Positions 1 through 64,000 of a DNA stretch of 64,000 nucleotides are shown piece by piece. This DNA comes from an uncultured Acidobacteriaceae bacterium. Lineage in GTDB: Bacteria > Acidobacteriota > Terriglobia > Terriglobales > Acidobacteriaceae. Location: NCBI GenBank assembly GCA_963715875.1, contig OY970281.1, positions 1,135,946 through 1,199,945 of the forward strand. The letters run 5' to 3'. Below the pieces are notes generated by a model. The model did not search any database and was not told the origin of the DNA. It worked only from the letters and a program-made list of their open reading frames with translations. The translations under genes were made by a program, and so were the position numbers. How positions within the stretch are numbered: the stretch's first letter is position 1; each line of letters starts with the position of its first letter.

Positions 1-3000
1 CGCCGGTAGTTGGGACAACGCCGTTTCCGCCCCCCCAGCTCCGACTTGGATCACCATATTCCGCGATTGGTTCCCGTGCTGCATCCGAAACTCGCCATCC
101 TCGATCAACCAATGGTCGGGACCAGGAGCATTGCTCAATGCATGATTCGTGCACTGTGCCACCACTCCGCCCACCGGACTGCAAAACTGCAACGCCTGCG
201 TGTTCCCCGACGTCTCCACCGTCCACATCGACTGCGCATCGTTGTAATTCTCTGTGTTGATCGCGGTGCCATTCGCCAGCGTGTACGCGCATCCCGTCGC
301 GCAAAGTGTCACGCTCGCCCCATACGCATGCGCTTTGGTAAACGTAGCGTAGATTCCAATCTGGTTCGGCCCACTTTGTGCGGCAACAATTTCCTGATTC
401 GCCCCAGTGTCGACCGTGTACGAGTTCCCCGGTGCCACATACCCGTTCGTCAGGGGAATCACAACTGGAATCCCTCCCGAAACCATCGCACTACTCACCG
501 CCGCCAACGTAGTCGTATTCGCCGAGAGTGTCGTAATCCCCGTGATCACAGGCTGCGTGTTGAGATCGCCACTCGCAGTACTCGCCGCCAGACCACTTAC
601 GCAGGTTGGCCCCGAACCGTAGCACGAACTTGCCGTCAACACGGCCCCGCCCGCGCCTCCACTCAATATCGTCCAACTCGTGTTGTATCCCGTCGGCGCA
701 AAACTGCCCCCGCTCACATACAGCCCTACCGTAAAACTCGCCGGATAAGACGTCGCGCAATTACTTCCCGCAACCAGCGTGAACGTGGCTATGCTGCCCG
801 TCATCGACGCCGTCACGCATGAAGTTCCGCCCCCGCTTCCCGCATCCGCTTGCAGCCCTTGCGCCCCCAGCGCGTAGTACATGTTCTGCCCAGTGCAATC
901 TGGATTCACCAACCCGATGTCGCTGGAACTCGCAAGATCATCCTGCATCCCGTGTGCGCACACGATGTTTCCATCCGGCAAGCTCGCGTCCTGCGTCGAA
1001 CGCAGCACGAGAAAACTGCTCGATGTTGCCGAGTTCGTCTGTGGAATCGTCAACCCACTCGCGCTCGAATACAGTCCCGGAGGAATGTCCAGCGCGATAC
1101 CCACCCCCGTCGCCGTCCGGCACGCTTCGATATCGTTAATCGCCGACTGCAACCCGCTGCTGCTTGGCGCTCCCGTCCAATAAGGAGCGTGAAACGTGCA
1201 ACTCGGCGCAGGCCCACTGATCCATGTACCCGGCAACGAAAGCTCGTAACTGAACAGCGTGTCTCCCTCATGGCTGTTTACCCAGGTCTGAGGCAGCGTT
1301 ACCTGCACCGCGGTCGGAGCCGCAACTGTCTCCCCGATCGTGAACTCTCCCGGCCCTGTGCTTCCGCCATACGCCGCATACCCTTCGTACACGTGCGCTC
1401 CAATCTCCCACCCAGTCCCGTACGCGTTCTGGTTCACTCCGTTAATGTCAACCGCATACGCCGCTCCCAGATTCTGTCCCGCATCCACCACTGGAGAATT
1501 CTTCGTCGGACGAAAATCCAGCCCGCCTGCCGAAGAGAATCCGCTCGTCGCCGCCAGCTTGTAGTAATAATTTCCATCCGTCCCCGTCTCCTGCGCCCCG
1601 CCCAGCAGCCAGTTCACCAGCCCCGTATTTGTCAGGATCGTCGCCCCGCTCGCTTTGAAATCCTGAATCAGATTCGTGATCTCCGTGCCTCCCACCGGAT
1701 CGCTGTTCGTCAATTCGTTCACGTGCCAGAAAATTCCCCACGGAACTCCCCACACCGCCTCTTTCCACACCAGAGCCTGGATCTTCTCATTCAACGCCGT
1801 CGCTGGAATTCCCATCCACGTCGGGTTCACTCCAAAACTCGTAACGTTCTGCGCGTTGAATCCATCGGCGTACGTGTCCTTCACTCCCAAATCTTCTTTC
1901 AGCGCCCCCCGCGCCCCCGCATACGGCACGCCCGCCGTGATCCCCTGCATCGCCGTCGTTTCATATCCTCCCGGATACACATACACCGGCGTCGCCGGCA
2001 AGCCACTCAGGTTCTTCGTCATCCACTGCCGCGACAGCGTGATCTCGTCCGTCGTCAGCCGCGTTACATCCAATTGCATGGCATATACCGCGCTCTTCAC
2101 GTCCACTCCGCTCACATCCGCCAGGTCCTGTGCCAGCAGTGCCGCTTCGGTATATGCCGAACATCCCGTTCCGTAAGGCCCTTGGCATGTCTGGATTTCT
2201 GTCGCCGTAAACTTGCCCGTTGCCACCAGCGCCAGTCGCAGTCCTTGGATCGTCCCCTGCGCCTGACCCTGCGCCAGGTTGTAACTCACGCTGTCGCCCG
2301 TTGCGCCCGCCACCGTAATCGTCAAAGTCTTGTTGCCGATGCTCAACGCCGCCGCCGTCCCGCTCCCCTTGTATTGAATGTCCAGCGCGTCAAGATTTGT
2401 GTAATACGTGTGCGACATCGAATGCGCAACCACGTCCCGACCCGCATTCACCCATCCCTGAAACTCTCCCACCAGTGTCTGCGCCAGCGGATATCCCACC
2501 GTGATCGCCGCCCCCACTGGAACCCCCGCCGCATCCGCCACCGGCAACACCGTCCCCGCATAATACGTATCCGCGCCAGCCGTCATTCCCGCATCGTCCA
2601 CCGTCAGCGTGACCATTGCCGGATACCTCTGATACACCTGCACCGCCGGCGCCGTATCTGCCGCAATGTTCCCCGCACCCGCAGTCGGCCCTGTCCCGCT
2701 CGTCCACTCCACGTCCGTCGATCCCGCCACCGCCAGGCTCGATGCATAAAAGTGACAGTAGGAATAAGTTACGGCCCCTGTGTTGTCCACCAGCGCCCCA
2801 TCCCGATTCGCATAGCCTTTGTCATTCACCATCGCGATCGCCGTCGCCGCCCCATCAAACCTGAAGCCGTCGTAATTGAGGTGCGCCTCCGAGTTGAAAA
2901 TCTTGATGTCCCCCGGCCCCGGCGCGCTCTCATTCACATAAAATCCCAGCGGCTGCGTCCCTTGTGGAATCATCGAATCCGCTTCCATATTCGCGAACAC

Positions 3001-3663
3001 CAGATGATCACTCGCTCCCTGCACATACACGCCGTACTCATCGAACCAGTTCACCAGAAAATGCTGGAACGTCAGCCACGATTTCCCATTGACATTGATC
3101 ACCGGCACGTTGCTCAGCGCCATCGGCACGATCGCCGCGTTGTAATAACTTGCCGGACTCCCCACCGAATAAACGTACACATACCCGCTCGCCAGGAAAA
3201 AGTCCCACTGCGCCGTCAGGTTCGGCGACGCAGCGGCGACCTTTTGGCCCCACACCGATCCAAATAAACAAAAACTGATCGTCGTATAACTCGCCGGCAG
3301 CGGCGCCTTCCACGCATTCCCCGTCACCTGCACCCACGCCGTCGCCGGTACCGCGTAATATCCCGTCAGATTCGGCGCCGCCCCACTCCCATACGCGTCA
3401 AACGTAATCGGATTTCCCACACTCCCTGAAGAATTCGGAACCAGGCTCTCATTCCAAACATCCCCCCTCTTGAACAGAATCGAATCCCCCGCCAGAAACG
3501 TCTGCCCATTCACCTGCGCAACCGTCTGCCACGCCGCCGCCGCCGAACTCCCGCTATTAGCATCGTTCCCCGTACTCGAACTCACGTAGTAAGTAGTAGC
3601 CGAAGCCACTCCACTCCACACCATGAACACGAAGAGGATGATCTTCCGCCCGGCCTCGTACAT
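1..3663 (-). CDS. Secreted beta-helix protein with a NodB-like (polysaccharide deacetylase) segment and a tailspike-like distal part. The 5' end is complete and the 3' end lies beyond the window start.
   Basis: The minus-strand frame (codon first bases at positions divisible by 3) is open from ATG 3663 to position 1. Because it has no in-window stop it is absent from the ORF track, and no other minus-strand track ORF uses this frame in 1-3663. My translation starts MYEAGRKIILFVFMVWSGVASATTYYVSSSTGNDANSGSSAAAAWQTV (signal/anchor followed by a beta-helix-type N-terminus). It contains VTLTVDDAG (about 2590-2615) and VVAHSMSHTY (about 2405-2435), which resemble NodB motifs 1 and 2. Further on, GLQSAINDIEAC...LDIPPGLY resembles the start of a pectate-lyase-3/tailspike domain. 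The Arg-rich + strand ORFs 10..822 and 850..3267 are its antisense shadows. Confidence 0.6.
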   Translation of the reverse strand, partial: MYEAGRKIILFVFMVWSGVASATTYYVSSSTGNDANSGSSAAAAWQTVAQVNGQTFLAGDSILFKRGDVWNESLVPNSSGSVGNPITFDAYGSGAAPNLTGYYAVPATAWVQVTGNAWKAPLPASYTTISFCLFGSVWGQKVAAASPNLTAQWDFFLASGYVYVYSVGSPASYYNAAIVPMALSNVPVINVNGKSWLTFQHFLVNWFDEYGVYVQGASDHLVFANMEADSMIPQGTQPLGFYVNESAPGPGDIKIFNSEAHLNYDGFRFDGAATAIAMVNDKGYANRDGALVDNTGAVTYSYCHFYASSLAVAGSTDVEWTSGTGPTAGAGNIAADTAPAVQVYQRYPAMVTLTVDDAGMTAGADTYYAGTVLPVADAAGVPVGAAITVGYPLAQTLVGEFQGWVNAGRDVVAHSMSHTYYTNLDALDIQYKGSGTAAALSIGNKTLTITVAGATGDSVSYNLAQGQAQGTIQGLRLALVATGKFTATEIQTCQGPYGTGCSAYTEAALLAQDLADVSGVDVKSAVYAMQLDVTRLTTDEITLSRQWMTKNLSGLPATPVYVYPGGYETTAMQGITAGVPYAGARGALKEDLGVKDTYADGFNAQNVTSFGVNPTWMGIPATALNEKIQALVWKEAVWGVPWGIFWHVNELTNSDPVGGTEITNLIQDFKASGATILTNTGLVNWLLGGAQETGTDGNYYYKLAATSGFSSAGGLDFRPTKNSPVVDAGQNLGAAYAVDINGVNQNAYGTGWEIGAHVYEGYAAYGGSTGPGEFTIGETVAAPTAVQVTLPQTWVNSHEGDTLFSYELSLPGTWISGPAPSCTFHAPYWTGAPSSSGLQSAINDIEACRTATGVGIALDIPPGLYSSASGLTIPQTNSATSSSFLVLRSTQDASLPDGNIVCAHGMQDDLASSSDIGLVNPDCTGQNMYYALGAQGLQADAGSGGGTSCVTASMTGSIATFTLVAGSNCATSYPASFTVGLYVSGGSFAPTGYNTSWTILSGGAGGAVLTASSCYGSGPTCVSGLAASTASGDLNTQPVITGITTLSANTTTLAAVSSAMVSGGIPVVIPLTNGYVAPGNSYTVDTGANQEIVAAQSGPNQIGIYATFTKAHAYGASVTLCATGCAYTLANGTAINTENYNDAQSMWTVETSGNTQALQFCSPVGGVVAQCTNHALSNAPGPDHWLIEDGEFRMQHGNQSRNMVIQVGAGGAETALSQLPA

Positions 3664-3719
3664 CGCGTTCGTAGCTTTTGTCGGATCCTTCACAGCAATC
3701 TCTCCAATCTTGTTTTTCC

Positions 3720-3752
3720 AATAAAAAAGCCACCGGATCGAACCCGATGGCA
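3720..3752 (-). terminator. Putative intrinsic terminator between the two giant genes
   Basis: On the minus strand, the imperfect hairpin GCCATCGG-GTTCGAT-CCGGTGGC is followed by TTTTTTATT. It lies downstream of the stop at 3975 and upstream of ATG 3663. Confidence 0.45.
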
Positions 3753-3863
3753 CCCAGCAAAATTTGTTTTCCTAACGCCCTCAAGCCGCAACTCTTTGCG
3801 ATCTAGCGGCACTTCAGAGCCGCGTCCATCTGACATCTGATGGCTGACGGCTGACTTGGGTTC

Positions 3864-3897
3864 ACCCCGTGATACCCCGTGTACCCCGTGGTAAAGG
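3864..3897 (+). repeat. Family D repeat (CCCTGTG-word doublet + GGTAAAG), copy 1
   Basis: ACCCCGTGATACCCCGTGTACCCCGTGGTAAAGG. Confidence 0.7.
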
Positions 3898-3974
3898 CCT
3901 TTGGCTTCGTCGCGCTTCGCCAAAGCCGTACAAGACCCAACCGACGGCTGACGGCTGACAGCTGACAGCTGGGC

Positions 3975-6900
3975 TTAATGAATTTCCCAAGCCATAATCG
4001 CAGCCTGCGTAGGATTATCCGCCGGAATCGTAATCCCACTATTCAAAGCTCCCCCCAAAGTCACGCTCTCCGGAGTCCCGCTAGTTCCCCCCACAAAGCT
4101 GAACCCGGCCGAGGTCCCGCCATAAATCTGCGCGCACGAACTCATACAACTGCTGGTAATCGCCAGATAATATTTCCCCGGCTGCAGTGTCGCGCCCGCG
4201 GTCCAATTCAATGTCTTCCATCCCGTACTCCCCGCAAACGCCGTTCCCGCCGTAGTTCCAATGTGCGCCACCACGCTCCCCGCGCTGTTCAACACTCCAA
4301 CGTCATAGGTATTACTCGTGTTGTCCGCAGTCGAAACGTAATAGGTGACCTGCGTCGTGCTCAGCGGAAACGTCAGCACCGCTCCCCACAACTCCGCCTT
4401 GTTCGCCGTACTCGAGAAGCTGATCGCCGTCCCCGTAGTGTTCGTCGTGAACCACGGAATCGCGTACCCCGCGCTGCTGCTCACATTCGACCCCGGCATA
4501 TCCAGAAACATCTGCACCGTCGTGCTCCCTGCGCTCGCCTGCAGCACTCGTCCTAATATCTGTGCTCCCGTCGGTCGCGTCGCCCCGGCGTCATGGCACA
4601 AAGGATAAAAACTCCCGTTCGCCGTCCCCGATGGAACGACGTAATCCCCCACCACCGTCGCGCTCCCATCGAAGCTGCAATAAGCCGATCCCGCCCGCGC
4701 CAGCGTTGCCACCCCGGACGTCCCCGCATTCGCAATCACCACTCCGATCGCTCCACTGCTCAGCGCGCTCCCCGGCTTCGCCGCGCAGCCCGCCGTCGTC
4801 AGCACCGCCAACCCGTTCACCACAGTGCCGTTCGTCGTGTCATTGCAAAGTTCATAACTCTCGCTGGCATACTTTCCCAACTCGAATCCACTCCCGCTCG
4901 CCGCATTTCCCGACACATACACGGTCCCCGGACGGAATCCGCTCCCGCTTCCCGCGCCGTTGAACGATCCCACCGTGTACGCCTGGTCCGTCCACGGCTT
5001 CAAATTTCCCGTCGCGTCCACCACCCACTTCAGTCCGTTGTTGATCCACAATCCCAACCCCGGCGCCGCGCCGGAACTCGAACTCTCGCTGCGCAACACC
5101 GCATAATTGTCCCCGGCGTCGTATCCCAGCGAAGTCCGCTGCCACGTGGAGCTGTTCGTATAAATCGAATACACATGCAGGTTCTGCGCCGTCGCCCCGT
5201 ACTGCCCCACATCGCTCCCATCTTCCTGGAACAAATTCGAGAAGTAGGAACTCGTTCCCATCGTCGCCACTTGCTGCGGAGCCCCCGCATTCGCCGAGAT
5301 ATAAAAATTCCCGTCGTTCGAGATTCCCAGCGACGACGTCCCCGCTCCCGCCGCCACCATCGCCGCCCCCGCCACCGGAGAGTTCACCATCCACGGCCCT
5401 GCCACCATCAGTTGCCCGTTCACCGTCACGTTTCCGCTGAACGTTCCCGCTGCCGCCGCAATCCCGTTGCTCCCCGCGTAGTTCAATGTCGAACCGTTGT
5501 CCGTCAGCCCGCTGTCGCCGCTCACTGCCGTTCCATTCGCCGCATACATCGCCAGTTGCGTCGCCGTGCCCCCGTTCACCGTTCCCGCACCGCCACCTCC
5601 GCAACCTGCGCACGTCCCCGTCACCGTCAAGTTGCCATTCACCGTCACCGGCACGTTGAACGTCTTCGCCGCCGCCGTTACCCGCTCCACAAAATTCGCT
5701 CCCGTCGGAATCGCCCCTATATACGAAGAGATCGCCGTCCCCGCTCGCTCCGTCAACCCTCCAGCCTGGTCCACTCCCAGCGCCATATCCCCGGCGTCGT
5801 TCCCCGGACGCTCACCCGCCGTCGCCACCGTCTTCGCAAAATTTGAATCCTGCAAAGTCACCAGATCATTCGGAACATTCCCAATCGCCTTCCCTAAATT
5901 CAGCCGCCCCTTGCTGTTCGTCACTGGACCGTTATTCGCATTGTCCTGCTCCTGCAGAACCGTCGCGATCGTTCCCGCCCCGCCGTTGTTCGCGCTCGCC
6001 AGGCACGTAATCCATATCGGACTTCTTTGTTGGCTCACGCCCGCCGGCTGGCACTGCTCCGCCACGATCGAAACTCCCATCGTCCCTTGACTTGCCACCG
6101 CCGACACGCTCGTCCCAATCTCATCCGCAAACACCGTCGTTCCATTGATCGCCAGGCTCACCGGCCAGAACCAGAACGCTGGAGTGTACTGCTGCCCCGC
6201 CACCGTATACGTCGTCGCTGCCGCCTGCGTGTCCGTAAACGAGCACATCCCGTTCGTTCCGCACGCCCCTGAAACATTGGTCGCGATCGCAAATGCGCCC
6301 GTACTAAACGGAGCCACCGCCGCCGTCCCCGTCGTCTCCAGAATGTCCCACGTCAGCGTTCCCACACTCTGCCCCGTCACCGATTGCAACTCCACCGAAG
6401 GCCACGCCAGCGGGATGTTCACGCTCCCGCTCGCCGGATCGGCCGATCCGATAAACAACACCGGCCCATATCCCAGCGTCGAACTCCTCGGCACCACAAA
6501 ATACGCTCGCTCCGCCGCCGCTAATCCTCCCGTCGCAAACACCGGAGAGTATCCGCCCAACGGAAACGTCCCCAGAATCTTCGTCCCCACTCCGCCCTGA
6601 ACCACCAGCCCAGCCTGCGCGCTCCCCGCTCCGTACAGCGGATTGCTCGTCGTCCCCGTCGACTCCTGATAAACGTTTTCAAACGTCGCCGGCTGCAGCC
6701 CGCCAAAATATCGCACCCCGTACGCCGGAAATCCCTGGCACACCGAATCCGTCATCACCAGTCCGTTCCCAGCCCCGGTTGCGCAATTCACGTTGGTCAA
6801 TTCGGCATCGTGGATGTACGTGATCCCGTTGTTTCCCTGATCGTTGCGCTCGTACACGAACGCCCCCATCGGAAAGTTCGCGTCGCTGCGGATCGATATG

Positions 6901-8954
6901 TCGCTTCGGTTCGCCGCCCCTTCAATCACCAGCGCCTGATCGTTATCGTTGACAATGCCAAAACTGAATACGTTGCTCGCCGTCGCTCCGTAATAAATAT
7001 TGATGTCCTGCATCACCACGTGATCGGAATTGTCTTCAATCGCTGCATTCAGTAGCCCGCAGAATCCGAATGTCGTCCCCGCGGCGAATGTCGTATTTCC
7101 AAACGACACCTCAAAGTGTGTCGCGTTCAATCCCGCCGCCAGCACCACCCCCGCCCAGTGCTGCGTCGCTCCCGTCGCGTAATACTCGCAGTCCACCGTG
7201 TCGCCCGCCACAAACGGATGCGCGCTCGCCGTCGTCACCGTATACGTCCCCGCCGTCGCGCTCACACTCGCAACCTGTACCCCATCCACGTTCACTCCCG
7301 AAATCATGCTCAGGTTGTAGAGCTTGTGATAATTCACCGCCGGCGCGCCCTGCGTCGTCCCCACATAAATGCAGCGGTCTCGCGTGAAGCAGTTCAGTTC
7401 TGCGCCCTGCGCCTCCAGCACTCCGCCTCGCCCGCGCAAATACACCGCCGAGTAAACGTTGTACATCGTGTCCGCCGCCAGCTTCACATAAGGAGCCGTC
7501 GTTGTATTCGCCGTCGTCCCCGAATCCGCAATCCACGCGTCGTTCCACGCCTCCTGCATCCCGCTCGAAGCCGATCCAACCGTGTATCCATTCGGATGGT
7601 TATTCGCCGTTGTCACCGTCAGTTGGCAACTCCCGCTAGTCGCCCCCGGCGTACAACTTCCTCCCGTCACCGGCGCCGCTTCCGGAGTTCCAGTCCCCGA
7701 GATGTAGACCGCATAAACGTAGTAATGAATGTTGATCGGATAATGCCCCGCCAGCGTCCCCGCCGCATCAATTCCCAGTGGGCACGGATTCGCCGTCGTG
7801 CACGTCAGCGTGATCGTCAGCCCCGTCCCCGCCGTTGCGAGGTTCCCGAGACTCCCGCCGTTATCCGTATACGCCCAGTTCCAGCTCGGCATCACATAAC
7901 GGATATTCGCCAGATTATTCGCCGAGAACTGTGTTCCCCCCGGCTGCGCGATATTTTGATTCGACGCCGGATTCATCGATAATCCTCCGGCCCCGCCCGC
8001 CGCGGTCGTCGGCGCATACTGGCCAGCCGCCGCTGAATACGCCAGCACCTGGCCATCCGACGGCGCTGTCGTCCCCACCGGAACGCTCTGAATCTCCGTT
8101 GCATTCGCGCTCGATCCGCATGCTCCCCAAGTCCCATTTCCAAGCAGGCAGTTCAACCCCGAAGCCACTCCCGTCCCCAACTCGCTCCGAGGCACCAAGC
8201 CGCTCACCAGGTCCGCCTTCCCGCTCCCCGCCAGATCGACATATTGTTTTGGAGCCGCTTGCAACGGCGCTGTCGGATTTCCGCTCAGCGTCACCGGACC
8301 AGTCATAGTCCCCCCCGCAGTCGGCAAAAAAGTTCCGGCCCCGACATTGGAGATCGAGGTATCGACGTACCCCTTATTCGCCACATCCCCCGTACCCACC
8401 GGCGCCGGTACACTCGGAGGCGCCACAAACGTTTTCGTCCCCGTCACCGTCTCCGCTCCCGCCAAATGGATCACCGCGCTATCGTCCGCTTTCCCCGCCA
8501 GCGCCGTATTCACGTACTCCATCGACACCGGTTGCGCCGCTGTCCCCGTTCCCGGCGTCGCCCGCACCTGCGCCAGCGTCGCCGGAGAGCTCGTCGGCAC
8601 CACCCAGTATTCGGTCCTCACCTCTCCCGGCCCCAGCTGGTACACCACCACGTAATAGATTCCCGCTGGCGTCGCTGCCGCATTCGGAACCAGTTGCACG
8701 CTCAGCGCTCCATTCGCTCCCAGCGTCGCATTCACCGTGCCCGGCGCGATCGCCGCTCCACTCGCCGTCACAAATGCCGGCCACGTAATCACCAGAGTCC
8801 CTTGGGCCGCGCTACCATCCGCCTCGTAGACGGTATCTTCCACCGTTGTCAGTGCAGGCCCACTCTGCGCCCAGGCTCCCACACTCGATGCCATCACCAC
8901 CGTCACCAGCGCCCAATAAAAAAGCCGCCCCATCGGGCGGCACGCCTGCAACAT
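3975..8954 (-). CDS. Giant secreted tail-fibre/tailspike-like beta-helix protein (1659 aa)
   Basis: Track ORF. The signal peptide is MGRLFYWALVTVVMASSVGAWAQ (alternative start 8933). The segment GYVDTSISNVGAGTFLPTAGGTMTGPVTLSGNPTAPLQAAPKQYVD is the motif I associate with phage tail-fibre proteins. The central GMQEAWNDAW...YVKLAADTMYNV...NLSMISGVNVDG region resembles pectate-lyase-3/tailspike beta-helices. The whole protein is G/T/A/S-rich. Confidence 0.75.
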   Translation of the reverse strand: MLQACRPMGRLFYWALVTVVMASSVGAWAQSGPALTTVEDTVYEADGSAAQGTLVITWPAFVTASGAAIAPGTVNATLGANGALSVQLVPNAAATPAGIYYVVVYQLGPGEVRTEYWVVPTSSPATLAQVRATPGTGTAAQPVSMEYVNTALAGKADDSAVIHLAGAETVTGTKTFVAPPSVPAPVGTGDVANKGYVDTSISNVGAGTFLPTAGGTMTGPVTLSGNPTAPLQAAPKQYVDLAGSGKADLVSGLVPRSELGTGVASGLNCLLGNGTWGACGSSANATEIQSVPVGTTAPSDGQVLAYSAAAGQYAPTTAAGGAGGLSMNPASNQNIAQPGGTQFSANNLANIRYVMPSWNWAYTDNGGSLGNLATAGTGLTITLTCTTANPCPLGIDAAGTLAGHYPINIHYYVYAVYISGTGTPEAAPVTGGSCTPGATSGSCQLTVTTANNHPNGYTVGSASSGMQEAWNDAWIADSGTTANTTTAPYVKLAADTMYNVYSAVYLRGRGGVLEAQGAELNCFTRDRCIYVGTTQGAPAVNYHKLYNLSMISGVNVDGVQVASVSATAGTYTVTTASAHPFVAGDTVDCEYYATGATQHWAGVVLAAGLNATHFEVSFGNTTFAAGTTFGFCGLLNAAIEDNSDHVVMQDINIYYGATASNVFSFGIVNDNDQALVIEGAANRSDISIRSDANFPMGAFVYERNDQGNNGITYIHDAELTNVNCATGAGNGLVMTDSVCQGFPAYGVRYFGGLQPATFENVYQESTGTTSNPLYGAGSAQAGLVVQGGVGTKILGTFPLGGYSPVFATGGLAAAERAYFVVPRSSTLGYGPVLFIGSADPASGSVNIPLAWPSVELQSVTGQSVGTLTWDILETTGTAAVAPFSTGAFAIATNVSGACGTNGMCSFTDTQAAATTYTVAGQQYTPAFWFWPVSLAINGTTVFADEIGTSVSAVASQGTMGVSIVAEQCQPAGVSQQRSPIWITCLASANNGGAGTIATVLQEQDNANNGPVTNSKGRLNLGKAIGNVPNDLVTLQDSNFAKTVATAGERPGNDAGDMALGVDQAGGLTERAGTAISSYIGAIPTGANFVERVTAAAKTFNVPVTVNGNLTVTGTCAGCGGGGAGTVNGGTATQLAMYAANGTAVSGDSGLTDNGSTLNYAGSNGIAAAAGTFSGNVTVNGQLMVAGPWMVNSPVAGAAMVAAGAGTSSLGISNDGNFYISANAGAPQQVATMGTSSYFSNLFQEDGSDVGQYGATAQNLHVYSIYTNSSTWQRTSLGYDAGDNYAVLRSESSSSGAAPGLGLWINNGLKWVVDATGNLKPWTDQAYTVGSFNGAGSGSGFRPGTVYVSGNAASGSGFELGKYASESYELCNDTTNGTVVNGLAVLTTAGCAAKPGSALSSGAIGVVIANAGTSGVATLARAGSAYCSFDGSATVVGDYVVPSGTANGSFYPLCHDAGATRPTGAQILGRVLQASAGSTTVQMFLDMPGSNVSSSAGYAIPWFTTNTTGTAISFSSTANKAELWGAVLTFPLSTTQVTYYVSTADNTSNTYDVGVLNSAGSVVAHIGTTAGTAFAGSTGWKTLNWTAGATLQPGKYYLAITSSCMSSCAQIYGGTSAGFSFVGGTSGTPESVTLGGALNSGITIPADNPTQAAIMAWEIH

Positions 8955-8973
8955 AATTCCTCCTCAAACCTTG

Positions 8974-9067
8974 GTTGTCATCCTGAACAAGCGCTTTTTG
9001 CGCAGTGAAGGATCTGGGCGTGCCGCGCGAAGCTGCCTGCCCTGAGCAAGCGCAGCGCGCCGATGGG
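8974..9067 (+). repeat. Family A repeat, copy 1 (degenerate, followed by GCCTGCCCTGAG module)
   Basis: The family consensus is (T)TCTGTCATCCTGAGCG - central hairpin - GCAGTCGAAGGATCCCTA(CCC). This copy reads GTTGTCATCCTGAACAAGCGCTTTTTGCGCAGTGAAGGATCT. Confidence 0.6.
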
Positions 9068-9158
9068 TCGCGTTTTTTGCGACGCAACAATCGCGCGTTT
9101 GGCTCGCTTCGCTATAACTGCACCACTCAGCGATCTCCGCGACAAAAGCTCTAAAGCC

Positions 9159-9614
9159 TCACCCGACCAGCGGCTGTCCCCGCCCCTTAAGAAACGACTC
9201 CACACTCTCCACATAAACCTCCGCAAAATCCGCCACCGGACGCCGCTTCTCAATCAAATCCATCGCATCCTCCACCGTCCACCCCATCACTCCCAGCAGC
9301 GCCAGCGTCATCATCGGCGCCCGGTGCACTCCCGCCGCGCAATGGATATACAATTTCGTCCCATCTTCATCCAGCGCCGCCAGTCCGAACTCCACCCCGC
9401 GCTCAAACACTTCCGCCGGCTTCGACTCGAAATCGTCGTCCACCGGATTCCAGCACACTTCAATCCCCTGCGCCTTCCCCAGCGTCGTGTCATCGAACTC
9501 AATCTGCATGTCGATGATGTGCGTCACTCCCGCCCGCGCCACTTCCGCCATGTTCTCCGCATTCCAGATTCCGCCCCCGACCGCGATTCGGTCGGTCACC
9601 CACGTCATATCCAT
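9159..9614 (-). CDS. Dual-specificity (Cys-based) protein phosphatase
   Basis: The HCAAGVHRAP active-site loop fits HCxxGxxR. I chose the start at MDMTWVTDRIAVGG (ATG 9614). The longer track ORF to 9926 adds an Arg-rich extension that runs through repeat DNA. Confidence 0.75.
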   Translation of the reverse strand: MDMTWVTDRIAVGGGIWNAENMAEVARAGVTHIIDMQIEFDDTTLGKAQGIEVCWNPVDDDFESKPAEVFERGVEFGLAALDEDGTKLYIHCAAGVHRAPMMTLALLGVMGWTVEDAMDLIEKRRPVADFAEVYVESVESFLKGRGQPLVG

Positions 9615-9790
9615 TCCCACTCTGCGTCCTGTGCTGCGGATTTTTCCATCCGCGAGATTTCTCCCGGAAAACTCTCCCCGGACCCTTCCCGGAATCGCTC
9701 CCGCCATCTCTCTCCGGCGCGATCCCACTCGCGGCGAAACCGACAGCGCCATCGCCCTGTCCATCTCTCCCGCACCAAAACTCCCGCGCT

Positions 9791-10234
9791 TCATTTTACG
9801 GTATCCCCTCCACACGCACCCGTCTGTTCTTCTCCGCGCCCCCCGCGGATCTTCTCCGCGTTCTCCGCGCTGAAAGGCGTCAATCTGTCGTCCCGCAAGC
9901 GACCAGGTTCGTTGTTCTTCCCACACTCCGCAACCACCGGTTCCAGTGGCAGCCCCAGCCGCATCAGCAGAGTTCCCGCCAGCGAATTCTCCGGGAACGC
10001 CTCCCCCGTAGTCGCCTCCGTCGCCGGATACAACCCGACGATTTCAAACAAATACTTCATCGCGGCCAGCCGCGCACTATTTCCATCGTCAATCAGCGTA
10101 CCCACCATTCCGTTCGCCTTTTCGCCCACCAACTTGCTGATCCCTTTCCGCACCGCAACAAAATCCACCGCCAAATCCTCTTTCAACACGCCGTCGTTTT
10201 CAGTCACCCGCCCCCCCTGCTCCAATCTTGTCAT
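9791..10234 (-). CDS. Hypothetical protein
   Basis: Track ORF with ordinary composition and no recognisable domain. The C-terminal ...FSAENAEKIRGG is encoded by a CTCCGCG-word repeat, so the tail may be a repeat-derived extension. Confidence 0.45.
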   Translation of the reverse strand: MTRLEQGGRVTENDGVLKEDLAVDFVAVRKGISKLVGEKANGMVGTLIDDGNSARLAAMKYLFEIVGLYPATEATTGEAFPENSLAGTLLMRLGLPLEPVVAECGKNNEPGRLRDDRLTPFSAENAEKIRGGRGEEQTGACGGDTVK

Positions 10235-10295
10235 TCCGAACCGCCGGGACGGCGGGTGAGGAACCTGCTGTTAGCCGCCACTCCCCCGCCGCCCG

Positions 10296-10330
10296 CCAAA
10301 AAACACGAAAGGCGCGCCCGAAGCGCGCCT
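10296..10330 (-). terminator. Intrinsic terminator ending the Zn-ribbon/sigma-like operon
   Basis: An 8-bp GC stem AGGCGCGC/GCGCGCCT (10310-10317 and 10323-10330) encloses a 5-nt loop. On the minus strand it is followed by TTCGTGTTTTTTG. Confidence 0.6.
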
Positions 10331-10441
10331 TCCCAGTACTATTGCTTTTTCTTTTACTCTATATATCCAGAATAGCATACGGCAATGGGTAGCTGCATCA
10401 CGATTTGCTGAACTTTATTCCCCACCTCTTCAGCAACTTAA

Positions 10442-11065
10442 CTACTTTTCCACAGATTTTGCCTCTTGACAGCTTTTCGCTCCTTCCGTTTTTTCCGCCT
10501 CCGTCAGCAATCCCACTCGCAAAAACTCCTCGCTCAGCAGGTCCAGCACCTCATACAGCCTCCGCTGAACTGTGGCCCGCCCGCAATTCAGCAAGCGCGC
10601 CGCCTCCCACTGATCGTGTTCCTGCAGGATCACCCTAGCGATCAACTCCTGATCCCACTTCCGCAGCCGCCCCAGGCACATCTCCACATCCCGCACCAAA
10701 ATCACTCGATCCTCGAACGTCACCGGACGGTACGCCGTCACCTTCGCCCGAAAAAATTCCCGCCCCATGATCGACGGCAATCTTCCCGTCTCCAGCGAAA
10801 ACCTCATATACCGCCGCAACAGTCCCACCGTGCGGTTCCGGTACATCCAAACATCCGGATTCCGATCCGAGGCATCGCCTTCCGGCCATCCCTCATCGCA
10901 GTCCGGCCCTGCCGTAAATCTGTACGGTGGCAGTTCCACTCCCATCGCACCCGCTCCGCACTGCGGACCCTGATTGCCAACTGGCATTCCGTTTGGGACG
11001 ATTCCGCCTTTCGCCGGATCCCATCCCTCCGCCTCAGCCGCGATCCATTCCACAAAGTTGCTCAT
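10442..11065 (-). CDS. Sigma-70 region-4-like / HTH transcription factor (no recognisable region 2)
   Basis: The C-terminal WDQELIARVILQEHDQWEAARLLNCGRATVQRRLYEVLDLL resembles a sigma region 4 HTH. The start ATG overlaps the upstream stop (ATGA at 11062-11065), which indicates translational coupling. Confidence 0.6.
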   Translation of the reverse strand: MSNFVEWIAAEAEGWDPAKGGIVPNGMPVGNQGPQCGAGAMGVELPPYRFTAGPDCDEGWPEGDASDRNPDVWMYRNRTVGLLRRYMRFSLETGRLPSIMGREFFRAKVTAYRPVTFEDRVILVRDVEMCLGRLRKWDQELIARVILQEHDQWEAARLLNCGRATVQRRLYEVLDLLSEEFLRVGLLTEAEKTEGAKSCQEAKSVEK

Positions 11066-11337
11066 TCCTCGCCTCCCGTTTCGTCTACGTCCAGATCGTC
11101 ATGGCTCTCGTAGTCTTCGTACCAGTCGCTGTCGGAACCACACCCCAACTCCGGAAACAGCTGTTCCTCGTCGGGCTCATGCGAAACCGCGGGCAATTGC
11201 GCGATCGCGCTCTCGCATGCCGCGCAATACACCTGCCCTGTGCCCACTTGCCGCAGCCACAACCCGCCACAGCGTTCGCAATACTTCAACTCAAATTGCA
11301 TTCTTGTTGCCGAACTCCCGTCTTCTTCTTTCATCAT
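11062..11337 (-). CDS. Small zinc-ribbon protein with an acidic tail
   Basis: The sequence has CERCGG...CAACES (CxxC-N17-CxxC) and a D/E-rich C-terminus. The preferred start is MMKEEDG, just after AGGAGG. The track start at 11382 would abut the U-tract of the upstream terminator. Confidence 0.55.
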   Translation of the reverse strand: MMKEEDGSSATRMQFELKYCERCGGLWLRQVGTGQVYCAACESAIAQLPAVSHEPDEEQLFPELGCGSDSDWYEDYESHDDLDVDETGGEE

Positions 11338-11384
11338 TCCTCCTAAAGTCTCGCGCTTTCGAATAGCCGGGCCCAGCGGCATAA

Positions 11385-11439
11385 CAAAAAAAGCCCTGCG
11401 TCGGTCAGCCGCCCTCTCAGCGGAAACCGGACGCAGGGC
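11385..11439 (-). terminator. Strong intrinsic terminator after the YezD-like gene
   Basis: A 10-bp stem GCCCTGCGTC (11393-11402) / GACGCAGGGC (11430-11439) is followed on the minus strand by TTTTTTTG. Confidence 0.65.
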
Positions 11440-11529
11440 TCGTTTCTCTTACGATGGCCTGCTTGGCTATTTACTTGTCGTACCCACTCCTCGAACTTCG
11501 CCTCCTCGCTTCAGCAGGCGATTTCTGCG

Positions 11530-11769
11530 CTACAGTTCGCTCCTACCCTCTTGCTCCAGCATCGTCCCCGAACCGTGTTGGTGGAAATATCCTTCGTCGT
11601 ATCCCGATTTCAGCACCCGCCCGTTCTGCACCACCACGCTGATCCGCCCGCTGAATTTCACAGACCTCAGCAGGTGCTCCATCGCTGCCGACAGCACTTC
11701 TGCGTCCCGCATCTTCCGCCGGAATTCCCCGAAGTGCTTTTCTTCGTTGGGGTTATATCCGTTGTTCAT
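11530..11769 (-). CDS. Small protein, DUF2292/YezD-like
   Basis: KFSGRISVVVQNGRVLKSGYDEGYF resembles the YezD motif (GS-hTh-hQDGKVhQ). A GAGGAGAGG RBS sits about 6 nt upstream of the ATG. Confidence 0.5.
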   Translation of the reverse strand: MNNGYNPNEEKHFGEFRRKMRDAEVLSAAMEHLLRSVKFSGRISVVVQNGRVLKSGYDEGYFHQHGSGTMLEQEGRSEL

Positions 11770-11922
11770 GGCCGCCTCTCCTCGATCGATAGACTGAGTT
11801 ATAGTCTGTTGGCGATCCTATAGCTGTCGAATATTGCGGGTCAAGGTCGTTATACCAATGGGGCTGTGGAAAACTCTTTTCGATTAGCGCATTGCTATAG
11901 CCCACATGCTATACTCCGAGTT
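11770..11922. promoter_or_regulatory. Divergent promoter/operator region of the CI/LexA-like switch
   Basis: ATAG-containing words are present: GATAGACT 11788, TATAGTCT 11800 (together forming AGACT-N7-AGTCT inverted arms) and CTATAGCT 11818. There is a direct repeat TGCTATAG 11893 / TGCTATAC 11907. TGCTATACT fits an extended -10 that ends 7 nt before ATG 11923. Confidence 0.4.
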
Positions 11923-12639
11923 ATGAAATTCCGAGTTCTGCAGGAAAATCTCCGCAACACCATCTGGGAGCGCATCGAAGAAGGCGATCTCACCGGCCTC
12001 CGTCTCGCCCAGCAAACCGGCTTCAAACAGGCCCATATCTCCAACTTCCTCAATCGCAAGCGCGGCCTCAGCCTCGAGGGCATGGACCGTGTCCTCGCTG
12101 TCCAGCATCTCTCCGTTCTCGATCTCCTCGATCCTTCCGAGGTCAACAAGCGCGCTTCAATTCTGCCTCCCAGCAACGACGAGTTTCAAAACGTTCTTCT
12201 GGCCGACTCCACCGTCGCCGCTACCAACCCCATCATCACCAGCATGAACGTCAAAGAAATCGTCAAGTTCAAAAAGAGTTTTCTGAAAAAGCTCAAGGCG
12301 GAATCCGAAGGCCCTCGCGAAGATTGGGAGCGTTTCGTCGTCATCAAAGTCGATGCTCGCGAGGGGATGAGCATGTACCCGCGCCTGCTCCCCGGCGCCA
12401 CGCTCCTCATCGACCGCCATTACAACTCACTCAAGCCCTACCGCAAGGGCGAGTTCAGCATGTACGCTGTCCGTAAAAACGACACCTGCACCGTCAAATA
12501 CGTCGAACTAGCCGGCAATCATCTCATCCTCCGCCCCCACAACCAGGCCTATCCCATCGAAGTCATGACCATTGAAGACGGCAAGCACCCCTCCGACTAC
12601 TTAGTAGGCCGCATCTGCCACATAAGCATCGAAACCTAA
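11923..12639 (+). CDS. CI/LexA-like repressor (XRE-type HTH + S24 peptidase domain)
   Basis: The N-terminal LRLAQQTGFKQAHISNFLNRKRGLSLEGMDRV is an HTH. The C-terminal EGMSMYPRLLPGATLLID carries the Ser motif G-x-S-M, and CTVKYVEL...LRPHN carries the Lys motif of S24 peptidases. ATG 11923 is preferred over the GTG at 11866. Confidence 0.8.
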   Translation: MKFRVLQENLRNTIWERIEEGDLTGLRLAQQTGFKQAHISNFLNRKRGLSLEGMDRVLAVQHLSVLDLLDPSEVNKRASILPPSNDEFQNVLLADSTVAATNPIITSMNVKEIVKFKKSFLKKLKAESEGPREDWERFVVIKVDAREGMSMYPRLLPGATLLIDRHYNSLKPYRKGEFSMYAVRKNDTCTVKYVELAGNHLILRPHNQAYPIEVMTIEDGKHPSDYLVGRICHISIET

Positions 12640-12676
12640 CAGGGAAGACCGCAACGTGAGCGTGCCGGTCGGAATA

Positions 12677-12765
12677 AGCCGCGAAGCGGCGCAAGAATGC
12701 AGCCCACCGCGCAAGCGGTGGGTTGCGATAAGGAAATTAGTCAGAGCCCCAGCGGGGCGACAGAC
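12677..12765 (+). repeat. Family B repeat (triple-hairpin ~90-nt element), copy 1
   Basis: The consensus is AGCCGCGAAGCGGCGCAAGAATGCAGCCCACCGCGCAAGCGGTGGGT..(about 20 nt)..AGAGCCCCAGCGGGGCGAAAGA. Confidence 0.8.
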
Positions 12766-12788
12766 AGCCCACCCGAACCGATGCGCAG

Positions 12789-12877
12789 TTCTGTCATCCT
12801 GAACAAAACCAAGACGATCACAGGGAGTCCCGGTGCAGTCGAAGAGCCTGCCCCGAGGTTGTCGAGGGGATCCCTAC
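12789..12877 (+). repeat. Family A repeat, copy 2 (long form with nested module)
   Basis: TTCTGTCATCCTGAAC...GGGAGTCCCGGTGCAGTCGAAG[AGCCTGCCCCGAGGTTGTCGAGG]GGATCCCTAC. Confidence 0.7.
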
Positions 12878-12926
12878 TCGCACCCAACCGCCGAAGTCCA
12901 GCGAAGCCGTCCCTGGAAGAAGCACC

Positions 12927-14468
12927 CTACCCATTCCCCAAACTATCGAACATCTTCCACAACTTATCTCCCGTAGCCCGATAAATCACATACCCGCTGC
13001 CCGCATCGCTCGTCTCCCGGAACAGCAACTCCCCACGCCCATCTCCATCCACATCCACCGCATCAATCAGCTCCAGTTGCGGAGTCACGTCCAGATGAAA
13101 TTTATCCGTCACTCCGCTATACAGCTTGCGCAGGTTGCCGTAGATATCGGTTTTCGCCACCAGCATCACGCTGTAGCTTTCCTCCGGCTCCCCCGCAGCC
13201 CCCGCCAGATGCGCCTCCGCGCTCAAGATCATCACCGGCTGGTTGTTCCCCCAAAGGTCATAGCCGCGAAACTGGACCTTCTCAAACGACGCCTGTACCG
13301 GCTTCACCGCAGCCTTGTGTCCCTTCGCCTTCACGCTCGGTGCATTCGCCGGGATCCGATTCTTTGCCAATGCACTCGCATACGCCCGCACTTCATCTCC
13401 CGCCAGTGCCAGCATCTGCTTCTGCCGATCTTCATCTTCCCCTGTCTTCCAGAAAAAATTGTACGTTCGTGGCTCCGGCCCACCCTCATCGGATATCGCC
13501 GCCACCACCCGCACCTCCGTCTCCCCACCGGCTTTCTTCTCACCTGTCGCGGCCTTCGCCGTCTCCTCTTCCACCGCCGGAGCCGCTTCCGTTGGTTTTC
13601 CTCGCCTCAGCGTCGGCCGGTAATAATTCTGATCCTGACCCTGAGGAGCCGTGTCCGACCCAGCTTTTGCCTGCGCCGCCTGATTCCCCCCCGAGTCGGA
13701 AGGTTTTCCTCCAGCTGTCCCGGACGTACCGCCGCTCGCCGTCCCGCCCGCCGCCGAACCGCTCCCGGCCGCTGGCGTAGACGCGCCCGGCTTCTCCGCC
13801 GCTCCAGTCCCCGCCCCTGAATCGCCCGCTGCCGCCGGACTCCCCGCCCCAGCCGCACTTCCCGCACTCGGAGCCGCCCCTGCTTTCGCCCCATTCCCCT
13901 TAGTCAGCCGCGGCGGTTCATCTCCCCCGCTGTTGTCCAGCCCCACCGGCACCGTCTCTGCTTTCAGACTTGTCTTGGCCGGCCCGGTTCCATTCGGGTA
14001 GTAGGCCCCCGCTCCCACCCAGGGATGCACGCTCGCCGCCTTGTAATGCCGTGCCTGGTTGATCGTGAACAGCCCCTGCGATACCCCCGCCTGCTCCGCC
14101 TCATACACCGTGCCCGGTTCCACCGCCATCGGCACCGGCTCCGCTTTGTACGCGCTGGCATCGTAAAACTTGCCCTCAACCAGTATTGCGATCGGGATCA
14201 GCATCGCCTTTCCCTCGCTGCTGAATTGCACCACCCCCACCGCCCGCGGCCCTTTCACCTTCGGTTTCTTTTTTACCTCCGGCGGCTTTTCCTCCGGAGT
14301 GTCTCCGGGCCGCTTCAGTTGCGGCATTTGCGCCGCTCCCCGCGCCACCCCCATGGCAAAAAACGCCAGAATCACCATGACGGCTGGCCCTGATCTGCGG
14401 TATAAACGCTTTCTGGACAAAACGAGTCCCGTCCACCCTGACTTCCATCGAATCGAGGCGATCTTCAT
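12927..14468 (-). CDS. Secreted protein with a long G/A/S/P low-complexity linker and a C-terminal FG-GAP/VCBS-like DVDGDGRGELLF motif
   Basis: Track ORF. The signal-like segment is RKRLYRRSGPAVMVILAFFAMGVARGAAQ. The start is uncertain: ATG 14468 or ATG 14378. Confidence 0.6.
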   Translation of the reverse strand: MKIASIRWKSGWTGLVLSRKRLYRRSGPAVMVILAFFAMGVARGAAQMPQLKRPGDTPEEKPPEVKKKPKVKGPRAVGVVQFSSEGKAMLIPIAILVEGKFYDASAYKAEPVPMAVEPGTVYEAEQAGVSQGLFTINQARHYKAASVHPWVGAGAYYPNGTGPAKTSLKAETVPVGLDNSGGDEPPRLTKGNGAKAGAAPSAGSAAGAGSPAAAGDSGAGTGAAEKPGASTPAAGSGSAAGGTASGGTSGTAGGKPSDSGGNQAAQAKAGSDTAPQGQDQNYYRPTLRRGKPTEAAPAVEEETAKAATGEKKAGGETEVRVVAAISDEGGPEPRTYNFFWKTGEDEDRQKQMLALAGDEVRAYASALAKNRIPANAPSVKAKGHKAAVKPVQASFEKVQFRGYDLWGNNQPVMILSAEAHLAGAAGEPEESYSVMLVAKTDIYGNLRKLYSGVTDKFHLDVTPQLELIDAVDVDGDGRGELLFRETSDAGSGYVIYRATGDKLWKMFDSLGNG

Positions 14469-14946
14469 GAGTGTCAATGTCAATGATAAGGCTCCTGAAT
14501 TTACTTTGCAGGACGAAAACGGAAAGGAAATCTCGCTCAAAAGTTTGCGCGGCAAAGTCGTTGTGCTCTATTTCTATCCCCGCGCCGACACTCCCGGCTG
14601 CACCATCGAGGCCTGCGAGTTTCGCGACACCTACAAACAGATGCAGAAAACCGGCGCCGTGTTACTCGGCATCTCCCCCGACACCCCCGCTGCCCAGAAA
14701 AAATTCCAGGACAAATTCCATCTCCCCTTCACTCTCCTCGCCGACGCCGACAAGAAAGTCGCCATCGCCTTCGACGTGCTCAAAGAAAAAAATATGTACG
14801 GCAAAAAAGTCATGGGGATCGTCCGTACCACCTTCATCATCGGCCCCGACGGCAAAATTCAACACATCTTCCCCAAAGTAAAAGCCGAAGGCCACGCCGC
14901 AGAAGTCCTGGCCTACCTAAAAGAATCAGCCAAAGGCGCAGCCTGA
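14467..14946 (+). CDS. bcp: Thioredoxin-dependent peroxiredoxin Bcp
   Basis: APEFTLQDENGKEISLKSLRGKVVVLYFYPRADTPGCTIEACEFRD carries the PxxxTxxC peroxiredoxin motif. The start is MSVNVND. Confidence 0.9.
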   Translation: MSVNVNDKAPEFTLQDENGKEISLKSLRGKVVVLYFYPRADTPGCTIEACEFRDTYKQMQKTGAVLLGISPDTPAAQKKFQDKFHLPFTLLADADKKVAIAFDVLKEKNMYGKKVMGIVRTTFIIGPDGKIQHIFPKVKAEGHAAEVLAYLKESAKGAA

Positions 14947-14950
14947 GCGG

Positions 14951-15270
14951 AAGTCAGAAGTCAGAACGAAGAATGCAGAAGTAAGAGGTAAGAAGTAAGA
15001 ATGAAGAACGAATCGTAACCAGGGATATCCAAGTTTAACCTCTGCATCCTGACCCCCGACCGCGTAGCGCCGGCATCCTGCCGGCTGTCCCGAGGGCGTC
15101 TCGCCCTCGGCCCGGCGACCACAACCGGCCTACATTTTCGATTGCTCTTTGTTGACTTCCGCCCCCGGGCAGGGATGTCCAGGTTTTAACTTCTGATTCT
15201 GACTTCTGACCTCTGCATTCTGATTCGCATTCTAGCTTCTAACTTCTGACCTCTGCCTTTTGACTTCCGC
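14951..15270. repeat. Family E: purine-rich word block (GTCAGAAGTCAGAA...GCAGAAGTAAGA) and its complement about 230 nt downstream
   Basis: The left block is 14951-15012 and the right block (TTCTGACTTCTGAC, CTCTGCATTCTGA ...) is 15186-15270. GTCAGAAGTCAGAA (14953-66) is exactly complementary to 15196-15209. The interior holds two GC hairpins (GCCGGCATCCTGCCGGC; CCGAGGGCGTCTCGCCCTCGG). Confidence 0.65.
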
Positions 15271-15294
15271 CCCCGAAATTCTGCATCCTGACCT

Positions 15295-15924
15295 GTGCCC
15301 CCGCCCATCTCCTCGCTCCCCCGCGCCTTTTTCCTCCGCGGCCCGCGTCTCGTCGCCCGCGCCCTGCTCGGCAAGGTCCTGGTCCGCGACGCCGGCCAAC
15401 TGACCGCCCGCATCGTCGAGGTCGAAGCCTATCTCGGAGAGCGCGATCCCGCCTCTCACGCTTTTCCCGGATTAACTCCGCGCAATGCCGTCATGTTCGG
15501 TCCTCCCGGCTTCGCCTATGTCTACTTCATTTATGGAGTTCATTATTGCCTGAACGTCTCCTGCCAACGCGAGGGCCTCGCTGGCGCCGTTCTTTTCCGC
15601 GCTGCCGAACCGCTCACCGGACTCGAAGAAATGGCGCGCGCACGCGGCGTCACCGTACACGGTCCCCGCGATCTTCCCAAACTCACCAGCGGCCCCGGAC
15701 GCCTCGCCGAAGCCTTCAGCATCACTCGCGCCCGCGATAACGGCTGCGATCTAACCTCGCCCGCATCCAGACTGTGGCTTGGCGATGACGGTTTTCGCTC
15801 CGGAAAAATCCTGGTCACCCCACGCATCGGCATCACCAAAGCCGCCGACGAACCCCTGCGCTACCTCCTGGCAGGAAACGCGTTCGTCTCCGGCCCGAAA
15901 GCTCGGCCTAAATCGGAAGCGTGA
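15295..15924 (+). CDS. mpg: DNA-3-methyladenine glycosylase (AAG/MPG family)
   Basis: FFLRGPRLVARALLGKVLV...RIVEVEAYLGERDPASHAF...PGFAYVYFIYGVHYCLNV is typical of the family. GTG start. Confidence 0.85.
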   Translation: MPPPISSLPRAFFLRGPRLVARALLGKVLVRDAGQLTARIVEVEAYLGERDPASHAFPGLTPRNAVMFGPPGFAYVYFIYGVHYCLNVSCQREGLAGAVLFRAAEPLTGLEEMARARGVTVHGPRDLPKLTSGPGRLAEAFSITRARDNGCDLTSPASRLWLGDDGFRSGKILVTPRIGITKAADEPLRYLLAGNAFVSGPKARPKSEA

Positions 15925-16203
15925 GGAAATGATCGCTTGAATGGTTTTTTCAAGCGTCCTTGTGTGCATCCTGGCGTTCTAACCCACAAACTTCTTCGCG
16001 TCCTTAGCGGATTTCCTTAGCGGACTTGGCGCTCAAAGGCTTTTGGTCGACCCCGGCAACCGGATTTGACAAACGGGTGTAGACTATCGCTCGGGCCAAA
16101 TGCACGCGGAACCCCGTGCTGGACAAGGCATTTGCCGGAAAGACCGACAGATTAGGCTTCAAAGTTTCAACGAAAAAACTTTGAAACCTTGAGACTTTGA
16201 AAC

Positions 16204-16956
16204 TTGAAACTACGCCGTTCAATTACCGCCCTTGCGATTCTGCTCGCCGCCCTGCCCCCGCTCTCTCGCGCCGCCGATGGTTCCGCCGTTCACTCCAGCC
16301 CTCCGGCGAATATCGTGATCGGCTTCGTTGGAGGTTTCGTCTCTCACGACAACCCCCACCATGGCCCGGTTCAGCTCGCGCAACGCATCCAGCGCAACCT
16401 TCCCCAAGATAAAAATACGTATGTCCGGATTTTTGAGAACCGCCGCAGGAAGCGCGCTTACGATACCGTCGTCCATCTTCTCGATACCGATCGCGACGGC
16501 ACTCTCTCCGCCGCCGAAAAGGCTCGCGCTCACATCATTCTGTTCGGCCACAGCTGGGGAGCCGCTTCCGCCGTTCTCCTCGCTCGTGATCTCCGCCGCG
16601 AAGGCGTCCCCGTCACGCTCACCGTGCAAGTCGATAGCGTCGCCAAAATCTGGCAGAACGATTCCATCATTCCCGACAACGTCGCCGCCGCCGTAAATTT
16701 CTACCAACCCCACGGCATCATTCACGGACGCCGCCGTATCACCGCCGCCGATCCCGCCAAAACTCAAATCCTCGGCAACTTCCTCGTGGACTACAAGAAA
16801 ACTCCGGTGGATTGTCCCGACGCCTCCTGGGGCGATCGCGTATTCACCCCCGGCCACATGGAAAGCGAGTGCGACCCCCACCTCTGGTCCCAAATCGAAG
16901 ACCTGGTCCGCCAAAGCCTCGCAACCACCCCAGCCATCGAGTCATTGAATCATTGA
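16204..16956 (+). CDS. Secreted alpha/beta-hydrolase-like protein
   Basis: The signal peptide is KLRRSITALAILLAALPPLSRA. A GHSWG nucleophile-elbow motif is present. TTG start. Confidence 0.6.
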   Translation: MKLRRSITALAILLAALPPLSRAADGSAVHSSPPANIVIGFVGGFVSHDNPHHGPVQLAQRIQRNLPQDKNTYVRIFENRRRKRAYDTVVHLLDTDRDGTLSAAEKARAHIILFGHSWGAASAVLLARDLRREGVPVTLTVQVDSVAKIWQNDSIIPDNVAAAVNFYQPHGIIHGRRRITAADPAKTQILGNFLVDYKKTPVDCPDASWGDRVFTPGHMESECDPHLWSQIEDLVRQSLATTPAIESLNH

Positions 16957-17010
16957 ATCATTGAATCAATGTCTAATTGACTCAATGACTCAATGATTCA
17001 ATCCCTCAAT
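16941..17010. repeat. Word-repeat hairpin (TCATTGAA)n / (TCAATGA)n between convergent genes
   Basis: GTCATTGAATCATTGAATCATTGAATCAATG...CTCAATGACTCAATGATTCAATCCCTCAAT. GAATCATTGA pairs with TCAATGATTC. The left arm includes the last codons and stop (16954-56) of the hydrolase gene. Confidence 0.6.
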
Positions 17011-17848
17011 CCAGCCCCACGTTATCAATCAACCGCGTTGCCCCCACATACGCTGCAACCGCCACCAACGCCCCCGCACTAGCCGATACAACCGGGTCTA
17101 ACCCATCCCGATCGACAATCTCAAAATAATCGATTCGCACCGATTCTTCCTTCGCCAACTCCTCGCGGCCCGCACTCACCAACCTGCCCGCATCACGCTC
17201 GCCCTCTTCCCACATCCTCTTCACGCGCCTCAAAGACCGCTGTAACGCCAGCGCCTGTTTCCTCTGCTCTGCATCCAGATAAGCATTGCGCGAACTCATC
17301 GCCAGCCCGTCCGCCTCGCGCACAATCGGACACGCCACAATCTCCACTCCGAAATTCAAATCCCTGACCATCCGACGGATCACCGCCACCTGCGCCGCAT
17401 CCTTCTGCCCGAAAAAAGCCGCGTCCGGTTCCACGATGTGAAACAACTTCGCCACTACCGTCGTCACGCCGCGAAAATGTCCCGGCCGCGAACGCCCGTC
17501 CAGCTTCCCGCCCAGCCCCTCCACCGTCACCCACGTCACCGCTCCCGCCGGATACATTTCCTCCGCCTCCGGCGCAAACAGCAACTCCACTCCCTCTTTT
17601 TCCAGCAACTCCCGGTCCCGCTCGAAGCTCCGCGGATATTTCACCAAATCCTCATTCGGACCAAACTGCGTGGGATTTACGAATATCGACGCTGCCACCA
17701 CGTCGCACGAAGCCCGTGCCGCTCGCACCAAAGATAAGTGTCCTTCATGCAGCGCTCCCATCGTCGGAACAAACCCCAGTCGCTTGCCCCCGCCCCGCGC
17801 CGCGCGGCACGCCCCCCGCATCTCCTCGATGGTCTTACAGATTTTCAT
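17006..17848 (-). CDS. panC: Pantoate--beta-alanine ligase
   Basis: LGFVPTMGALHEGHLSLV...IFVNPTQFGPNEDL is the canonical PanC sequence. Confidence 0.95.
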   Translation of the reverse strand: MKICKTIEEMRGACRAARGGGKRLGFVPTMGALHEGHLSLVRAARASCDVVAASIFVNPTQFGPNEDLVKYPRSFERDRELLEKEGVELLFAPEAEEMYPAGAVTWVTVEGLGGKLDGRSRPGHFRGVTTVVAKLFHIVEPDAAFFGQKDAAQVAVIRRMVRDLNFGVEIVACPIVREADGLAMSSRNAYLDAEQRKQALALQRSLRRVKRMWEEGERDAGRLVSAGREELAKEESVRIDYFEIVDRDGLDPVVSASAGALVAVAAYVGATRLIDNVGLD

Positions 17849-17974
17849 GATGTCGGAGTATTGAAATCTTCATCGGAGTGGAGTCAGCCGTCACCGCAAC
17901 TGCATCCACGAATTGCGTACACGACCACCAAAAAAGGTGCCCCATGTTTCGCGAAGTTTGCGAAACGTGGGAAC

Positions 17975-18047
17975 CACGGCCCCATCCCCCTTAGGGTTTA
18001 CCTGATCCCAAACAAAAATATGTGGGGACAGCCGCCGTCGGCTGTCC
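17975..18047. repeat. Family C repeat (GGACAGCCG-N4-CGGCTGTCC palindromic hairpin with conserved 5' leader), copy 1
   Basis: CCACGGCCCCATCCCCCTTAGGGTTTACCTGATCCCAAACAAAAATATGTGGGGACAGCCGCCGTCGGCTGTCC. Confidence 0.75.
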
Positions 18048-18107
18048 ATCGAGCAGCTCGATCGTTTTTCTCTCGCTCTTCTCCACAAGGTGAAACCCGA
18101 AACTCCC

Positions 18108-18581
18108 TCACTGCGTAGGAACCCAACTGATCACAACCCCCGCCCCTCGCAAATCCCCCTCAACAATTCCCCGGCTTCTTCGAATCGCAACCTTCTCCGC
18201 ATCCGTCGCCGCACCTTTCTCCTCCACCAGAATCGCCACCGCCCGCCCGTAAGGCCACGCCGACGCCGGCACCTGCGCCAGCGCAGTCAAAACTTGTTCC
18301 GGTTTCAGAATCTGTTCTTCATTGGCGGCGGCGCTGCTGAGCAATGCCACCGCATCCGGTCGAATCACCAGATAAGGATTGCTCCATTGCCTCGCGCCTT
18401 GCAGGGAAGGGAACTTCGCAGGATCGGCAACCGGCAGCGCCCGCAGCAGGCTAGCCGCATCGGGCGGCGGCGGCACGCTCTGTCGCGAACAGGCCGCCAG
18501 AGAGAAACTCACCATCAACAAAAATCCAAGTCCGGATGCAGCGCACCCTCGTGCACCGCCCCGAGCCGCGCACCAACTCAC
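18108..18581 (-). CDS. Lipoprotein of unknown function
   Basis: A lipobox is present (FSLAAC). The proposed GTG start at 18581 overlaps the stop of the upstream gene (GTGA). Confidence 0.5.
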   Translation of the reverse strand: MSWCAARGGARGCAASGLGFLLMVSFSLAACSRQSVPPPPDAASLLRALPVADPAKFPSLQGARQWSNPYLVIRPDAVALLSSAAANEEQILKPEQVLTALAQVPASAWPYGRAVAILVEEKGAATDAEKVAIRRSRGIVEGDLRGAGVVISWVPTQ

Positions 18582-18787
18582 CGCGCCACCATCGGAATGT
18601 CCGTCTTCACCGCCCAAACCAGCGCCACCACCCACCCAATCATCGTCCAGCCCAGCAGGAAGTTCAGCAGAATGATCCCCACAATGTCCCGCTTGCTGCG
18701 CGCCAGCGCAATAATCGACGGCAAAAAATACATCACGAACCCAACCCCAAAAAACGGAAGAAAAAATCCAGGCAGGAAATGCAGCAT
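18578..18787 (-). CDS. Superinfection-immunity-family small membrane protein
   Basis: MYFLPSIIALARSKRDIVGIILLNFLLGWTMIGWVVALVWAV matches the Imm_superinfect signature (YFLPxIIA...GWTxIGW). A GGAGG RBS precedes ATG 18787. Confidence 0.7.
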   Translation of the reverse strand: MLHFLPGFFLPFFGVGFVMYFLPSIIALARSKRDIVGIILLNFLLGWTMIGWVVALVWAVKTDIPMVAR

Positions 18788-18903
18788 AGCAACCTCCACA
18801 AAATAGCCTAGCACTTTTTGCAGCACCCAGTTAGCTCTGGGCGCTGAGCACTAGGTACTAGGTACTAAGTACTCGGGACTCGGGACTCGAATTAGCCCCT
18901 GCC

Positions 18904-19806
18904 CTACCGCATCGCCCGCTTCCGCACCAGCACCGTCTCCAACCCCGCCCGCGTCTCCTTCGGCAGATGGTACGACTCTTCATCCGACGGATACTGCATC
19001 GACTTCACATCCGCCGCAAACGCCCTCACGCTCTTCGAGATCAACTCAGCCGCATCGCCATAACGCCGCACAAACTTCGCCGGCGGCGCAAACGTCAGGT
19101 TCACCACGTCGTGGAACACCAGCACCTGCCCATCGCATTCCGGACCCGCTCCAATCCCGATCGTCGGCGCACTTACTTCCGCCGTAATCATCGCCGCCAC
19201 TTCCCGCGGAATCCCCTCCAGCACAATGCACGCCGCCCCCGCCCGGTCCAGCGCCACCGCATCGCGCATCAGTTGCTCGATCGCTCCCAGATTTTTCCCC
19301 TGCACCTTGTAGCCGCCCATCACATTCACCGACTGCGGCGTCAGCCCGATATGCCCGCACACTGGAATCTCTGCGTCGATGATTCGCCGAATCAGATCCG
19401 AGCGTTTCTCCCCGCCTTCAATCTTCACCACCTCCGCCCCGCCTTCTTTCACAAAGCGCGTCGCGTTTCGCAGCGCCTCATCGGCGTCCACGTGATAGGA
19501 CCCATACGGCATGTCCGCCAGCAGCAGCGCCCGCTTCACACCCCTCCGCACCGCCTTCACATGGTGCAGCATCTCGTCCATCGTGACCGAGAGCGTGTTC
19601 TCATAACCAAGCATGGCCTGCGCCAGCGAATCCCCCACCAGAATCATTTCGATTCCAGCTTCGTCCACAAGCCGCGCCGTAGCGTAGTCGTAGGCCGTCA
19701 GGCAAGTAATGGGTTCGTGTCGGAGTTTCCGTTCCCGCAGGGAACCGGTCGTAATCTTGGGCTGCGATCCGTCCAGCGGCCGCCCGCCCATCGGCGTGAG
19801 ACTCAT
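18904..19806 (-). CDS. panB: 3-methyl-2-oxobutanoate hydroxymethyltransferase
   Basis: ITCLTAYDYATARLVDEAGIEMILVGDSLAQAMLGYENTL is the canonical PanB sequence. Confidence 0.95.
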   Translation of the reverse strand: MSLTPMGGRPLDGSQPKITTGSLRERKLRHEPITCLTAYDYATARLVDEAGIEMILVGDSLAQAMLGYENTLSVTMDEMLHHVKAVRRGVKRALLLADMPYGSYHVDADEALRNATRFVKEGGAEVVKIEGGEKRSDLIRRIIDAEIPVCGHIGLTPQSVNVMGGYKVQGKNLGAIEQLMRDAVALDRAGAACIVLEGIPREVAAMITAEVSAPTIGIGAGPECDGQVLVFHDVVNLTFAPPAKFVRRYGDAAELISKSVRAFAADVKSMQYPSDEESYHLPKETRAGLETVLVRKRAMR

Positions 19807-19895
19807 CTTTTCCTCCAGTGCCCCTCCGGCTCGGCCGGATAGAGCCTGTACGCATCTTGGTGGATGCTAGGACGTATTGTAGCCCGAAATCCGCC

Positions 19896-20306
19896 GTTGG
19901 TCGATGGTCGTTTGTCGTTGGCCTGCCGTCACCAGCAGGCTGCGAAAAAACGTCGGTTCGAAGCCTAAACTTCTTGGCCATCCCCCACTAGTAAGTTCTG
20001 TCATCCTGGCGCAGTCGAAGGATCCCTACCCACGCCCAGTGCGGGCGCTATGGGGAAGCTGAACGAGTTCCGCAATGCCTGGCTGGTAACGGCTGACCCA
20101 GAGTTTTCCAAGGTTGGCCAGACGCTTTCCATCGATTCGCTGCCGCGGCATGAAAACTAAGAAACTCGGGCTCCATTCCGGCACCGTCGTCGAGTGGAGC
20201 AGAGGGAAGGGAAGAATTGTGCTAACTCCTTTACCACGTTCCAAATCCAGAAAGGTCAGCCGCCCTTCCAAGACTTAGGCCAACGACCAACGACTATCGA
20301 CCAACC
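19896..20306. mobile_element. MITE-like element bounded by 28-nt low-complexity terminal inverted repeats
   Basis: GTTGGTCGATGGTCGTTTGTCGTTGGCC (19896-19923) matches the reverse complement of 20279-20306 at 26 of 28 positions. The interior carries a truncated family A repeat. Confidence 0.45.
19996..20072 (+). repeat. Family A repeat, copy 3 (no central hairpin; 3' extension shared with copy 5)
   Basis: TTCTGTCATCCTGGCGCAGTCGAAGGATCCCTACCCACGCCCAGTGCGGGCGCT...GAACGAGTTCCG. Confidence 0.7.
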
Positions 20307-20313
20307 ACGCTTT

Positions 20314-20979
20314 TCAGGCCCCCACCGCCTCCTGCCCACCCAGCGGCAAGAAATACTGCGTCCCCTTGATCGGCTCCGTCACTTTGCGCAGCAACTCCTG
20401 CAAGTCCTCGTTGCGATCCACGAAATCAATGTCCGAAGTATTCACGATCAACAAATCCGACGACGTGTAATGAAAAAAGAAGTGTTCATACGCCTTCACC
20501 ACTTCTTCCAGATACTCGTCGCTGACGGCGCGTTCGTTGGCGGCATTCTTTTTCCGTAACCGCTTCTTCAGCACCTCGGGTGTCGCTTGCAAATAGATAA
20601 CGAGATCCGGCGTGGGCAGCTTTTCGCGGAAGAGGGTGTAGTAGCGGTTGTAGGTGTCGAGTTCCTGGTCGGTCAGGTTGAGGCACGCGAAGAGTTTGTC
20701 TTTTTCGATGATGTAATCCGCCACCACCGTCTTCTGCGACCTCGGACCCAGATCGAGCGCCTGCAACTGCTCGAAGCGCTGCACCAGAAAGGTAAACTGC
20801 GCCTGAAACGCCGCTCCCCGCTTGCCTTCGTAAAAATCTCCGAGGAAGGGATTGATCTCCGGCTCGATCACGCGCTGCGCATTCAGGCGCTCCGCCAGGA
20901 TGCGCGCCAGCGTGCTTTTGCCGACTCGAATCGGTCCTTCCACCGCAATGTATCGGGGCAGCTCGAAAAGGTTAGCCAT
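20314..20979 (-). CDS. Deoxynucleoside kinase family protein
   Basis: The P-loop is IAVEGPIRVGKSTLA, followed by dNK-like FQAQFTFLVQRFEQ. The start is MANLFELPRY. Confidence 0.85.
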   Translation of the reverse strand: MANLFELPRYIAVEGPIRVGKSTLARILAERLNAQRVIEPEINPFLGDFYEGKRGAAFQAQFTFLVQRFEQLQALDLGPRSQKTVVADYIIEKDKLFACLNLTDQELDTYNRYYTLFREKLPTPDLVIYLQATPEVLKKRLRKKNAANERAVSDEYLEEVVKAYEHFFFHYTSSDLLIVNTSDIDFVDRNEDLQELLRKVTEPIKGTQYFLPLGGQEAVGA

Positions 20980-21065
20980 GAACTTGCAACAATCCGGAAA
21001 TGGCAGGATAGCTCGGATCACGACGACTGGCAATTGAGGGATGAGTTAACAGGGCGAAGGCACAG

Positions 21066-21147
21066 GTCAGAAGTCAAAATGCAGAAGTAATCACCCCAGA
21101 TTGAGGTGGGCTAGGTTTTACTTCTGCATTTTGAATTCTGACTTCTG
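21066..21147. repeat. Family E long hairpin in the dNK / deacetylase divergent promoter region
   Basis: The left arm is GTCAGAAGTCAAAATGCAGAAGTAA and the right arm is TTACTTCTGCATTTTGAATTCTGACTTCTG. There is a 15-bp perfect stem plus further pairing, and a ~27-nt loop. Confidence 0.75.
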
Positions 21148-21168
21148 CCTTGCATTTACAATCCCCAC

Positions 21169-21909
21169 ATGCTCGCCTACCTCATCTCCGGCGCCGCTGC
21201 CGCATCCGCCGTCGCCGCCGGATACCAGTCCATGGCCCCCACCGGACAATGGTATGGCCGCACGTTCACTGGCCTTCCCCCCACTTCGCGCCAACTCGCC
21301 CTAACCTACGACGACGGCCCCAACGATCCGCACACGCTTCGTCTCCTCGACGTCCTCGCCCGTCACAGCGTCCACGCAACTTTTTTTCTAATCGGACGCT
21401 ACGTCGAGCAGCATCCTGGAATCGTCCGCGAGATTGCCCACGCCGGCCACACGATCGGGAACCACACCTTCACGCATCCTCTGCTCACGTTCAAAAGCGA
21501 AACAGAGATTCGTCGGGAACTCTCGCAATGCCGTGCCGCGTTGCAGGATGCGGTTGGCGAGCACTCAAATCTTTTTCGCCCGCCCTTCGGTGGACGCCGC
21601 CCGGCGGTTCTGCGCGTAGCCCGCGAACTAGGCCTCGAACCGATCATGTGGAACGTAACCGGCTACGACTGGAACGCCCCGCCAGCAGAGGCAATCGAAC
21701 GCAAAGTCGCAAAGCAAATTCGTGGCGGCGACGTAATCCTCCTCCACGATGGCGGTCACAAACAGTTTGGTGCCGACCGCTCCCAAACCGTCCTGGCCAC
21801 TCATAACCTCCTCAAGCGCTACAAAGCCGAAGGCTATGAATTTGTCCCAATCCCCCAAATGCGGACGAAGTTATCCACCAGCGACCACTCATCGCAGTCA
21901 AATAGCTAG
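21169..21909 (+). CDS. Polysaccharide deacetylase (NodB homology domain)
   Basis: The NodB motifs LTYDDGP and GNHTFTHP are present, along with RPPFG. Confidence 0.85.
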   Translation: MLAYLISGAAAASAVAAGYQSMAPTGQWYGRTFTGLPPTSRQLALTYDDGPNDPHTLRLLDVLARHSVHATFFLIGRYVEQHPGIVREIAHAGHTIGNHTFTHPLLTFKSETEIRRELSQCRAALQDAVGEHSNLFRPPFGGRRPAVLRVARELGLEPIMWNVTGYDWNAPPAEAIERKVAKQIRGGDVILLHDGGHKQFGADRSQTVLATHNLLKRYKAEGYEFVPIPQMRTKLSTSDHSSQSNS

Positions 21910-21994
21910 GATTGCCCACCAGAACTAAAGAGGATTTGTCTTCTCGGCGCTCTCCGCGGCATTTCTCCGCGACCTCCGCGGTCTAAAGCTTTCC

Positions 21995-23305
21995 CTAAGA
22001 AAGCGCCCCAAACGCCCCCTTCGCCGCCGCCACCGTCCGCGATACATCTTCCTCCGTATGCGTCGCCCCCAAGAACGCCGCCTCATACTGCGATGGCGGC
22101 AAATACACTCCGCTGTCGAGCATCGCCCGAAAGAATTTTCCAAACGCCTTCGTATCCGACTTCGATGCCGAATCCCAATCCGTCACCGGCCCTTCAGTGA
22201 AGAACCACGTAAACATCGATCCCACGCGGTTGTAGCAAAGCGGCACGCTTGCTTCTTTCGCCGCCGCCCCCACTCCCTCCACCAACTTCCCGCTCAGCGT
22301 ATCGATCCGCGAATAGATTTCTTTTTTCCCATCGCGCAAATGTTTCAACATCGCGCATCCCGCCGCCATCGCCAGCGGATTCCCTGACAAAGTCCCCGCC
22401 TGGTACATCGGCCCCAGCGGCGCCACCAGATTCATCATCTCGCTCGACCCGCCATACGCCCCCACCGGCAATCCTCCGCCAATAATCTTCCCCATCGTCG
22501 TCACGTCTGGACGGATGTTGTAAAGTTCCTGCGCTCCCCCGTAAGCCACGCGAAATCCCGTCATCACCTCATCGAAAATCAGTACCGATTTTTCCCGCTC
22601 CGTTATCATCCGCAACGCCACCAGATAATCGTCCGCCGCCGGAACGCATCCCATATTTCCCACGATCGGTTCCACGATCACGCACGCAATCTGATGCTTG
22701 AACTTCTGGAACGCATATTCCACCGCCTTCACGTTATTGAACGGCAGCGCCAGCGTGAATTGCGTGAACTCCTCCGGAACCCCCGCCGATCCCGGAATCC
22801 CCAGCGTCGCCACTCCCGACCCCGCCTTCACCAGCAGGGAATCGGAGTGCCCGTGATAACACCCCTCAAACTTCACAATATATTTTCGTTTCGTATATGC
22901 GCGCGCCAGCCGGATCGCCGACATCGTCGCTTCCGTCCCCGAACTCACGAACCGCACTTTCTCCATCGATGGAAACGCCGCCAGCACCAGCTCCGCCAGA
23001 TCCGCCTCCGACGGCGTCGACGCTCCAAAGCTCGTTCCATTGCACGCCGCGCTGACGATCGCATCCAGCACGTCCGGCGCAGCATGGCCCAGAATCAGCG
23101 GCCCCCACGATCCCACGTAATCGATGTATTCGTTTTCGTCGGCATCCCACGTGTGCGACCCTTTCCCCCGCACGATAAACGGAGGATCGCCTCCCACCGA
23201 GCCAAACGCCCGCACTGGCGAATTCACTCCGCCGGGAATCATGCTTTCGGCGCGTTGCTGCAGACGCCGCGACTGCTCCACTTTTCGAGACGTGATAGAC
23301 GGCAT
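21995..23305 (-). CDS. hemL: Glutamate-1-semialdehyde 2,1-aminomutase
   Basis: [19 protein letters not shown]...[16 protein letters not shown] is diagnostic. The start is ATG 23305, with an alternative GTG at 23323. Confidence 0.95.
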
Positions 23306-23472
23306 AACGCTCCAGATCGCCACAATTCAACCACTGATTTCGCGCAAGCGAATACTATAGCAGCGCACCGCCCCACAAATTAACCAGATATTCACCTTTT
23401 CGCCATCTTCGTGCAACATCGCCCCAGTAGCCTCATCTCATCACGTTGCCCTTCTAACCGGGAGGGTTTCGA

Positions 23473-23506
23473 GGACAGCTTCGGGGGCTCCGAGCTGTCC
23501 TTTTTA
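23473..23506 (+). terminator. Orphan terminator-like hairpin (+ orientation) upstream of the porin promoter
   Basis: The stem GGACAGCT (23473-80) / AGCTGTCC (23493-500) is followed by TTTTT. No + strand CDS ends upstream of it. Confidence 0.35.
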
Positions 23507-23581
23507 CTTTCCCCCATTTGTATGTTCCCGCAGAGCTGTTTCGGCCTGTTACGCGCCTTCCCCAACACTCTGGGTCCTCGA

Positions 23582-23599
23582 AGTTAACTATAGTTAACT
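23582..23599. promoter_or_regulatory. Perfect 18-bp palindrome, predicted MntR (DtxR-family) operator
   Basis: AGTTAACTATAGTTAACT is its own reverse complement. It sits 8 nt upstream of a TATAGT -10 candidate (23608-13) and 42 nt upstream of the porin ATG. Confidence 0.5.
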
Positions 23600-23640
23600 C
23601 GCTGTGATATAGTTCCGTAACCACCGCTGCCATCGTAATC

Positions 23641-25122
23641 ATGAAATTGGAATTTGTTTTCAAAATCGCTCTGGGAACTCACGCGCCCTATCGTTCTGTT
23701 CCTCCCTGCCTGGTGCTGCTGCTGATTGCCTTCGCATGCTTTGCCCCTGCCCGCGCCCAGCAGCCCGACGTCCCTTCCGCGCCACAGGCCGCCTCCGCGC
23801 AATCGCCGGACGCCGCCACTGCCGCCGCCGCGCCCGCAGACGATGATCCCGAACCGATGCTTCCCCATTTCAAAGACTCGCGCTTCTGGCTCTCCGGTCA
23901 GGCCAACTTCATCTTTCAGACTCATCCTCCGTTCCACGCGCCTTATAGCGGCACGAACAGTCTCAGCCCCAACTACGAGAAGGCCACGTCCCGCGTCATG
24001 ACGCTTTACACCGGCGTCCGCCTCAACAATTCCACCGAAATCCTCATCGACATCGAAGAGGCCGGAGGAGCCGCGCTCAGCACCGGTCTCGGCCTGGCCG
24101 GCAACACCGATCTCGACATCGTGCGCAATCCCAGCCTGAGCAAAGCTCCGTATCTCGGCCGTGGCATGATTCACAAGGTTTTTGCCTTGAGCAAAGACAA
24201 AGTCGAAAACCAGCGCAGCTTCCTTTCTCTCTTCGACCAACTCCCGCGCCGCCGCCTCGAACTCCGCTTCGGCAAATTCAGCATGCCCGATTTTTTCGAC
24301 ATCAATTCCGTCGGCTCCGACACTCATCTTCAATTCATCAACTGGACCACCGACAACAACGGTGCCTACGACTATGCCGCCGACACCCGCGGTTACACCG
24401 TCGGCCTGACCGCCGATTTCGAAGACCGCAACTGGGGATTCCGTTTCGCCGAGGTCTTGATGCCGAAAGTGGCGAACGGAATTGATCTGGTGTGGAAGCC
24501 CTGGCAAGCCCACGCGGAAAACTTCGAGTACGAATTGCGCCACGGCTTGATCCCAAAAAAAACCGGCACAGTCCGGCTCCTGGCCTATACCAACTACGCC
24601 AACATGGGCATCTACCGCGAAGCCGTCGCCAATTTCGCAGCCGGCCTCACGCCCGTCCCCGAGATCGCCGACCATCCCTGGCACATCACCCGCAAGTATG
24701 GATTCGGTATCAACCTCGAGCAGAACCTCACCCACTACCTCACCGCATTCGCTCGCTTTGGCTGGGACAACGGCAAGACCGAATCTTTCGCCTACACCGA
24801 AGTCGATCAAACTTTCGCCGAAGGCGTCGGCGCTAACGGCGCATGGTGGCATCGCAAACATGATCGCGCCGGCATCGCCTTCGTCAGCAACGCCATCTGC
24901 AAAGACCACCAAACCTATCTTGCCGATGGCGGACTCGGCTTCCTCCTCGGCGACGGAAAACTAAACTACGGCCGCGAAAATATCCTCGAGTCCTATTACA
25001 CCGTCCACCTCTGGCGCGGCATCTACCTCGCGCCCGGCGTCCAACACATCGAAAATCCCGGCTACAACCGCGACCGCGGCCCAGTCGTAGTCCCCAGCTT
25101 CCGCGCCCACGTAGAGTTCTGA
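23641..25122 (+). CDS. OprB-family (carbohydrate-selective-type) outer-membrane porin
   Basis: A signal peptide ends in APARAQ. Segments typical of OprB-like porins are present: FWLSGQANFIFQ...APYSGTNSL, RFGKFSMPDFFD, the aromatic-rich NWTTDNNGAYDYAADTRGYT, and a terminal F. Confidence 0.8.
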   Translation: MKLEFVFKIALGTHAPYRSVPPCLVLLLIAFACFAPARAQQPDVPSAPQAASAQSPDAATAAAAPADDDPEPMLPHFKDSRFWLSGQANFIFQTHPPFHAPYSGTNSLSPNYEKATSRVMTLYTGVRLNNSTEILIDIEEAGGAALSTGLGLAGNTDLDIVRNPSLSKAPYLGRGMIHKVFALSKDKVENQRSFLSLFDQLPRRRLELRFGKFSMPDFFDINSVGSDTHLQFINWTTDNNGAYDYAADTRGYTVGLTADFEDRNWGFRFAEVLMPKVANGIDLVWKPWQAHAENFEYELRHGLIPKKTGTVRLLAYTNYANMGIYREAVANFAAGLTPVPEIADHPWHITRKYGFGINLEQNLTHYLTAFARFGWDNGKTESFAYTEVDQTFAEGVGANGAWWHRKHDRAGIAFVSNAICKDHQTYLADGGLGFLLGDGKLNYGRENILESYYTVHLWRGIYLAPGVQHIENPGYNRDRGPVVVPSFRAHVEF

Positions 25123-25150
25123 AGATATCCCGCAGAGCGATGCTCATGTG

Positions 25151-25174
25151 GAGACAGCCGCCCTCGGCTGTCCC
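25151..25174. repeat. Family C hairpin, copy 2
   Basis: GAGACAGCCGCCCTCGGCTGTCCC. Confidence 0.7.
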
Positions 25175-25222
25175 GCCACTGCCGCCGGAGTTTCCGCCTC
25201 TTTGCGTTAGGAAAAAGGACCG

Positions 25223-25288
25223 CTTGTCGTGCTGAGCGAAGTCGGGACGACCGAAGGGAGTCCCGGCGCAGTCGAAGCATCCCTACCC
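25223..25288 (+). repeat. Family A repeat, copy 4
   Basis: GTCGTGCTGAGCGAAGTCGGGACGACCGAAGGGAGTCCCGGCGCAGTCGAAGCATCCCTACCC. The central hairpin is of the CGGGAC/GTCCCG type. Confidence 0.75.
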
Positions 25289-25312
25289 CCTGAACAACTC
25301 CCTAAGCGAGGC

Positions 25313-25576
25313 TCAAAGGAACCGAAACCAGGGTGGCCGCATCGAACTCGCTGAGTCGCGCCAACTCTGGCGTTCCTTCTGAATGTGTCGAGAAGAATAG
25401 GGCTTGCGAGCGATTCCCCGCACGGCTGCCCGGTAGGAGTCTGGTTTCCGCAGCACCACCGCGCTCTTGCCGCGCACCACTACCAAGACTTTATCGCCGG
25501 CTTTTAGACCGAGCGCCTGCCGCGCCTCCCGGGGAATTACGATTTGGTTCCTGGAAGCAATGGTGGCCTGTTCCAT
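25313..25576 (-). CDS. AbrB/MazE/SpoVT-type antitoxin-like DNA-binding protein (no partner toxin)
   Basis: IASRNQIVIPREARQALGLKAGDKVLVVV is a swapped-hairpin AbrB motif. Confidence 0.65.
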   Translation of the reverse strand: MEQATIASRNQIVIPREARQALGLKAGDKVLVVVRGKSAVVLRKPDSYRAAVRGIARKPYSSRHIQKERQSWRDSASSMRPPWFRFL

Positions 25577-25617
25577 GCTTTACATTCTGACATAAGGCAA
25601 AGTGCTCGCGACTTTCA

Positions 25618-25902
25618 TCATTTCTCCACCTTCACACCCTTCCAGAACGCCACATACCCCTGAATCTGTTTCGCCGCATCCTTCGGCTCCGGATAAAACC
25701 ACGCCGCCCCCGCATTCCGTTTCCCATGGACCTCCACATCGTAATAACTCGCCGTACCCTTCCACGAACACACCGTATGCGCCTCGCTCGCCTTGAAATA
25801 TTCCTTGTGAATCGCCTCCGGAGGAAAATACTGATTCCCCTCCACCTCCACCGTCGCATCACTTTCAGCCAGCACCGCGCCTTCCCACATTGCTTTTGCC
25901 AT
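25618..25902 (-). CDS. DUF427 domain protein
   Basis: CSWKGTASYYDV...AAWFYPEPKDAAKQIQGYVAFW is typical of DUF427. The start is MAKAMWEG. Confidence 0.8.
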   Translation of the reverse strand: MAKAMWEGAVLAESDATVEVEGNQYFPPEAIHKEYFKASEAHTVCSWKGTASYYDVEVHGKRNAGAAWFYPEPKDAAKQIQGYVAFWKGVKVEK

Positions 25903-25965
25903 AATGCCCATATAGATTCGTAACATCTTCCGTGGGTTCAGAAGGGTGGCCAGAAGGTTAGAAAG

Positions 25966-26862
25966 ATGCCAGAGACGTCAACTCAAACCCATTTCAACGG
26001 ACACTCCATGGTGGGCGCCCTTCAGCGCGTGATGGTGTATTCGCCGCGCAGTGCCGGATGGAATCGTCCCGAATCCTCAGCCCGCTGGCGTGAACTCGGT
26101 TTCCGCCACGCTCCCGCTTTCGAGCAAGCGCAAGCGCAGCACGATGTCCTCTGCCGTCAACTCGCGACCGCCGGTGCGGAAGTCATCGAGCTCAGCCCCT
26201 CGAATGAACTCTCCCTCGACGCCGTTTACGCTCACGATGCCTCTCTCCCCACCGACCACGGCCTGATCGTGATGCGCCCCGGCAAATCCAATCGCGTCCC
26301 CGAAGGCCCGCGCCACGCGGCGTTCTGCGAGACCATCGACATTCCAACTCTCGGCTTCATCAACCCTCCCGGCACCACCGAAGCCGGAGACATTCTCTGG
26401 CTCGATTCCAAAACTCTCCTCATCGGCCACGGATACCGCACCAACGCCGCCGGCATCGAACAAATTCGCAATCTTCTCGCGCCCCATGGCGTCCAGGTCC
26501 TCTCCGCCCCACTGCCCCACGGCGCCGGCCCCTCCGAGTGCCTCCATCTCATGTCGCTGATCAGCCTCCTCGACGAACATACCGCGCTAGTCGATCTCCC
26601 CTGGCTCGCTGTCGAAACCGTCGAACTCCTCCAATCCCGCGGATTCCAATTCATCGAAATCGATCCCTCGGAACGCGACACGCTAGCCTGCAACGTCCTC
26701 GCCCTAGGCCACAACCGCCTACTCGCGCTCGAAGAAAATCCGCGGACGAACGCCCGTCTCCGCGAAGCCGGATTCGACCTCCGCACCTTCCCCGGCACCG
26801 AACTCTGCATAAACGGCAGCGGCGGCCCGACGTGTCTAACGCGACCCCTTTTGCGGGGATAA
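25966..26862 (+). CDS. Dimethylarginine dimethylaminohydrolase / amidinotransferase-family enzyme
   Basis: TTEAGDILWLD...LIGHGYRTN and the C-terminal NGSGGPTCLTRPL (catalytic Cys context) fit the family. Confidence 0.75.
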   Translation: MPETSTQTHFNGHSMVGALQRVMVYSPRSAGWNRPESSARWRELGFRHAPAFEQAQAQHDVLCRQLATAGAEVIELSPSNELSLDAVYAHDASLPTDHGLIVMRPGKSNRVPEGPRHAAFCETIDIPTLGFINPPGTTEAGDILWLDSKTLLIGHGYRTNAAGIEQIRNLLAPHGVQVLSAPLPHGAGPSECLHLMSLISLLDEHTALVDLPWLAVETVELLQSRGFQFIEIDPSERDTLACNVLALGHNRLLALEENPRTNARLREAGFDLRTFPGTELCINGSGGPTCLTRPLLRG

Positions 26863-26922
26863 TCAAGGATCGGATGCGGAGCGAGAACCATGCGCTGAAC
26901 AGGGCCATGCGTTAGCCGGAAG

Positions 26923-27032
26923 TTCTGTCATCCAGAGCGGAGCCGGGATGACCGAAGGGAGTCCCGGCGCAGTCGAAGGGTCCCTACCCACGCCCTAGTG
27001 CGGGTGCTGTCAGGAAGCTAGAACGAGTTCCG
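26923..27032 (+). repeat. Family A repeat, copy 5 (with 3' extension)
   Basis: TTCTGTCATCCAGAGCGGAGCCGGGATGACCGAAGGGAGTCCCGGCGCAGTCGAAGGGTCCCTACCCACGCCCTAGTGCGGGTGCT...GAACGAGTTCCG. Confidence 0.75.
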
Positions 27033-27135
27033 AAGAGTCTGCTTCTGGAGAGCGCAGCCGAAGGGTTCGCCGAGCGCAGCGAGGCCACCCCTCCTCAACT
27101 CTCACCACCTCTCACTCCTGCTAAAATATCCCTGC

Positions 27136-30100
27136 ATGCTTCTTCCCTTCGTCCGCGAACTCTTCACGGACGTAGAATCGCTTCCCGCCTTCGTGCGTGT
27201 AGCCTCCCACCTTAAGGAGGGCACGGGGCGCATTCGTGTCTCCGGCCTCACCCCCACCGCGAAAGCCTTGCTGCTCGTGCTGTTTCAGCGTACTGCCGCG
27301 CGCCCGCTCATCTTCGTCGTCAACGACAACCGCGCCGCCGAAGACTTCCTTCCCGTCCTGCGCGGCTTCTGCGAACTCACCGGCGCCTGCGATCCGGATT
27401 CAGTCATCTCGCTTCCCGCCCGCGACGTGCTTCCATTCCAGAATCTTTCGCCACATCCTGAGCTTCAGGAAGAACGCGCCACCGCTCTCTGGAAAATTTC
27501 CACCGGCGCAGCTTCCATCGTGATCTCTCCCGTCGCTGCCACCGCCATCCGCCTGCGCTCCAGCGATTATTACGTCAATCTGGCGCGCACCATCCGCCGC
27601 GGAGAGTCCTTCGACCTCGAGTCTCTGCTCGCGCACCTCAATACCGTCGGCTATACTTCCACCGACGTCGTCGAAATGCCCGGCCAGTACGCCGTTCGCG
27701 GTGGCATCCTCGACGTTTACTCCCCCGAAGCCGATCGCCCTCTGCGCATCGAATTCTTCGGAGACGAGGCTGACTCCATCCGCAAATTTGACCCCGCCTC
27801 GCAGCGTTCCTCAAATCCCGTCGATGAAGCTCTGCTGCTGCCGCTCACCGAGACTCCGGTCAACGAACAATTGCTCGCCGCGATTCACACTCGCCTCAGC
27901 GGCAAGCGCATCACGGGCAACGAAGAAATTATCGAAGCCGCAGTTCGCGCCGGAGGCGTCAACGTCTTCCCCGGATGGGAGTTTTACTCTCCCGTCGCCG
28001 GAGCCGACAGCACCGTCTTCGATCTCATTCCGCGCGCCGCGGTCCTGCTCGACGAAACCGACCAACTCCGTCAGGAATTCGACCGCTTCTGGACTCGCGT
28101 CGCCGAAGCCCACGAGCGCAGCGGCGTTGGCAACTTAGTTCGCCCTGAAGATCTCTACCTCCCGCCCGACGCATGGTGGCGGAAAACCGCCACCCTTCCC
28201 GGCGCAGACATCGAACATCTCGGCATCACCCAAAGCCTCGAAGAGAACGCGGTCGAGTTCCTCACCCAGCCCTCGCCCCGCTTCCACGGCGCCGTTCCCG
28301 CCATGCTCGAAGATGTTCAAAAACTCACTCGCGAAGGCAAGCGCGTCCTCCTCGCCGTCCCCAACATCGGAGAAGTCGAGCGCCTCGCCGACGTCTTCAC
28401 CGAATACAATGTCTCGTTCAAACTCGGCAGCCGCACCCGCGGCGGCGAAAGCTACGCCGACGAAACCAGTTACTTTGCCGGAGAAGTCTTCACCACCACG
28501 CTCGCCACTGCTTACGTCCCCGACGGCGTTCTGCTCCCTCAAGCCAATCTCGCCGTTTTCGGCTCTCGCGATCTCTTCGACGAATCCGACACCGTCGCCA
28601 CGCGCCCCCAACGCTCCAAATCCAAAGTCTCCGCCTTCCTCTCCGACTTTCGCGATCTTCAAGTCGGAGACTACGTCGTCCACGTCGAACACGGCATCGG
28701 CCAATATCAGGGACTGAAAGAAATTAATCACGGCGACGGTCCCGCCGAATTCATGCTGCTCGAATTTGCCGAAGCCGCGCGCCTCTACGTCCCGCTCACC
28801 CGCCTCGATCTCGTCCAGAAATACCGCTCCTCCGAAGGTGTCAAGCCAGCGCTGAGTCATCTCGGCACGCAATCCTGGTCGAAGACCAAAGCTCGCGTCC
28901 GCAAGGCCATGAAAGACATGGCCGACGAACTCCTCAAGCTCTACGCCGAGCGCAAAACCGCCGTCGGACACGCCTTCCCCCCGGGCAATGAATGGTTCCG
29001 CGAGTTCGAAGACGCCTTCGAGTTCAACGAAACCGAGGATCAGGCCCACGCCATCAAAGACGTTATTCGCGACATGGAATCTTCCCAGCCCATGGACCGT
29101 CTGCTCTGCGGCGACGTCGGCTACGGCAAGACTGAAGTCGCCATGCGCGCCGCTTTCAAAGCCATCGCCGATAACAAACAGGTCGCCGTGCTCGCCCCCA
29201 CCACCGTCCTCGCCTTCCAGCACTTCGAAACCTTCAAGCAGCGTTTCGCCCCGTTCCCCGTCACCATCGAAATGATCAGCCGCTTCCGCAACGCCAAACA
29301 GCAAAAAGAAATTCTGCAGAAAACCGAAGCCGGCAAAATCGATGTCCTCATCGGCACCCACCGCATCCTCTCCAAAGACATCAAATTTTCCGACCTCGGC
29401 CTCCTCATCGTCGACGAAGAACAGCGCTTCGGCGTCCGCCACAAAGAGCGCATCAAGCAAATGCGCAAGCAGGTGGACGTGCTCACCATGTCGGCCACGC
29501 CCATTCCGCGCACCCTGCACATGTCCCTCGTCGGACTCCGCGACATGAGCGTCATCGAAACTCCGCCCAAAGATCGCATGGCGATTCAAACTGTAGTCGC
29601 CAATTGGGACGAAAAATTAATCCAATCCGCCATCGAACAGGAACTCGAACGCGGCGGCCAGGTCTACTTCGTCCACAACCGCGTCGACACCATCTGGGAA
29701 ATTGCCGCGAAAATCCAGGCGCTCGTTCCCCCCGCGCGCATCATCGTCGGCCACGGACAAATGTCGGAAGGCGAACTCGAAAAAGTGATGCTGAAATTCA
29801 TGCACCACGAAGCCGACATTCTGGTTTCGACCACAATCATCGAGAACGGCCTCGACATCCCGCTCTGCAACACGATTCTCATCAATCGCGCCGACCGCCT
29901 CGGCCTCTCCGAGCTTTACCAGCTTCGCGGACGCGTCGGCCGCTCCAATCGCCGCGCCTACGCCTATCTCATGCTGCCCCCGGAAGTCGAACTCACACCC
30001 ATCGCCCGCCGCCGCCTCGCCGCCCTCAAAGAATTTTCCGATCTCGGCGCCGGATTCAAAATCGCCGCCCTCGATCTCGAACTTCGCGGCGCCGGCAACA

Positions 30101-30675
30101 TGCTCGGTGGCGAGCAGAGCGGACACATCGAAGCCATCGGCTTCGAACTTTACACACAGATGCTGGAACGCGCGGTAAGGGAAATGAAGGGCGAAGCCGC
30201 CCCCGACGAAGCCGAAACCCAGCTCAATCTCGGCCTCAATATTCGCATCCCCGCGGACTACGTCCCCGAAGAAAATCAGCGCCTGCAAATGTACAAACGC
30301 GTAGCCCGCGTTGAAACCGAATCGCAACTCACCGACGTCGCCGCCGAACTGCAAGACCGCTACGGCCCGCCCCCGCCCGCCGTCCGCAACCTGCTCGACT
30401 ACGCCTCCCTCAAGCTTCTATGCATGAAAGTCGGAGTCAACGCCATCGAGCGCAAACGCGACTTCGTAACTCTGAAATTCCAGCAGAACGCGGCGGTTGA
30501 TCCCGAGCAGTTGGCGCGCTTTGTCTCTAGCCAGCGCGGCACGCAGTTCACGCCAGATGGCATGTTGAAATTTGCCTTGAAAGCCACAGCAGCCGAAGAA
30601 GTCCTCCGAGCCCTCCGCACAGTATTGGAGCAACTAGCCACCGCGGAAACCACATCAGAAGTTTCAAGAAACTAA
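27136..30675 (+). CDS. mfd: Transcription-repair coupling factor
   Basis: The 1179-aa protein has helicase motifs LLCGDVGYGKTEVAMRAAF and DEEQRFGV, plus a TRG-like RGRVGRSNRRAYAY. Confidence 0.97.
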   Translation: MLLPFVRELFTDVESLPAFVRVASHLKEGTGRIRVSGLTPTAKALLLVLFQRTAARPLIFVVNDNRAAEDFLPVLRGFCELTGACDPDSVISLPARDVLPFQNLSPHPELQEERATALWKISTGAASIVISPVAATAIRLRSSDYYVNLARTIRRGESFDLESLLAHLNTVGYTSTDVVEMPGQYAVRGGILDVYSPEADRPLRIEFFGDEADSIRKFDPASQRSSNPVDEALLLPLTETPVNEQLLAAIHTRLSGKRITGNEEIIEAAVRAGGVNVFPGWEFYSPVAGADSTVFDLIPRAAVLLDETDQLRQEFDRFWTRVAEAHERSGVGNLVRPEDLYLPPDAWWRKTATLPGADIEHLGITQSLEENAVEFLTQPSPRFHGAVPAMLEDVQKLTREGKRVLLAVPNIGEVERLADVFTEYNVSFKLGSRTRGGESYADETSYFAGEVFTTTLATAYVPDGVLLPQANLAVFGSRDLFDESDTVATRPQRSKSKVSAFLSDFRDLQVGDYVVHVEHGIGQYQGLKEINHGDGPAEFMLLEFAEAARLYVPLTRLDLVQKYRSSEGVKPALSHLGTQSWSKTKARVRKAMKDMADELLKLYAERKTAVGHAFPPGNEWFREFEDAFEFNETEDQAHAIKDVIRDMESSQPMDRLLCGDVGYGKTEVAMRAAFKAIADNKQVAVLAPTTVLAFQHFETFKQRFAPFPVTIEMISRFRNAKQQKEILQKTEAGKIDVLIGTHRILSKDIKFSDLGLLIVDEEQRFGVRHKERIKQMRKQVDVLTMSATPIPRTLHMSLVGLRDMSVIETPPKDRMAIQTVVANWDEKLIQSAIEQELERGGQVYFVHNRVDTIWEIAAKIQALVPPARIIVGHGQMSEGELEKVMLKFMHHEADILVSTTIIENGLDIPLCNTILINRADRLGLSELYQLRGRVGRSNRRAYAYLMLPPEVELTPIARRRLAALKEFSDLGAGFKIAALDLELRGAGNMLGGEQSGHIEAIGFELYTQMLERAVREMKGEAAPDEAETQLNLGLNIRIPADYVPEENQRLQMYKRVARVETESQLTDVAAELQDRYGPPPPAVRNLLDYASLKLLCMKVGVNAIERKRDFVTLKFQQNAAVDPEQLARFVSSQRGTQFTPDGMLKFALKATAAEEVLRALRTVLEQLATAETTSEVSRN

Positions 30676-30680
30676 GCCTT

Positions 30681-30718
30681 ACCCTGTGATACCCCGTGTC
30701 CCCCGTGGTAAAGATTTT
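30681..30718 (+). repeat. Family D repeat, copy 2
   Basis: ACCCTGTGATACCCCGTGTCCCCCGTGGTAAAGATTTT. Confidence 0.75.
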
Positions 30719-30743
30719 AGAAGTCCTAAGGTAAAATCGCAGC

Positions 30744-31625
30744 ATGCCCATGAAAGTCCGCAAAGCCGTTTTCCCCGCAGCCGGCCTCGGTACCCGCTTC
30801 CTCCCCGCAACCAAAGCCCAACCCAAAGAAATGCTTCCGCTGGTCGACAAGCCCATCATCCAGTACGGAGTCGAAGAAGCCATGGCCTCCGGCTGCGACC
30901 AGATCCTCATCATCACCGGACGCGGCAAGCAATCCATCGAAGACCACTTCGACGTCAGCTACGAACTCGAACGCATGCTCGAGGATCGCAAGAAGCTTGA
31001 CCTGCTCAAGATCGTCCGCTCCATCTCCGACATGATGCACGTAGCCTACGTCCGCCAGAAAGAAGCGCTCGGCCTTGGACACGCCGTGCTGATGGCCCGC
31101 GAACTCGTCGGCAACGAACCGTTCGCCGTCCTCCTCGCCGATGACGTCATCGACGCCGAGGTCCCGTGTCTCAAGCAGATGGTCGATGTTTTCAATCAGA
31201 CGCAGTGTTCGGTGATCGCCACGCAGGTGGTCGAAGGCAAGATGATTTCTTCCTACGGAGTGCTCGACGTGAAGCCGGCCGACAAAACTCTCGGCGGCCG
31301 CGTCTTCGAAATCAAGAACATGGTGGAGAAACCGAAAGCCGAAGACGCACCCTCCAACCTCGCCATCACCGGCCGCTACATCCTCACTCCCGCTATCTTC
31401 GACTGCCTCGCCAACACCAAGACCGGCGCCGGAGGCGAGCTCCAGCTAACCGACGGCATGCGCCTGCTGCTGAAGAAAGAAAAAATGTACGGCTACGTCT
31501 ACGAAGGAAAGCGCCACGACACGGGCGACAAGCTGGGATTTCTGAAAGCCACAGTAGAATTCGCCCTGAAACGCGAAGACCTGGGCGCCCCCTTCCGCGA
31601 CTATTTGAAGGGACTCAATCTCTAA
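30744..31625 (+). CDS. galU: UTP--glucose-1-phosphate uridylyltransferase
   Basis: [35 protein letters not shown] is diagnostic. Confidence 0.93.
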
Positions 31626-31630
31626 CCAGA

Positions 31631-31687
31631 TTTGTCATTCTGAGCGCCGGGCGAGCGATAGCGAGCACAAGTCGAAGAATCCCTATC
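31631..31687 (+). repeat. Family A repeat, copy 6
   Basis: TTTGTCATTCTGAGCGCCGGGCGAGCGATAGCGAGCACAAGTCGAAGAATCCCTATC. Confidence 0.65.
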
Positions 31688-31735
31688 ACCCCGCCACCAG
31701 CCGAGCAATTCCGGAAGGCAGCCCGCATTCAAACC

Positions 31736-31845
31736 AGCCATTCCGAGCAGCGACAAAGTGTGTACTCAAAACCCGTCATTCGGAACAGCGACAGCGCGTG
31801 TATCAAAACTTGTCATTCCGAGGAGCGACAGCGACGAGGGACCCG
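31736..31845 (+). repeat. Three tandem ~37-nt units (GTCATTCCGAGGAGCGACAGCG type)
   Basis: The units start at about 31738, 31773 and 31810: CATTCCGAGCAGCGACAAAGTGTGTACTCAAAAC / CCGTCATTCGGAACAGCGACAGCGCGTGTATCAAAAC / TTGTCATTCCGAGGAGCGACAGCGACGAGGGACCC. Confidence 0.65.
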
Positions 31846-31887
31846 CTTTCCCCTCCCACAGTCGAGCATCCTGCATGACCCGGGTCG

Positions 31888-32385
31888 TCACGCCCCTCTC
31901 AACTTCTTCGACTTCTCCTCGACCCCCCGCGCCAATTTCTCCTTATGCCCCACCAGCTTCTTAGCCACCCCAGCGTCCCCCAGCCCAATCATCTGCGCCG
32001 CCAGAATCCCCGCGTTGGTCGCCCCCGGCTTTCCAATCGCCACCGTCGCCACCGGAATCCCCGCCGGCATCTGCACCGTAGCCAGCAGGGAATCGAGCCC
32101 GTTCAGCGACGTCGCAGGAATCGGCACCCCAATCACCGGCAGCGTAGTGTGCGCCGCGATCACGCCCGCCAGATGCGCCGCCCCGCCTGCTCCCGCAATA
32201 ATCACCTGAATCCCGCGCCCCGCAGCCTTCCGCGCATAATCCGCCGTCCGGTCCGGAGACCGGTGCGCCGAAGTCACATCGATTTCATAAGCGATGCCGA
32301 ATTCGTCCAAAGCCTTCCCCGCCTCCCGCATAATCTCCAAATCCGAATCACTCCCCATCACAATCGAAACCAATATTTTGCTCAT
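31888..32385 (-). CDS. purE: 5-(carboxyamino)imidazole ribonucleotide mutase
   Basis: [11 protein letters not shown]...SAHRSPD...[14 protein letters not shown] is diagnostic. Confidence 0.95.
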
Positions 32386-32458
32386 CCCTCTCCCCTTTTT
32401 ATTCCCGAATCCTGTTGCCGATATTTTTCATTCTGTCAGCCAGTGAGTGCATATTTTC

Positions 32459-32526
32459 CTTCTGTCATCCTGAGCGGAGTGAATGCGAGCGTAGCGAAGC
32501 ACTCACGCAGTCGAAGGATCCCTATC
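32459..32526 (+). repeat. Family A repeat, copy 7 (GTGAATGC/GCACTCAC hairpin type; partial duplicate at about 32426-32455)
   Basis: CTTCTGTCATCCTGAGCGGAGTGAATGCGAGCGTAGCGAAGCACTCACGCAGTCGAAGGATCCCTATC. Confidence 0.8.
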
Positions 32527-32594
32527 AGCGAGAACAAGCCGATCCGATATCGTCAGCACTCGCAACTCGGTACCTGCAACTCGCAGCTCGCAAC

Positions 32595-33866
32595 TCACTT
32601 CCCCAGCGCCCTCGCCGCAATATCCCTCCGGTAATGCGCCCCCTCAAACCGGATCTTCCCACAAGCCTCATAAGCCCGTTCCACCGCCGTCTCCAGCGAA
32701 CCCGCCCGCGCCGTCACGCCCAGCACCCGCCCGCCCGCCGTATAAAATTCCCCATCCCGCTTCGAAGTTCCCGCATGAAACACCTTCACTCCCTCAACTC
32801 CACCCGCCTCGCTCAATCCCGAAATCTTTTTCCCCACCTCATACGTCCCCGGATATCCCCCCGAAGCCATCACCACGCACACCGATGCATCCCGCGACCA
32901 CTCCAATTCCTCTTCACTCACGCGTCCCTCGATCGACGCCTCCAGCGCATCCACCAGATCGCTCTCCAGCCGCATCAGAATCGGCTGTGTCTCCGGATCG
33001 CCAAACCGGCAATTAAACTCCAGAACCATCGGACCGCGCGCCGTCATCATCAGCCCGCAATACAGCACGCCCTTAAACTCCGCGCCCTCCGCCTTCATCC
33101 CCGCGACCACCGGCTGCGCAATGTGATGCACCAGCCAGTCCCGCATCTCGTCATCGACAATGTCAGCCGTCGAGTAAGCCCCCATCCCTCCCGTGTTCGG
33201 ACCGCTATCGCCATCTCCCACGCGCTTGTGATCCTGTGCCGCCACCAGCGGTGCCACCCGCTCGCCATCGCTCAACACCAGAAACGATAGCTCATCCCCC
33301 TTCAAGAATTCTTCCAGCACCACCCGCGCGCCCGCCGCCCCCACCATCTTCCCGCTCAACATATCCGCGGCCACGCTGGCCGCTTCTTCTTTAGTCGCCG
33401 CGATCACCACTCCTTTGCCCGCCGCCAATCCATCCGCCTTGACTACCACCGGCAGATGAAAGTGCCCCAGCGCCGTCCGCACTTCCTCCACCGAATCGCA
33501 GATCGCATAAGCCGCCGTCGGAATCCTATGCCGCTGCAGAAATTCCTTCGCGAAGCTCTTGCTCGATTCCAGTTGCGCCCCCGCCTTCGTCGGACCGAAC
33601 GTCGCCCATCCCCGCCTCGTGAATTCCTCCACCACTCCCAGCGTAAGCGGCAACTCCGGCCCCACCACCGTGAGCTCAGGACGCAACTTCTCCGCCAGCG
33701 CCACCATCGACTCCATGCTCTTCAAATCGACCGCCAAACACTCCGCGTCATCCGCAATTCCGCCATTGCCCGGCGCGCAGTAAAGCTCCGACACGCGCTT
33801 CGACTGCCGCAGCTTCCACACCAGCGCGTGCTCCCGTCCTCCGCTTCCCAAAACCAGTACTTTCAT
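32595..33866 (-). CDS. purD: Phosphoribosylamine--glycine ligase
   Basis: MKVLVLGSGGREHALVWKL and an ATP-grasp core are present. ATG 33866 is preferred over the TTG at 33881. Confidence 0.96.
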   Translation of the reverse strand: MKVLVLGSGGREHALVWKLRQSKRVSELYCAPGNGGIADDAECLAVDLKSMESMVALAEKLRPELTVVGPELPLTLGVVEEFTRRGWATFGPTKAGAQLESSKSFAKEFLQRHRIPTAAYAICDSVEEVRTALGHFHLPVVVKADGLAAGKGVVIAATKEEAASVAADMLSGKMVGAAGARVVLEEFLKGDELSFLVLSDGERVAPLVAAQDHKRVGDGDSGPNTGGMGAYSTADIVDDEMRDWLVHHIAQPVVAGMKAEGAEFKGVLYCGLMMTARGPMVLEFNCRFGDPETQPILMRLESDLVDALEASIEGRVSEEELEWSRDASVCVVMASGGYPGTYEVGKKISGLSEAGGVEGVKVFHAGTSKRDGEFYTAGGRVLGVTARAGSLETAVERAYEACGKIRFEGAHYRRDIAARALGK

Positions 33867-33923
33867 AAATGAGAAACTCAAGGTTAGGGGAGAGGAGGAA
33901 AGCTGTCAAACGCACAAGGGAAA

Positions 33924-34003
33924 GTCAGAAGTCAGAATTCAAAATGCAGAAGTAAAATCCATGTTCCCGGTCCAAGATTATTACTTCTGCATTCTTACTT
34001 CTG
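33924..34003. repeat. Family E long hairpin in the purD / mntR divergent promoter region
   Basis: The left arm is GTCAGAAGTCAGAATTCAAAATGCAGAAGTAA and the right arm is TTACTTCTGCATTCTTACTTCTG. Thirty nt of the left arm are identical to the reverse complement of 21118-21147. Confidence 0.75.
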
Positions 34004-34006
34004 TCC

Positions 34007-34033
34007 TACCCTGTGTCCCCCTGTGGTTAAAGG
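34007..34033 (+). repeat. Family D repeat, copy 3
   Basis: TACCCTGTGTCCCCCTGTGGTTAAAGG. Confidence 0.65.
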
Positions 34034-34047
34034 TCTCGATCTTACCC

Positions 34048-34063
34048 ATTAACTACGCTTAAC
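34048..34063. promoter_or_regulatory. Degenerate MntR-box upstream of mntR (possible autoregulation)
   Basis: ATTAACTACGCTTAAC matches the core GTTAACTATAGTTAAC at 12 of 16 positions. It ends 6 nt before a perfect TATAAT (34070-75). Confidence 0.35.
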
Positions 34064-34084
34064 CCATCGTATAATCATCCCCAG

Positions 34085-34756
34085 ATGATCACCGTCTCTA
34101 AAGAGGACTATCTAAAAGCCATCCTCGAAGCCGAGAGCGAAGGCGAAGCCGTCATCTCCGCGCGCCTCGCCGAGTGGCTCAAAGTCTCCGCCCCCGCCGT
34201 CACCATGGCCGTGCGCCGCCTCAAAAAGGACGGCCTCGTCCGCGTTCCCGCCGACGGCCACGTCCGCCTCACCGCCGCCGGACGCAAGATCGCCCGCAAA
34301 CTCACCCTCCGCCACCACCTCATCGAACGTATGCTGTCGGAACTTTTCGGCATGGAATGGTGGAAGGTTCACGACGAAGCCGAGCGCCTCGAGCACGCCG
34401 TCTCCCCCGACTTCGAAGCCAAACTCCTGGCTAAACTCGGCAAGCGTGGCGCCTGCCCTCACGGCAATCTCAGCGAGATGGAAAGCCCCGCCAGCCGCCG
34501 CCATCGCGGACTCCTTCGCCTCGCCGACGCCTCTCCCGGCTCCGCCTACGCCGTCAGCGGCATCTACGAACGCGACCGCCGTCTCCTCGAATTCCTCGAA
34601 GCCCGCGGCATCCGTCCCGCCGCCAGACTCCGCCTCCTAGAGCGCAATTACGACCAGACTCTCACTCTATCCACCACCGCCGGCAGCGTCTCCCTCGGCC
34701 GCTCCGCCGCCGAACGCGTCTGGGTCTCCCCCGCCGACCCCCGCCCCGCCCGCTAA
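34085..34756 (+). CDS. mntR: DtxR/MntR-family metal-dependent transcriptional regulator with FeoA/SH3-like C-terminal domain
   Basis: KEDYLKAILEAESEGEAVISARLAEWLKVSAPAVTMAVRRLKKDGLV...RHHLIERML...HDEAERLEH is diagnostic. Confidence 0.88.
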   Translation: MITVSKEDYLKAILEAESEGEAVISARLAEWLKVSAPAVTMAVRRLKKDGLVRVPADGHVRLTAAGRKIARKLTLRHHLIERMLSELFGMEWWKVHDEAERLEHAVSPDFEAKLLAKLGKRGACPHGNLSEMESPASRRHRGLLRLADASPGSAYAVSGIYERDRRLLEFLEARGIRPAARLRLLERNYDQTLTLSTTAGSVSLGRSAAERVWVSPADPRPAR

Positions 34757-34787
34757 CCGCCAATTTCATGCCTCCGCCATCCATGCC

Positions 34788-34850
34788 TCTGTCATCCTGA
34801 GCGAAGTGAGTGCGAGCGAAGCGGAGCACTCACGCAGTCGAAGGATCCCT
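34788..34850 (+). repeat. Family A repeat, copy 8 (perfect GTGAGTGC/GCACTCAC hairpin)
   Basis: CTCTGTCATCCTGAGCGAAGTGAGTGCGAGCGAAGCGGAGCACTCACGCAGTCGAAGGATCCCT. Confidence 0.8.
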
Positions 34851-34898
34851 TTGCGCTTCACAGCCCACAGAGCACTAGAGATTTTGACTTTGACTCCC

Positions 34899-34960
34899 AC
34901 TGTGACCTCTGTGTCCCCTGTGTTAAAGACTTTGACTTTGATCCTTCTGTGTTAAAGAAT
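34899..34960 (+). repeat. Family D repeat, copy 4 (with GACTTTGACTTTG words)
   Basis: ACTGTGACCTCTGTGTCCCCTGTGTTAAAGACTTTGACTTTGATCCTTCTGTGTTAAAGAATC. Confidence 0.7.
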
Positions 34961-34975
34961 CTAGCCCCTCCCCAA

Positions 34976-34993
34976 AGTTAACCATAGTTTATC
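34976..34993. promoter_or_regulatory. Predicted MntR operator upstream of mntH
   Basis: AGTTAACCATAGTTTATC matches the porin palindrome at 14 of 18 positions. It ends 8 nt before a TATACT -10 candidate (35002-07). Confidence 0.5.
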
Positions 34994-35023
34994 CCATCAT
35001 GTATACTATCGCTAACCCGACCG

Positions 35024-36382
35024 ATGAAGCCTCTGAGCACCGAAGAAGTCATCATCACCCACGAAGACGTCGACCGCGCCCATGACCGCGTCCGCGTCTC
35101 CGACGCCCGCGCCCACCGCGGCTTCTCCTCCAACGCCCGTCTTTTCTGGCTCCTCTTCGGTCCCGGCGTCCTAGTCATGCTCGGAGAGAACGACGGTCCC
35201 AGCATGCTCTCCTACGCCGCCACCGGAGCTAAATTCGGCGTCGGCTTCTTCATCCCCTTCGTCGCCCTCACCTTCTGCATGGCCATCGTCGTCCAGGAAA
35301 TGACCGTCCGCCTCGGCGCTGCCACCCATCGCGGCCATGCCGAACTCATCTTCGAGCGCTTCGGCCCCTTCTGGGGATGGTTTTCCATGATCGACCTCGG
35401 CATCGGCAATTTCCTCACCCTGATCACCGAGTTCATAGCCGTCCGCGCCGGCCTCGGTTTCTTCGGAGTCCCTCCCTGGATCGCCGTCCTCATCGCCCTC
35501 GTCATCCTCTACGCCGCCCTCATGAGCCACCGCTACTGGACATGGGAGCGCATCACCCTCGCCGCCGCCGCCTTCAATCTCGTCTTCATCCCAGTAGCGC
35601 TCATGACCCATCCCCACTGGCATGAAGTCACTCACGCCTTCATCACCTGGCAACCGCTCCCCGGCTTCAACAAGGACACGCTCTTGATCGTCCTCGCTGA
35701 CATCGGCGCCACCGTCACCCCATGGATGCTCTTCTTCCAGCAGAGCGCCACGGTCAACAAGGGCATGACCACCAAAGATATTCGCTTCGGCCGCGCCGAC
35801 ACCGTCCTCGGCGCCGCTCTCGCCACCGCTGCCGCCATCGCCACCATCCTCTGCACCGCGCCGCTCTTCGCTCATCAAATGTCCGCCGGAAATTTCGAAG
35901 CCGCCCAATTCGCCCAGGCCCTCGAACCCATCATCGGACACATCGGCGCATCTCTCTTCGCTCTCGGCATGGTCGAAGCCGGCATCGTCGCCGCCATCAC
36001 CATCTCCACTTCCTCCGCCTACGCCTTCGGAGAAGTGACCCACCGTCCCCACAGCCTCAATCTCCCCATGGGCGAAGGCAAATCGTTTTACGCCGTGCTC
36101 ACGCTCTGCGCTCTTGCCGCCGCCGTCATTGTTCTCATCCCCGGCCTTCCGCTCGTCTACGTCGTCCTCATCGTCAACGTGGTCGCAGTCCTCGCCATGC
36201 CGCCAGCCTTGGTCTTTCTCTTCATGTTGGTCAACGACAAAGAAATAATGGGAGACCTCGTCAGCCCCCTCTGGGCCAACATTCTCTCCAGCGGCGTGGT
36301 CCTGGTCCTCACCGCCGCCGGAATCCTCTTCGGCATCAGCATCCTGGCCCCCAACCTCTTCGCCACATTAGGAGGAAAATAG
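35024..36382 (+). CDS. mntH: NRAMP-family divalent metal (Mn2+) transporter
   Basis: GPGVLVMLGENDGPSM (DPGN-like region) and about 11 hydrophobic segments are present. Confidence 0.92.
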   Translation: MKPLSTEEVIITHEDVDRAHDRVRVSDARAHRGFSSNARLFWLLFGPGVLVMLGENDGPSMLSYAATGAKFGVGFFIPFVALTFCMAIVVQEMTVRLGAATHRGHAELIFERFGPFWGWFSMIDLGIGNFLTLITEFIAVRAGLGFFGVPPWIAVLIALVILYAALMSHRYWTWERITLAAAAFNLVFIPVALMTHPHWHEVTHAFITWQPLPGFNKDTLLIVLADIGATVTPWMLFFQQSATVNKGMTTKDIRFGRADTVLGAALATAAAIATILCTAPLFAHQMSAGNFEAAQFAQALEPIIGHIGASLFALGMVEAGIVAAITISTSSAYAFGEVTHRPHSLNLPMGEGKSFYAVLTLCALAAAVIVLIPGLPLVYVVLIVNVVAVLAMPPALVFLFMLVNDKEIMGDLVSPLWANILSSGVVLVLTAAGILFGISILAPNLFATLGGK

Positions 36383-36504
36383 TGCGCACAATCCATCGCA
36401 AATCCGCGCTCGCACAAGATTCGTATTCGAAGGGATTGCGTATTTACGGGATTGGCATCGACGCGACCCGCTTCAAGGGATTCATACCGACCAGATTCGT
36501 ATCA

Positions 36505-36525
36505 GGGCACGACTTCAGTCGTGCC
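36505..36525. repeat. Family F hairpin (GGGCACGAC-loop-GTCGTGCC), copy 1
   Basis: GGGCACGACTTCAGTCGTGCC. Confidence 0.6.
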
Positions 36526-36610
36526 GACGAGGCGCTTTACAGAATGGACTCTAGAGACCGCGTGAGAACTAACTTTCGCCAACTCCAGTGAAATTGTGCC
36601 CGCGAGTTTT

Positions 36611-36700
36611 AGCCGCGAAGCGGCGCCAGAATGCAGCCCCCGGCGCAAGCCCTGGGTGAATAGTAGGAGGATAAAACAAGCCCCGAGGGGGCGAAAGAGC
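36611..36700 (+). repeat. Family B repeat, copy 2 (divergent)
   Basis: AGCCGCGAAGCGGCGCCAGAATGCAGCCCCCGGCGCAAGCCCTGGGTG...AGCCCCGAGGGGGCGAAAGAGC. The middle stem is changed on both sides (CCCCCGGC/GCCCTGGG). Confidence 0.7.
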
Positions 36701-36757
36701 AGTTCTACAACTCTTTAGCCCCTGTGGCCTGCGCCCTAAAACGAAGAGACGAACATC

Positions 36758-36973
36758 ATGCTAAAAAATCAAACCCCGCCCCACTTCTCCACCTACGATC
36801 AAAATCTTGTCCTCACGACCCTCGAACACGACCAACTCGTCAGAGCCAAAAAACACCCGATCCCCCGCCGCCACCTCAAAGGAGCCGAACTCGCAATCCT
36901 CTGGTCCCTCCGCATCTACCTGCTATTCATGATGACGGTAGTAGCCTACCAAGCCTGGATCGCCGCCCACTAA
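36758..36973 (+). CDS. Small hypothetical membrane protein
   Basis: Third-position C bias resembles that of neighbouring genes, and there is a C-terminal TM segment (LAILWSLRIYLLFMMTVVAYQAWIAA). The caveat is that its last ~25 nt are shared with a repeat copy at about 39915-39945. Confidence 0.35.
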   Translation: MLKNQTPPHFSTYDQNLVLTTLEHDQLVRAKKHPIPRRHLKGAELAILWSLRIYLLFMMTVVAYQAWIAAH

Positions 36974-36974
36974 C

Positions 36975-37024
36975 TTGTGAGCCCCTCTGTGAACCCCTGT
37001 GCCCCCTGTGGTAAAGATTTTGAC
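36975..37024 (+). repeat. Family D repeat, copy 5
   Basis: TTGTGAGCCCCTCTGTGAACCCCTGTGCCCCCTGTGGTAAAGATTTTGAC. Confidence 0.75.
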
Positions 37025-37043
37025 GTGTGACGGCCTCCACGCC

Positions 37044-38270
37044 CTAATTCAGATTCAAGCTGAAAATCACCCCCGCGTGGTGGGAACCGCCGTACGAGGC
37101 AGTCCCTTTCAGCGTCGTGTCCGAACTCTGCACGATGCCCGCGGGCACATAACCATCCGAAGCATCGAAATCGTGCAGCGATTCGAAACTACCCGAGGTA
37201 CTTACGGAAAAAACCGTGCCGCATCCCGCGCCATTTCCGCACTCCCCACCGAAAAACGTGATCCCGTACAAAGCGCCGTTGCTGCCTTGAATCAGATCAT
37301 ACGGAGCATAGCCCGAGGTATTTCCCTTGGCCCCAGAGAAGCTGTGCAGCGGAGTCACCACGCCGCTGGCCGTGAGTTGAAAAACCGTTCCGCCGCCAGT
37401 CGCCTCAGAACCACCAAGACTCGTCGTGCCATAGAAGTTGCCGTCCGATCCCTGAATCAACCACGCGGGCGAGCCGCCATCGGCGCAATCGGACAGACTG
37501 CAGAAACTGTAGACGACGCTGAATTGTCCTTGCGGAGTGATCTTGAAAACCGTGCCGCAGCCCCCGGGAGAGCAGAGATAGTAATATTGCCCTCCAGTCG
37601 TGGTAATGCCGTAAACGCTGCCATCGGCGGCGCGGATCAGAGGTTGAGGTTCGCCCGTGTTGCTGTAGGCATCAATGCAACCCGGTTGCGAGTCGCAGAA
37701 GTTATAGAGCGTCGTCAGCTTTCCGTTCGCGGCAAGGTGAAAGGCGCCGCCGAACTGGTGCGAGCCTGCTTCCAGAGTTGTGCCAAAAAAACCGCCCGCG
37801 CCGTCTTCCACCAGGCTGTTCGCATACCATCCTTCGGCGCAAAGGCAAAAACTGTGCAGCACCGTGAGTTTGCCGCTCAGGGTCAGCCGGTACACCTCGC
37901 CCAGGTCATTGGCTCCGCCGTTGGACGTCGTTCCGTACAGATTTCCGTCCGAGCCGAGGATCGGGCCGAACTCCGGAAGCGAACCGTCGGTGCACTTCGT
38001 CTGCGAACAAAAAGTGTAGAGCGCGGTGAGTTTCCCTGCCGGCGTGAGCTTGTAGATCAGCCCCTGCGAATTGGCGCCGCCCTGTAATGTAGCGCCGTAC
38101 AGATTGCCATCTTTCGCCAGGACCGGCGGCGTGAGCGGACGATTCCCGTTGCTGTTATCGAAGTTCTGCAACACTGCAAAGCTTTGTGCCGACACTGCCA
38201 GCGGCAACATGACCACGATGATCAAAGCCAGCAAGGCAAAGGTAGAGAAAGCACTTGAGATAGAACGCAT
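37044..38270 (-). CDS. GloVer-repeat (TIGR03803-like) secreted beta-propeller protein, paralogue 1. It has a distinct signal peptide and no IPT tail.
   Basis: Units such as DGNLYGTT..GG....G.V(F/Y)KLT..GK.T.L(Y/H)SFC recur. An AAGGAG RBS precedes ATG 38270. Confidence 0.8.
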   Translation of the reverse strand: MRSISSAFSTFALLALIIVVMLPLAVSAQSFAVLQNFDNSNGNRPLTPPVLAKDGNLYGATLQGGANSQGLIYKLTPAGKLTALYTFCSQTKCTDGSLPEFGPILGSDGNLYGTTSNGGANDLGEVYRLTLSGKLTVLHSFCLCAEGWYANSLVEDGAGGFFGTTLEAGSHQFGGAFHLAANGKLTTLYNFCDSQPGCIDAYSNTGEPQPLIRAADGSVYGITTTGGQYYYLCSPGGCGTVFKITPQGQFSVVYSFCSLSDCADGGSPAWLIQGSDGNFYGTTSLGGSEATGGGTVFQLTASGVVTPLHSFSGAKGNTSGYAPYDLIQGSNGALYGITFFGGECGNGAGCGTVFSVSTSGSFESLHDFDASDGYVPAGIVQSSDTTLKGTASYGGSHHAGVIFSLNLN

Positions 38271-38335
38271 GGCACACTCCTTGGCTGAGGCCAAAACAAG
38301 TTTGTTTGCGATCTGGAATCGCCTTCGTTAAGCTC

Positions 38336-39805
38336 CTACTTCGTCACCACAAACTGCGGATTACTATTCAGCGTTCCCGACGGAGTCACCACCGACACCA
38401 CCCCCGTCGTCGCTCCTGCTGGAACCGTCGCTTTGATATAGCTATCGGTTTCCACCGTGAAGGCGGCCTTCATGCCGTTGAACTCAACACTGCTTGACCC
38501 GGTCAAGTGATTGCCGAGAATAATGACGTGGGTCCCGACGATCCCGCGTACCGGTACCGTTTCTACCAGCGGGCTCAAATTGTTCGACACCGCGAAGATG
38601 GTGCCGTATTCACCCTCGCCCTGCGGCGCGCATCCATACAGCGTGCTGCCGTAGAGTTGTCCGTTCGTGGCTTGAAAAAGCGGGCTCCACGAGTCATAGC
38701 CTGGGCCACCGTAACTGCCGGCAACGCAATTGCCGAATGCATAAAGCTGCGTGGCTTTTCCCTCGGGCGTGACCTCCAGGATGCTTCCCGCGTTGTACAG
38801 CAATCCCGGCGTGGTCATATAAAGATTTCCATCGCTGGCCAGCGTCAATCCTTCGAAGGCATAGGCTTGTCTGAAGGTGAAATTCTGCAGCACGCTATAC
38901 ACATTTTCCGGAGTGATCTTAAAAACTGTCCCGTAGCCCTTGCTGCCACCACCCGAGGTTGTGCCATAAAAATTCCCGCCAGCGTCCTGCACGATCGTGG
39001 TCGGTCCCGTACCGGTAGGGCAGTTCCCGTTACGGATGTAACAGAAGTTCACCAGCGTCTGGTAAGTGCCCGAGGTTGGCAGTTCGTAAACGACGCCGCC
39101 TCCCCCCGCCGTACCTCCGGAAACCGCCACCCCGTACAGGTTTCCATCCATGCCTTCGATCGGGGGGAAAATCGGATACTCTCCATCTGTGCAATTCGCC
39201 TGCGAGCAAAAAGAGTACAGCGTCTTAAATTGGCCGGTTGCACTGATCTCGAAGATCGTCCCGACATTGGCATTCCCGCCGTTGTGGGTCGTGCCGTAAA
39301 GATTCCCATCGCTGCCCTGGATGATTCCGTTCGGGGACTGGCCATCCACACATGGCGTCGTGGGACAGAAGCTATACAAGGTCGTGAGCTCGCCGCGCAG
39401 CGTCATCTTGTAAACCGTTCCTGAGCCGTTTGTGGCGCCGGCATCGTTGCCACCGGAGTACGTCACTCCATACAGGTTTCCGTCGCTGCCGAGTACCGGC
39501 GACGCGGCGGGATACTCCCCGTCAGCGCAGTTAGCCAGCGAACAGAAACTGTAAAAATTGCTGGTCTTCCCTCCTGGAGTCAATTCGTAAACATTGCCCT
39601 TTCCATAGGCACCGCCGGCATTGGTCGTGCCGTAGTAGCGCCCGTTCGTCGCCTGAATGATCGTTTGTCCTTGCGGCAAATGTCCGTTCTCGCCATTGAA
39701 GTTCACGACGTTCGTGACGGTCTGTGCCTGGACGCCCACCGCCAGGCTGAAGGTGAAGGCCGCGATCGTAAGGCCGAGAACGGTCTGAAACTTGAAACTC
39801 TTCAT
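38336..39805 (-). CDS. GloVer-repeat beta-propeller protein with C-terminal IPT/TIG domain, paralogue 2
   Basis: The leader is MKSFKFQTVLGLTIAAFTFSLAVGVQAQ, followed by GloVer units with FC...C.DG Cys pairs. The tail is SSSVEFNGMKAAFTVETDSYIKATVPAGATTGVVSVVTPSGTLNSNPQFVVTK. Confidence 0.9.
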   Translation of the reverse strand: MKSFKFQTVLGLTIAAFTFSLAVGVQAQTVTNVVNFNGENGHLPQGQTIIQATNGRYYGTTNAGGAYGKGNVYELTPGGKTSNFYSFCSLANCADGEYPAASPVLGSDGNLYGVTYSGGNDAGATNGSGTVYKMTLRGELTTLYSFCPTTPCVDGQSPNGIIQGSDGNLYGTTHNGGNANVGTIFEISATGQFKTLYSFCSQANCTDGEYPIFPPIEGMDGNLYGVAVSGGTAGGGGVVYELPTSGTYQTLVNFCYIRNGNCPTGTGPTTIVQDAGGNFYGTTSGGGSKGYGTVFKITPENVYSVLQNFTFRQAYAFEGLTLASDGNLYMTTPGLLYNAGSILEVTPEGKATQLYAFGNCVAGSYGGPGYDSWSPLFQATNGQLYGSTLYGCAPQGEGEYGTIFAVSNNLSPLVETVPVRGIVGTHVIILGNHLTGSSSVEFNGMKAAFTVETDSYIKATVPAGATTGVVSVVTPSGTLNSNPQFVVTK

Positions 39806-39842
39806 CGAAATATCCCCCCGTTCCCACGAATGAATTCGGGAA

Positions 39843-39864
39843 GGGCACGACGTTTAGTCGTGCC
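39843..39864. repeat. Family F hairpin, copy 2
   Basis: GGGCACGACGTTTAGTCGTGCC, preceded by TTCGGGAA as in copy 3. Confidence 0.6.
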
Positions 39865-39914
39865 ATCCGTCGCAATTAAAGACACGGGCTTTAGCCACTG
39901 GAGGATACCGGTCG

Positions 39915-40046
39915 GCCGTTCAAGTCTGGATTGCCGCCCACTAACATCTGAGTCCCTCTGTGAGCCTCTGTGTCCCCTGTGTTAAAGATTTTGACTTTGA
40001 CTCTGTGAGCCTCTGTGTCCCCGTGTTAAAGACTTTGACTTTGGTT
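39915..40046 (+). repeat. Family D repeats, copy 6 (two tandem units)
   Basis: ...GCCGCCCACTAACATCTGAGTCCCTCTGTGAGCCTCTGTGTCCCCTGTGTTAAAGATTTTGACTTTGACTCTGTGAGCCTCTGTGTCCCCGTGTTAAAGACTTTGACTTTGG. Confidence 0.75.
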
Positions 40047-40071
40047 TGAATGAAACGCTACTGCGTAACCA

Positions 40072-41580
40072 CTATTTGCTCACCACAAACTGCGGATTCC
40101 CATTCAACGTCCCCGACGGAGTCACCACAGACACCACTCCCGTCGCCGCGCCCCTGGGCACCGTCGCCGTGATGTAGGTATCGGACTTCACCTTGAACGC
40201 CGCCTCCACGCCGTTGAACGTGACGCTGCTCGTTCCTGTCAGACCGTTCCCCAGAATGATCACGCTCTGCCCCACTTTGCCCGCCACGGGCGATGTTTCC
40301 ACCAGCGGGCTCAAGCCGTTCGTAACCGAATAAATCGTGCCATAGCCCCCACAGCCACCAGAGACGGTGCCGTCACCGCCATAAACGGTCATTCCGTAGA
40401 GAATGCCATTGGTGCCTTGAAAAAGCGTGCTCACCGGGTTGTAGCCCGTGGAACCACACTCGCTAAACGTGTAAAGCAGCGTCGCCACGCCCGCAGGAGA
40501 AATCTCCACGAGAATTCCTCCATTCGCGCCGAATTCGTTGCCTGTCGTCGTCGCATAGAGATTGCCATCATTGGCGATCATCAATCCTCCGACGGCCTGT
40601 CCTTGAGTGATGTTGAAACTCTGCACGACACTGAATTGGTTTGCCGGTGTGATCTCGAACACCACCCCATATCCCGCGTTGTCGCCGGTCTCGCTGCTGC
40701 CTCCAAATTCGGTTGTGCCAAAAATATTTCCATGGACATCCTGCACGATGTTGGTCGGAACCGACCCATCCGGACATGAGCCGCTCGAATAATTGCAAAA
40801 GTTGTGGAGCACCGTATAGGTTCCCGAAGCTGTCAGCTCATAAACCACTCCCGCCCCCATCGCGCCGCCGGAAGCAGTCCCGTAAAAGTTTCCGTCGATG
40901 CCCTGCAGCGGCGGGAACAGTGGACGTTCGCCATCGATGCAATTCGCCCGCGAACAGAAAGAGTACAGCTCGGTGAACTTGCCCTCCGGAGTGACCTTGA
41001 AGATCACACCTTCCTTAAACCTTCCCCCAATGGTTGTCGTTCCGTAAAAACTTCCGTCGCTCGCCTGGATGAGACCAGTCGGCCCCTGGCCGTCAATGCA
41101 GGGAGTAGAAGGACAAAAGGTATGGAGCGTCGTCAGCTTGCCCCCCAGCGTCAGCTTGTAGATGGTTCCTGAACCTGGATCGTCGTCGCCCTTGTAGTCG
41201 CCGGCATTGCTGCCACCGGCCAGCGTAACTCCATAGAGGTTTCCATCCCGTCCCAGCACAGGAGCCCAGATGGCGTTGGCCCCGTCCGTACACGCGCCCT
41301 TCACTGGCTTGGCGCAAAAGCTGTAAAGATTGCTCAGTTCTCCGCCGGATGTCACTTCGAAAATATTCCCTTGCCGATAAAATCCACCGGCGTCGGTTCC
41401 CCCATAAAAGCGTCCGTTCGTCGCCTGAATCAACGATCCAAAAGGTGCATCTCCCGTTTCGCGATTGAAGTTGGCAAGATTGGTGACAGTCTGTGCCTGC
41501 GCACACACTGCCAGGCCGAAGGTAAGCACCGCACATGCCAGTGCGCGTGCAACAGTGAGTAATGATTTGGAGTTCTTCAT
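40072..41580 (-). CDS. GloVer-repeat beta-propeller protein with IPT/TIG tail, paralogue 3
   Basis: The leader is MKNSKSLLTVARALACAVLTFGLAVCAQAQ (ATG 41580). The tail is ...VTFNGVEAAFKVKSDTYITATVPRGAATGVVSVVTPSGTLNGNPQFVVSK. Confidence 0.9.
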   Translation of the reverse strand: MKNSKSLLTVARALACAVLTFGLAVCAQAQTVTNLANFNRETGDAPFGSLIQATNGRFYGGTDAGGFYRQGNIFEVTSGGELSNLYSFCAKPVKGACTDGANAIWAPVLGRDGNLYGVTLAGGSNAGDYKGDDDPGSGTIYKLTLGGKLTTLHTFCPSTPCIDGQGPTGLIQASDGSFYGTTTIGGRFKEGVIFKVTPEGKFTELYSFCSRANCIDGERPLFPPLQGIDGNFYGTASGGAMGAGVVYELTASGTYTVLHNFCNYSSGSCPDGSVPTNIVQDVHGNIFGTTEFGGSSETGDNAGYGVVFEITPANQFSVVQSFNITQGQAVGGLMIANDGNLYATTTGNEFGANGGILVEISPAGVATLLYTFSECGSTGYNPVSTLFQGTNGILYGMTVYGGDGTVSGGCGGYGTIYSVTNGLSPLVETSPVAGKVGQSVIILGNGLTGTSSVTFNGVEAAFKVKSDTYITATVPRGAATGVVSVVTPSGTLNGNPQFVVSK

Positions 41581-41644
41581 CGAATTATCCCCCATGGATG
41601 CCCTGGCAGACTGCAGAAAACCCCGGTTCGAAGCGGTTCGGGAA

Positions 41645-41688
41645 GGGCACGAGTTCCAGCCTGCCCTGAGCGAAGCCGAAGGGTGCCG
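41645..41688. repeat. Family F hairpin, copy 3, split by the nested GCCTGCCCTGAG module
   Basis: TTCGGGAAGGGCACGAGTTCC[AGCCTGCCCTGAGCGAAGCCGAAGG]GTGCC. Confidence 0.55.
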
Positions 41689-41812
41689 CTAAGTCGCTGA
41701 AAATTGGATCGCGCTTCAGCGCCTGAGGTACGCTCCTTGCTGCTCCCCCGAGTTTTTCCGCAGCCTGCTAAAAAGGCACAGCACAAATTTTTGAAATCAG
41801 TGAAAACTCGAA

Positions 41813-43246
41813 CTACTTCGTCACCGCAAACTGCGGATAGCTATTCAACGTCCCCGACGGTGTGACCACAGACACCACCCCCGTCGTCGCCCCCGCCGGA
41901 ACCGTCGCCTTGATGTAGGTGTCCGACTCGATCGTGAATGCCGCTTCCACGCCGTTGAACGTCACGCTCGTCGATCGGTTCAAGCCATTGCCCAGAATCA
42001 GCACGCTCTGCCCAGTCGCTCCGGCTACAGGCACGGTCTCCACCAGCGGGCCAAGCCCGTACGAAAACTTGAAGACTTCGCCATCGTAGGTGCCCGGGCC
42101 GTAAGGTGTGACTCCATAAAAATTGCCATCCGTGCCCTGGAAAAGCGGCCCAACCGGTGGTGCGCCAATGCTCTTGTCCTCCGGCTTGAAGGTATAGATC
42201 CTCGAGTAAGCACCCTCCGGAGTCACCTTATAAATCGATCCGCTCGCCTCGGTGTCATAGCCAAACACTCCGTAGACATTGCCGTCGCTGCCGAGCATCA
42301 CTCCTTCATAGGGCCAGTCGTTGTAGTCGTCGAAATTGTGCAGCACCTGCAATTGATTGCCCGACGTGATCTCGAACACGCTGCCGTACGGACTGCCGCT
42401 TGCGCTGTACTCGGCTGTGCCAAAGAAGTTGCCATTGGCATCCCGCACCACGTCGTAGGGCTCTCCAGGAGCGGAACAGCCTTCGACGTAATAGCAGAAG
42501 TTGTAGAGCACCGAATATTTTCCTGCGGGAGTCAGTTCATATAAGACTCCGCCGCCCAGGCTTCCGCCGCCCGCAGTTACGCCATAAAAATTGCCGTCTG
42601 TCCCCAGGATGGGCGTGTTGGGGCCTGCGCCATCCGGGCAATTCGGACCCGCCGAGCAAAATGTGTGCACCACCTTCAACACCCCGGCCGGGGTGATGGA
42701 GAAAATGATTCCTCCGTTACTGGCATTGCCGCCCCCCGCGGCGCCGTAGAAATTCCCGTCCGCGCCAAGAACGATTGCGCCCGGCCCGGCGCCGCCCGTA
42801 CAAGGATGTGTGGGGCAGAACGAATACAGCACGCTGTATCTGCCGCTGAGACTCCATTTGTAAACCACCCCTTGATTTAGAATCCCGCCTCCCGCGGTTC
42901 CATAAAGGTTTCCATCGGTTCCCACCACCGGAGGCGTAGCCGGACTCGATCCGTCGGTACATCTCGGCTTCGAGCAAAAATTGTAGAGATCAGTGAGCTT
43001 TCCCGAAGGCGTCACGCGAAACAGCGTGCCGGACTGAGTGATTGGACTGCCGCCCGAGTCCGTCACGCCATAAATATTTCCATCGATCCCCTGGACGACC
43101 GATGAGAACGGTCCATATCCGTTATTCCCGTCGAAGCGTGCGATCGTGTGCAGGATTTGCCCCTGCGCGCGCACCGCCAGGCTGAGCGTGAAGGCCGCAC
43201 ACGCTAATGCAAAGCCAAGAGTGAGTAGAGATTTGGAACCCTTCAT
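41813..43246 (-). CDS. GloVer-repeat beta-propeller protein with IPT/TIG tail, paralogue 4
   Basis: The leader is MKGSKSLLTLGFALACAAFTLSLAVRAQGQ. The tail is ...VTFNGVEAAFTIESDTYIKATVPAGATTGVVSVVTPSGTLNSYPQFAVTK. Confidence 0.9.
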   Translation of the reverse strand: MKGSKSLLTLGFALACAAFTLSLAVRAQGQILHTIARFDGNNGYGPFSSVVQGIDGNIYGVTDSGGSPITQSGTLFRVTPSGKLTDLYNFCSKPRCTDGSSPATPPVVGTDGNLYGTAGGGILNQGVVYKWSLSGRYSVLYSFCPTHPCTGGAGPGAIVLGADGNFYGAAGGGNASNGGIIFSITPAGVLKVVHTFCSAGPNCPDGAGPNTPILGTDGNFYGVTAGGGSLGGGVLYELTPAGKYSVLYNFCYYVEGCSAPGEPYDVVRDANGNFFGTAEYSASGSPYGSVFEITSGNQLQVLHNFDDYNDWPYEGVMLGSDGNVYGVFGYDTEASGSIYKVTPEGAYSRIYTFKPEDKSIGAPPVGPLFQGTDGNFYGVTPYGPGTYDGEVFKFSYGLGPLVETVPVAGATGQSVLILGNGLNRSTSVTFNGVEAAFTIESDTYIKATVPAGATTGVVSVVTPSGTLNSYPQFAVTK

Positions 43247-43296
43247 CGGAACGTCCTCCTAAAGTGCGCCGCCAATGCAAAACAATCTCCGAACCT

Positions 43297-44745
43297 CTAC
43301 TTCGCCACCACAAACTGCGGATTACTATTCAGCGTCCCCGACGGCGTCACCACAGACACCACGCCGGTCTTCGCGCCCACCGGCACCGTCGCCGTGATGT
43401 AGGTATCGGATTCAACCGTAAAAGCCGCCGCCACGCCGTTGAACGTGACGCTGCTCGCTCCCGTCAGCCCGCTGCCCAAAACAATCACGCGCGCGCCCAC
43501 CGCCGCCGCACCCGGAACGGTTTTCACCAGCGGGCTCAGATTATTGGAAAAGCTGTACACAACTCCATCGCCGTGCGAGCCCCCGTCCGCCGTCGCGCCG
43601 TAGAAAATTCCGTCGGTGCCTTGCAGCAATCCGTAAGCCGCGTCGTAGGCGCTGCAGGTGGACGCGTTGCAGAAGCTATAGAGAGAAGTGTAGGTGCCCT
43701 CCGCCGTGATCTGGTAGATGTTGCCGTGGCCTTCGTCGCCACCGTTGGCCGTCGTTCCATACAGGTTGCCGTCATTGGCCAGAGTGGGTGCGGATTGGGG
43801 AAATCCTCCGTCGGTGTCGCCGTCAACGTTGAAGCTGTGCAGCACGATGTATTGGTCGGACGGGGTAATCTCGAAGACGGTGCCGTCCCCGTAAGCTCCG
43901 CCATACACGGTCGTGCCATAAAGATTGCCGTTTGCGTCCTGCACCAGCGTTGCGTCGGGATAGTTGCCGTCAGCGCAGTTTGGTTGAGAACAGAAGTTGT
44001 AGAGCGCTTTGTAGAGTCCCGCTGGCGTAATTTCATAGACCACGCCGCCGCTATGAAATCCTCCCCGAGAAGCCGTGCCGTAGAAGTTGCCGTTGCTGGC
44101 CTGCATCGGGCTGGCTTGTGGATTGGAACCGGTGCTGCAGCCAAGCTGGGCACAAAAGCTGTGCAGCGCCCTGAACTCGCCGAGCGAGGTGAGCTCGAAG
44201 AAAGTGCCATCGCCATATGCCCCGCCGTCCTCTGTCACTCCGTAGAAATTTCCGTTACTGCCCTCGATGATTCCCACCGGACTGATGCCGTCGGAACATG
44301 GCTCTGTCGGACAGAAGCTGTAGATGGTGGTCAATTTGCCACCAAGAGTCATTTTGTAGACCGTGCCGGCACCGCTGCTGTTGCCGCCGTTGACAGTGGT
44401 GCCATAGAAGTTTCCGTCGCTGCCCAGGATGGGAGCCGCTATCGGACGTATCCCATCGGCACAATTGGCGAGAGCGCAAAAGCTGTACAGATTGGTCAAT
44501 TTCCCGGCCGGCGTCAACTGGAAAATATCCCCGAAGCCGTACTTGCCCCCATAGAATGCAGCCCCGTAGTAGTGGCCGTTGGTGTCCTGCACCAGGCTTC
44601 CAAAGAAGGGAGCTTCGCCGTTGAATCCAGTGAAAGCACCCAGTGTGGTGAACGTTTGTGCCTGGGCGCGCACTGCCTGGCTGAGGGAGAAGGCCGCGCA
44701 TGTGAGTGCAAGGCCGAAAGTGAGCAAAAATTTGGAACGCTTCAT
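43297..44745 (-). CDS. GloVer-repeat beta-propeller protein with IPT/TIG tail, paralogue 5
   Basis: The leader is MKRSKFLLTFGLALTCAAFSLSQAVRAQAQ. The tail is ...VTFNGVAAAFTVESDTYITATVPVGAKTGVVSVVTPSGTLNSNPQFVVAK. Confidence 0.9.
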   Translation of the reverse strand: MKRSKFLLTFGLALTCAAFSLSQAVRAQAQTFTTLGAFTGFNGEAPFFGSLVQDTNGHYYGAAFYGGKYGFGDIFQLTPAGKLTNLYSFCALANCADGIRPIAAPILGSDGNFYGTTVNGGNSSGAGTVYKMTLGGKLTTIYSFCPTEPCSDGISPVGIIEGSNGNFYGVTEDGGAYGDGTFFELTSLGEFRALHSFCAQLGCSTGSNPQASPMQASNGNFYGTASRGGFHSGGVVYEITPAGLYKALYNFCSQPNCADGNYPDATLVQDANGNLYGTTVYGGAYGDGTVFEITPSDQYIVLHSFNVDGDTDGGFPQSAPTLANDGNLYGTTANGGDEGHGNIYQITAEGTYTSLYSFCNASTCSAYDAAYGLLQGTDGIFYGATADGGSHGDGVVYSFSNNLSPLVKTVPGAAAVGARVIVLGSGLTGASSVTFNGVAAAFTVESDTYITATVPVGAKTGVVSVVTPSGTLNSNPQFVVAK

Positions 44746-44800
44746 CGAAATGTTCTCCTGATTTCTTCCGCCGTTACGGAATGAAAATGAGTCGCCACAA

Positions 44801-46222
44801 CTACTTCGTCACCACAAACTGCGGATTACTATTCAGCGTTCCCGACGGCGTAACCACAGAAACCACGCCGGTCTTCGCTCCCGCCGGCACCGTCGCTTTG
44901 ATGTACGTATCAGACTCGACCGTGAACGCCGCTTCCACGCCGTTGAACGTGACGCTGCTCGCTCCCGTCAGCCCGTTGCCGAGGATGAAAACAGTTTTTC
45001 CGACTTTGCCCGCCCCCGGTGCCGCTTGTACCGACTGCCCCAGCCCATTCGAGAATTCGAAGACCGTACCCAACGGGTCGTACCCAGGGTTGCTCGGAGT
45101 AGTTCCATATAAATTGCCGTTGGTCCCTTGCATCAGCGGTCCAGCCGGCTCGTCCCCATAAGGAGGCGCGAAGGCATAGAGCGTCTTGAATCCTCCCGAC
45201 GCACCAATCTCAAAAATAGTTCCGGCATTGGAGGGACCGCCTTCTGCCGTGATTCCATAAAAATGGCCATCGCTGGCCAACGTCAATTTTTCGTCAGGAT
45301 AGGCTCCATCGGTCTTGTTGAAGGTGTGCAGGTTGATGAATTTTTGTTGCGCTGTGAGTTCAAAGACGGTTCCGTAGCCGCCACTGTCGCCACCATACTG
45401 GGTTGTGCCAAAGAAATTCCCATTGGCATCCTGCACCATCGCCACCGGCCCCGAGCCCGCGGTACAGGTGACTATCCCCCTGCAGAAGCTGTAGAGCACC
45501 TTAAATCTTCCCGCCAGCGTGAATCTGTACAAGACGCCGCCTGTGGGGGATTGCCACGTCGCGCCATACAGGTTTCCGTCGTTGCCCACGATCGGCGAAG
45601 AGACCGGACTAAAGCCATCTGCGCAATTCGCCAGCGAACAAAAACTGTAGAGCGATGTGAACTGGCCCGCCGGCGTGATCCTGAAAATCGTGCCCGCGTG
45701 GAAATTCCCTCCCCCGAAGGTTGTGCCGTAAAAGTTCCCGTCGCCGGCCTGGATGAGGCCGTTTGGAGCTAATCCGTCGGCGCAGTCCGCCAGCGAGCAG
45801 AACGTATAGAGGGTCGTAAGTTCGCCGCTCAGCGTCATCTTGTATACCGTTCCGTATCCCAAGGTGATTCCCGTGGTCGTACCGTAAAGGTTGCCGTCAC
45901 TTGCGAGTACGGGAGCCGACTCGGGAGCTGTGCCGTCGGCGCAATTAGACCGCAGGCAAAAATCGTAAACTGAGGTGATCTCTCCGCTGGGCGTAATACG
46001 GTAGACATTTCCCCCCCCATGTCCGCCGCCATTGGTGGTCGTGCCGTAAAAGTTCCCGTCCGTCGCCTGGGTTAACGAACCAAACGGCTGGTAGCCATTC
46101 GTTCCATCGAAGCTGGCAAGGTAGGAGAAGGTCTGTGCCTCGGCGCGCACCGCCAGGCTGAAGGTGAGAGCCGCACATGCGAGCGCAAGGCCAAGAGTGG
46201 TGAGAGATTTTGAGCGTTTCAT
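44801..46222 (-). CDS. GloVer-repeat beta-propeller protein with IPT/TIG tail, paralogue 6
   Basis: The leader is MKRSKSLTTLGLALACAALTFSLAVRAEAQ. The tail is ...VTFNGVEAAFTVESDTYIKATVPAGAKTGVVSVVTPSGTLNSNPQFVVTK. Confidence 0.9.
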   Translation of the reverse strand: MKRSKSLTTLGLALACAALTFSLAVRAEAQTFSYLASFDGTNGYQPFGSLTQATDGNFYGTTTNGGGHGGGNVYRITPSGEITSVYDFCLRSNCADGTAPESAPVLASDGNLYGTTTGITLGYGTVYKMTLSGELTTLYTFCSLADCADGLAPNGLIQAGDGNFYGTTFGGGNFHAGTIFRITPAGQFTSLYSFCSLANCADGFSPVSSPIVGNDGNLYGATWQSPTGGVLYRFTLAGRFKVLYSFCRGIVTCTAGSGPVAMVQDANGNFFGTTQYGGDSGGYGTVFELTAQQKFINLHTFNKTDGAYPDEKLTLASDGHFYGITAEGGPSNAGTIFEIGASGGFKTLYAFAPPYGDEPAGPLMQGTNGNLYGTTPSNPGYDPLGTVFEFSNGLGQSVQAAPGAGKVGKTVFILGNGLTGASSVTFNGVEAAFTVESDTYIKATVPAGAKTGVVSVVTPSGTLNSNPQFVVTK

Positions 46223-46263
46223 GATTCCCCCCAGTTTCGCGAAATCCTATCCAACCCCGATTG

Positions 46264-47692
46264 CTACTTCCCCACCACAAACTGCGGATTGCTCTTCAAC
46301 GTTCCCGACGGAGTTACCACAGACACCACGCCGGTCTTCGCACCCGCCGGAACCGTCGCCTTGATGTAGGTATCGGATTCCACCGTGAACGCCGCCGGCA
46401 CGCCGTTGAAACGTGACGCTGCTCGATCCCGTCAGGCCGTTGCCCAGAATATTCACACTGGTTCCCGCCGTGCCTCTCAGCGGCACAGTTCGCACCAGCG
46501 GCCCGAGGTTATTATTGAACCTGTATTCGGCGCCGTTCGAATTGATCACGTAGTATTCGAGCCCACCGTAGAAATTTCCGTCAGGAGCCTGATACAGCCC
46601 GGTATAGGGAACCGTGCCCCCGCCATAAGTGAAATTGTGCAGCGTCGTATACGCGCCCGCCGGAGTGATCTGATAAATCGTTCCGTAACCGTTGATCCCC
46701 TCCGTTGTCCCATACAAATTCCCGTCACTGCCCAGCGTCAACGTGTTCGGAGCCGTGCCCGCTCCGTACGTGAAACTGTGCAGCAGCTTGAATTGTTGCT
46801 TCGACGTGATCTCGAATGCCGTGCCCTCGCCCGCGCTTCCTCCGAAGTACGTCGTCCCAAAAAGATTTCCAGCCGCATCCTGCACCACTCCCCTCGGGTC
46901 ATACCCTCTGGGACACGGGCCGTTCGAACAAAAGAAGGTGTGCACCACGTTGAACGTTCCCGCAGGACTCAGCGAATACACCACGCCGCCTCCGTGCGTT
47001 CCTCCTCCGCCTGTGGTGCCAATCAAACTTCCGTCGAGGCCCTGGATCGGCGGGGAACTTGGTCCGTTGCCATCCGCACAATTGGCCAGAGAACAAAAGT
47101 TGTGCACCACCGAAAACTCGCCCGCCGGAGTGATCTTGAAAAGATTGCCCGCGCCGAACGCACCGCCCAGGATCGTGGTTCCATAAAAGTTGCCATCGCT
47201 GGCCTGCATGAGCCCAGCCGGGTTGCCGCCGTCGATGACGCAACTGGAAACACAGAACGTGTAGAGAGTGGTCAACTGCCCGTCCAGCGTCAACTTGTAA
47301 ACCGTTCCCCAGCCCGCTCCATTATTCAAATCGGAGCCCCCGCCCCACGTCACGCCGTAGAGATTTCCATCCGTGCCCAGGATGGGAGGTGTCTCCGGAA
47401 GTTGTCCATCGGGACAGTGCGGTTGTGAGCAGAAGGTGTAGATCGAGCTGATCTCTCCGCTGGGCGTAATTCTCACCACGTTCCCAACCGAGCCGTCACC
47501 CTCGCCCGCGCCGGCCGTTGTGGTATAAAAATTTCCGTCCGTCGCCTGGATCACCGCACTCGGTGCGGCCCCGTCGATACCGTTGAAGATCGCGAGATAG
47601 GACAAGCTCTGTCCATGCGCGCCCACCGCCAGACTAAAAGTGATGGCCGCGCACGCCAGCGCAAAGCCCAAGCTGATTCTTGAATTTTTCAT
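46264..47692 (-). pseudogene. GloVer-repeat paralogue 7, frameshifted in its IPT/TIG tail
   Basis: The leader is MKNSRISLGFALACAAITFSLAVGAHGQ (ATG 47692). The track frame reads ...SSVTFQRRAGGVHGG... to a stop at 46247. Removing one base of the AAA run at 46409-46411 restores FNGVPAAFTVESDTYIKATVPAGAKTGVVSVVTPSGTLKSNPQFVVGK plus a TAG at 46264-46266. Paralogues read GTTGAACGTGAC where this copy reads GTTGAAACGTGAC. Confidence 0.7.
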
Positions 47693-47768
47693 TGCCCCCC
47701 CAAGATTCCCCAGAAGAAATAGAAATAAACTAATTTGAAGTCCCCAAAACTGCGCTTGCCCCGAATTC

Positions 47769-47978
47769 CCCACAACTGAGGCTGCCCCACCCTTGCCGCG
47801 TTCCCATAGCCAGGCGCGCCCGCACCCAGCATTCGCGGCAAGTGCCTGCCCTGAGCGGAGCCGAAGGGGTGGGTTTCCACAAAATGCCGACAGCTCGTCA
47901 CCACAACCGAGGCTGCCCCATCCTTGCCGCGTTCCCATAGCCAGGCGCGCCCGCACCCAGCATTCGCGGCAAGGGTGG
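47769..47978 (+). repeat. Family H: two tandem ~75-nt units with 132-bp period; unit 1 carries a nested module
   Basis: CCACAAC(T/C)GAGGCTGCCCCA(C/T)CCTTGCCGCGTTCCCATAGCCAGGCGCGCCCGCACCCAGCATTCGCGGCAAG occurs at 47769 and 47901. In unit 2 the arm CCTTGCCGCG pairs with CGCGGCAAGG. In unit 1 TGCCTGCCCTGAGCGGAGCCGAAGG is inserted after CGGCAAG. Confidence 0.8.
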
Positions 47979-48018
47979 GATACTACGAACGTCGAAAGCT
48001 CATCACCACCGCGATCCC

Positions 48019-49215
48019 CTACGGCCCAAAAACATAAGCCACGCCATTGCCCGGCGCTCCGGCCGCCATCACTGAACCGCTTATCGCAACCGGGGATCCC
48101 CATTCCCCCCCGCTCACAGTCGCGTCTGAAGTTGCCAGCATACTTTTCCAGCCAGTTGCTGGCTCGTTGTAGACGTAAGCGGTGCCGTTCGTAGGAGTAG
48201 TCACCGAGGCGACGGCGATCTTCGTCGGCGCAACCGCAACTCCGAACCCAAAGTAATCGCCGACAGCCAGACCGGATGCCGACAGTTCCCCCGTCTGCGT
48301 CATATTCTTCCAGCCCGATGCCGGTTCCACGAAAACGTACGCGAGGCCGGTGTCGTTGTTTCTCTTTGGCGCGCCGGCCACGATGGTATTTCCGTTGATC
48401 GCCACCGCCACGCCCAAGCCATCCTGCGCTCTGCCGTCGGAAGCTGTCAGTTTCGCCTTTTGACTGTGCGATCCACCCCAACCCGCTGCCGGTTTGGTAA
48501 ACACGTAGACCGCGCCCAGATTGTCGTTGTTATACGCACCCGCGACAATCGTCGATCCGCTCACAGACAGGGACGCGCCAAAATAGTCGTAGTCCGTCGT
48601 ATCGCTCGCAATAATGCTTCCCGTCGGAAGGGAACTCACCCATCCTCCGGCCGGCTCCGTAAATATCTGCACCCGTCCACGGTAGGTGTAAGTTTTTGGC
48701 TCGCTCACCGCAATGGTCGTTCCGTCAATCGCCACAGTCTCGCCAAACAGCGTTGCTACTCCGTTGGTGTTGCTGAGCACCGCCGTCTCCGTCGCGTTCT
48801 GCCATCCGCCCGCCGGCTCGGTAAAAACATAGGCGGCATTGTTGCCGTAAGATCCCACGACAATGGTGTTGCCGCTGATGCCTACAGAAAGCCCGAAATC
48901 GAGGAACGTAAAGCCGTCGGAGGGAGTGAGTTCGGCCGTCTCTGTCATGTTTGCCCAGCCGCTCGCGGGCTTCACATAAACGTACACAGCGCCGAAATTG
49001 CCGTGCGCCTCCGGGGCGCCTACCACAATGGTGTTCCCGCTCATCGCGATGGCCACGCCAAAGCCGTCTGGATATCCATCGTTGTCCGACTCTGAGAGTT
49101 GGGCCAGCTGATTCAGACTGCTGGGGCCTTTCTTCTGTGCCTGAGCGCGCGCCGCCAGGCTAAAGGTGAAAGCGCACGCCAGCGCCAGGCCAAGACTGAA
49201 TTTCAAACTCTTCAT
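48019..49215 (-). CDS. FG-GAP-repeat (integrin-alpha-like) seven-bladed beta-propeller, secreted
   Basis: Seven units of the type FG.SVAISGNTIVVGAP....GAVYVF..PA.GW are present. The leader MKSLKFSLGLALACAFTFSLAARAQAQ is homologous to the GloVer leaders. A GGAGGA RBS precedes ATG 49215. Confidence 0.85.
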   Translation of the reverse strand: MKSLKFSLGLALACAFTFSLAARAQAQKKGPSSLNQLAQLSESDNDGYPDGFGVAIAMSGNTIVVGAPEAHGNFGAVYVYVKPASGWANMTETAELTPSDGFTFLDFGLSVGISGNTIVVGSYGNNAAYVFTEPAGGWQNATETAVLSNTNGVATLFGETVAIDGTTIAVSEPKTYTYRGRVQIFTEPAGGWVSSLPTGSIIASDTTDYDYFGASLSVSGSTIVAGAYNNDNLGAVYVFTKPAAGWGGSHSQKAKLTASDGRAQDGLGVAVAINGNTIVAGAPKRNNDTGLAYVFVEPASGWKNMTQTGELSASGLAVGDYFGFGVAVAPTKIAVASVTTPTNGTAYVYNEPATGWKSMLATSDATVSGGEWGSPVAISGSVMAAGAPGNGVAYVFGP

Positions 49216-49450
49216 AGAAATATCCTCCACAAACGCCCCTCAAAAGGGGGCATCGGTCAATGGGAAAGGCCGCGGAATCCGTGCAGATTCCCGTGTGCGA
49301 ACGCACACAGATTGGGGGGAGGGGCGATGCTTTGCTCCAAACCATAGCACAAATAACCCCCCTAAAACAGCCAGATTCGCGGCGAAAAGCCCGTTTTGCA
49401 AGAAGTTCAGCACTGTGCAAATTCCTTCATCTTTTACAGTCAGTTCCGCA

Positions 49451-49525
49451 GTTGTCATCCCGAAACGCGGCGTACTTCAGCCGCGTGAGGAGCCTGCCCT
49501 GAGGCGAATGCCGAAGGGATCTCCC
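49451..49525 (+). repeat. Family A-like repeat, copy 9 (with nested module)
   Basis: GTTGTCATCCCGAAACGCGGCGTACTTCAGCCGCGTGAGG[AGCCTGCCCTGAGGCGAATGCCGAAGG]GATCTCCC. Confidence 0.55.
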
Positions 49526-49573
49526 CCAGATATGGCCAGCGGGAGATCCAGTCAGTCCTGCAACCCACACTCT

Positions 49574-49978
49574 TCAAGCCCGTCCAGCCGCCCCCGAATG
49601 CACCAGATGCAAACCCCGAAACCTCACCCTAGCCGACCGCCGCTGCAGTCGGATGGCCTCTGCCTGGGGCAACAGCCTCACCAACTCGGCATCGATCCGG
49701 CATAGCGACCGAATCCTCAGTTCCCGCGAAAACGCCAGCGAAGGGTTGATGGCCAGCCGCGGCGCCTTCTGCTCGGGCCTGTGCCACAGCGCCACCAACG
49801 CCACCAGCGCCTCCGGGCCCAGCGACTTCACTTTCGAGAAATCCAGAACCACATTGACCTCGGGGAACTTTGTGTTGATCTCGGCCCACAGCGCATTCAC
49901 ATCTTCTTTACTCGTCATCGGGCCCTGGCAAAACACCACGGCGGGGTCCGCCACATTGAGCAAACTTGTGCGTTCCAT
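49574..49978 (-). CDS. STAS-like domain protein (possible anti-sigma-factor antagonist)
   Basis: VVFCQGPMTSKEDVNALWAEIN...VNVVLDFSKVKSLGPEALVALVAL fits the STAS pattern only loosely. Confidence 0.4.
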   Translation of the reverse strand: MERTSLLNVADPAVVFCQGPMTSKEDVNALWAEINTKFPEVNVVLDFSKVKSLGPEALVALVALWHRPEQKAPRLAINPSLAFSRELRIRSLCRIDAELVRLLPQAEAIRLQRRSARVRFRGLHLVHSGAAGRA

Positions 49979-50283
49979 GGATACACCTCCTGGGATGATC
50001 CTGTTTCCGACGCTCTCTGCGCCGATTTCATGTATTTTTCAGCGTGTGAGGCCAGGCTTTACGAACCAGGCGGGGGAATCTCGCCAAAGAACTTTGCGCC
50101 AACTCCCTCCAACCCACAAGCGACTGGATGCGCCTGTCGCACAATGTCGCCTTATGTCGCACTTCCTCCCCGGCCCCACCCCCTTCGCTGTGGTTTGAAA
50201 CCGCGCCGAAAACCGTTTACACTCGCTTGGCGGCGTGCGCGGGGGCGGTACACACTCACTGGCGGAGCCCTGCACGATGTCCA

Positions 50284-51975
50284 ATGACCACGGGGGATCA
50301 CAAGACGAAATCCATAGTCGAGCCCTTCAGCCTCGCTGATCGTCTCGACTATTGGCAGGAGATCGCAAAATATCTCGGCCGCGAGGTGCGTACCGTCCAG
50401 CGCTGGGAGCGAGACAAATCCCTGCCCGTTCGCCGCCTCACCGGCAACGGCGAAGACAATCAGCCCAGAGTTTTCGCCTACAGATCAGAAATCGATGCCT
50501 GGGTCGCCCTTCATTCCGCCCACGGCGCACTTCCGTCCCTCGGCCTCGCCGAACTCAGAGATAGAGATAAAGATAAAGATAAAGAACCGTCCGTCCTCCG
50601 CATCGCCGTTTTGCCGCTCGAGAACAGCGGAGGCAATCCCGACACCGAATTCCTCAGCGACGGCGTCAGCGACAGCCTCATTACCCGCCTCTCCCAGTTA
50701 TCGATTCTCCGCGTCATCTCCCGCACCTCTGCCTTCCGCTACAAGGAACAAGCCATCGATCCCGGCGCAGTCGGAAGGGAACTGGAAGTCGACGCCGTCC
50801 TCGCTGGCCGCATGGTCACTCGCGGCAACGCTCTTTCCATCAGCCTCGAACTCATTGACGTCCGCGACAACAGCATCATGTGGGCCGGCCGCTATAACCG
50901 CGGCATCAACGATCTCGTCACCGTCGAGGACGAGATCTCCCAGAGCGTTGCCGAGAAACTTGAAGTCAAGCTCACCGGAGGCGCTCATACCCTCCTGCCC
51001 AAACGCACCCACCAGAACCCCGAGGCCTACCAGCTTTATTTGAAGGGCCGCTACTACTGGAACAAGCGCACCGGCGACGCCGTCAAGAAAGGACTCGACT
51101 ACTTCAACCAGGCCATCGAGCTCGATCCCGTCTACGGCCTCGCCTACGCCGGAATCGCCGACTCCTACGCGATGATGGTTTTCAATATCACCATTTCACC
51201 GCGCGATGGTCTGCTCAAAGCGCGCGCAGCAGCCACCAGGGCTTTGGAACTCGATGAGCGTCTGGCCGAAGCTCGCTCCTCCGTCGCCTTCGTCAAAATG
51301 TTTTATGACTGGGACTGGGCTGGCGCGGAACTCGAATTTCATCGCACCTTCGATCTCAATCCCAACTACTCCATCGCCCGCCAGTGGTACGCCATGGAAT
51401 TAGCCGCTCTCGGTCGCCACGAGGAAGCCGTGCGCGAAACCGAGCGCGGCCTGCGCATCGATCCTCTCTCCTTGTCCATCAACGCCACCTCCGGCCTGCT
51501 CTTCTACTTCGTCCGCCAGTACGACGAAGCTCTGGAGCAGGGCCTCGCCACCGTCAACATGGACCCCAATTTCTTTGCCTCGCATTTCGTAGCAGCCCTC
51601 GCCCTCGAACAGAAAGGCCAACTCGAGAAAGCCATCCCAGAGTTCAAGGCGAGTGTCGATCTTTCCGGCCGATGGCCGCTGTTCCTGGCTGCTTACGGAC
51701 ATGCCTGCGCTGTCGCCGGCGACCAGGAAGAAGCCATGAAGGTAGTCGCCGAACTGCGCGACACCTCTGTGCGCAAGTACGTGTCATCTTTCGCCGTAGC
51801 CGCCGTCTACGCCGGCTCCGGCGAAAAAGATCTCACCCTCGACTGGCTCGAGAAAGCCTACGAAGAGCGCGGAACCTGGATGATCTTCCTCAACGTCCAC
51901 CCCTACTTCGATTTCCTCCGCACCGAACCCCGCTTCCAAAATCTCCTAACCAGAATGGGCCTCCCCGCCCGCTAA
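50284..51975 (+). CDS. Regulator with N-terminal excisionase/MerR-like HTH, central TolB-N/CsgG-like module and C-terminal TPR repeats
   Basis: YWQEIAKYLGREVRTVQRWERDKSLPVRR is the HTH. RIAVLPLENSGGNPDTEFLSDGVSDSLITRLSQ is the central module. TPR-like NPEAYQLYLKGRYYW... runs through the C-terminus. The start is MTTGD (ATG 50284). Confidence 0.7.
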   Translation: MTTGDHKTKSIVEPFSLADRLDYWQEIAKYLGREVRTVQRWERDKSLPVRRLTGNGEDNQPRVFAYRSEIDAWVALHSAHGALPSLGLAELRDRDKDKDKEPSVLRIAVLPLENSGGNPDTEFLSDGVSDSLITRLSQLSILRVISRTSAFRYKEQAIDPGAVGRELEVDAVLAGRMVTRGNALSISLELIDVRDNSIMWAGRYNRGINDLVTVEDEISQSVAEKLEVKLTGGAHTLLPKRTHQNPEAYQLYLKGRYYWNKRTGDAVKKGLDYFNQAIELDPVYGLAYAGIADSYAMMVFNITISPRDGLLKARAAATRALELDERLAEARSSVAFVKMFYDWDWAGAELEFHRTFDLNPNYSIARQWYAMELAALGRHEEAVRETERGLRIDPLSLSINATSGLLFYFVRQYDEALEQGLATVNMDPNFFASHFVAALALEQKGQLEKAIPEFKASVDLSGRWPLFLAAYGHACAVAGDQEEAMKVVAELRDTSVRKYVSSFAVAAVYAGSGEKDLTLDWLEKAYEERGTWMIFLNVHPYFDFLRTEPRFQNLLTRMGLPAR

Positions 51976-52002
51976 CATTTCTGTCATCCAGACGTTGCCA
52001 GG

Positions 52003-52123
52003 GATTTTCAACCCGAGGTGTGCCCAGTCCCAGCCGCGAAGCGGCGAAAGAATGCAGCCCACCGCGTAAGCGGTGGGTCGGCCCAGCCGACAACGGAACC
52101 AGAGCCCCGAAGGGGCGAAAGAC
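52003..52123 (+). repeat. Family B repeat, copy 3 (with 5' extension GGGATTTTCAACCCGAGGTGTGCCCAGTCCC)
   Basis: The extension is shared with copy 4. The core runs 52032-52123. Confidence 0.8.
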
Positions 52124-52244
52124 AGCCTCGCAGACTCGACCATCCCGCTAAAACGCCGTGCAAAGTGACCCTCATCACATCCCTTCCCCAAGCGCGGCTT
52201 CACACTATACGAAATTTCCGGCGGGCTGAAGGGACGTCAGTAGG

Positions 52245-52580
52245 ATGGACTCGTGGAGTTACGAGCGAGGGGAACGTTGCAAGTTAGCACACGATCTTAA
52301 AAACCACTTGACGGTGATCCTCGGAGCCGTCGAACTCTTGCAGGAAGAGCCGCAAGTTGGGCCTGAATGCGCGAAACGCCTCAAACAAATTGGCGAGGCA
52401 GCCCGGCGCATGGCCGAAGATCTCAGACGCAGGCCATGCCAGTTCGACCCGAATCTGAGAAAACCCGTCACCAGTGCGCTGCCGCCAGCCTGGGGAAATC
52501 CCGTCATGAGTCCGCCGCTTGCAGGCGAGTCCGCATGCCCGGGGCTCCCGAATCCGGCTGTGCAGAATGCTGCGAAATGA
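52245..52580 (+). CDS. Stand-alone HisKA (DHp) domain protein or histidine-kinase remnant
   Basis: LAHDLKNHLTVILGAVELLQEE matches the H-box of HisKA. No HATPase_c domain follows, and the C-terminus is Pro-rich and low-complexity. Confidence 0.4.
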   Translation: MDSWSYERGERCKLAHDLKNHLTVILGAVELLQEEPQVGPECAKRLKQIGEAARRMAEDLRRRPCQFDPNLRKPVTSALPPAWGNPVMSPPLAGESACPGLPNPAVQNAAK

Positions 52581-52780
52581 GCCGGGCGTCCGTAGCAGGT
52601 GCATTTCGGATCTCTTGGCGGGATGCTACCTTGAAAGAAGTCAAAGCGCGGAGCGTCGGCCGATAAAAAATACGTTTTAGAAACCACCAGCAAGCCACCA
52701 AGAATCTGCAGACCTTTCGCTCCCCGCTCCCAAATCCACGCGCCTGAAATTCCCGCCAGAAAAAATGCTATAACGTTCAA

Positions 52781-53263
52781 ATGAAAATCCTCGTCCTCCT
52801 CTTCACCTTGGTCGCCGCATCCCCGCTTCTCGCACAAACCGATTCCCCGAAAGGATCACCCATGCTCCACGCCACCGGCCCATTCGAAGTAAAGATCACC
52901 CCGCAAACTCCCGACGGCAAATTCGAAGACGCCACCATGGGACGCCTCACCATCGACAAACAATTTCACGGCGACCTCGAAGCCACCAGCAAAGGCACAA
53001 TGCTCACCGGCATGACCGACACCAAAGGCTCCGCCGGATACGTCGCCATCGAGCGTGTCACCGGCACCCTGAAAGGCCGCGCCGGAACATTCATCCTCCA
53101 GCACTCCGCCACCATGACACGCGGCGTCCCCCAACTCTCCGTCACCGTAGTCCCCGACTCCGGCACCGGACAACTCACCGGCCTCACCGGCAAAATGACC
53201 ATCAACATCGCCGACGGCAAACACTCCTACGATTTCGACTACACCCTACCCCCAGCCCAATGA
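52781..53263 (+). CDS. DUF3224 domain protein (secreted)
   Basis: The signal peptide is MKILVLLFTLVAASPLLAQ. The FEVKITPQ...GDLEATSKGTML...GYVAIERVTGTLKGRAGTFILQHS pattern matches DUF3224. Confidence 0.75.
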   Translation: MKILVLLFTLVAASPLLAQTDSPKGSPMLHATGPFEVKITPQTPDGKFEDATMGRLTIDKQFHGDLEATSKGTMLTGMTDTKGSAGYVAIERVTGTLKGRAGTFILQHSATMTRGVPQLSVTVVPDSGTGQLTGLTGKMTINIADGKHSYDFDYTLPPAQ

Positions 53264-53348
53264 GAAGAGGCCTCCTAATTAAGGACAGAAAAAAATGAAG
53301 ATAGAAAATAGAAATAAAGATAAAAGATGGGAAATAGAGGACCATGTG

Positions 53349-53371
53349 GGGACAGCCGCCCTCGGCTGTCC
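53349..53371. repeat. Family C hairpin, copy 3
   Basis: GGGACAGCCGCCCTCGGCTGTCC. Confidence 0.75.
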
Positions 53372-53387
53372 TACCGCGAACAACAGC

Positions 53388-53418
53388 TTTACCCTGTGCC
53401 CCCTGTGGTAAAGGTTTT
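53388..53418 (+). repeat. Family D repeat, copy 7
   Basis: TTTACCCTGTGCCCCCTGTGGTAAAGGTTTT. Confidence 0.7.
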
Positions 53419-53430
53419 AGAGGACTACCC

Positions 53431-53817
53431 ATGACCGACTGGTTCGCCCGCCCCATCCTGCACGTAACCGACGCCGAAGCCTCTCTCCGCTTCTACGTGG
53501 ACCGCCTCGGCTTCACCAGCCCCTGGCGCTACGACGAAAATGGCAAGCTGCACATCACCCAAGTCGATCGCCAAGGCTGCGCTCTGATCCTGGCCGACAC
53601 TTGGCCCGAGAAGGCCGGCAAAGCGGTGATGTTCATCTCCCTGAACGTTGAACCACCTACTCCCCAAGCCGCAACCGCCGCATTAGACGCCCTCCGCGCC
53701 GAACTCGAATCCAAAGGCGTCCCCGTAAAAGAAGGTTCCTGGGGCTACCGCCTCCTAGTAGTAGAAGATCCCGACGGCAATCAACTCCTCTTCAACTATC
53801 CCAAAGAAACCGCATGA
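53431..53817 (+). CDS. VOC (glyoxalase/bleomycin-resistance) family protein
   Basis: ILHVTDAEASLRFYVDRLGF...LLVVEDPDGNQLLF is diagnostic. The start is MTDWFARP; the longer track ORF begins inside a repeat. Confidence 0.8.
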   Translation: MTDWFARPILHVTDAEASLRFYVDRLGFTSPWRYDENGKLHITQVDRQGCALILADTWPEKAGKAVMFISLNVEPPTPQAATAALDALRAELESKGVPVKEGSWGYRLLVVEDPDGNQLLFNYPKETA

Positions 53818-53867
53818 AAAATTCGCGGCGCCCTAAAATTCGCGCTGAGCATCATCCCGTAAAACTA

Positions 53868-53975
53868 TCGTCCTGAGCGCAGCCGGGACCGACTGAACGT
53901 TCCTTAAGCTCTGTCATTCTGAGCGCAGCCCGGACGACCGTAGGGAGTCCCGGCTGAGTCGAAGAATCCCTACCC
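53868..53975 (+). repeat. Family A repeats, copy 10 (a partial unit followed by a full unit)
   Basis: TCGTCCTGAGCGCAGCCGGGACCGACTGAACG... is followed by CTCTGTCATTCTGAGCGCAGCCCGGACGACCGTAGGGAGTCCCGGCTGAGTCGAAGAATCCCTACCC. Confidence 0.75.
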
Positions 53976-54052
53976 GCACCACGGCCCCGTCCCCTCTTAG
54001 GCTTTACCCGCCCCAAACAAGCACATGTGGGGACAGCCGCCCCCGGCTGTCC
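53976..54052. repeat. Family C repeat with leader, copy 4
   Basis: ...CACGGCCCCGTCCCCTCTTAGGCTTTACCCGCCCCAAACAAGCACATGTGGGGACAGCCGCCCCCGGCTGTCC is followed by GGTTTTTG. Confidence 0.75.
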
Positions 54053-54066
54053 GGTTTTTGCGACCC

Positions 54067-55197
54067 CTAACCCCGCAGCCCCCGATCCAAATCCCCCCAA
54101 AGATCCTCCACATCCTCAATCCCCACGCTGAGCCGCAGCAAAGACGCCGGCAAATGTTCTTGCCCCAAAATCCCCGCCCGCCGCTCGATCGTCGATTCAA
54201 CCGCCCCCAAACTAGTCGCATGCTGGATCAGCTGCACCCTCCCGCACACCGCATCCGCCGCCGCCGCATCGCCACGCACATCGAACGAAATAATGGTCCC
54301 GAATCCCCGCAGCTGCCGTCGCGCCGCCTCATAGGTCGCATGGCTCTTCAGCCCCGGATACCGCGTCACGCTGACATTCGCATGACTCGCCAGCCGTTCT
54401 GCCAGCGTCATCGCATTGCGCTGCGCCCGCTCCAACCTCACTGCCAGCGTTCGCACTCCGCGCACCGCTAGAAAAGTTTCCAGCGTCCCCGGAGTCGCGC
54501 CCATCAGTTCCCTCGACTGCCGCAGCCCAGCCAGCATTTTCGCGTCGCGCACCGTGACCACTCCGCCCAGCAGGTCCGAGTGTCCGCCAATAAACTTCGT
54601 CACCGATTGCACCGCCGCATCCGCCCCCAACGCCAGCGGACGCTGGTTGAGCGGCGTAGCGAACGTATTATCCACGGCCAGGATCGTGCCCTGTTTTCGC
54701 GGTGCCGCACAGATCGTGTCCACGTCCGCCACCGTCAGCAAAGGATTCGACGGCGACTCCAGCCAGATCAAATCGGCCACGCCGCACATCTTGATCCACC
54801 CCGCCGTGTCAGTCACCGCCACGCGCTGCACCGTCCATCGCTGCCGGATCTCGCCCGCTTTCGCCAGGCCTCCAACTCCCTGATAGCAGTCATCCGGCAG
54901 TGCCACCACCGACCCGGCACGCAGTTGATCGAAGATCGCCGCGATTCCCGCCATCCCCGAAGCGAACGACAGCGACGATCCACCCTCAAGCCCGCCAACA
55001 ATTTCTTCGAGCGCCTCCCACCCCGGCGTTCCGTCGTCGCGCGAATATGCACGCTCCTCGCCCAGCACAAAATTCGACGCCGGCCACGGCGGCACATTCA
55101 GCGGAGCCCCCGCCCGTCGATCTCGCCCCGCCGAAACCACCCAAGATTCCACCGCAGCACCGCTTCCGTTGTGACGCATCGTATTGTTCGCTGTCAT
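54067..55197 (-). CDS. Cys/Met-metabolism PLP-dependent enzyme (cystathionine gamma-synthase/lyase family)
   Basis: DNTFATPLNQRPLALGADAAVQSVTKFIGGHSD contains the PLP-Lys motif. Confidence 0.88.
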   Translation of the reverse strand: MTANNTMRHNGSGAAVESWVVSAGRDRRAGAPLNVPPWPASNFVLGEERAYSRDDGTPGWEALEEIVGGLEGGSSLSFASGMAGIAAIFDQLRAGSVVALPDDCYQGVGGLAKAGEIRQRWTVQRVAVTDTAGWIKMCGVADLIWLESPSNPLLTVADVDTICAAPRKQGTILAVDNTFATPLNQRPLALGADAAVQSVTKFIGGHSDLLGGVVTVRDAKMLAGLRQSRELMGATPGTLETFLAVRGVRTLAVRLERAQRNAMTLAERLASHANVSVTRYPGLKSHATYEAARRQLRGFGTIISFDVRGDAAAADAVCGRVQLIQHATSLGAVESTIERRAGILGQEHLPASLLRLSVGIEDVEDLWGDLDRGLRG

Positions 55198-55282
55198 TGC
55201 TAGATTCTATCGAATGGAGGTTCGCCGAAGCCTGCACTACCACGAAAAAGGCTGAGGTAGCTCCGTGGAAACATCCCTAATA

Positions 55283-55373
55283 TTCTGTCGTCCTGAGCGA
55301 AGCTGGAACGACCGAAGGGAGTCCCGGCGCAGTCGAAGAGCCTGCCCCGAGCTTGTCGAGGGGACCCCTACCC
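55283..55373 (+). repeat. Family A repeat, copy 11 (long form with nested module)
   Basis: TTCTGTCGTCCTGAGCGAAGCTGGAACGACCGAAGGGAGTCCCGGCGCAGTCGAAG[AGCCTGCCCCGAGCTTGTCGAGG]GGACCCCTACCC. Confidence 0.8.
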
Positions 55374-55449
55374 GCTCCCCAGACCCGTCCCTCTGAGCTT
55401 CACCTGATCCCAAACAAGAACATGTCGGGACAGCCGCCCCCGGCTGTCC
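55374..55449. repeat. Family C repeat with leader, copy 5
   Basis: ...CCCGTCCCTCTGAGCTTCACCTGATCCCAAACAAGAACATGTCGGGACAGCCGCCCCCGGCTGTCC. Confidence 0.75.
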
Positions 55450-55458
55450 GGGGTTGGC

Positions 55459-55580
55459 TGGGATTTTCAACCTGAGGTGTGCCCAGTCCCAGCCGCAAAG
55501 CGGCGAAAGAATGCAGCCCACCGCGCAAGCGGTGGGTCACGAAAGGAAAACCAAGCAGAGCCCCAGCGGGGCGAAAGAGC
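55459..55580 (+). repeat. Family B repeat, copy 4 (with 5' extension)
   Basis: GGGATTTTCAACCTGAGGTGTGCCCAGTCCCAGCCGCAAAGCGGCGAAAGAATGCAGCCCACCGCGCAAGCGGTGGGTCACGAAAGGAAAACCAAGCAGAGCCCCAGCGGGGCGAAAGAGC. Confidence 0.85.
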
Positions 55581-55669
55581 CACCTGGCGCGCACCGAAAA
55601 GGGTGTCAGACAAAATCTGGCATGCAATAAGTCACGAAATTCGAGGAAACGGCAAGGTTCCAGCCGCGT

Positions 55670-55780
55670 TCACAGCACGTACATCCGAAGCATCCACCAC
55701 ACCAGGAATATCGCGACGATGGCCCCCGCGATGTGAACGATCCAATCACCAATCGTTTTCGGTTTCCCAAAATTGAACAT
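55670..55780 (-). CDS. Possible 36-aa membrane peptide
   Basis: MFNFGKPKTIGDWIVHIAGAIVAIFLVWWMLRMYVL has a single TM segment. The upstream part of the track ORF is encoded by a family D repeat. Confidence 0.25.
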   Translation of the reverse strand: MFNFGKPKTIGDWIVHIAGAIVAIFLVWWMLRMYVL

Positions 55781-55837
55781 GCGCCAATGGTAGCAGCCCC
55801 GCGCAGACCGCAGAAATGTGCCCGTGATCGCCCGCTC

Positions 55838-55878
55838 TACCCCGTGTCCCTCTGTGCCCCCTGTGGTAAAGATTTTTC
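55838..55878 (+). repeat. Family D repeat, copy 8
   Basis: TACCCCGTGTCCCTCTGTGCCCCCTGTGGTAAAGATTTTTC. Confidence 0.75.
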
Positions 55879-55904
55879 CGCCCACCCTGACCTTGGACCG
55901 TAGC

Positions 55905-58472
55905 TTAGTGCTTCAGCACGCAAATGCGTCCTTTGCATCCGGTTTTGGGCGGCGCTGTTGCCTGAGTCGTAACCGCAAACACGTAAGATGTGATGTTCCC
56001 GATTAATCCCTGCGCCGCTCCGGTGGAAGTCGCATCCTGGCCGTCCGTGGCAAAGGCATACAGAATGTGCTGGCCCGCTAATAAGGTTGGCGCCGTGCCG
56101 GTGAAATTGGGCTCCATACCGGACGCGCGCAGCCACGTTCCTTGCCACGTATCGAACTGGTACCACACCGCCTGCGGCGTGGTGTTCGTGGGAGTGAACG
56201 AACTGGCCGCAGTGAAATTAAATGTGGGTGTGGCGCTGGCGGTCACATTGCCGGTTAGCGGAGTAATCACCGTGGTCAGCGGGATCGTCTGCACCTGCTG
56301 TTCCGCGATGACGCTGACAGTTTCGTCACTATAGTTCGTGGCATAGAGCAGGCCTGCCGGTGCGTTGACGGCTATGGCATTGGGGCCCTCTCCTGCCGGA
56401 ATGTAATTAACCGCACTGGTTGCGCCATCGATCACCGCAATAAAATCCCCGTACTGTTTCGATTGGCCGCCCACATAGATCTTGTTAGTGGCAACATTCA
56501 CGTCCACATAGGTGGGTTCCAAAACGCAGCCGTAGTTACAGATGTTGATCGTCGAGGGCGTATTGGTTGCGCCGTTGATGGCTACCAGGCCACCCACCCA
56601 GGTCACCGCATAGATCATGTTGGTCACGGGGTTGACGACCAAGTCGAGAGGATAAGTCTGACTCTCGCTGATCCCAAGAGTGACCGTCGTGGTAACCGAA
56701 TTCGTGGCGCCGTTTATCACGGTAACATTGTCGCTGTCGGAGTTCGCCACGTAAACCATATTGGTCGCCGGATTCACGGCCACCATATAGGGGACCAGCG
56801 CCTTCGGGTCGGTAATCGTCGTGCTCGTGTTGGTGGCTCCGTTGATCACGGTGACGCTCCCGTTGCCAGTACCGTAATAGCAACCAGCGCCACAATCGGC
56901 CACGTAAATTTCATCCGTCACCGGATTCACCGCCAGGGCCACCGGGGCGCTGCCCGTCGCCACGGTTTGTGTCGCAAGCGTTGCGCCGTTTAAGACGGTG
57001 ACGTCGTTGCTGCCGGCGGGGCCGGTGCCACCATAGACGCCGAAGTTGCAGATGTAGATTTTGTTGGTTACAGGATTCACGCCGACGCACGCGGGTCCGA
57101 GTCCGGTTGAGAGCACGGTTTGGGTGTCAAATGTGGCCCCATTGACTATGGAGATATCGTTACTGATATTGTTGGTCACATAGACCATTTCCGTCACCGG
57201 ATTCACGACCGCCGCTACCGGGCCGTATCCTACTCGGAGCGCTGCGTCGTAATACCCGTCAACGTACATCAGTTCGTCGCTGCTGTAGCTGGGCACGTAG
57301 GTCCAACCAGAAGATGGGTCCACCGCCGGGCGCTCCAGCAGTGCGTCGGTGCCGAAGGTTTGTGTTGCATAAGTGGATCCGTCGATGACCGAGACGTTGT
57401 TGCTGCCGAAATTGGCCACGTAGATTTTGTCGGTGATCGGGTTGACAGCCAGCACCCGGACATTCAGCGCGTTTGCGTCCTTTATCGTGGCGGTCACGGT
57501 ATTGGTCGCACCGGCAATCACCGAAACGTTGGAGCTTGTGTTATTCCCTACATAAATCTCGTTGTTCAGCGGATTCACGGCTACACACACGGGGGTAGTC
57601 CCGACCGCGACCGTGGCCGCGACTGCATTGGTCGCGCCGTTGATCACCGTGACATTATTGCTGCCCTCATTGGTCGTGTAGATCATATTGGTCACCGGAT
57701 TGACCGCGATGGCATACGGCGAAGTTCCCGCAACGACCGTAGAAGCCGCATTGGTCGCGCCGTTAATCACCGTTACGTTGGCGCTGCCGGTGTTGGTCAC
57801 ATAGATCATGTTGGTGATGGGGTTGATGGCGACCGCCCAGGGACGCGTCCCGGCGGCGATCGTGGCCGTCACTTTATTGCTGGCGCCATTGATCACCGAC
57901 ACGTTATTGCCGCCGTAGTTCGGCACATAAATCATTCCCGTAACCGGATTGACAGCGACCGCCCAGGGATTCGTCCCCACGTTGATCGTAGCCGTCACCG
58001 CATTGGTCGCGCCGCTGATTACACTGACGGTGTTGCCCGCCGAGTTCACTACGTAGATCATGTCGGTCACGGGGTTGATCGCGATGAACAGCGGGTTCGC
58101 TCCCACCGGCACCGAGGTGGTGATCGCGTTGGTCGCACCGTTTATCACCGTAACCGTGTTACTGCCGTTGTTGGCCACATAAATCGTATTGGTCTCCGGA
58201 TTCACGGCAACGCCCGCCGGAGTGATCCCGACGCTGAGCGTGGCCGCGACCGTGCTGGTGGCGCCATTGATCACCGTGACGGTGTTGCTGAACTCGTTGG
58301 CCTGGTAAATCATGTTGGTGACGGGGTTCACCGCAGAGTACTCGGGAGAGACTCCGACGGCGATTGTGGTAGTAACGAATTGCGCGTACAGAGGATGGAG
58401 CGCGAGCAGACAAACAAAAATGGCTGACAAGAATTTGCCGGGAAACTGGTGCCGTTCGCTGAGCGTTCTCAT
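55905..58472 (-). CDS. YVTN-family beta-propeller repeat protein (855 aa, secreted)
   Basis: There are at least 15 tandem ~40-aa units of the type VGxxPxAVAVNPVTNMIYVxNxGSNNVTVINGATNxV. A GGAG RBS precedes ATG 58472. Confidence 0.9.
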   Translation of the reverse strand: MRTLSERHQFPGKFLSAIFVCLLALHPLYAQFVTTTIAVGVSPEYSAVNPVTNMIYQANEFSNTVTVINGATSTVAATLSVGITPAGVAVNPETNTIYVANNGSNTVTVINGATNAITTSVPVGANPLFIAINPVTDMIYVVNSAGNTVSVISGATNAVTATINVGTNPWAVAVNPVTGMIYVPNYGGNNVSVINGASNKVTATIAAGTRPWAVAINPITNMIYVTNTGSANVTVINGATNAASTVVAGTSPYAIAVNPVTNMIYTTNEGSNNVTVINGATNAVAATVAVGTTPVCVAVNPLNNEIYVGNNTSSNVSVIAGATNTVTATIKDANALNVRVLAVNPITDKIYVANFGSNNVSVIDGSTYATQTFGTDALLERPAVDPSSGWTYVPSYSSDELMYVDGYYDAALRVGYGPVAAVVNPVTEMVYVTNNISNDISIVNGATFDTQTVLSTGLGPACVGVNPVTNKIYICNFGVYGGTGPAGSNDVTVLNGATLATQTVATGSAPVALAVNPVTDEIYVADCGAGCYYGTGNGSVTVINGATNTSTTITDPKALVPYMVAVNPATNMVYVANSDSDNVTVINGATNSVTTTVTLGISESQTYPLDLVVNPVTNMIYAVTWVGGLVAINGATNTPSTINICNYGCVLEPTYVDVNVATNKIYVGGQSKQYGDFIAVIDGATSAVNYIPAGEGPNAIAVNAPAGLLYATNYSDETVSVIAEQQVQTIPLTTVITPLTGNVTASATPTFNFTAASSFTPTNTTPQAVWYQFDTWQGTWLRASGMEPNFTGTAPTLLAGQHILYAFATDGQDATSTGAAQGLIGNITSYVFAVTTQATAPPKTGCKGRICVLKH

Positions 58473-58800
58473 AAGAATCTCCTTTTCCTTTGCCAGAACC
58501 GCGGGCGATACGTTGGAGAGAGACCGGAAAACCCGGCGTGATCCTGCGTTAGGCCGTGGTTCGCATCTGCGATGGGGTTGCGTGGTTGTTGCTCACGTCG
58601 ATTTCGCGCTTCCGGCCTGCGGGGGAATAGATTGCGGGCGAGCGACGGGCGCAGTTCCAGCCCAATAAGATCACAACCACGGTGAACGCGCGGTGACGAC
58701 TGACAGCACGAAAGGTGATATATCGCACTTGGGGACCCTTAGAGCAAATGGGCCCCGCAAGTATTCCGCATGTATTACAGATCTGCAGCCGAAAAGCCCC

Positions 58801-58890
58801 AGCCGCGAAGCGGCGCAAGAATGCAGCCCACCGCGCAAGCGGTGGGTCACGAAAGGAAAATTAAGCAGAGCCCCAGCGGGGCGAAAGACC
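58801..58890 (+). repeat. Family B repeat, copy 5
   Basis: It is almost identical to copy 4 across the core. The trailing CGCTAACGGTGAC(T/C)ACCAT is shared with copy 6. Confidence 0.85.
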
Positions 58891-58983
58891 ACCCCTCACG
58901 CGCTCACGAACGGGCGCTAACGGTGACTACCATTCCTCACATAAAGCAGCCCCGCATTTCTGCGAGGCTGCTTGGAATGATGC

Positions 58984-61900
58984 CTACTTCCCGGTTCCCG
59001 TCAGGCTGACAGTCTGCGGGCTGTTGTTGCCGCTGTCGTTGAGGCTCATCGTCGCCGTGCGTGTGCCTTTGGCTTGCGGAGTAAATGTCACCGAAATCGT
59101 ACACCTCGCCTTGCTGGCGACCGTGCTGCCGCAGGTGTCGGTCTCAGCAAAATCCCCTGGATCAGCACCCGTGAACGTGACACCTGTAAAGCTGAGAGCT
59201 GAAGGCAGTTCGTTGGTTAAGGTTACTTTCTTGGCCAGACTCGTTGTGCCCACAGTCTGTGAGGCAAATGTAAGGCTGGTTGGGGTCCAGGTCACTTGAG
59301 CCTCACCTTTTCCCGTCAACGAAACCGTCTGCGGGCTGCTCAGCGCGCTGTCAGTCAGCGTCAACACGCCACTACGCGTGCCCGTACTCGACGGCGTAAA
59401 ACTGACTTTAATAGTGCACGATTTTCCCGGAGCGATCGACCCCGTGCAAGTATTGGTCTGGGCAAAATCGCCGCCGTTGGCGCCGGAGATCACGATACTC
59501 GTGAAGGTCAGCCCGTAGGTTGTCCCGGTGTTCTTCACGGTCACGCTCTTTGTCGCGCTAGTGGTGTCGATTGCCTGGGTGGCAAAGCTCAAGCTCACCG
59601 GCGTCACGGTTACGGTTGTCCCCGGAGTAGTTCCGGTTCCGCTGAGGTAGGCCACTTGCGGACTGTTCGCCCCGCTATCGCTGATCAGGAGTGCGCCTTC
59701 GAGCAGTCCTGTTTCAGTCGGCGAAAAGTAAACGGTGATGACGCAACTCGTTCCAGCGGCGATACTCGATCCACAGTTGTTGCCCTGCGTAAAGTTGGTG
59801 GTCGCTTCAATCAGGGTAAACGTGATGGCCTGGCCGCCGTTATTGGTCAGCAGCACAGGCTGGCCTGCGCTCGTTGTGCCGACAAGTTGATTGCCAAAGC
59901 TGAGGCTGGTGGGCGATACGCTGACCGCGGCAACATACACCTGCTCGCTGAGCACCGAAGAAGTGCTGCCGAGGTTGTTCGCATCTCCGCTGTAGCTGGC
60001 GGTGATGCTGTGGGAACCAGCGGCCAGCGCCTGCGTGAACCAGGTCGTCTGTCCGTTCGTTCCCACCGAGGTACTACCCACATTCGTGGCCCCGTCAAAG
60101 AACGTCACGGTTCCCGTCGGAGTTCCGGTGCCCGGATAATTCTCGGTTGTGCTTGCGGTGAACTGGATCCACTGCCCCGCGTCAGCGGGGTTGGGGTTTG
60201 AGCTCAGGGTCGTGGCCGTGCTCGCAGGAACGACAGCGAACAAGTAGGCGGCCTTGAAGCCAATCAACTGCTGCTCCACCCCGGTCGAGGTTGAATCCTG
60301 GCCATCGGTGGCGAAGGCGTAGATGACGTGAATGCCCAAGGGCACCCCTGTTAGGGTCGCGCCGAAATACGGCGCTACTCCTGAGGCGCGCAGCCACGGA
60401 CCCTGGAAGCTGTCAAGCTGATACCACACGGCTTGCGGCGTCGGAGCCGTCGGCCCGAAGGAACTGGTCGCGGTGAAGTCGAAAGTGATGGGGCCCTGCA
60501 CCGTCTGGTTGTTGGGCAGGGTCGAAATCGTAGTGGTGAGCGGGATGGCATACACTTGCTGCTCCGCGATCACGTTGACGTTGTCGCTGGCGAGACCGTA
60601 ATTCACCACGTAAATCCTGGGGTACAACGGATTGAATGCCATCTGATAAGGGTTAACGCCCACAGCTATGGTCTCGGTTCCGTTGCTCGCGCCATCAATC
60701 ACGGTGAGGCTGCTGCCGAGTGAGTTGGAGACATAGATCTTGTTGCTCAACGGATTCACCAGCACAGCCCCAGGAATTTGGCCCACGGCGATAGTTTTCG
60801 TCGCATTGGTAACTCCGTTGATGATAGAAACTGTATTGTCCTGCGCGTTCACGACGTAAATGTTGTTGGTTTGCAGGTTCACGGCCACGGCACTGGGATA
60901 TTTCCCGACCGTGATGGTCTGGGTGGCATAGGTCACGCCATTGATCACCGTAACCGTCCCGGCGAATGTATTGGCGACGTAGATCATGTTGGTAAGCGGG
61001 TTCACGGCTAAAGCCGTGGAACCGTATCCAGTCGATATCGTCTGCGTCGCATTGGTGACGCCATCAATCACGGTCACATTGAAGCTGTTCCCGTTAGCGA
61101 CAAAGATCTTGTTGGTGACCGGATTCACGGCCACGGCTATGGGATACGTTCCGGTCGGAATCGTCTGGGTGGTATTCGTCGCGCCATTGATCACGCTGAC
61201 ATTATTGCTCTGGCAATTCGCCACGTAGATCATGTTGGTCAATGGATTGATATCGAGGGCGATGGGACCGGAACCCACATTCACTTCCTGGGTGGCATTG
61301 GTTTCCCCGTCGATCACCGTCACCGTGCTCGCGTTGCCCCCGTTGTAGTTGGGAACATAAATAGTGTTGGTCAGCGGGTTCAAGGCAACCGCGTACGGAG
61401 TTGTGCCCGCAGGCACAGTCTGGGTGGTCAAAGTCACGCCGTTGATGACGGTGACGTTATTGCTATCCTGATTCGGTACGTAGATTGTGTTGGTCTCCGG
61501 ATTCACCGCGACTCCATACGGAACGGATCCCGCAGCCACAGTCTGAGTCGTATTGATCGCGCCATCGATGACGGTGACGTTGTTGCTTCCATGATTGGCG
61601 ACGTAAATTCGGTTGCTTGTGGTGTCGGAAGCGATAGCGTCAGGATTGCTTCCAACAACGGCCGGCATGTTGGTGGTGATATTGGTCACGCCGTCGATTA
61701 CAGTGACGTTGCTGCCGGTGTAATCGGCCACGTAAATCCTGTTTGTCAGCGTGTTGACGGTTACCGAGAGGGGCTCTCCCCCGGTCGCTACCGTCTGAGT
61801 TGCGTTCGTTGCGCCATTAATCACCGTGACAGTGTTGCTGCTCGCATTCGTCACGTAGATCATATTGGTCACCGGGTTCACCGCTACCGCGTACGGATAC

Positions 61901-62622
61901 GTTCCCGTAGTTACGGCTTGGGTCGCGTTGGTCGCGCCATTGATGACCGTGACACTGTTGCTGCCCTTATTTGATACGTAGATCGTATCGGTCACCGGGT
62001 TCACCGCCACCCCGACGGGGCCTGACCCCACGGGTACGGTCTGGGTGGCATTGGTCGCTCCATTGATTGCGGTGACGTTATTGCTGCCATAGTTGGCGAC
62101 GTAGATCATATTAGTCGCCGGGTTCACTGCCACCGCGATGGGGGCTGACCCCGCAGGTACGGTCTGGGTGGCATTGGTCGCTCCATTGATGACTGTGACG
62201 TTATTGCTCTCATAGTTTGTCACGTAAATCATGTTTGTCACTGCATTGACGGCCACGGCGGTGGGATTGCTGCCCGCGCTGACCGTCGTAGTTGCGTTGG
62301 TCGCGCCGTTGATCACGGTCACGGTGCCGCCATCATTGGCTACATAGATGGTGTTGGTCAGGGCGTTTACCGCTACCGCGGCAGGCTCGGTCCCGACCGG
62401 AACCACGGTGGTCGAATTCGTCAGTCCGTTGATCACCGTGACGCTGTTGCCTAGTATGTTGGCGACGTAGATGGTGTTGGTCTCCTGGTTGATGGCTACG
62501 GCGTTGGGACCGGTACCAGCGGGCACCGTGCCTAGTACCGTCTGGCTCGCGGTCACACCGGAAATCACGATGACGAACAAGAACGCGATGAAAAGCTTTT
62601 GTGACTTGGGAAGAGTGCGCAT
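58984..62622 (-). CDS. YVTN beta-propeller repeat protein with C-terminal Ig-like (Big_3-like) and four choice-of-anchor-D/ASH-like domains
   Basis: It has the same YVTN units, followed by VTFFDGATNVGS...SHSITASYSGDANN, and then repeated units of the type LSFGNQLVGTTSAGQPVLLTNNG...C...I.V.F.P...G. An AAGGAG RBS precedes ATG 62622 (MRTLPKSQKLFIAFLFVIVISG). Confidence 0.9.
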   Translation of the reverse strand: MRTLPKSQKLFIAFLFVIVISGVTASQTVLGTVPAGTGPNAVAINQETNTIYVANILGNSVTVINGLTNSTTVVPVGTEPAAVAVNALTNTIYVANDGGTVTVINGATNATTTVSAGSNPTAVAVNAVTNMIYVTNYESNNVTVINGATNATQTVPAGSAPIAVAVNPATNMIYVANYGSNNVTAINGATNATQTVPVGSGPVGVAVNPVTDTIYVSNKGSNSVTVINGATNATQAVTTGTYPYAVAVNPVTNMIYVTNASSNTVTVINGATNATQTVATGGEPLSVTVNTLTNRIYVADYTGSNVTVIDGVTNITTNMPAVVGSNPDAIASDTTSNRIYVANHGSNNVTVIDGAINTTQTVAAGSVPYGVAVNPETNTIYVPNQDSNNVTVINGVTLTTQTVPAGTTPYAVALNPLTNTIYVPNYNGGNASTVTVIDGETNATQEVNVGSGPIALDINPLTNMIYVANCQSNNVSVINGATNTTQTIPTGTYPIAVAVNPVTNKIFVANGNSFNVTVIDGVTNATQTISTGYGSTALAVNPLTNMIYVANTFAGTVTVINGVTYATQTITVGKYPSAVAVNLQTNNIYVVNAQDNTVSIINGVTNATKTIAVGQIPGAVLVNPLSNKIYVSNSLGSSLTVIDGASNGTETIAVGVNPYQMAFNPLYPRIYVVNYGLASDNVNVIAEQQVYAIPLTTTISTLPNNQTVQGPITFDFTATSSFGPTAPTPQAVWYQLDSFQGPWLRASGVAPYFGATLTGVPLGIHVIYAFATDGQDSTSTGVEQQLIGFKAAYLFAVVPASTATTLSSNPNPADAGQWIQFTASTTENYPGTGTPTGTVTFFDGATNVGSTSVGTNGQTTWFTQALAAGSHSITASYSGDANNLGSTSSVLSEQVYVAAVSVSPTSLSFGNQLVGTTSAGQPVLLTNNGGQAITFTLIEATTNFTQGNNCGSSIAAGTSCVITVYFSPTETGLLEGALLISDSGANSPQVAYLSGTGTTPGTTVTVTPVSLSFATQAIDTTSATKSVTVKNTGTTYGLTFTSIVISGANGGDFAQTNTCTGSIAPGKSCTIKVSFTPSSTGTRSGVLTLTDSALSSPQTVSLTGKGEAQVTWTPTSLTFASQTVGTTSLAKKVTLTNELPSALSFTGVTFTGADPGDFAETDTCGSTVASKARCTISVTFTPQAKGTRTATMSLNDSGNNSPQTVSLTGTGK

Positions 62623-62892
62623 GACAGTCTCCTTTACGCCTGTTCGATGGGCTTGGAGGAAGGGCCTTTCCGGAAGCAATTGCGGGACGGCTACGGGGGA
62701 CGGCAAGTCGTGTGCTTCCCTACAGCCCGATGTAACCCAGGAATCAGAGCGTTCTGCCTCAGGGCAGGGTCGCGTTCCATGGCAGGAAAGTGCTCTTACG
62801 AGGAGGCGCCTCAATATAGTCCAAAAGCGCGAAGAAGTCGGTGACCTGAGTCACCTAACGACGTGGGGGCTGGCCCACCTTTGCCGTAACAG

Positions 62893-62962
62893 CCACAACC
62901 GAGGATGCCCCACCTTTGCGTCCTTTGCAAAAGCCTGCCCTGAGCTTGCCGAAGGGGTGGGC
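62893..62962 (+). repeat. Family H-related unit with nested module
   Basis: CCACAACCGAGGATGCCCCACCTTTGCGTCCTTTGCAAA[AGCCTGCCCTGAGCTTGCCGAAGG]GGTGGGC. Confidence 0.6.
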
Positions 62963-63028
62963 CGCGATGCCGCCGTTAGCGAAAGGATTTTGATCCTGAC
63001 GCATAATGAAGAATGCGGGGAAGAATGC

Positions 63029-63190
63029 GGGGACAGACGGGGCTGGCACTATCTCCTTACTGTCCTACACCTCGAAGGTAAGGTGATTCTGCGGGATATC
63101 CGCGGCGCAAGCGCAGAGGGAAAATTCCTCCCGCAGAGCGGTCGTGCTCCCACATCGGGAAAAAACAATCGTGCCAGTCCCGTCTGTCCC
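63029..63190. repeat. 162-nt element bounded by ~20-nt inverted repeats
   Basis: GGGGACAGACGGGGCTGGCAC (63029-49) pairs with GTGCCAGTCCCGTCTGTCCC (63171-90). The interior has further hairpins (CCTTAC...GTAAGG; CTGCGGGA...TCCCGCAG). Confidence 0.6.
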
Positions 63191-63231
63191 TGCATGTATT
63201 CGTCCTGCGGTCGAACAAACACCCAGCCCAC

Positions 63232-63320
63232 AGCCGCGAAGCGGCGCAAGAATGCAGCCCACCGCGCAAGCGGTGGGTCACGATAGCAAAATCAAGCAGA
63301 GCCCCAACGGGGCGAAAGAG
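63232..63320 (+). repeat. Family B repeat, copy 6
   Basis: AGCCGCGAAGCGGCGCAAGAATGCAGCCCACCGCGCAAGCGGTGGGTCACGATAGCAAAATCAAGCAGAGCCCCAACGGGGCGAAAGAGC. Confidence 0.85.
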
Positions 63321-63350
63321 CAGCGCTAACGGTGACCACCATCTCTAAAG

Positions 63351-63440
63351 CTGTGTCTTCCTGAGCGCAGCCGGAACGACCGGAGGGAGTCCGGCGCAGT
63401 CGAAGAGCCTGCCCCGAGCCTGTCGAGGGGATCCCTACCC
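63351..63440 (+). repeat. Family A repeat, copy 12 (long form with nested module)
   Basis: CTGTGTCTTCCTGAGCGCAGCCGGAACGACCGGAGGGAGTCCGGCGCAGTCGAAG[AGCCTGCCCCGAGCCTGTCGAGG]GGATCCCTACCC. Confidence 0.8.
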
Positions 63441-63457
63441 GCGCCATTGCTCCTGCT

Positions 63458-63781
63458 TCACTTCCTATTCAGATATGACTCCAGGCACACGACGCTGTGC
63501 CCGTCATGCCCCTGGACGACGTGCCATCCGCGACCCTTGGCATAATCGTGCAGAACCGCTCCACTCATCCCCGTGAGCGTCTCGGCCTCCGCCAGGCCAA
63601 CCATGTCCACATCGCAACCACACTGCGGGCACCAGGCGCGCATCGACCGTCGCCGCCGGATCGTCACGGTTCGCTGCGTTTCGATGGTGATCTCGGTCCT
63701 TTTATAAGGAGTCATTCCACCTCCCGCGTGCGTAATGCGTAGCGTTTGCGCCCCTTCGGGCTTCAGGATGACGGGCATCAT
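63458..63781 (-). CDS. Hypothetical protein with a CPQCG zinc-ribbon-like knuckle
   Basis: Track ORF. The start ATG 63781 overlaps the stop of the upstream gene (ATGA). No family recognised. Confidence 0.45.
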   Translation of the reverse strand: MMPVILKPEGAQTLRITHAGGGMTPYKRTEITIETQRTVTIRRRRSMRAWCPQCGCDVDMVGLAEAETLTGMSGAVLHDYAKGRGWHVVQGHDGHSVVCLESYLNRK

Positions 63782-64000
63782 TCGTGCTTCCAATTCACCG
63801 AGAAGCTCGTCCCGTCCGTCGTGAGAGCGGTCGTGCTCGCCGCCGTTTCGCCCCCATCGACCATATTGATCTTCGTTCGGTTGCTGAACAGACCGATCCC
63901 TCCCGTGACCGCGCTATCGATCGCCCAATCGGTGCCGAGGATCAGCGTGTTGTCCCCGCCGGAATTGACGGTGCCAAAATCCATGAGGGGCGGCAGGGTT
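63778..64000 (-). CDS. Hypothetical protein, C-terminal part (the frame stays open to the window end)
   Basis: The track ORF starts at 63984, but the codons upstream of it (T L P P L) are open to position 64000, so the real start probably lies outside the window. Confidence 0.4.
   Translation of the reverse strand, partial: TLPPLMDFGTVNSGGDNTLILGTDWAIDSAVTGGIGLFSNRTKINMVDGGETAASTTALTTDGTSFSVNWKHE

Follow-up and report, generated by a model that had tools for sequence, protein, structure and literature searches.

REP sequences of Proteobacteria, organised with RAYT genes into REPtrons and REPINs, are high-copy extragenic hairpin repeats that form mosaics of different modules, and they accompany a Y1 HUH gene that is single-copy and vertically inherited and stands between inverted copies of its own repeat. 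The REP unit is a palindrome of 20–40 nt with a GTAG/GTRG foot and occurs in inverted doublets; replication-linked polarity of REPs is not described in PMC3333891 or PMC3733652. IS200/IS605 elements (IS608, ISDra2) are multi-copy insertion sequences with different left and right hairpins, and their transposases use single-stranded DNA (ssDNA) of only one strand at the replication fork, the lagging-strand template, which results in a chromosome-wide orientation bias (PMC3971601; PMC6006769). In Acidobacteria, Y1 genes with repeat arms are known (PMC3733652; PMC6006769): the TIRtrons, or TIRYTs, and 'class 3' Y1 genes carry inverted repeats on both flanks, and these repeats also make up families in the genome, with ~600 copies in Solibacter usitatus (Di Nocera 2013; Quentin 2018). 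KOPS and Chi are 8-mers that conserved host motors recognise, with an orientation tied to replication direction and independent of genes.

The window described here, which is the whole 64-kb stretch of DNA that was analysed, resembles each of these systems in part. It is probably a chromosome arm of a soil member of the Terriglobales (Acidobacteriota) with unusually strong replication-type asymmetry and with intergenic REP-like repeats of several unrelated families, at least one of which, R1, we consider to be non-autonomous and partnered by a single-copy Y1 HUH transposase, the polarity of the repeats deriving from ssDNA at the fork.

The repeats are strictly polar. In nhmmer scans of both strands of the window (E<0.01), every significant copy of four families lies on the + strand (R1 6/6, R2 11/11, R3 5/5, R4 9/9), for which the chance of a single orientation, 2^-(n-1), is 1/32, 1/1024, 1/16 and 1/256, respectively. 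Self-BLAST of the window gave ~60 intergenic repeat pairs, which are direct (+/+) apart from self-palindromic word elements (14947–15260, 16935–17010, 19882/20277, 21049–21151, 33914–34007). Rfam independently assigns the six R1 copies to a single strand, the common tail GT(T)AAAGRYTTT is present nine times on the + strand and not once on the − strand of the window, and short signatures are equally one-sided (GCCTGCCCYGAG 8:0, GTCATYCYGARC 6:0, AGTSGAAGRRTC 6:0). An earlier, sequence-only reading had reported all polar repeats in + orientation, and the two-strand scan bears this out: its family B (6 copies) is R1, its family A (12 copies) approximates R2 (11 nhmmer matches and four or five degenerate copies seen by eye), its family D (8 loci) is R4 (nine copies at eight loci), and the CTCCGCG-word elements that it placed at 9845–9885, 16005–16050 and 21945–21990 are present in direct orientation. 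Inside the window alone, 'the same way' is undefined between families; it is meaningful only because each family has the same relation to GC skew in other genomes.

R1 is a three-hairpin element (AGCCGCGAAGCGGC...GGGGCGAAAGA) that corresponds to Acido-Lenti-1 of Rfam (RF01687), with five of the six window copies above the gathering score. All found by nhmmer on the + strand, they lie at 12673–12770 (E=1e-27; Rfam 52.2 bits against a gathering score of 37, the model matching 12677–12722 on the opposite strand), 36605–36707 (the most diverged copy; E=4e-25; 34.1 bits, below the gathering score), 52026–52130 (56.7 bits), 55485–55585 (49.5 bits; in a composite array R2-R3-R1 at 55284–55585), 58796–58897 (52.2 bits; between two YVTN genes) and 63230–63327 (52.2 bits; directly followed by R2). 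Hairpins 1 and 2 form the Rfam motif, whereas the full unit, of 92 nt, has twice this length and includes a third hairpin and a terminal GAAAGA. Folded as ssDNA, the copy at 58796–58897 forms three hairpins on either strand (z=-3.7). A search for a conserved target sequence flanking R1 found none.

R2 (TCTGTCATCCTGAGCG-hairpin-GCAGTCGAAG...) and R3 (..ATCCCAAACAA..ATGTGGGGACAGCCGCCnnCGGCTGTCC) are likewise confined to the + strand. Covariance-model scores of R2 are given in bits: 12788–12856 (65.5, also nhmmer; a variant ending in a GCCTGCCCCGAG module), 19995–20032 (33.3; inner hairpin deleted), 25221–25289 (83.2), 26922–26990 (86.9), 31629–31689 (51.8; followed at 31760–31845 by two or three degenerate GTCATTC-type units seen by eye), 32459–32528 (79.4), 34786–34855 (79.1), 53908–53976 (85.4; R3 directly after), 55282–55350 (76.5) and 63350–63417 (69.9), with a fragment at 53866–53889 (nhmmer E=0.0096). 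In the alignment, the inner stem of the 32459–32528 copy carries compensatory changes (GTGAATGC...GCACTCAC), a variant shared by the 34786–34855 copy. R3 was detected by nhmmer at 17973–18047 (E=1e-23), 53978–54052 (E=2e-21) and 55385–55449 (E=4e-19), and with its hairpin part only at 25144–25173 (E=5e-6) and 53341–53371 (E=2e-7), the latter overlapping the start assigned to the VOC ORF.

R4 has a different architecture, three CCCYGTG words followed by GTAAAGRYTTT, and folding found no hairpin on either strand in R4 or in the CTCCGCG-type elements. Its + strand copies (nhmmer) lie at 3867–3901 (E=7e-9; also tail scan), 30684–30718 (also tail scan; 9 nt past the mfd stop codon), 34001–34039 (in the divergent purD/mntR spacer), 34901–34936 (also tail scan), 40003–40039, 53390–53418 and 55843–55877 (28 nt from the YVTN1 stop codon), with long forms, also seen by self-BLAST, at 36966–37024, which is unstructured on both strands and has 75 nt in common with 39921–39995, and at 39936–39995. 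The word elements, all direct by self-BLAST and signature scan, lie at 9828–9885 (CTCCGCG, a different word in an R4-like architecture; self-BLAST and signature scan), 16002–16050 (CCTTAGCGGA, with a ..CTCAAAGGCTTTT tail; signature scan) and 21939–21990 (CTCCGCG, with a GTCTAAAGCTTT tail; self-BLAST and signature scan), all on the + strand.

Signature scans placed further modules on the + strand. The GCCTGCCCTGAG module occurs at 9033–9062 (approximate extent; just downstream of an R2-like GTCATCCTGAACA unit at 8975–9030 recognised in the sequence), 47838–47873 and 62927–62961 (both also by self-BLAST), and together with a degenerate R2-like unit at 49452–49525 (also by sequence); a GCCTGCCCTGAGCGAAGCCGAAGGG module lies at 41655–41690 (approximate extent). 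R8 hairpin elements were found at 36503–36527 (GGCACGAC...GTCGTGCC), 39840–39878 (GGGAAGGGCACGACGTTTAGTCGTGCC) and 41640–41662 (truncated). An GGTGCCCCA-hairpin element, R7, lies at 17937–17977, and an R7-like element at 62903–62935. Elements of the R7 type are also arrayed beside a RAYT-like gene of A. capsulatum.

What sets the orientation? The Pfam gene map places the window's repeats in tandem + + spacers (DDAH/mfd, mfd/galU, mntR/Nramp), tandem − − spacers (purE/purD, panB/dNK, CysMet/YVTN1, YVTN1/YVTN2, giant/giant), convergent spacers (LexA-like/12927–14555, OprB/MazE, VOC/CysMet, galU/purE) and divergent spacers (panC/18090, purD/mntR), and the statement of the sequence-only reading that orientation is independent of gene direction therefore holds.

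The + strand of the window is strongly C-rich, with a third-codon GC (GC3) skew of -0.45 to -0.75 in genes of both orientations (mfd -0.54 and Nramp -0.68 on the + strand; purD -0.63 and panC -0.62 on the − strand), so the skew belongs to the whole strand and does not depend on gene direction. Elsewhere, repeat orientation follows it. Across 118 loci from ~100 other Terriglobales genomes, R1 orientation is associated with GC3 skew (Fisher p=3e-16): solo copies in the window orientation lie on the C-rich strand in 109 cases versus 12, and in 52:0 where |skew|>=0.2. Orientation tracks strand-wide GC3 skew in 96/108 independent loci (p=2e-17), and along the 4.4 Mb contig CAWDXI010000002.1, R1 reads +, −, + at 0.57, 2.06 and 3.12 Mb, where the skew is −, +, −. 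The other families agree, with the C-rich strand favoured 21:3 by R2 (covariance model), 14:0 by R3 and 2:0 by R4, and short-signature counts of 14:3, 12:2, 12:0 and, for R8, 10:0. These results, including the flip with skew, support the earlier proposal that orientation is set relative to replication; the comparison with GC skew that the sequence-only reading had suggested thus gave the outcome it foresaw. Under the usual skew rule, the G-rich strand is the leading strand; the window-orientation strand would then be the leading-strand template and the Rfam-sense strand the lagging-strand template, an assignment that takes replication direction from skew alone, thinly calibrated by the orientation of rRNA operons and by a single complete genome (A. 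capsulatum coordinates).

It is highly improbable that the pattern arose by chance or that base composition or the search produced it. The profile seeds all came from the + strand, and both R4 and the word elements have C-rich sequence on a C-rich strand; however, both strands were scanned, and the p value of 2e-17 comes from independent genomes. Nor does base composition explain R1: in window orientation it has more G than C and little T, yet it occupies the C-rich strand. For R1, R2 and R3, such an explanation is contradicted by the skew-tied orientation in other genomes.

Could the elements instead act as RNA, as sRNA genes, 3'-UTR stabilisers or terminators, with orientation following transcription? 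R1 is entered in Rfam as a candidate sRNA (Weinberg et al. 2010, PMC2864571), the stems carry compensatory changes, and the Rfam-sense strand presents hairpins followed by U-rich tracts. In other genomes R1 is also rarer between genes that would transcribe the Rfam sense and enriched between genes co-oriented with R1 itself (-- 21 vs ++ 49), and some gene-linked selection therefore also acts on R1. We nevertheless regard an RNA role as the source of polarity as very unlikely. Orientation follows skew within every gene context (++ 44/49, +- 32/38, -- 18/21, -+ 5/5), and the six window copies share one strand although three follow + genes and three lie between − genes. The loops of the window-orientation strand (GAA 139/147, GNRA 141/147, mostly GNA) fit the strand opposite to that modelled by Rfam and suggest, from their sequence, that it is the strand that folds. 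Moreover, inverted R1 copies bracket a transposase gene, and R1 is a dispersed DNA repeat tied to it.

No Y1 gene was found in the window itself. At six loci of related genomes, inverted R1 pairs ~445 nt apart enclose an ORF of 148 aa that matches Pfam Y1_Tnp (E=1e-21) and scores 68.5 bits with NCBIfam transpos_IS200 (cut-off 55). It has 3148 homologues, many named RayT by JGI. Like the IS200/IS605 enzymes it is of Y1 type (PF01797, NF033573), with ISDra2 and IS608 TnpA as best PDB matches, the first of which aligns at the HUH motif and the catalytic Y. The gene itself, however, is RAYT-like and not IS-like: it occurs as a single copy, in conserved synteny within a species. Inverted copies of one element form its ends, and the polar objects are gene-less 92-nt units whose polarity (~90–100%) exceeds the bias reported for IS copies. 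R1 shares with the REP/RAYT system the high copy number, the hairpins, the mosaics, the bracketed, vertically inherited gene and a distribution mostly in convergent and tandem and rarely in divergent spacers (41/38/14/5), but its copies are solo, in one orientation and without the GTAG/GTRG foot, and the protein scores as IS200-type (NCBIfam REP_Tyr_transpos 17 bits, cut-off 80). TIRYTs published from Acidobacteria (aca 645, tsa 392, aba 3477) are RAYT-like and belong to another subfamily, and those of A. capsulatum have flanks of the GGGTGCCCCA-hairpin (R7) type, not R1. The motif Y---Q--HH of the R1-linked protein is that of subclass 1.2 of Quentin et al., described there without IS-like ends. 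Strand polarity as in R1 was not reported for TIRtrons or TIRYTs.

Because inverted R1 pairs flank a Y1 HUH gene, the earlier suggestion of spread through ssDNA by a Y1 transposase has support in the case of R1; for the other hairpin families it is plausible, and it leaves R4 unexplained. We propose that R1 is moved by this transposase and that its polarity would originate at the replication fork. A Y1 enzyme acts on one ssDNA strand, which is asymmetrically exposed at the fork; copies may be inserted in one orientation only, or one orientation may survive, if a copy is excised or deleted when the exposed template carries its active strand. Either route would give near-absolute polarity that flips with the replichore regardless of gene direction. 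Folding of the leading-strand template, as suggested for R1, is opposite to the IS608 insertion paradigm and fits a putative survivor or loss model. R2, R3, R7 and R8, which are also hairpin elements, may behave likewise, using enzymes of their own or in common. No transposase could be linked to R2, to R3 or to R4, which lacks a hairpin.

Polarity could also arise after insertion and without a transposase, if hairpins with very stable GNA/GNRA loops on the lagging-strand template were lost by slippage or SbcCD-type cleavage while the other orientation persisted. The R1 loop counts and the placement of the window-orientation strand on the leading-strand template agree with such loss, as does the one-sidedness of xC-GNA-Gx' minihairpins in intergenic DNA of the window (44:12, vs 93:94 in coding DNA), and it would account for the agreement among several hairpin families. 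We consider it doubtful, however: the two strands have almost the same computed folding energy as ssDNA (-24.2 vs -23.0 kcal/mol), G.T and A.C mismatches have no strand preference (8 vs 9), R4 is left out, and a mechanism for spreading the copies is still needed.

How a hairpin-recognising Y1 enzyme would account for R4 and the CTCCGCG-type elements, which are just as polar within the window, is not obvious. Selection for a strand-specific host function, an alternative already named in the sequence-only reading, such as KOPS/FtsK loading, Chi/RecBCD or lagging-strand processing signals, with the Y1 enzyme only seeding copies or irrelevant, would embrace unrelated families including R4. It would also suit the near-absolute polarity at strong skew (52:0) and the conserved, host-like single-copy Y1 gene, and the R4 complement has GGGG runs on the G-rich strand, loosely like the G-rich KOPS. 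But the elements measure 35–100 nt and are structured, sequence-diverse and lineage-specific, unlike a conserved 8-mer recognised by a conserved motor; R4 hardly occurs in 100 related genomes, and R2 has 24 matches in 1.1 Mb; such selection thus seems unlikely. We return to transposition through ssDNA at the fork as the probable origin of the polarity, for which the association of R1 with a Y1 transposase provides a concrete mechanism.

All polar repeat families in the window point the same way. Four families were defined from the window itself, and their profiles were scanned on both strands: R1, a three-hairpin repeat of ~95 nt, has six copies; R2 (~65 nt, TCTGTCATCCTGAGCG-hairpin-GCAGTCGAAGGATCCCTAC) has 11 matches; R3, which ends in the hairpin GGGGACAGCCG..CGGCTGTCC, has five; and R4, made up of three CCCYGTG words followed by GTAAAGRYTTT, has nine. 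Every match with E<0.01 lies on the + strand, a covariance model for R2 likewise places all copies there, the tail of the word elements has nine occurrences on + and none on -, and further modules, traced by short signatures, are likewise confined to +. In a self-BLAST of the window, intergenic repeat pairs are nearly all direct, the inverted pairs being self-palindromic word elements. Copies are present in all four kinds of gene context, so that the claim of the sequence-only reading, a common orientation indifferent to gene direction, is borne out, and its copy numbers were right to within one or two. It had also dismissed a terminator role tied to gene direction, and rightly: orientation is the same after + and after - genes, whereas the hairpin and U tract of an intrinsic terminator would be oriented with the upstream gene. 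Since orientation ignores gene direction, an RNA or terminator role cannot set it.

R4 and its word variants share an architecture in which a word (CCCYGTG, CTCCGCG or CCTTAGCGG) is repeated three times and followed by GTnAAAGnnTTT. All lie on the + strand, the R4 elements at 3867-3901, 30684-30718, 34001-34039, 34901-34936, 36966-37024, 39936-40039, 53390-53418 and 55843-55877 and the word variants at 9828-9885, 16002-16050 and 21939-21990, often 10-80 nt or less from a stop codon. No secondary structure was found for R4 and its word variants on either strand; the complement of CCCYGTG-type R4 has three G4-5 runs. A separate intergenic class consists of tandem 6-8 nt words (AGAAGT, TCATTGA, GGTACTA, CAACGAC, GCAACTC), and its members are found at the ends of genes and in divergent spacers (14947-15260, 16935-17010, 18860-18895, 19882-19924 / 20277-20319, 21049-21151, 32555-32594 and 33914-34007). 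In many of them, long arms inverted relative to each other enclose 30-350 nt; being symmetric, this class carries no polarity.

What does the shared orientation follow, if not the genes? The window has a G+C content of 59%, and GC skew on its + strand is strongly negative, -0.2 to -0.3 across 1-36 kb and weaker beyond. In the Pfam map, genes for a LexA-like S24 peptidase, MPG, OprB, a DDAH-like protein, mfd, galU, mntR, Nramp, a TPR protein, DUF3224 and VOC lie on the + strand, and those for two giant proteins, panC, panB, dNK, an aminotransferase, purE, purD, seven paralogues at 37-48 kb, an FG-GAP protein, a Cys/Met enzyme and two YVTN-propeller proteins on the - strand. Genes were called with a skew-neutral, self-trained caller, a codon model trained on the window having proved skew-biased. 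Read in + strand letters, third-codon GC skew (GC3 skew) ranges from -0.45 to -0.75 across 1-36382 and 50128-55197 whichever way the genes point, at an overall skew of about -0.25 there. Because it is alike in + and - genes, the asymmetry is a property of the strand and not of transcription. The exceptions, near 0 to +0.25 within a region at about -0.55, are - strand genes: the seven-paralogue cluster with the FG-GAP gene (37044-49230), the two YVTN-propeller genes (55905-62814) and dNK (20314-21033). Since the repeats that surround and separate these genes are still in + orientation, inversion of the segments is not the explanation; the genes may have been acquired recently or have a special codon use. 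Third-codon skews as large as those of the window look extreme for a bacterial chromosome. In the related MAG loci L111 and L158, GC3 skew reaches 0.4-0.75. Among the phyla compared in a survey of sequenced genomes, Acidobacteria had the least strand composition bias (PMC4613354).

Two gene calls in the window deserve comment. The stretch at about 14470-14946 (+), seemingly intergenic, resembles on inspection by eye a gene for a peroxiredoxin/Bcp-like protein (..VVLYFYPRADTPGCT.E.C.F.D..) and ends just ahead of an AGAAGT word element; it overlaps the 5' part of an unannotated ORF at 12927-14555 (-), which may therefore be shorter or spurious. The VOC ORF as called (53344-53817) has R3 and R4 copies (53341-53420) across its first 25 codons, and its Pfam match begins at residue 37; translation probably starts beyond the repeats.

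In species-representative genomes, a scan with the R1 core found at least 118 stretches of 8 kb; these belong to about 100 Terriglobales MAGs, the window's genome not being among them. Among the loci listed, raw skew separates the two R1 orientations (42+41 versus 7+2). With the effect of gene direction removed, by skew-neutral self-trained gene calls and averaging of GC3 skew over + and - genes, orientation remains associated with GC3 skew among the loci listed (Fisher p=3e-16): mean values in + and - genes are -0.23 and -0.14 where R1 has the window's orientation, and +0.13 and +0.22 where it is reversed. By class of flanking genes, the association stands at 44/49 (++), 32/38 (+-), 18/21 (--) and 5/5 (-+) in the same loci. 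When loci with a transposase gene are left out, solo R1 copies listed are concordant, with their window-orientation strand on the C-rich strand, in 109 cases and discordant in 12, and 52 versus 0 at |GC3 skew| >=0.2; with one vote per locus, 96 of the 108 listed are concordant (p=2e-17). The comparison with GC skew that the sequence-only reading had proposed has thus gone in its favor. Its expectation that orientation flips between replichores holds with skew as the proxy: along a single 4.4 Mb contig, R1 copies at 0.57, 2.06 and 3.12 Mb are +, - and +, and skew is -, + and -. Base composition cannot explain the orientation, since the strand of R1 that goes with the C-rich genomic strand is, in its own composition, rich in G and poor in T.

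The other families behave alike in the foreign loci listed, where R2 is concordant 21 to 3 by covariance model, R3 14 to 0, with most copies more than 500 nt from any R1, and R4 2 to 0; signature motifs lie on the C-rich strand by 14:3, 12:2, 12:0, 10:0 and 4:0. Each family's window + strand is the one found on the C-rich strand, which gives real meaning to the agreement across families. R4 is nearly absent outside the window's lineage, so that its polarity rests mainly on nine of nine copies in the window. The proposal that orientation is set relative to replication is supported for R1, is well supported by the orientation data for R2 and R3, and is no more than a possibility for R4. A metagenome scan with the R2 core gave one match, and two viral scans gave chance matches only, in low-GC contigs. 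Gene direction bears on placement: among the loci listed, R1 is twice as common between co-oriented genes (49) as between opposed genes (21), and an RNA or terminator role may thus shape where copies are tolerated. These counts suggest selection on tolerated sites, perhaps because the other sense has terminator-like hairpin-U tracts.

All six window copies of R1 correspond to Rfam RF01687, Acido-Lenti-1, all on the - strand in the Rfam sense; five score 49.5-56.7 bits, above the gathering threshold of 37 bits, and the sixth (36611-36656) scores 34.1 bits, below it. Weinberg et al. (2010) listed the Acido-Lenti-1 motif, from Acidobacteria and Lentisphaerae, among probable non-coding RNAs and did not analyze it further in their main text. 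Transposase association and skew-linked polarity argue for R1 being a DNA-level repeat as opposed to an independent small RNA. Judged by 147 distinct copies, R1 begins with AGCCGC and finishes with GCGAAAGA, both boundaries being sharp; its flanks are not conserved, and a search for a target motif in them found none. The stems of its three hairpins show compensatory changes, such as C-G/G-C swaps at three positions of hairpin 2, and on the window-orientation strand the loops are GAA (139/147), GNRA (141/147) and mostly GNA. We take these loops to be those of unusually stable DNA minihairpins, e.g., d(GCGAAGC). The R2 apex has the same GCGAAGC/CCGAAGG motif, and GNA-type minihairpins stand at 44:12 in the window's intergenic DNA versus 93:94 in coding DNA. 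The loop sequences suggest that the window-orientation strand is the one that folds; computed ssDNA folding energies are similar for both R1 strands, and G.T versus A.C mismatches in the stems (8 versus 9) reveal no wobble asymmetry. Rfam models Acido-Lenti-1 on the strand with UUC/UUGC loops. The GAA, GNRA and GNA loops belong to the opposite strand, and in the upstream arm this opposite strand coincides with the sense strand of the neighboring transposase gene.

This gene came from the loci with R1 in both orientations (7 of 118 among those listed). In six of the seven, a 148-aa ORF (MSHTSGNILLHFIFST..DHVHLLI..WQTGYGVFSVS..KYIAAQEEHH..RYIWD) lies between two R1 copies that face each other at a distance of ~445 nt. 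The ORF encodes a Y1 HUH transposase (Pfam Y1_Tnp, PF01797, E=1e-21) that scores 68.5 bits with NCBIfam transpos_IS200 (NF033573; cut-off 55) and 17.3 bits with the RAYT model (NCBIfam NF047646; cut-off 80); its best solved relatives are the ISDra2 and IS608 TnpA proteins, with HUH and catalytic tyrosine aligned, and its DHVH and KYIAAQ align with ISDra2 TnpA. The window-orientation arm ends (..GGGGCGAAAGA) 2-5 nt ahead of the start codon, and the second arm is inverted after the stop codon. The gene was found between inverted R1 arms in L018, L024, L032, L034, L103, L111, L125, L147, L153, L158, L160 and L164, and tblastn located it in two further loci, L045 and (partial) L028. In two cassettes, at L045 7180-7872 and L164 1324-1982, R1 arms have the same orientation and are not inverted; the L111 gene is broken by a stop codon, the L032 frame ends ~15 codons short of the conserved C-terminus, so that decay or rearrangement seems to have affected some cassettes.

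The family has more than 3,000 members in the protein collection, many called RayT by JGI, and look-ups indicate one syntenic locus per species. Usually this locus neighbors an rRNA operon, lying upstream of the 16S end by ~1 kb and in divergent orientation (L125 2705-10550; also L103, L147, L158, L160 and L164), and the genes on the other side differ. In L018, L024, L125/L126, L147 and L158 the gene is at most ~2 kb from a negative-to-positive (origin-type) GC3-skew switch, as it is, within ~2 kb, in the unrelated context of L153; a rule that the cassette always sits at a skew switch was rejected, L164 and L160 having none. No dnaA was seen within 10 kb of the Y1 locus. The search for a Y1 gene suggested by the sequence-only reading therefore succeeded in related genomes, where the gene is R1-flanked, and found neither gene nor remnant in the window.

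Which strand is leading? The + strand of the A. capsulatum record (CP001472) is rich in G at 0.73 Mb, which would be the standard polarity if base 1 lies near the origin. In L126 and L125, skew changes from negative, on the left side of the rRNA operon, to positive, on the right side of the Y1 cassette. The operon is directed away from this switch, so that it is co-directional with replication only under the standard skew rule. As a leading/lagging guide, tRNA genes gave 6:3, and gene-strand bias conflicts, with 57% of coding length on the C-rich strand in L001-L118, loci chosen for holding R1, versus ~70% on the G-rich strand in the window. Under the standard rule, we infer that the window's + strand is the lagging strand; the strand with GNA/GNRA loops would then be the leading-strand template, and the Rfam-sense strand the lagging-strand template.

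How does R1 compare with known systems? As in REP/RAYT systems (REPtrons), a single-copy Y1 gene is flanked, in related genomes, by inverted copies of a genome-wide repeat. Unlike REPs, R1 lacks the hairpin foot GT[AG]G, its consensus starting with AGCCGCGAAGCGGC; window copies are all direct, inverted pairs occurring only around the Y1 gene, in contrast to the inverted doublets (BIME/REPIN) of REPs; and the R1-linked protein falls outside the RAYT family by its score. With its HUH motif and catalytic Tyr it resembles IS200/IS605 transposases. IS200/IS605 elements, however, are several autonomous copies with distinct left and right subterminal hairpins, whereas the R1-linked gene is a single syntenic copy whose cassette ends are inverted copies of R1. 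Orientation bias linked to replication is established for IS200/IS605 copies and, for REPs, is not reported in PMC3333891 or PMC3733652; solo R1 shows it (109:12 against GC3 skew), replication direction being read from skew. KOPS- and Chi-like polar motifs are short and conserved, switch orientation at dif and are read by FtsK or RecBCD; here the switch was followed by skew, and the elements are 35-100 nt.

Y1 genes with repeat arms are known in Acidobacteria as TIRtrons (Di Nocera 2013), and the R1 cassette is like them in placing a Y1 gene inside long terminal inverted repeats that also form a repeat family. The published acidobacterial TIRYT proteins are of a different, RAYT-like subfamily, with which the R1-linked protein does not group (MPEHVH..WQ..YDFNV..NPVKRGLV versus NGTADHVH..WQTGYG..YIAAQEEHH). 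Its Y---Q--HH is the motif of subclass 1.2, described as being without IS-type ends (Quentin 2018). Class 3 Y1 genes are associated with hairpins with a CnGA foot, ~600 copies in Solibacter (Quentin 2018); the R2 foot is CTGA/CCGA, and a link between R2 and class 3 genes is possible. The published acidobacterial TIRYTs were rejected as the R1 or R3 enzyme: their flanks carry hairpins of the R7 type and no R1-R4 profile match, those in A. capsulatum being GGGTGCCCCA-hairpin repeats and not R1. At ~0.73 Mb of CP001472 (L133), four tandem same-orientation GGGTGCCCCACATCTCGCAGAGATGTGGG hairpin units precede the RAYT-like ACP_0645, and an R2-like GTCATCCTGAGG..GAAGGATCC unit and another GGTGCCCCA hairpin follow it (L133 9730-10000 and 10826-10960), all oriented as predicted from local skew. 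At a related gene in L137, the same hairpin type is reversed, in a region of opposite skew.

In the best-supported reading, R1 would be a REP-like passenger of a Y1 ssDNA transposase, and the other hairpin families are probably passengers of such enzymes as well. The replication fork would be the source of the polarity, by one of two routes. Insertion could be strand-specific, as it is for IS608, a precedent that favors this route; alternatively, copies lying in the exposed orientation could be lost by strand-specific excision or deletion, which is what the loop evidence favors. Selection for a polar host function is a less probable alternative, and it, or something like it, would be needed for the hairpin-less R4. 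It is conceivable, but in our judgment improbable, that the Y1 gene is a domesticated host gene that keeps genome-wide, replichore-polar hairpin arrays as marks of chromosome strand and direction for replication, repair or segregation, a KOPS-like system built and policed by an ssDNA transposase, to which several families, including hairpin-less ones, would be subject; this proposal takes note of where the gene lies, ~1 kb from the rRNA operon on its upstream side and, for several species, next to a skew switch of the origin type. With R1 regarded as a transposase passenger, repeats associated with Y1 transposases are in themselves known, and what is new is their near-absolute replichore polarity together with an unusual transposase subfamily.

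An orphan Rfam "sRNA" thereby becomes the DNA partner of a Y1 transposase, and REP-like elements can carry almost absolute replichore polarity. The system exposes Acidobacteria lineages with a third-codon GC skew of 0.5 or more and offers a natural setting in which to ask whether the polarity of an ssDNA transposase comes about by insertion or by strand-specific excision. The Terriglobales repeats are, in addition, a ready compass for the direction of replication in fragmented metagenome assemblies.

Follow-up and report, generated by a model that had tools for sequence, protein, structure and literature searches.

Nested small repeats are familiar from enterobacteria and streptococci, where host repeats (ERIC with internal insertions, BOX and BIME mosaics) exist with or without an extra segment at fixed positions. 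Those inserts are larger and family-specific, whereas the module described here is one 24-nt unit found across many unrelated families and phyla. Single REPs are regarded as immobile remnants of doublets. REPs lying within small palindromes are on record (GTAG-23 of Thermomicrobium roseum; PMC3733652), and related hairpin repeats include the CGTC-tagged REPs (Di Nocera et al. 2013, PMC3733652) and the Ssn-related motifs (NTS/SRM) of GIY-YIG single-strand nucleases (Chenal et al. 2025, PMC11893778). The means by which CGTC-type REPs and Ssn-related motifs spread is not known (PMC3733652, PMC11893778). The module offers unusually clean material on the spread of small hairpin repeats; our literature search found no paper describing it.

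We defined the module by the consensus R-GCCTGCCCYGAG-(5-8 nt)-CGARGG, a discrete, oriented unit of 24-27 nt (rather than the 16-25 nt of the initial annotation) whose 5-8-nt loops usually read CYTGY or CRNAGY. Its termini are AGCCTG and CGAAGG, with neither the terminal inverted repeats nor the target duplication of a MITE. The 24-nt form, a multiple of three in length, reads without a stop in five of six frames. In the window (the whole stretch of 64,000 nt analysed here), the 5′ core GCCTGCCCYGAG occurs exactly eight times on the + strand, at 9035, 12846, 41659, 47844, 49492, 55340, 62933 and 63407. Allowing one mismatch gives 10 matches against 0.92 expected, a number reached by none of 100 shuffles; the one-mismatch matches on the - strand, at 1202 and 62758, lie inside coding sequence and look like chance. 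Seven of the eight window copies are complete units (Table 1), among them the 27-nt copy at 49491-49517, which the initial annotation had listed. At about 9033-9067, where another copy had been proposed, the 5′ half is present and the tail diverges, leaving a partial or degenerate module; the same TGTCATCCTGAA-type element stands without interruption at genome position 402286. The 5.36-Mb genome carries ~70 copies: of its 71 exact 5′ cores, 66 have the tail. The nesting claimed for at least three host repeats extends to ~18 host contexts. Most loosely defined copies (79 of 96) lie outside predicted genes by our own crude gene calls. Copies are singletons or direct tandems, with just two cases in the genome of a module within a reverse module, at 2026581 and 5182472.

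Table 1. Module copies, empty counterparts and orthologous loci. Positions are those of the window unless marked as genome positions.
Feature	Position	Strand	Context
Partial/degenerate module: GCCTGCCCTGAG, then CAAGCGCAGCGCGCC replacing loop plus CGAAGG	9033..9067	+	In TGTCATCCTGAA-type element
Module, C-G variant (AGCCTGCCCCGAG-GTTGT-CGAGGG)	12845..12868	+	TGTCAT hairpin unit of family A; flanks GTCGAAG and GATCCC
Empty family A unit (…GCAGTCGAAG|GATCCCTA…)	32463..32530	+	Genome position 1168408
Further empty family A units	Starts near 31633, 34790, 53912		Genome positions 1167578, 1170735, 1189857
Empty F-type REP hairpin (GGGAAGGGCACGACGTTTAGTCGTGCC)	39838..39865	+	Comparison; filled relative at genome position 3245322
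Module, loop CGAAGC	41658..41682	+	Within family F hairpin GGGCACGAGTTCC[...]GTGCC
Module, 25 nt (TGCCTGCCCTGAG-CGGAGC-CGAAGG)	47843..47867	+	Splits 3′ arm of family H unit 1, GCGGCAAG / GGTGGG
Family H unit 2, empty counterpart of unit 1	47908..47985	+	Junction 47973|47974, GCGGCAAG|GGTGGG
Module, 27 nt, 8-nt loop (GCGAATGC)	49491..49517	+	Between GTGAGG and GATCTCCC; 5 empty matches, gap 27 nt
Module, C-G variant, loop CTTGT	55339..55362	+	Family A unit, site as at 12845..12868; 16 empty matches, gap 24 nt
Module, loop CTTGC	62932..62955	+	H-type REP, between TTTGCAAA and GGTGGGC
Module, C-G variant, loop CCTGT	63406..63429	+	Family A unit, site as at 12845..12868; 26 empty matches, gap 24 nt
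L122, orthologous, filled in relative			GTGAG^GAACC, 25 nt
L092, orthologous, filled in relative			Hairpin loop
L116, orthologous, filled in relative			Unique DNA adjoining stop codon, 24 nt

Host copies with the module are termed filled and those without it empty. Empty sites were sought by joining both flanks of each module copy and searching the join against the genome, which returned uninterrupted host copies for most modules, with gaps of mostly exactly 24 nt, in ~18 host contexts or clusters. Filled hosts include REPs of resident RAYT transposases, where the module interrupts loops as well as stems, TGTCAT hairpins beside Ssn-type GIY-YIG nuclease genes, and other hairpins; it has also entered a second module copy and unique DNA. 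The long and short forms reported for family A are both present, the empty copies joining GTCGAAG directly to GATCCC and falling 24 nt short of the copy at 12845..12868. The two tandem family H units differ at one position in the 65 nt preceding the site, with unit 1 interrupted and unit 2 intact, as the initial annotation described. The interruption it saw in the H-related unit at 62932..62955 is likewise real, and empty copies of this H-type REP flank RAYT genes. Family F is the REP belonging to the RAYT gene at genome position 2981197, with empty copies reading GGGCACGAGTTCCACTCGTGCC; here a filled hairpin (41640-41690) and its empty relative at 39838-39865 could be paired as claimed, while the one at 36505 is from another REP family. 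The 27-nt module lies in an TGTCATCCCGAA-type hairpin that starts at 49453. Genome-wide filled/empty pairs, three orthologous loci and the empty REPs flanking RAYT genes thus bear out the proposal of an insertion unit with precise empty sites: one discrete unit has gone into numerous unrelated sequences, its ends exact and the target not duplicated.

The direction of change follows from the REPs that flank RAYT genes themselves, which are empty, so that filled is the derived state; in the CCCAC family, empty copies greatly outnumber filled ones (55 against 5). The empty RAYT flanks, and the fact that the large majority of copies overall are empty, speak against the converse explanation, in which the module was there from the start in the long forms and was deleted precisely, between short direct repeats, to give the empty ones, with no insertion. 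One array unit near a GIY-YIG gene (genome 3899352-3899469) did lose its module in this way, by recombination of GTCGAAG with GTCGAGG, and this array contains three states: empty (GTCGAAGGATCC), filled, and module-lost (GTCGAGGGGATCC). That loss leaves a trace, GTCGAGGGG, which is absent from ordinary empty copies (GTCGAAGGA); normal empty sites therefore did not come about in that way. Most hosts lack direct repeats at their junctions, and the module would have to be an ancestral part of each of ~18 unrelated families. Deletion is a very improbable account.

The initial annotation had raised presence/absence differences between close strains. We found them between species, where three orthologous loci are filled in other species and empty in this genome, and not within a strain 99.4-99.7% identical, where ~37 kb with five module copies showed neither gain nor loss; the module at 12845..12868 is also present in a 99.4%-identical relative. 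Any module activity is therefore slow, and no intermediate of module movement was found. We infer that the module is mobile; among insertable DNA elements seen so far, it may be the smallest.

The junctions do not support two earlier claims. GTCGA(A/G)G, which appears on both sides of the family A insert, had been read as a target duplication, yet the GTCGARG that follows the insert is the module's own 3′ arm, covarying with the 5′ arm: whatever the host, YCGARGG falls within the module, and its R and the CCCY Y vary together. Most hosts have no duplication (e.g. CCCAC^GGCG, GCCGGC^GTCC, GCAAA^GGTG). The suggested consensus target, xGAAG^G, reduces to an immediately 3′ G plus an AG that often (in about half of events) precedes the site. 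Among 18-base-pattern matches across phyla, the base 3′ of the unit is G in 116/127 (91%) and the base 5′ is A in 87/127; loops begin with C and end with Y in 101/126, and the Y/R pair is T-A in 112, C-G in 10, C-A in five and T-G in none. The 3′ junction is more exact than the 5′ junction, at which A, G, T and C all occur as the first module base and an additional TTGA or TGTGA accompanies family F modules. At several empty sites, 1-5 nt coincide with the module ends (AG^G, AAGG, AGCCT), which would also fit microhomology-mediated copying.

Such copying also figures in the view that the module is a passenger with no mobility of its own, spread along with host repeats and by gene conversion. 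Each of the ~18 cross-family events would be a rare instance of illegitimate copying, for example microhomology-mediated template switching in hairpin-rich single-stranded DNA during replication or repair, and the taxonomic breadth would reflect horizontal transfer both of host repeats and of phages. The module, with unchanged loops and boundaries, occurs in >15 phyla (in a Chloroflexaceae genome it lies inside a heptamer array) and on viral contigs, the latter agreeing with carriage of this kind, as does the close strain lacking polymorphism. Each host family also has its module variant, the C-G variant being restricted to family A and family F having the CGAAGC loop, and one C-G variant is found in family A subfamilies with differing inner hairpins, pointing to recombination between copies. 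Illegitimate copying predicts ragged ends, however, whereas modules in unrelated hosts and different phyla always start with N-GCCTG and finish in ...CGARGG. The module is found in unique DNA too (L116), and near-identity over >15 phyla with conserved flank base preferences suggests a specific partner. On this balance we regard a purely passive module as rather unlikely.

Covariation and analogy suggest that the module may fold into a small asymmetric hairpin. Its 5′ end would be an unpaired 6-nt tag, (A)GCCTG, followed by a CCCY/RGGG stem for which the base 3′ of the unit would supply the closing G; above this would come two G.A mismatches (Y-GA-R context), a G-C pair and the loop. The CCCY...RGGG fold proposed initially is backed by the Y/R covariation and not by nearest-neighbour folding as DNA, which gave -2 to -4 kcal/mol with z near 0. 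Folding prediction also indicates that the F and H host hairpins are weakened by insertion of the module. The core of the module is almost identical to that of the genome's TGTCAT hairpins (CCYGAG...CGARGG).

A structured unit of this kind might instead be retained for a function, as an RNA element (terminator, stabiliser or processing site) or a DNA protein-binding site, its inserted look arising from sites gained and lost under selection. The covarying stem pair agrees with this, as does an orthologous site filled in both species, where the module is 25/25 identical within an alignment that is 76% identical overall; there is also a mild excess of copies between convergent (19) over divergent (12) genes. 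Orientation, however, is unrelated to neighbouring genes (23 co-directional and 25 anti-directional, as at random), which speaks against a sense-strand RNA role, and predicted folding is unremarkable. Rfam offers no match: of its covariance models, Acido-Lenti-1 alone passed in the window, marking a different repeat, and positions 55250-55450 gave nothing credible at E up to 10. Binding sites, moreover, do not normally arise as exact 24-nt presence/absence within other repeats, and we hold selection for function to be improbable. The modules do show a strand bias, with 47/64 on the strand with negative local GC3 skew (repeat-free genes; r = -0.47). This polarity is common to the host repeats and may simply be inherited from them; one host family is reversed (6/22), and the genome has no clear two-arm skew.

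Candidate enzymes are present in the genome, which has at least eight RAYT genes, each flanked by its own REP, and five loci where single-domain GIY-YIG genes have TGTCAT or CGTCAT hairpins as flanks, the layout described for Ssn/NTS (PMC11893778). A single IS200-like ORF was seen, and it is truncated. None of eight RAYT loci and six class-3-like Y1 loci has the module as a flank, a place taken there by repeats of other families (F, H, GTGGAAGAGCGGCCC and others); at the five GIY-YIG loci the module is not the gene's own flank and is present solely within family A units beside the gene at 3898844. On four viral contigs too, (C/T)GTCAT hairpins rather than the module border the GIY-YIG genes, and neither 0.86 Mb surrounding 120 modules of other genomes nor 1.08 Mb of viral contigs contained RAYT or Ssn homologues. 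A dedicated module enzyme was thus found neither at RAYT, Y1 or GIY-YIG loci nor around copies elsewhere, which also favours passive spread. An HGTCWY-type tag lies within 90 nt upstream, on the same strand, of 24-27% of modules, against ~6% expected.

Our preferred explanation, with evenly balanced confidence, places the module in the REP/SRM class, as a non-autonomous single-strand hairpin mini-element hitch-hiking in host repeats. Its entry would take place on single-stranded DNA, through a structure-specific enzyme acting in trans, for which a RAYT/IS200-like Y1/HUH transposase is one candidate and an Ssn-like nuclease, with subsequent repair, another. The module would then multiply along with any host repeat it had entered, by the host's mobilisation or by gene conversion between host copies, which would account for the family-specific module variants, each in several dispersed copies. 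A bolder reading, possible if on the whole doubtful, is that the single ~24-nt hairpin is itself a bacteria-wide mobile element, the smallest known, copied seamlessly 5′ of G by a conserved single-strand DNA enzyme in trans. Its targets would be REP/SRM hairpin loops and stems, tandem arrays, gene ends and in-frame coding sequence, and the mover might be a Y1 transposase or an Ssn-type GIY-YIG nuclease that recognises another tag.

Dozens of exact filled/empty pairs, in many contexts and phyla, fix both ends of the unit to the base and show that 24 nt are able to enter other repeats and then travel along. If a cognate enzyme exists, the module boundaries predict its cut positions, and the Ssn nucleases of the same genome are the obvious first candidates. 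The module and its hosts also account for many spurious small ORFs and short-read assembly breaks in soil bacteria.

Among known systems, Rickettsia palindromic elements and intragenic REPs are likewise small palindromic units with lengths divisible by three, and the module's mostly open frames recall them; the Rickettsia elements are longer and confined to one lineage, whereas clear module copies here are intergenic and nested in repeats. Palindrome-associated elements derived from IS200/IS605 (‘peel and paste’) resemble the module in seamless insertion and excision with no target duplication and in hairpin dependence, and perhaps in strand polarity and insertion beside a short sequence; the filled/empty alignments of the module show the same seamless ends without target-site duplication. 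Such elements depend on a pair of subterminal hairpins and on a defined 5′ target of 4-5 nt, whereas the module is a single 24-nt hairpin whose best-conserved flank base is the 3′ G. REP/BIME/REPIN-RAYT systems are closer, being short oriented imperfect palindromes with a conserved unpaired 5′ tag, in tens of mostly intergenic copies that form mosaics with other repeats and lack target duplication, and bona fide REP-RAYT pairs are resident in this genome. The module differs in its tag, (A)GCCTG in all copies against GT[AG]G in REPs, in the lack of a RAYT gene with module flanks, and in being a single hairpin where a REPIN is an inverted doublet; it is near-identical across phyla, whereas REP families are lineage-specific, and it resides in other REPs. 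With respect to SRM/NTS, AGCCTG fits HGTCWY at 4/6 positions, and the module falls outside the published pattern HGTCWY..stem..loop..stem..RNCYNB when compared by eye (PMC11893778). The host TGTCAT hairpins match this pattern by eye in tag and tail, with G.A mismatches in their stems. The GIY-YIG genes here have (C/T)GTCAT hairpins rather than the module as flanks, and Ssn is a nuclease for which no joining activity is known. In architecture, SRM/NTS and CGTC REPs nevertheless match the module, an oriented tag of 6 nt leading into a hairpin that ends in a short tail, and CGTC REPs likewise lack a dedicated transposase. The module core, CCCYGAG..CGARGGG, nearly equals that of the TGTCAT hairpins, which stand beside GIY-YIG genes in the manner of SRMs, and the module is enriched within hairpins of this type, on the same strand.

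The module is an oriented unit of a single design, comprising one variable base (usually A), the core GCCTGCCCYGAG, a loop of 5–8 nt and the 3′ arm CGARGG. All eight exact copies of the core in the window lie on the + strand, and allowing one mismatch gives 10 matches where 0.92 are expected, a count that none of 100 shuffles reached. Read directly, seven of the eight copies are complete units, while the eighth comprises the 5′ half only (see table). The source genome, a single 5.36-Mb contig with a G+C content of 58.6% of which the window spans 1,135,946–1,199,945, carries 71 exact cores, 66 of which are followed by the tail; at up to two substitutions there are ∼96 copies, some of which are chance matches within genes. 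Just one copy in this genome lies near a tRNA, and the genome has no tRNA-linked mini GIY-YIG cassettes. Full-text literature searches with the sequence in both orientations and its translations (five of the six reading frames of the 24-nt form are open, read directly) returned nothing relevant, and Rfam gave no match to the module.

Module copies, empty host sites (^ shows where the module inserts), loci aligned with relatives, and RAYT genes
Feature	Position	Strand	Details
Module, 5′ half only	9035	+	eighth core match
Complete module unit	12845–12868	+	24 nt
Complete module unit	41658–41682	+	25 nt
Complete module unit	47843–47867	+	25 nt
Complete module unit	49491–49517	+	27 nt
Complete module unit	55339–55362	+	24 nt
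Complete module unit	62932–62955	+	24 nt
Complete module unit	63406–63429	+	24 nt
Family A empty site			GTCGAAG^GATCCC
CCCAC family empty site			GCAGCCCAC^GGCGCAAG; 55 empty, 5 filled copies
H-type REP empty sites			TTTGCAAA^GGTGGG and GCGGCAAG^GGTGGG
GTAGCGCCGGC family, first hairpin, empty site			GCGCCGGC^GTCCCGCCGGC
GTAGCGCCGGC family, second hairpin, empty site			GTCCCGAG^GGCGTCTCGCC
Family F empty site			GAGTTCCACTC^GTGCC
TGTCATCCCGAA-type hairpin empty site			CGCGTGAGG^GATCTCCC
GACAGCC family empty site			GCCAC^GACAGCC
Empty site in REP of RAYT at 4904362			CCCTTTAG^GGCCGC
Reverse-orientation module as host, empty site			CTCAG^GGCAGGC
Locus L122	3,170,8xx		relative: module (25 nt) in TGTCATTCCGAACCGGGC...GGTGAG^GAACC hairpin; here: same hairpin, empty (alignment)
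Locus L092			relative: module in loop of orthologous hairpin; here: loop is AAG (alignment)
Locus L116			relative: 24-nt module in unique DNA beside stop codon; here: absent (alignment)
Locus L059			module in both, 25/25 identical; whole alignment 76% identical
RAYT gene, outside window	2981197–2981604
RAYT gene, outside window	4903985–4904362
RAYT gene, outside window	2103691–2104146
RAYT gene, outside window	2107851–2108306
RAYT gene, outside window	3854721–3855176
RAYT gene, outside window	4307324–4307713
RAYT gene, outside window	2828050–2828505
RAYT gene, outside window	3022782–3023069

To find empty host sites, the 60 nt to the left and the 60 nt to the right of every copy were joined, and genome matches spanning the joint were kept. 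Such matches exist for most module copies across the whole genome, with filled and empty versions differing by one clean gap of, as a rule, exactly 24 nt. Clustering on shared empty sites gave 18 host contexts, bearing out the initial annotation's description of occupied and empty versions of the same host. The clearest pair lies in the window, where two neighbouring tandem units of family H differ at 1 of 65 nt before the site and, as had been noted, unit 1 is filled (with a 25-nt unit) and unit 2 is empty. The module is a discrete unit whose ends are exact and whose target is not duplicated; it has entered unrelated sequences independently many times and, after entry, multiplies within host families.

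The family A insert is bordered at either end by GTCGA(A/G)G, which had been read as a target duplication. We found that YCGARGG is the module's own 3′ arm, seen in every host and phylum, and a GTCGARG target-site duplication was rejected, as this sequence is missing at most host junctions. Family A has a GTCGARG-like end because it, too, is a hairpin built broadly like the module. Most other host junctions have nothing in common with the module, or at most 1–5 nt. The 3′ junction is exact and the 5′ junction slightly looser, its first base being variable, with an extra TTGA or TGTGA there in four family F copies. Among the other-genome matches listed, G lies directly 3′ of the unit in 116 of 127 copies (91%), AG often precedes the module, and A occupies −1, a position outside the search pattern, in 69%. 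The main rival explanation is that the module has no enzyme and that cross-family events are rare copying accidents guided by microhomology, for which the junction microhomologies and the missing enzyme both speak; the exact and conserved module boundaries, however, speak against such accidents. We favour entry on single-stranded DNA, which would be carried out by a trans-acting, structure-specific enzyme, with spread within host families probably occurring by hitch-hiking or gene conversion.

The filled state is derived, because the REP copies flanking RAYT genes are empty, because empty copies far outnumber filled ones, and because loss of the module by recombination leaves behind a mark not found at ordinary empty sites. 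An array beside a GIY-YIG gene (at module copy m60) holds three states together: empty GTCGAAGGATCC, filled, and module-lost GTCGAGGGGATCC, the last being the product of recombination between GTCGAAG and GTCGAGG.

Polymorphism of the module between close strains, a check suggested in the initial annotation, was sought in a 3.09-Mb metagenome contig (ENA ERZ25039540, contig_624) that is 99.4–99.7% identical. The comparison covers 8.9–15.6 kb and 24.1–54.7 kb of the window, ∼37 kb with five module copies, and no repeat was gained or lost there, so turnover is slow. Across 24.1–54.7 kb, the sole indel of at least 4 nt is a 14-nt microsatellite change. The only length differences, at window 34004 and 15162–15275, fall in variable promoter regions of microsatellite character, made up of short AT-rich periodic tracts (CTTCTGCATTCTTA-type units). 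At 12880–12925, just past a module, a family A/C repeat is rich in substitutions and small indels in its 3′ part, whereas the adjacent genes hardly differ, which suggests gene conversion between repeat copies. Exact-protein look-ups in search of further close-strain polymorphism gave no match. In metagenome orthologous regions, where the best relatives are just 84% identical in protein, no module was present in 331 kb; the likely reason is that short-read contigs are interrupted at repeats. Several loci from the pattern scan described below are syntenic with this genome at 70–86% identity, and at three orthologous sites the module has been gained or lost between species, whereas a fourth is filled in both (see table).

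Scanning a species-genome collection with the pattern GCCTGCCCYGAG-N4-9-CGARGG returned at least 120 stretches; by our own estimate, chance would give some hundreds of matches in ∼600 Gb. Even so, the set is non-random, with conserved loop ends, recurrent loops and conserved bases outside the pattern: among the matches listed, 101 of 126 loops have C first and Y last, and a few loops recur (CGAAGT, CGAAGC, CTTGC, CGGAGY and CCTGT). Those listed include members of Acidobacteriota, Chloroflexota, Planctomycetota, Bacteroidota, Nitrospirota, Nitrospinota, Zixibacteria, Verrucomicrobiota (with Kiritimatiellia and Lentisphaerae), Patescibacteria (Peribacteria and Curtissbacteria), Latescibacterota, Dormibacterota, Binatia, Aegiribacteria, Syntrophaceae, and Alpha- and Gammaproteobacteria. 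The module is near-identical across phyla and its contexts again look like insertions: a (GTCACTC)n array in a Chloroflexaceae genome is broken precisely between units, TGTCAT hairpins with modules inside them occur in Bacteroidia, Chloroflexota, Aegiribacteria and Dormibacterota, and one hairpin of module type is nested in another. About half of the matches listed from a viral-contig collection look genuine. A Zixibacteria genome (L015, ∼1840–1940) and a viral contig (L247, ∼1160–1260) both have the module inside CCCTCTCCC...GGGAGAGGG...GGGTGAG elements.

Fold prediction, also proposed initially, gave the module −2 to −4 kcal/mol as DNA and −5 to −8 kcal/mol as RNA, values no lower than those of shuffled sequences. 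Thermodynamic support for a hairpin is therefore absent with standard parameters, which give sheared G.A pairs no credit; in DNA, a Y-GA-R context promotes the formation of stable tandem sheared G.A pairs. The hairpin reading rests on a covarying pair, a closing G at +1, and Y-GA-R on both arms. The Y of CCCY covaries with the R of YCGARGG (T-A 112, C-G 10, C-A 5 and T-G 0 among the other-genome matches listed), the 10 C-G pairs comparing with ∼1 expected were the two positions independent. Insertion weakens the predicted hairpins of hosts F and H.

Gene calls, which are crude, and skew estimates came from simple scripts, the skew being local G/C skew, taken at third codon positions in long genes free of repeats. 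There is no orientation bias of the module relative to genes (23 co-directional and 25 anti-directional copies), with 19 copies between convergent and 12 between divergent genes. Orientation follows local skew in 47 of 64 copies (r = −0.47), as it does in all polar repeat families (r from −0.45 to −0.68); the tie is stronger in host families, with r down to −0.68, while in one of them polarity runs the opposite way. Across the genome, skew forms alternating ∼100–300-kb patches rather than two replication arms, and a replication-arm bias found no support, the cumulative GC skew lacking a clear division into two arms. The window's repeats all point one way because window 1–64000 lies in a negative-skew patch. 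The patches may stem from numerous inversions, from faulty assembly or from some other cause. Skew-linked polarity fits a single-strand, replication-linked biology of the whole repeat population, and the module may simply inherit its polarity from its hosts.

Searching with E. coli RayT (tblastn) and then with a profile identified eight RAYT genes, all matching PF01797 and two scoring above the NCBIfam REP_Tyr_transpos cut-off. Every one has a flanking repeat of its own: family F flanks the gene at 2,981,197, family H flanks three paralogues, and GTGGAAGAGCGGCCC hairpins flank the gene at 4,904,362. A RAYT protein was rejected as the module's cognate enzyme, given the distinct REP beside each gene. 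A second Y1 class has six copies, mostly broken or frameshifted, flanked by GGGGACAGACGGGACGTACCCCGG-type sequences. These REP-RAYT systems are an unusually rich set for one genome. No RAYT or GIY-YIG gene in this genome has the module as its own flank, and none was found near modules in 0.86 Mb of other genomes or 1.08 Mb of viral contigs.

Chenal et al. 2025 (PMC11893778) show that Ssn proteins, which are single-domain GIY-YIG nucleases, bind hairpin repeats bearing a CGTCAT-type tag in single-stranded form and cleave a few bases upstream of them. For the Ssn-related, CGTC-tagged repeat class, Di Nocera et al. 2013 (PMC3733652) noted the lack of a dedicated transposase. Five single-domain GIY-YIG loci are present in this genome, and (C/T)GTCATCCYGAG...CGARGGATC hairpins flank every one of them; two are intact and match PF01541. 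The TGTCAT repeats (∼330 5′ ends), family A included, therefore belong to this Ssn-related class. Both intact genes (∼100 aa; genome 3297643–3297975 and 3898844–3899191), within 3297480–3298160 (L326:380–1060) and 3898400–3899920 (L325:100–1620) respectively, lie between TGTCAT hairpin elements in the same NTS-ssnA-NTS layout as described for Ssn nucleases, the second within a tandem array of ∼200-nt family A units in which empty, filled and module-deleted units are mixed. Four Ssn homologues on viral contigs share the hairpin layout of these loci; as partners of the module they were rejected, all four being flanked by (C/T)GTCAT hairpins and not by the module. Directly before a complete unit at genome 787087–787180, 63709–63780 and 2921913–2921990 stand truncated 5′ halves of TGTCAT hairpins (TGTCATCCTGAA, three to four times), as if copying had begun several times and then aborted. 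The Rfam RNA Acido-Lenti-1 has five matches on the − strand of the window (12677–12722, 52032–52077, 55491–55536, 58801–58846 and 63232–63277; 49–57 bits against a gathering score of 37), which are the 'family B' of the initial annotation, so this 'sRNA' family acts here as a dispersed repeat next to family A units.

An HGTCWY-type tag lies on the same strand, no more than 90 nt upstream, in 24–27% of module copies, here and elsewhere, against ∼6% expected. The module core, CCCYGAG-loop-CGARGGG, is almost identical to the core of the TGTCAT hairpins, whereas the tags differ.

Follow-up and report, generated by a model that had tools for sequence, protein, structure and literature searches.

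The window, a 64-kb (64,000-nucleotide) stretch of DNA from an uncultured Acidobacteriaceae bacterium, encodes a CI/LexA-fold regulator that is divergent from a DUF2292-like gene, which is followed by a terminator and then by the ATGA-coupled genes for a Zn-ribbon and a truncated sigma-like protein. Downstream of this switch lie orf147, a phosphatase gene and the genes for two giant fibre-like proteins, and then packaging-type genes beyond the window. The features are listed below by window coordinates, strand, description and basis.

11923..12639, + strand: CI/LexA-fold regulator, XRE-type HTH plus S24 domain, 238 aa (Pfam, AF2, Foldseek, LexA alignment)
11770..11922, no strand: divergent control region, 153 bp, with five GYTATAS boxes and an invariant block (orthologous spacers)
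11798, 11818, 11849, 11894 and 11908, no strand: GYTATAS boxes (motif matches in the spacer)
11864-11875, no strand: invariant block CTGTGGAAAACT (conserved in orthologous spacers)
11907..11915, + strand: putative extended -10 of the regulator, TGCTATACT (sequence; invariant in 9 congeners and 45 orthologous spacers)
11815..11844, - strand: putative sigma-70-type promoter of the DUF2292-like gene, TTGACC-N18-TAGGAT (hexamers in invariant blocks)
11530..11769, - strand: weakly DUF2292/YezD-like protein, 79 aa (in 76 of 80 loci)
11441..11478, - strand: conserved 38-nt non-coding block immediately preceding the terminator (consensus AACTAAATAGCTCAAGCAGGTCATCGTAAGAGAAACG)
11385..11440, - strand: strong intrinsic terminator, long GC stem and U-run, between the DUF2292-like and Zn-ribbon genes
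11062..11337, - strand: Zn-ribbon protein, CxxC-N14-CxxC (motif conservation)
10442..11065, - strand: truncated sigma-like protein, 207 aa (sigma region 4 at residues 127-181)
10297..10333, - strand: intrinsic terminator after the sigma-like gene (terminator-like hairpin in 54 of 72 genomes)
9791..10234, - strand: orf147, conserved protein, start uncertain (core AKYLFE..GLYPAT...EDSLA.TLL.RLGLP)
9791..9805, - strand: DNA motif GATACCGTAAAATGA, family consensus GATRCCGTARAATGA, conserved irrespective of reading frame
9159..9620, - strand: dual-specificity (Cys) phosphatase, 153 aa (DSPc E=1.3e-13; 74 of 80 loci)
3975..8954, - strand: giant secreted protein 1, 1659 aa (signal peptide, tail-fibre-like repeats, beta-helix)
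1..3663, - strand: giant secreted protein 2, about 2065 aa with the ATG at 3663 as start (signal peptide, right-handed beta-helix)

Conservation and contents of the cluster

This gene set is syntenic in 12 of 12 congeners and in about 80 Terriglobales species, and the seven front genes all occur in the same order across about 80 species-level genomes. Within the genus the array is single-copy, has the same flanks and is present in 21 of 24 congeners; it was found in none of 16 genomes of the sister family. Given that it is single-copy and syntenic, we regard it as an old, vertically kept, phage-derived cluster, and the conserved locus spans about 38 kb. The control module is conserved in soil acidobacteria throughout the order Terriglobales. 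A preliminary description of this DNA, all of whose features lie where it places them, had linked the module to the phosphatase and giant genes; this link was seen in all the genomes looked at, one of them with a rearranged locus. Virus-prediction pipelines tag the locus as 'viral' (IMG/VR contigs); if the cascade proposed below holds, it is instead a fixed chromosomal cluster, belonging to acidobacteria that are abundant in soil and peat, and it controls very large secreted proteins. In a PADLOC search, a weak 'control protein' HTH match apart, the switch proteins matched no defence family.

The same description had placed a Cys-phosphatase and two giant tail-fibre-like proteins after the sigma-like gene. 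These genes are indeed present, although the conserved orf147, whose orthologues have a Lys-rich N-terminus, intervenes before the phosphatase. Both giant proteins carry Sec-type signal peptides in addition to fibre or beta-helix motifs, and because of these signal peptides we do not consider them to be virion parts. The N-terminus of giant protein 1 is conserved and its remainder variable; giant protein 2 extends past the window edge. The motif GATACCGTAAAATGA is unique in the genome, and its consensus before the phosphatase gene, together with the 38-nt pre-terminator block, constitutes two new conserved DNA elements. As a candidate promoter or other regulatory site, GATRCCGTARAATGA may serve the phosphatase and giant genes.

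The locus had also been described as being without a phage, which holds inside the window; however, terminase-like, portal and head-tail adaptor genes follow the giants on the same strand, 2-14 kb beyond the window's left edge (terminase-large-like, phrog_2, 3e-18; portal, Pfam 5e-41; adaptor, phrog_442, 1e-8), and they keep a conserved order; packaging-type genes follow on the same strand in several lineages. The present genome has an IS481-family transposase interrupting the terminase-like gene and a frameshift in the portal gene, and the packaging genes are absent at this place in three congeners. Pfam and PHROGs scans of the neighbours recognised no capsid, tail tube, tape-measure or integrase gene, and likewise no tail sheath, baseplate or lysis cassette. 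The suggested analogy with PrtR/PrtN control of tailocins thus fails, since sheath, tube and baseplate genes were not recognised and the 'fibres' carry signal peptides. Because of those signal peptides, and because three congeners have no packaging genes at this place, the cluster may be a mosaic and not one regulon. A PDB sequence search gave nothing usable for giant protein 1 or for the terminase-like, DUF2292-like and Zn-ribbon proteins.

Regulator and divergent control region

The regulator contains a Peptidase_S24 domain (PF00717, E=3.4e-8, above the Pfam cut-off). Its Cro/C1 HTH match in Pfam is weak, and the HTH resembles HipB-type XRE domains with E about 1e-3. The AF2 model (pLDDT 87.6) found lambda CI and LexA as its best Foldseek matches (E 1e-8 to 1e-5), with a TM of 0.72-0.76 against the LexA C-domain. 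These results bear out the architecture proposed at the outset, an XRE HTH joined to an S24 autopeptidase domain. Its Ser (GMSM) and Lys (TVKY) motifs are intact in the window copy, as had been stated: Ser150 and Lys192 align with GDSM and TLKR of the genome's own LexA, and both residues are kept in all 35 members of the window copy's clade. Orthologues are 53-96% identical, and 62 of 72 are 238 aa long; a pattern scan found no viral relative.

Ser, Lys or both are nevertheless lost in 14 of the 71 orthologues that retain the locus, a count that becomes 15 of 72 rows once the rearranged L120 locus is included. These losses need about 7 changes on the tree, and the dyad-less orthologues retain both the locus and the AAT loop. 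At the position of LexA VAAG, this loop reads V-A-A-T-N-P in the window copy (VAAT at residues 98-101), so that V-A-A-T-x-P equals the LexA V-A-A-G-E-P apart from the Gly. The P1' position is Thr (AAT) in 58 of 71 orthologues and Gly (AAG) in one, and neither AG nor CG occurs between residues 70 and 145, leaving this stretch with no scissile Ala-Gly or Cys-Gly. The scissile Ala-Gly is the defining feature of self-cleaving S24 repressors (PMC7101444, PMC8565304). A canonical LexA with VAAG is encoded elsewhere in the same genome. From these sequences, canonical RecA-stimulated Ala-Gly self-cleavage appears unlikely as a general mechanism.

The 153-bp divergent spacer, previously noted as rich in ATAG words, was confirmed and holds five G-Y-TATA-S boxes; in most orthologues it is 148-152 bp long. 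GYTATAS matches the 64-kb window 18 times against 6.6 expected, with 6 matches (5 sites) packed into 117 bp of the control region at positions conserved among orthologous spacers. The boxes are most likely the repressor's binding sites, candidate operators identified solely from where they lie and how they recur. Of the five, two overlap the -10 elements of the two promoters; these two candidate operators are simply the -10 regions. The regulator's extended -10 ends 7 nt before its ATG, with no Shine-Dalgarno sequence, and its mRNA is probably leaderless. Both hexamers of the DUF2292-like gene's promoter fall within invariant blocks.

Several other words were considered. LexA-box types (GTTC-N7-GTTC, CTGT-N8-ACAG, GAAC-N4-GTTC and others) are absent from positions 8000-13000; the tested types are absent upstream of lexA too and may not be the host's own box. 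RCCGTARAAT and CGTAARA were rejected as general promoter words, both occurring at chance frequency, and CTGTGGAAAWCT was rejected as a regulon-wide operator, as four of its five genomic copies are in unrelated contexts. One of these other copies precedes a small peptide gene and then an S24/S26-type peptidase gene.

Leader, terminator and the Zn-ribbon/sigma-like pair

The first divergent gene had been called YezD-like, with its own strong terminator. The terminator is real (dG -37.9), but the likeness to YezD is weak: the window copy scores E=0.11 and 12.5 bits against PF10055, for which the Pfam cut-off is 22, and of 26 orthologues 19 reach E<=1 (best 0.0019), each time in the same segment and all below the cut-off. 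We therefore speak of a weak likeness to DUF2292/YezD, not of membership. The core of the 79-aa protein comprises a helix and a beta-hairpin, F..EFRRK...QNGRVLKSGYEEGYF, and the protein is a candidate Cro-like, anti-repressor or antiterminator component. The terminator is kept in 74 of 76 genomes, together with the leader block, and its stem has compensatory changes at 6 of 13 pairs. No Rfam family matches this leader/terminator element.

The Zn-ribbon gene and the 207-aa gene are translationally coupled, as claimed, by an ATGA stop/start overlap that can be read directly; the Cys spacing, given previously as CxxC-N17-CxxC, reads CxxC-N14-CxxC. The invariant pattern is K-x-C-E-x-C-G...R...Y-C-x-x-C, with a tail that is acidic in the window copy and basic in phage copies, and no similarity of the Zn-ribbon to sigma region 2 or to RsoA/Sig8 was detected. 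Sigma region 4 is, as first reported, the sole part of the 207-aa protein recognised with confidence. Taken alone, the window copy matches Sigma70_r4_2 below the cut-off (E 0.038), while 45 of 62 family members match it (best 1.2e-9), and hhalign against ECF sigmas of the same genome aligned residues 127-181 with 93% probability (E 2.5e-7). PDB matches fall on region 4 of RpoE, CnrH and FliA, the best being RpoE (E 0.0027). The match to NCBIfam sigma70-ECF is weak (E=0.002), and Sigma70_ECF is matched by 19 of 62 members. A likeness to the ECF region 2.4 helix is seen at residues 68-86 (DVWMYRNRTVGLLRRY; family consensus DPDLWLYRxRTxxLLRRY), this WLYR helix aligning under permissive settings only. 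Sigma70_r2 is matched by none of the 62 members, and regions 2.1-2.3 were not detected. The AF2 model is poor (pLDDT 60), and its Foldseek matches, which were not significant, were taken only as a hint.

The N-terminal 65 residues of the sigma-like protein are variable, and they are absent in phage copies. The pair, overlap retained, occurs in temperate-phage contigs with integrase, terminase and replication genes, where it is compact (67-72 aa plus 136-151 aa); adjacency with overlapping stop and start is kept in chromosomes and phages, and the pair is a module that the cluster shares with acidobacterial temperate phages. The family comprises about 900 clusters at 50% identity, every named member of which is 'hypothetical', and no relative of the sigma-like protein was found in a cultured-phage collection. 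No relationship was found between the chromosomal terminase-like gene and the terminase of the pair-carrying phage; the cluster is not just an integrated copy of that phage.

A possible repressor-gated cascade and its relatives

We give an even chance to the reading that this module stands at the head of an old phage-derived cluster, passed on vertically, and regulates it as a repressor-gated cascade that releases a split-sigma-like activator. The CI/LexA-fold repressor would bind the GYTATAS boxes over both -10 elements and so block the sigma-70-type promoter of the divergent operon as well as its own. When repression is lifted, the DUF2292-like gene would be transcribed, and the transcript would have to pass the leader block and the very strong terminator to reach the Zn-ribbon and sigma-like genes; the order of these elements is observed anatomy, from which we infer read-through or antitermination. 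The pair, which by its sequences looks like a two-part sigma factor of phage origin, would then switch on orf147 and the genes of the Cys-phosphatase and the giant proteins, along with such terminase, portal and adaptor genes as are intact, with GATRCCGTARAATGA as its candidate target. The preliminary description had likewise proposed a switch releasing a dedicated activator, and of that proposal the phage-style repressor, the divergent promoter and the terminator before a transcription-factor pair stand, but not the DNA-damage trigger. Several observations count against the cascade, the operator assignment by position and the possible mosaic nature of the cluster among them. No conserved -35-like partner of GATRCCGTARAATGA, which a region-4 domain would bind, was found. 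The Zn-ribbon has no region-2 similarity, and the model of the sigma-like protein is poor.

The missing Ala-Gly (VAAT in 58 of 71), the dyad lost in 14 of 71 and the lack of any tested LexA-box type in the region leave the damage trigger unsupported, and they speak against the alternative of an SOS switch, in which RecA* filaments would stimulate self-cleavage of the S24 repressor and free the pair, as in PrtR/PrtN or AlpR/AlpA. We consider this alternative unlikely. Its attraction lies in the confidently modelled LexA/CI fold, in a dyad intact in the window copy and its whole clade, in a loop that differs from LexA only by Gly, and in an AlpR/AlpA-like layout of repressor, small positive factor and terminator (PMC7969949); however, the linker contains neither Ala-Gly nor Cys-Gly, about 7 dyad changes have left locus and AAT loop in place, and the genome has its canonical VAAG LexA.

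A sigma/anti-sigma-type arrangement, with the sigma-like protein alone acting as a divergent ECF-type sigma or LuxR/GerE-type activator and the Zn-ribbon sequestering or chaperoning it, is distinctly improbable. The Zn-ribbon gene comes first, the reverse of the usual order; the protein is a plain CxxC...CxxC ribbon without the HxxxCxxC of ZAS domains; and the parts that core binding and promoter melting require, regions 2.1-2.3, were not detected. Zinc-binding domains are common among anti-sigmas, and the translational coupling, with the 1:1 stoichiometry typical of such pairs, would suit this arrangement, as would the weak sigma70-ECF match and the 19 of 62 members matching Sigma70_ECF. That phages keep so compact a pair together is nevertheless easier to reconcile with two parts of one factor than with an inhibitor. 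Very improbable is a decaying prophage remnant whose regulatory genes have no useful role. The damaged terminase-like and portal genes, the three congeners without packaging genes and the failure to find an integrase or recognisable capsid gene fit such decay; the well-conserved regulator, the shared order of seven front genes in about 80 genomes, the DNA-level conservation of promoter, boxes, terminator and leader, and the single copy with constant flanks within the genus do not.

A fuller version of the cascade is possible but on the unlikely side: an order-wide domesticated phage-derived element of Terriglobales, combining a CI-fold repressor largely without self-cleavage with an undescribed two-subunit sigma factor (Zn-ribbon plus region 2.4/region 4 subunits) shared with the temperate phages of these bacteria, its output being a phosphatase, fibre-like secreted proteins of giant size and a reduced packaging machine. 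If true, this would be a new kind of GTA-like or secreted-fibre system.

Among known systems, lambda CI at PRM-PR shares an HTH plus S24-fold repressor divergent from the lytic-side promoter, several short repeated boxes over both -10 elements and, at the Terriglobales locus probably, a leaderless repressor mRNA; the lambda cI mRNA from PRM is leaderless. Unlike lambda, the locus has a regulator without an Ala-Gly site, a DUF2292-like first divergent gene instead of a Cro HTH, and a fixed place in the chromosome as a cluster that has neither integrase nor att sites. AlpR/AlpA and PrtR/PrtN of P. aeruginosa are similar in that a chromosomal, phage-derived CI-like S24 repressor is set over a small positive factor, with an intrinsic terminator between promoter and output genes; but AlpR and PrtR are cleaved after DNA damage, whereas the Terriglobales regulator is missing the defining site, the DNA-binding antiterminator AlpA is unrelated to proteins of this locus, and the outputs are a phosphatase and giant secreted proteins in place of lysis genes or a tailocin (PMC7969949, PMC9371919). 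IrvR of Streptococcus mutans and non-canonical LexA-like repressors, also chromosomal HTH plus S24 proteins, have a non-SOS output and probably a prophage origin, and they show that not all such repressors depend on RecA; Ala-Gly and Ser-Lys are both present in IrvR and the Bacteroidetes proteins, whereas the Terriglobales family has no Ala-Gly and part of it no dyad (PMC7101444, PMC8565304). If the cascade reading holds, a CI/LexA-fold family has lost its cleavage site, and repeatedly also its dyad, while the regulated locus persists, and the loss series would be natural material for asking what such repressors sense instead.

Established split sigma factors, namely SigO-RsoA of B. subtilis, Sig7-Sig8 of Tn916, T4 gp55/gp33 and SPO1 gp33/gp34, are dedicated positive regulators of an element's main operon, often on phages or mobile elements (PMC8103513; bioRxiv 10.64898/2026.10.01.756105). 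The present pair resembles them in its two small, adjacent, predicted co-expressed genes, with one protein carrying region 4, and differs in that the partner is a Zn-ribbon in which no region-2 similarity is detectable, the larger protein has retained a region-2.4-like helix, and association with RNA polymerase is only predicted. It would add a new architecture to a short list and link this architecture to late control in phages, in a phylum that molecular genetics has hardly touched. Gene transfer agents and domesticated prophages are likewise vertical, single-copy clusters with terminase-like, portal and adaptor genes, no integrase and host-like regulation (PMC11841831). The Terriglobales cluster differs from gene transfer agents in having no recognisable capsid, tail tube or tape-measure genes, in packaging genes that are disrupted here and missing in some congeners, and in fibre-like proteins that carry Sec signal peptides.

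Anatomy and conservation of the switch

The anatomy of the switch was confirmed, with small corrections to the preliminary description. The region contains the following elements.

11923-12639, + strand: repressor gene (238 aa), with a Peptidase_S24 domain and a weak HTH
11770-11922: 153-bp spacer between the repressor and the 79-aa gene, with GYTATAS boxes and an invariant block, CTGTGGAAAWCT, from the spacer alignments
11530-11769, - strand: 79-aa gene, DUF2292-like below threshold
Between the 79-aa and Zn-ribbon genes, - strand: terminator, a long GC hairpin with a U-run
11062-11337, - strand: Zn-ribbon gene, CxxC-N14-CxxC
10442-11065, - strand: 207-aa sigma-like gene, its ATG overlapping the Zn-ribbon TGA
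10307-10333, - strand: second terminator, after the sigma-like gene
9791-10234, - strand: orf147, a conserved gene absent from the earlier gene list
3' of orf147, - strand: DSPc phosphatase (E 1.3e-13)
3' of the phosphatase, - strand: two giant proteins with Sec signal peptides, tail-fibre-like repeats and beta-helices

The window occupies positions 1135946-1199945 of a single-contig genome (5.36 Mb). The sigma-like gene occurs as a single copy and was found in 21 of 24 congeners and in none of 16 sister-family genomes. The order repressor, 79-aa gene, Zn-ribbon, sigma-like gene, orf147, phosphatase, giant 1 (and giant 2) was kept in 12/12 congeners, and the same order was recovered in practically all of another 80 Terriglobales genomes, where most gaps are contig ends. 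On one contig the repressor has been relocated to the strand of the phosphatase and giant genes, with all genes still linked. The earlier interpretation is supported in part: judged from sequence, its cascade logic and dedicated activator appear well founded, whereas its DNA-damage trigger and tailocin analogy do not. The system is a new version of known phage-type switches, with three undescribed components: the Zn-ribbon/truncated-sigma pair, a repressor family lacking the Ala-Gly site, and a conserved leader element.

The repressor and its divergent spacer

In Pfam searches the Peptidase_S24 domain of the repressor scored above the cut-off (E 3.4e-8) and Cro/C1-type HTH matches were weak; PHROGs classed the protein as a transcriptional or CI-like repressor. 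An AF2 model built from 39 orthologues was confident (pLDDT 87.6), its closest PDB structures being the lambda-186 hybrid repressor, lambda CI and LexA, with TM-scores of 0.72-0.76 against LexA C-terminal fragments. Adjoining the repressor stop codon, and immediately 3' of a 542-aa gene, is an Acido-Lenti-1 RNA motif (Rfam; 12677-12722, - strand; 52 bits versus a gathering score of 37, E 4e-10).

Ser150 and Lys192 of the repressor correspond in alignment to the catalytic residues of the genome's canonical LexA, whose gene lies at a distance of 94 kb and whose cleavage site is the normal VAAG. The matching loop of the repressor reads VAATNP; among 71 orthologues at the syntenic locus, 58 carry AAT here and one carries AAG. 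Fourteen of these 71 no longer have the full dyad, Ser, Lys or both being gone, most often through a Lys-to-Arg change; in a rearranged, more distant locus the dyad positions are Ala and Arg. A maximum-likelihood tree was built from 72 rows, 15 of which, the rearranged IMG/VR locus L120 included, have lost the dyad; on it the losses amount to about seven changes, at least two of which are forced by well-supported branches; the dyad is kept in 35/35 members of the clade containing the window's repressor. None of the LexA box types tested was present in the region. Together, the AAT loop, the repeated dyad loss and the lack of a tested LexA box argue against the SOS-type trigger proposed previously. 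Self-cleavage may still occur in this organism, but it is non-canonical at best and is dispensable for retention of the locus.

The 64-kb window contains 18 GYTATAS matches, versus 6.6 expected, and six of these (five sites) cluster in 11798-11914. Alignments of nine congeners and of 45 orthologous spacers revealed invariant blocks. Those on the - strand give a promoter for the 79-aa gene, TTGACY-N17/18-TASGAT, which was also found by a consensus scan. On the + strand, the repressor side has an extended -10 element, TGCTATACT, ending 7 nt 5' of the ATG; the start lacks a Shine-Dalgarno sequence, and the mRNA is probably leaderless. Because two GYTATAS boxes overlap the two -10 elements, a protein bound to them would be expected to repress both promoters. 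A second copy of CTGTGGAAATCT lies elsewhere in this genome (G000:C1:4855300-4856030, - strand), 5' of a small peptide gene and, after it, the gene of an S24/S26-type peptidase that lacks an HTH; these genes could form a peptide-maturation pair and are probably unrelated to the switch.

Proposed terminator gate and Zn-ribbon/truncated-sigma pair

The YezD likeness reported for the 79-aa gene stands, as a DUF2292 match only below threshold. At the gap that follows it, a hairpin and U-run were present in 74 of 76 genomes (-26 to -48 kcal/mol), with compensatory changes in 6 of 13 consensus pairs. Directly 5' of the terminator is a 38-nt block that is strongly conserved, apparently unstructured and without a match in Rfam. 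Given the strong, conserved terminator and the short stretch, about 47 nt, between its U-run and the Zn-ribbon start, the pair is probably expressed through read-through or antitermination; alternatively, the 38-nt block may be the promoter for a short terminated RNA.

In the Zn-ribbon protein, the paired CxxC motifs described earlier are present, separated by N14 rather than N17, a spacing invariant in 28 sequences. Clustering at 50% identity divides the family of the 207-aa protein into about 900 clusters, and every named member is annotated "hypothetical"; the conserved core of the protein spans residues 68-190. The sigma region 4 homology noted previously is solid at the family level, and no member matched Sigma70_r2. 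Under permissive extension, the ECF region 2.4 helix could be aligned to an invariant motif that reads DPDLWLYRxRTxxLLRRY in the family consensus and DVWMYRNRTVGLLRRY in the window copy. With region 4 and a region 2.4-like helix but no Sigma70_r2, the protein looks like a sigma factor lacking regions 2.1-2.3. A version of 136-151 aa occurs in temperate-phage contigs that also carry integrase, terminase, sliding-clamp and replication genes; in every case a Zn-ribbon of 67-72 aa comes before it, and the stop of the one gene overlaps the start of the next. The nearest precedent is the split sigma factors of phages and mobile elements, such as T4 gp55/gp33, SPO1 gp33/34, SigO-RsoA and Tn916 Sig7-Sig8 (PMC8103513; bioRxiv 10.64898/2026.10.01.756105). 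The pair differs from these in its Zn-ribbon partner, for which no region-2 likeness was found.

A second DNA element, GATRCCGTARAATGA, was located in 72 of 74 loci, where orf147 ends; it lies 4-238 nt upstream of the called start of the phosphatase, and in most genomes this distance is about 120-190 nt. It is conserved independently of reading frame, is unique in this genome, and showed no conserved -35. The ending D-A/T-V-K/E shared by many orf147 orthologues arises solely from the overlap of this DNA motif with the stop codon. A Lys-rich N-terminal stretch typical of most orthologues is missing from the window's orf147, whose true start is uncertain.

A phage-derived chromosomal cluster

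Beyond the window, in the adjoining stretch L030 of the same genome (G000), the following genes continue on the strand of the giant genes.

After giant 2: two unknown genes
Terminase-large-like gene (phrog_2, 3e-18), interrupted by an IS481-family transposase
Terminase_6C-like piece
L030:10740-12619: HipA-like/DUF3037 pair, PADLOC candidates PDC-M66A/B (candidate defence)
L030:9224-10355 (G000:C1:1125223-1126354): portal (Pfam 5e-41)
Head-tail adaptor, then further unknown genes

Given these phage-type packaging genes, the earlier designation of a switch "without a phage" is not right. The transposase (L030:13171-14478; G000:C1:1129170-1130477) separates the terminase-like ORF from its Terminase_6C-like continuation; the other genomes examined have no transposase here. 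The portal gene spans two frames here, which reflects a genuine frameshift or else an assembly error, and a single frame in two other genomes (G009, G023) and the IMG/VR contig L127. Between the terminase-like and portal genes, the HipA-like kinase/DUF3037 pair keeps its position in relatives. The order of the packaging genes is the same in two congeners and three IMG/VR contigs, it also holds for the terminase-like gene in seven distant loci, and three congeners lack the packaging part at that place. Neither a capsid nor a tail or integrase gene was recognised. L120 (IMGVR_UViG_3300049727_000195) and contigs L127-L129 are labelled viral by IMG/VR, yet are copies of the chromosomal cluster from related acidobacteria. 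The switch thus heads a phage-derived cluster that is chromosomally fixed, old and, in this genome, partly decaying.

GC skew on the + strand is very strong (about -0.25) across window positions 1-56000 regardless of gene direction, and near zero or slightly positive in 56000-64000; the flip near 56 kb may be a replication landmark.
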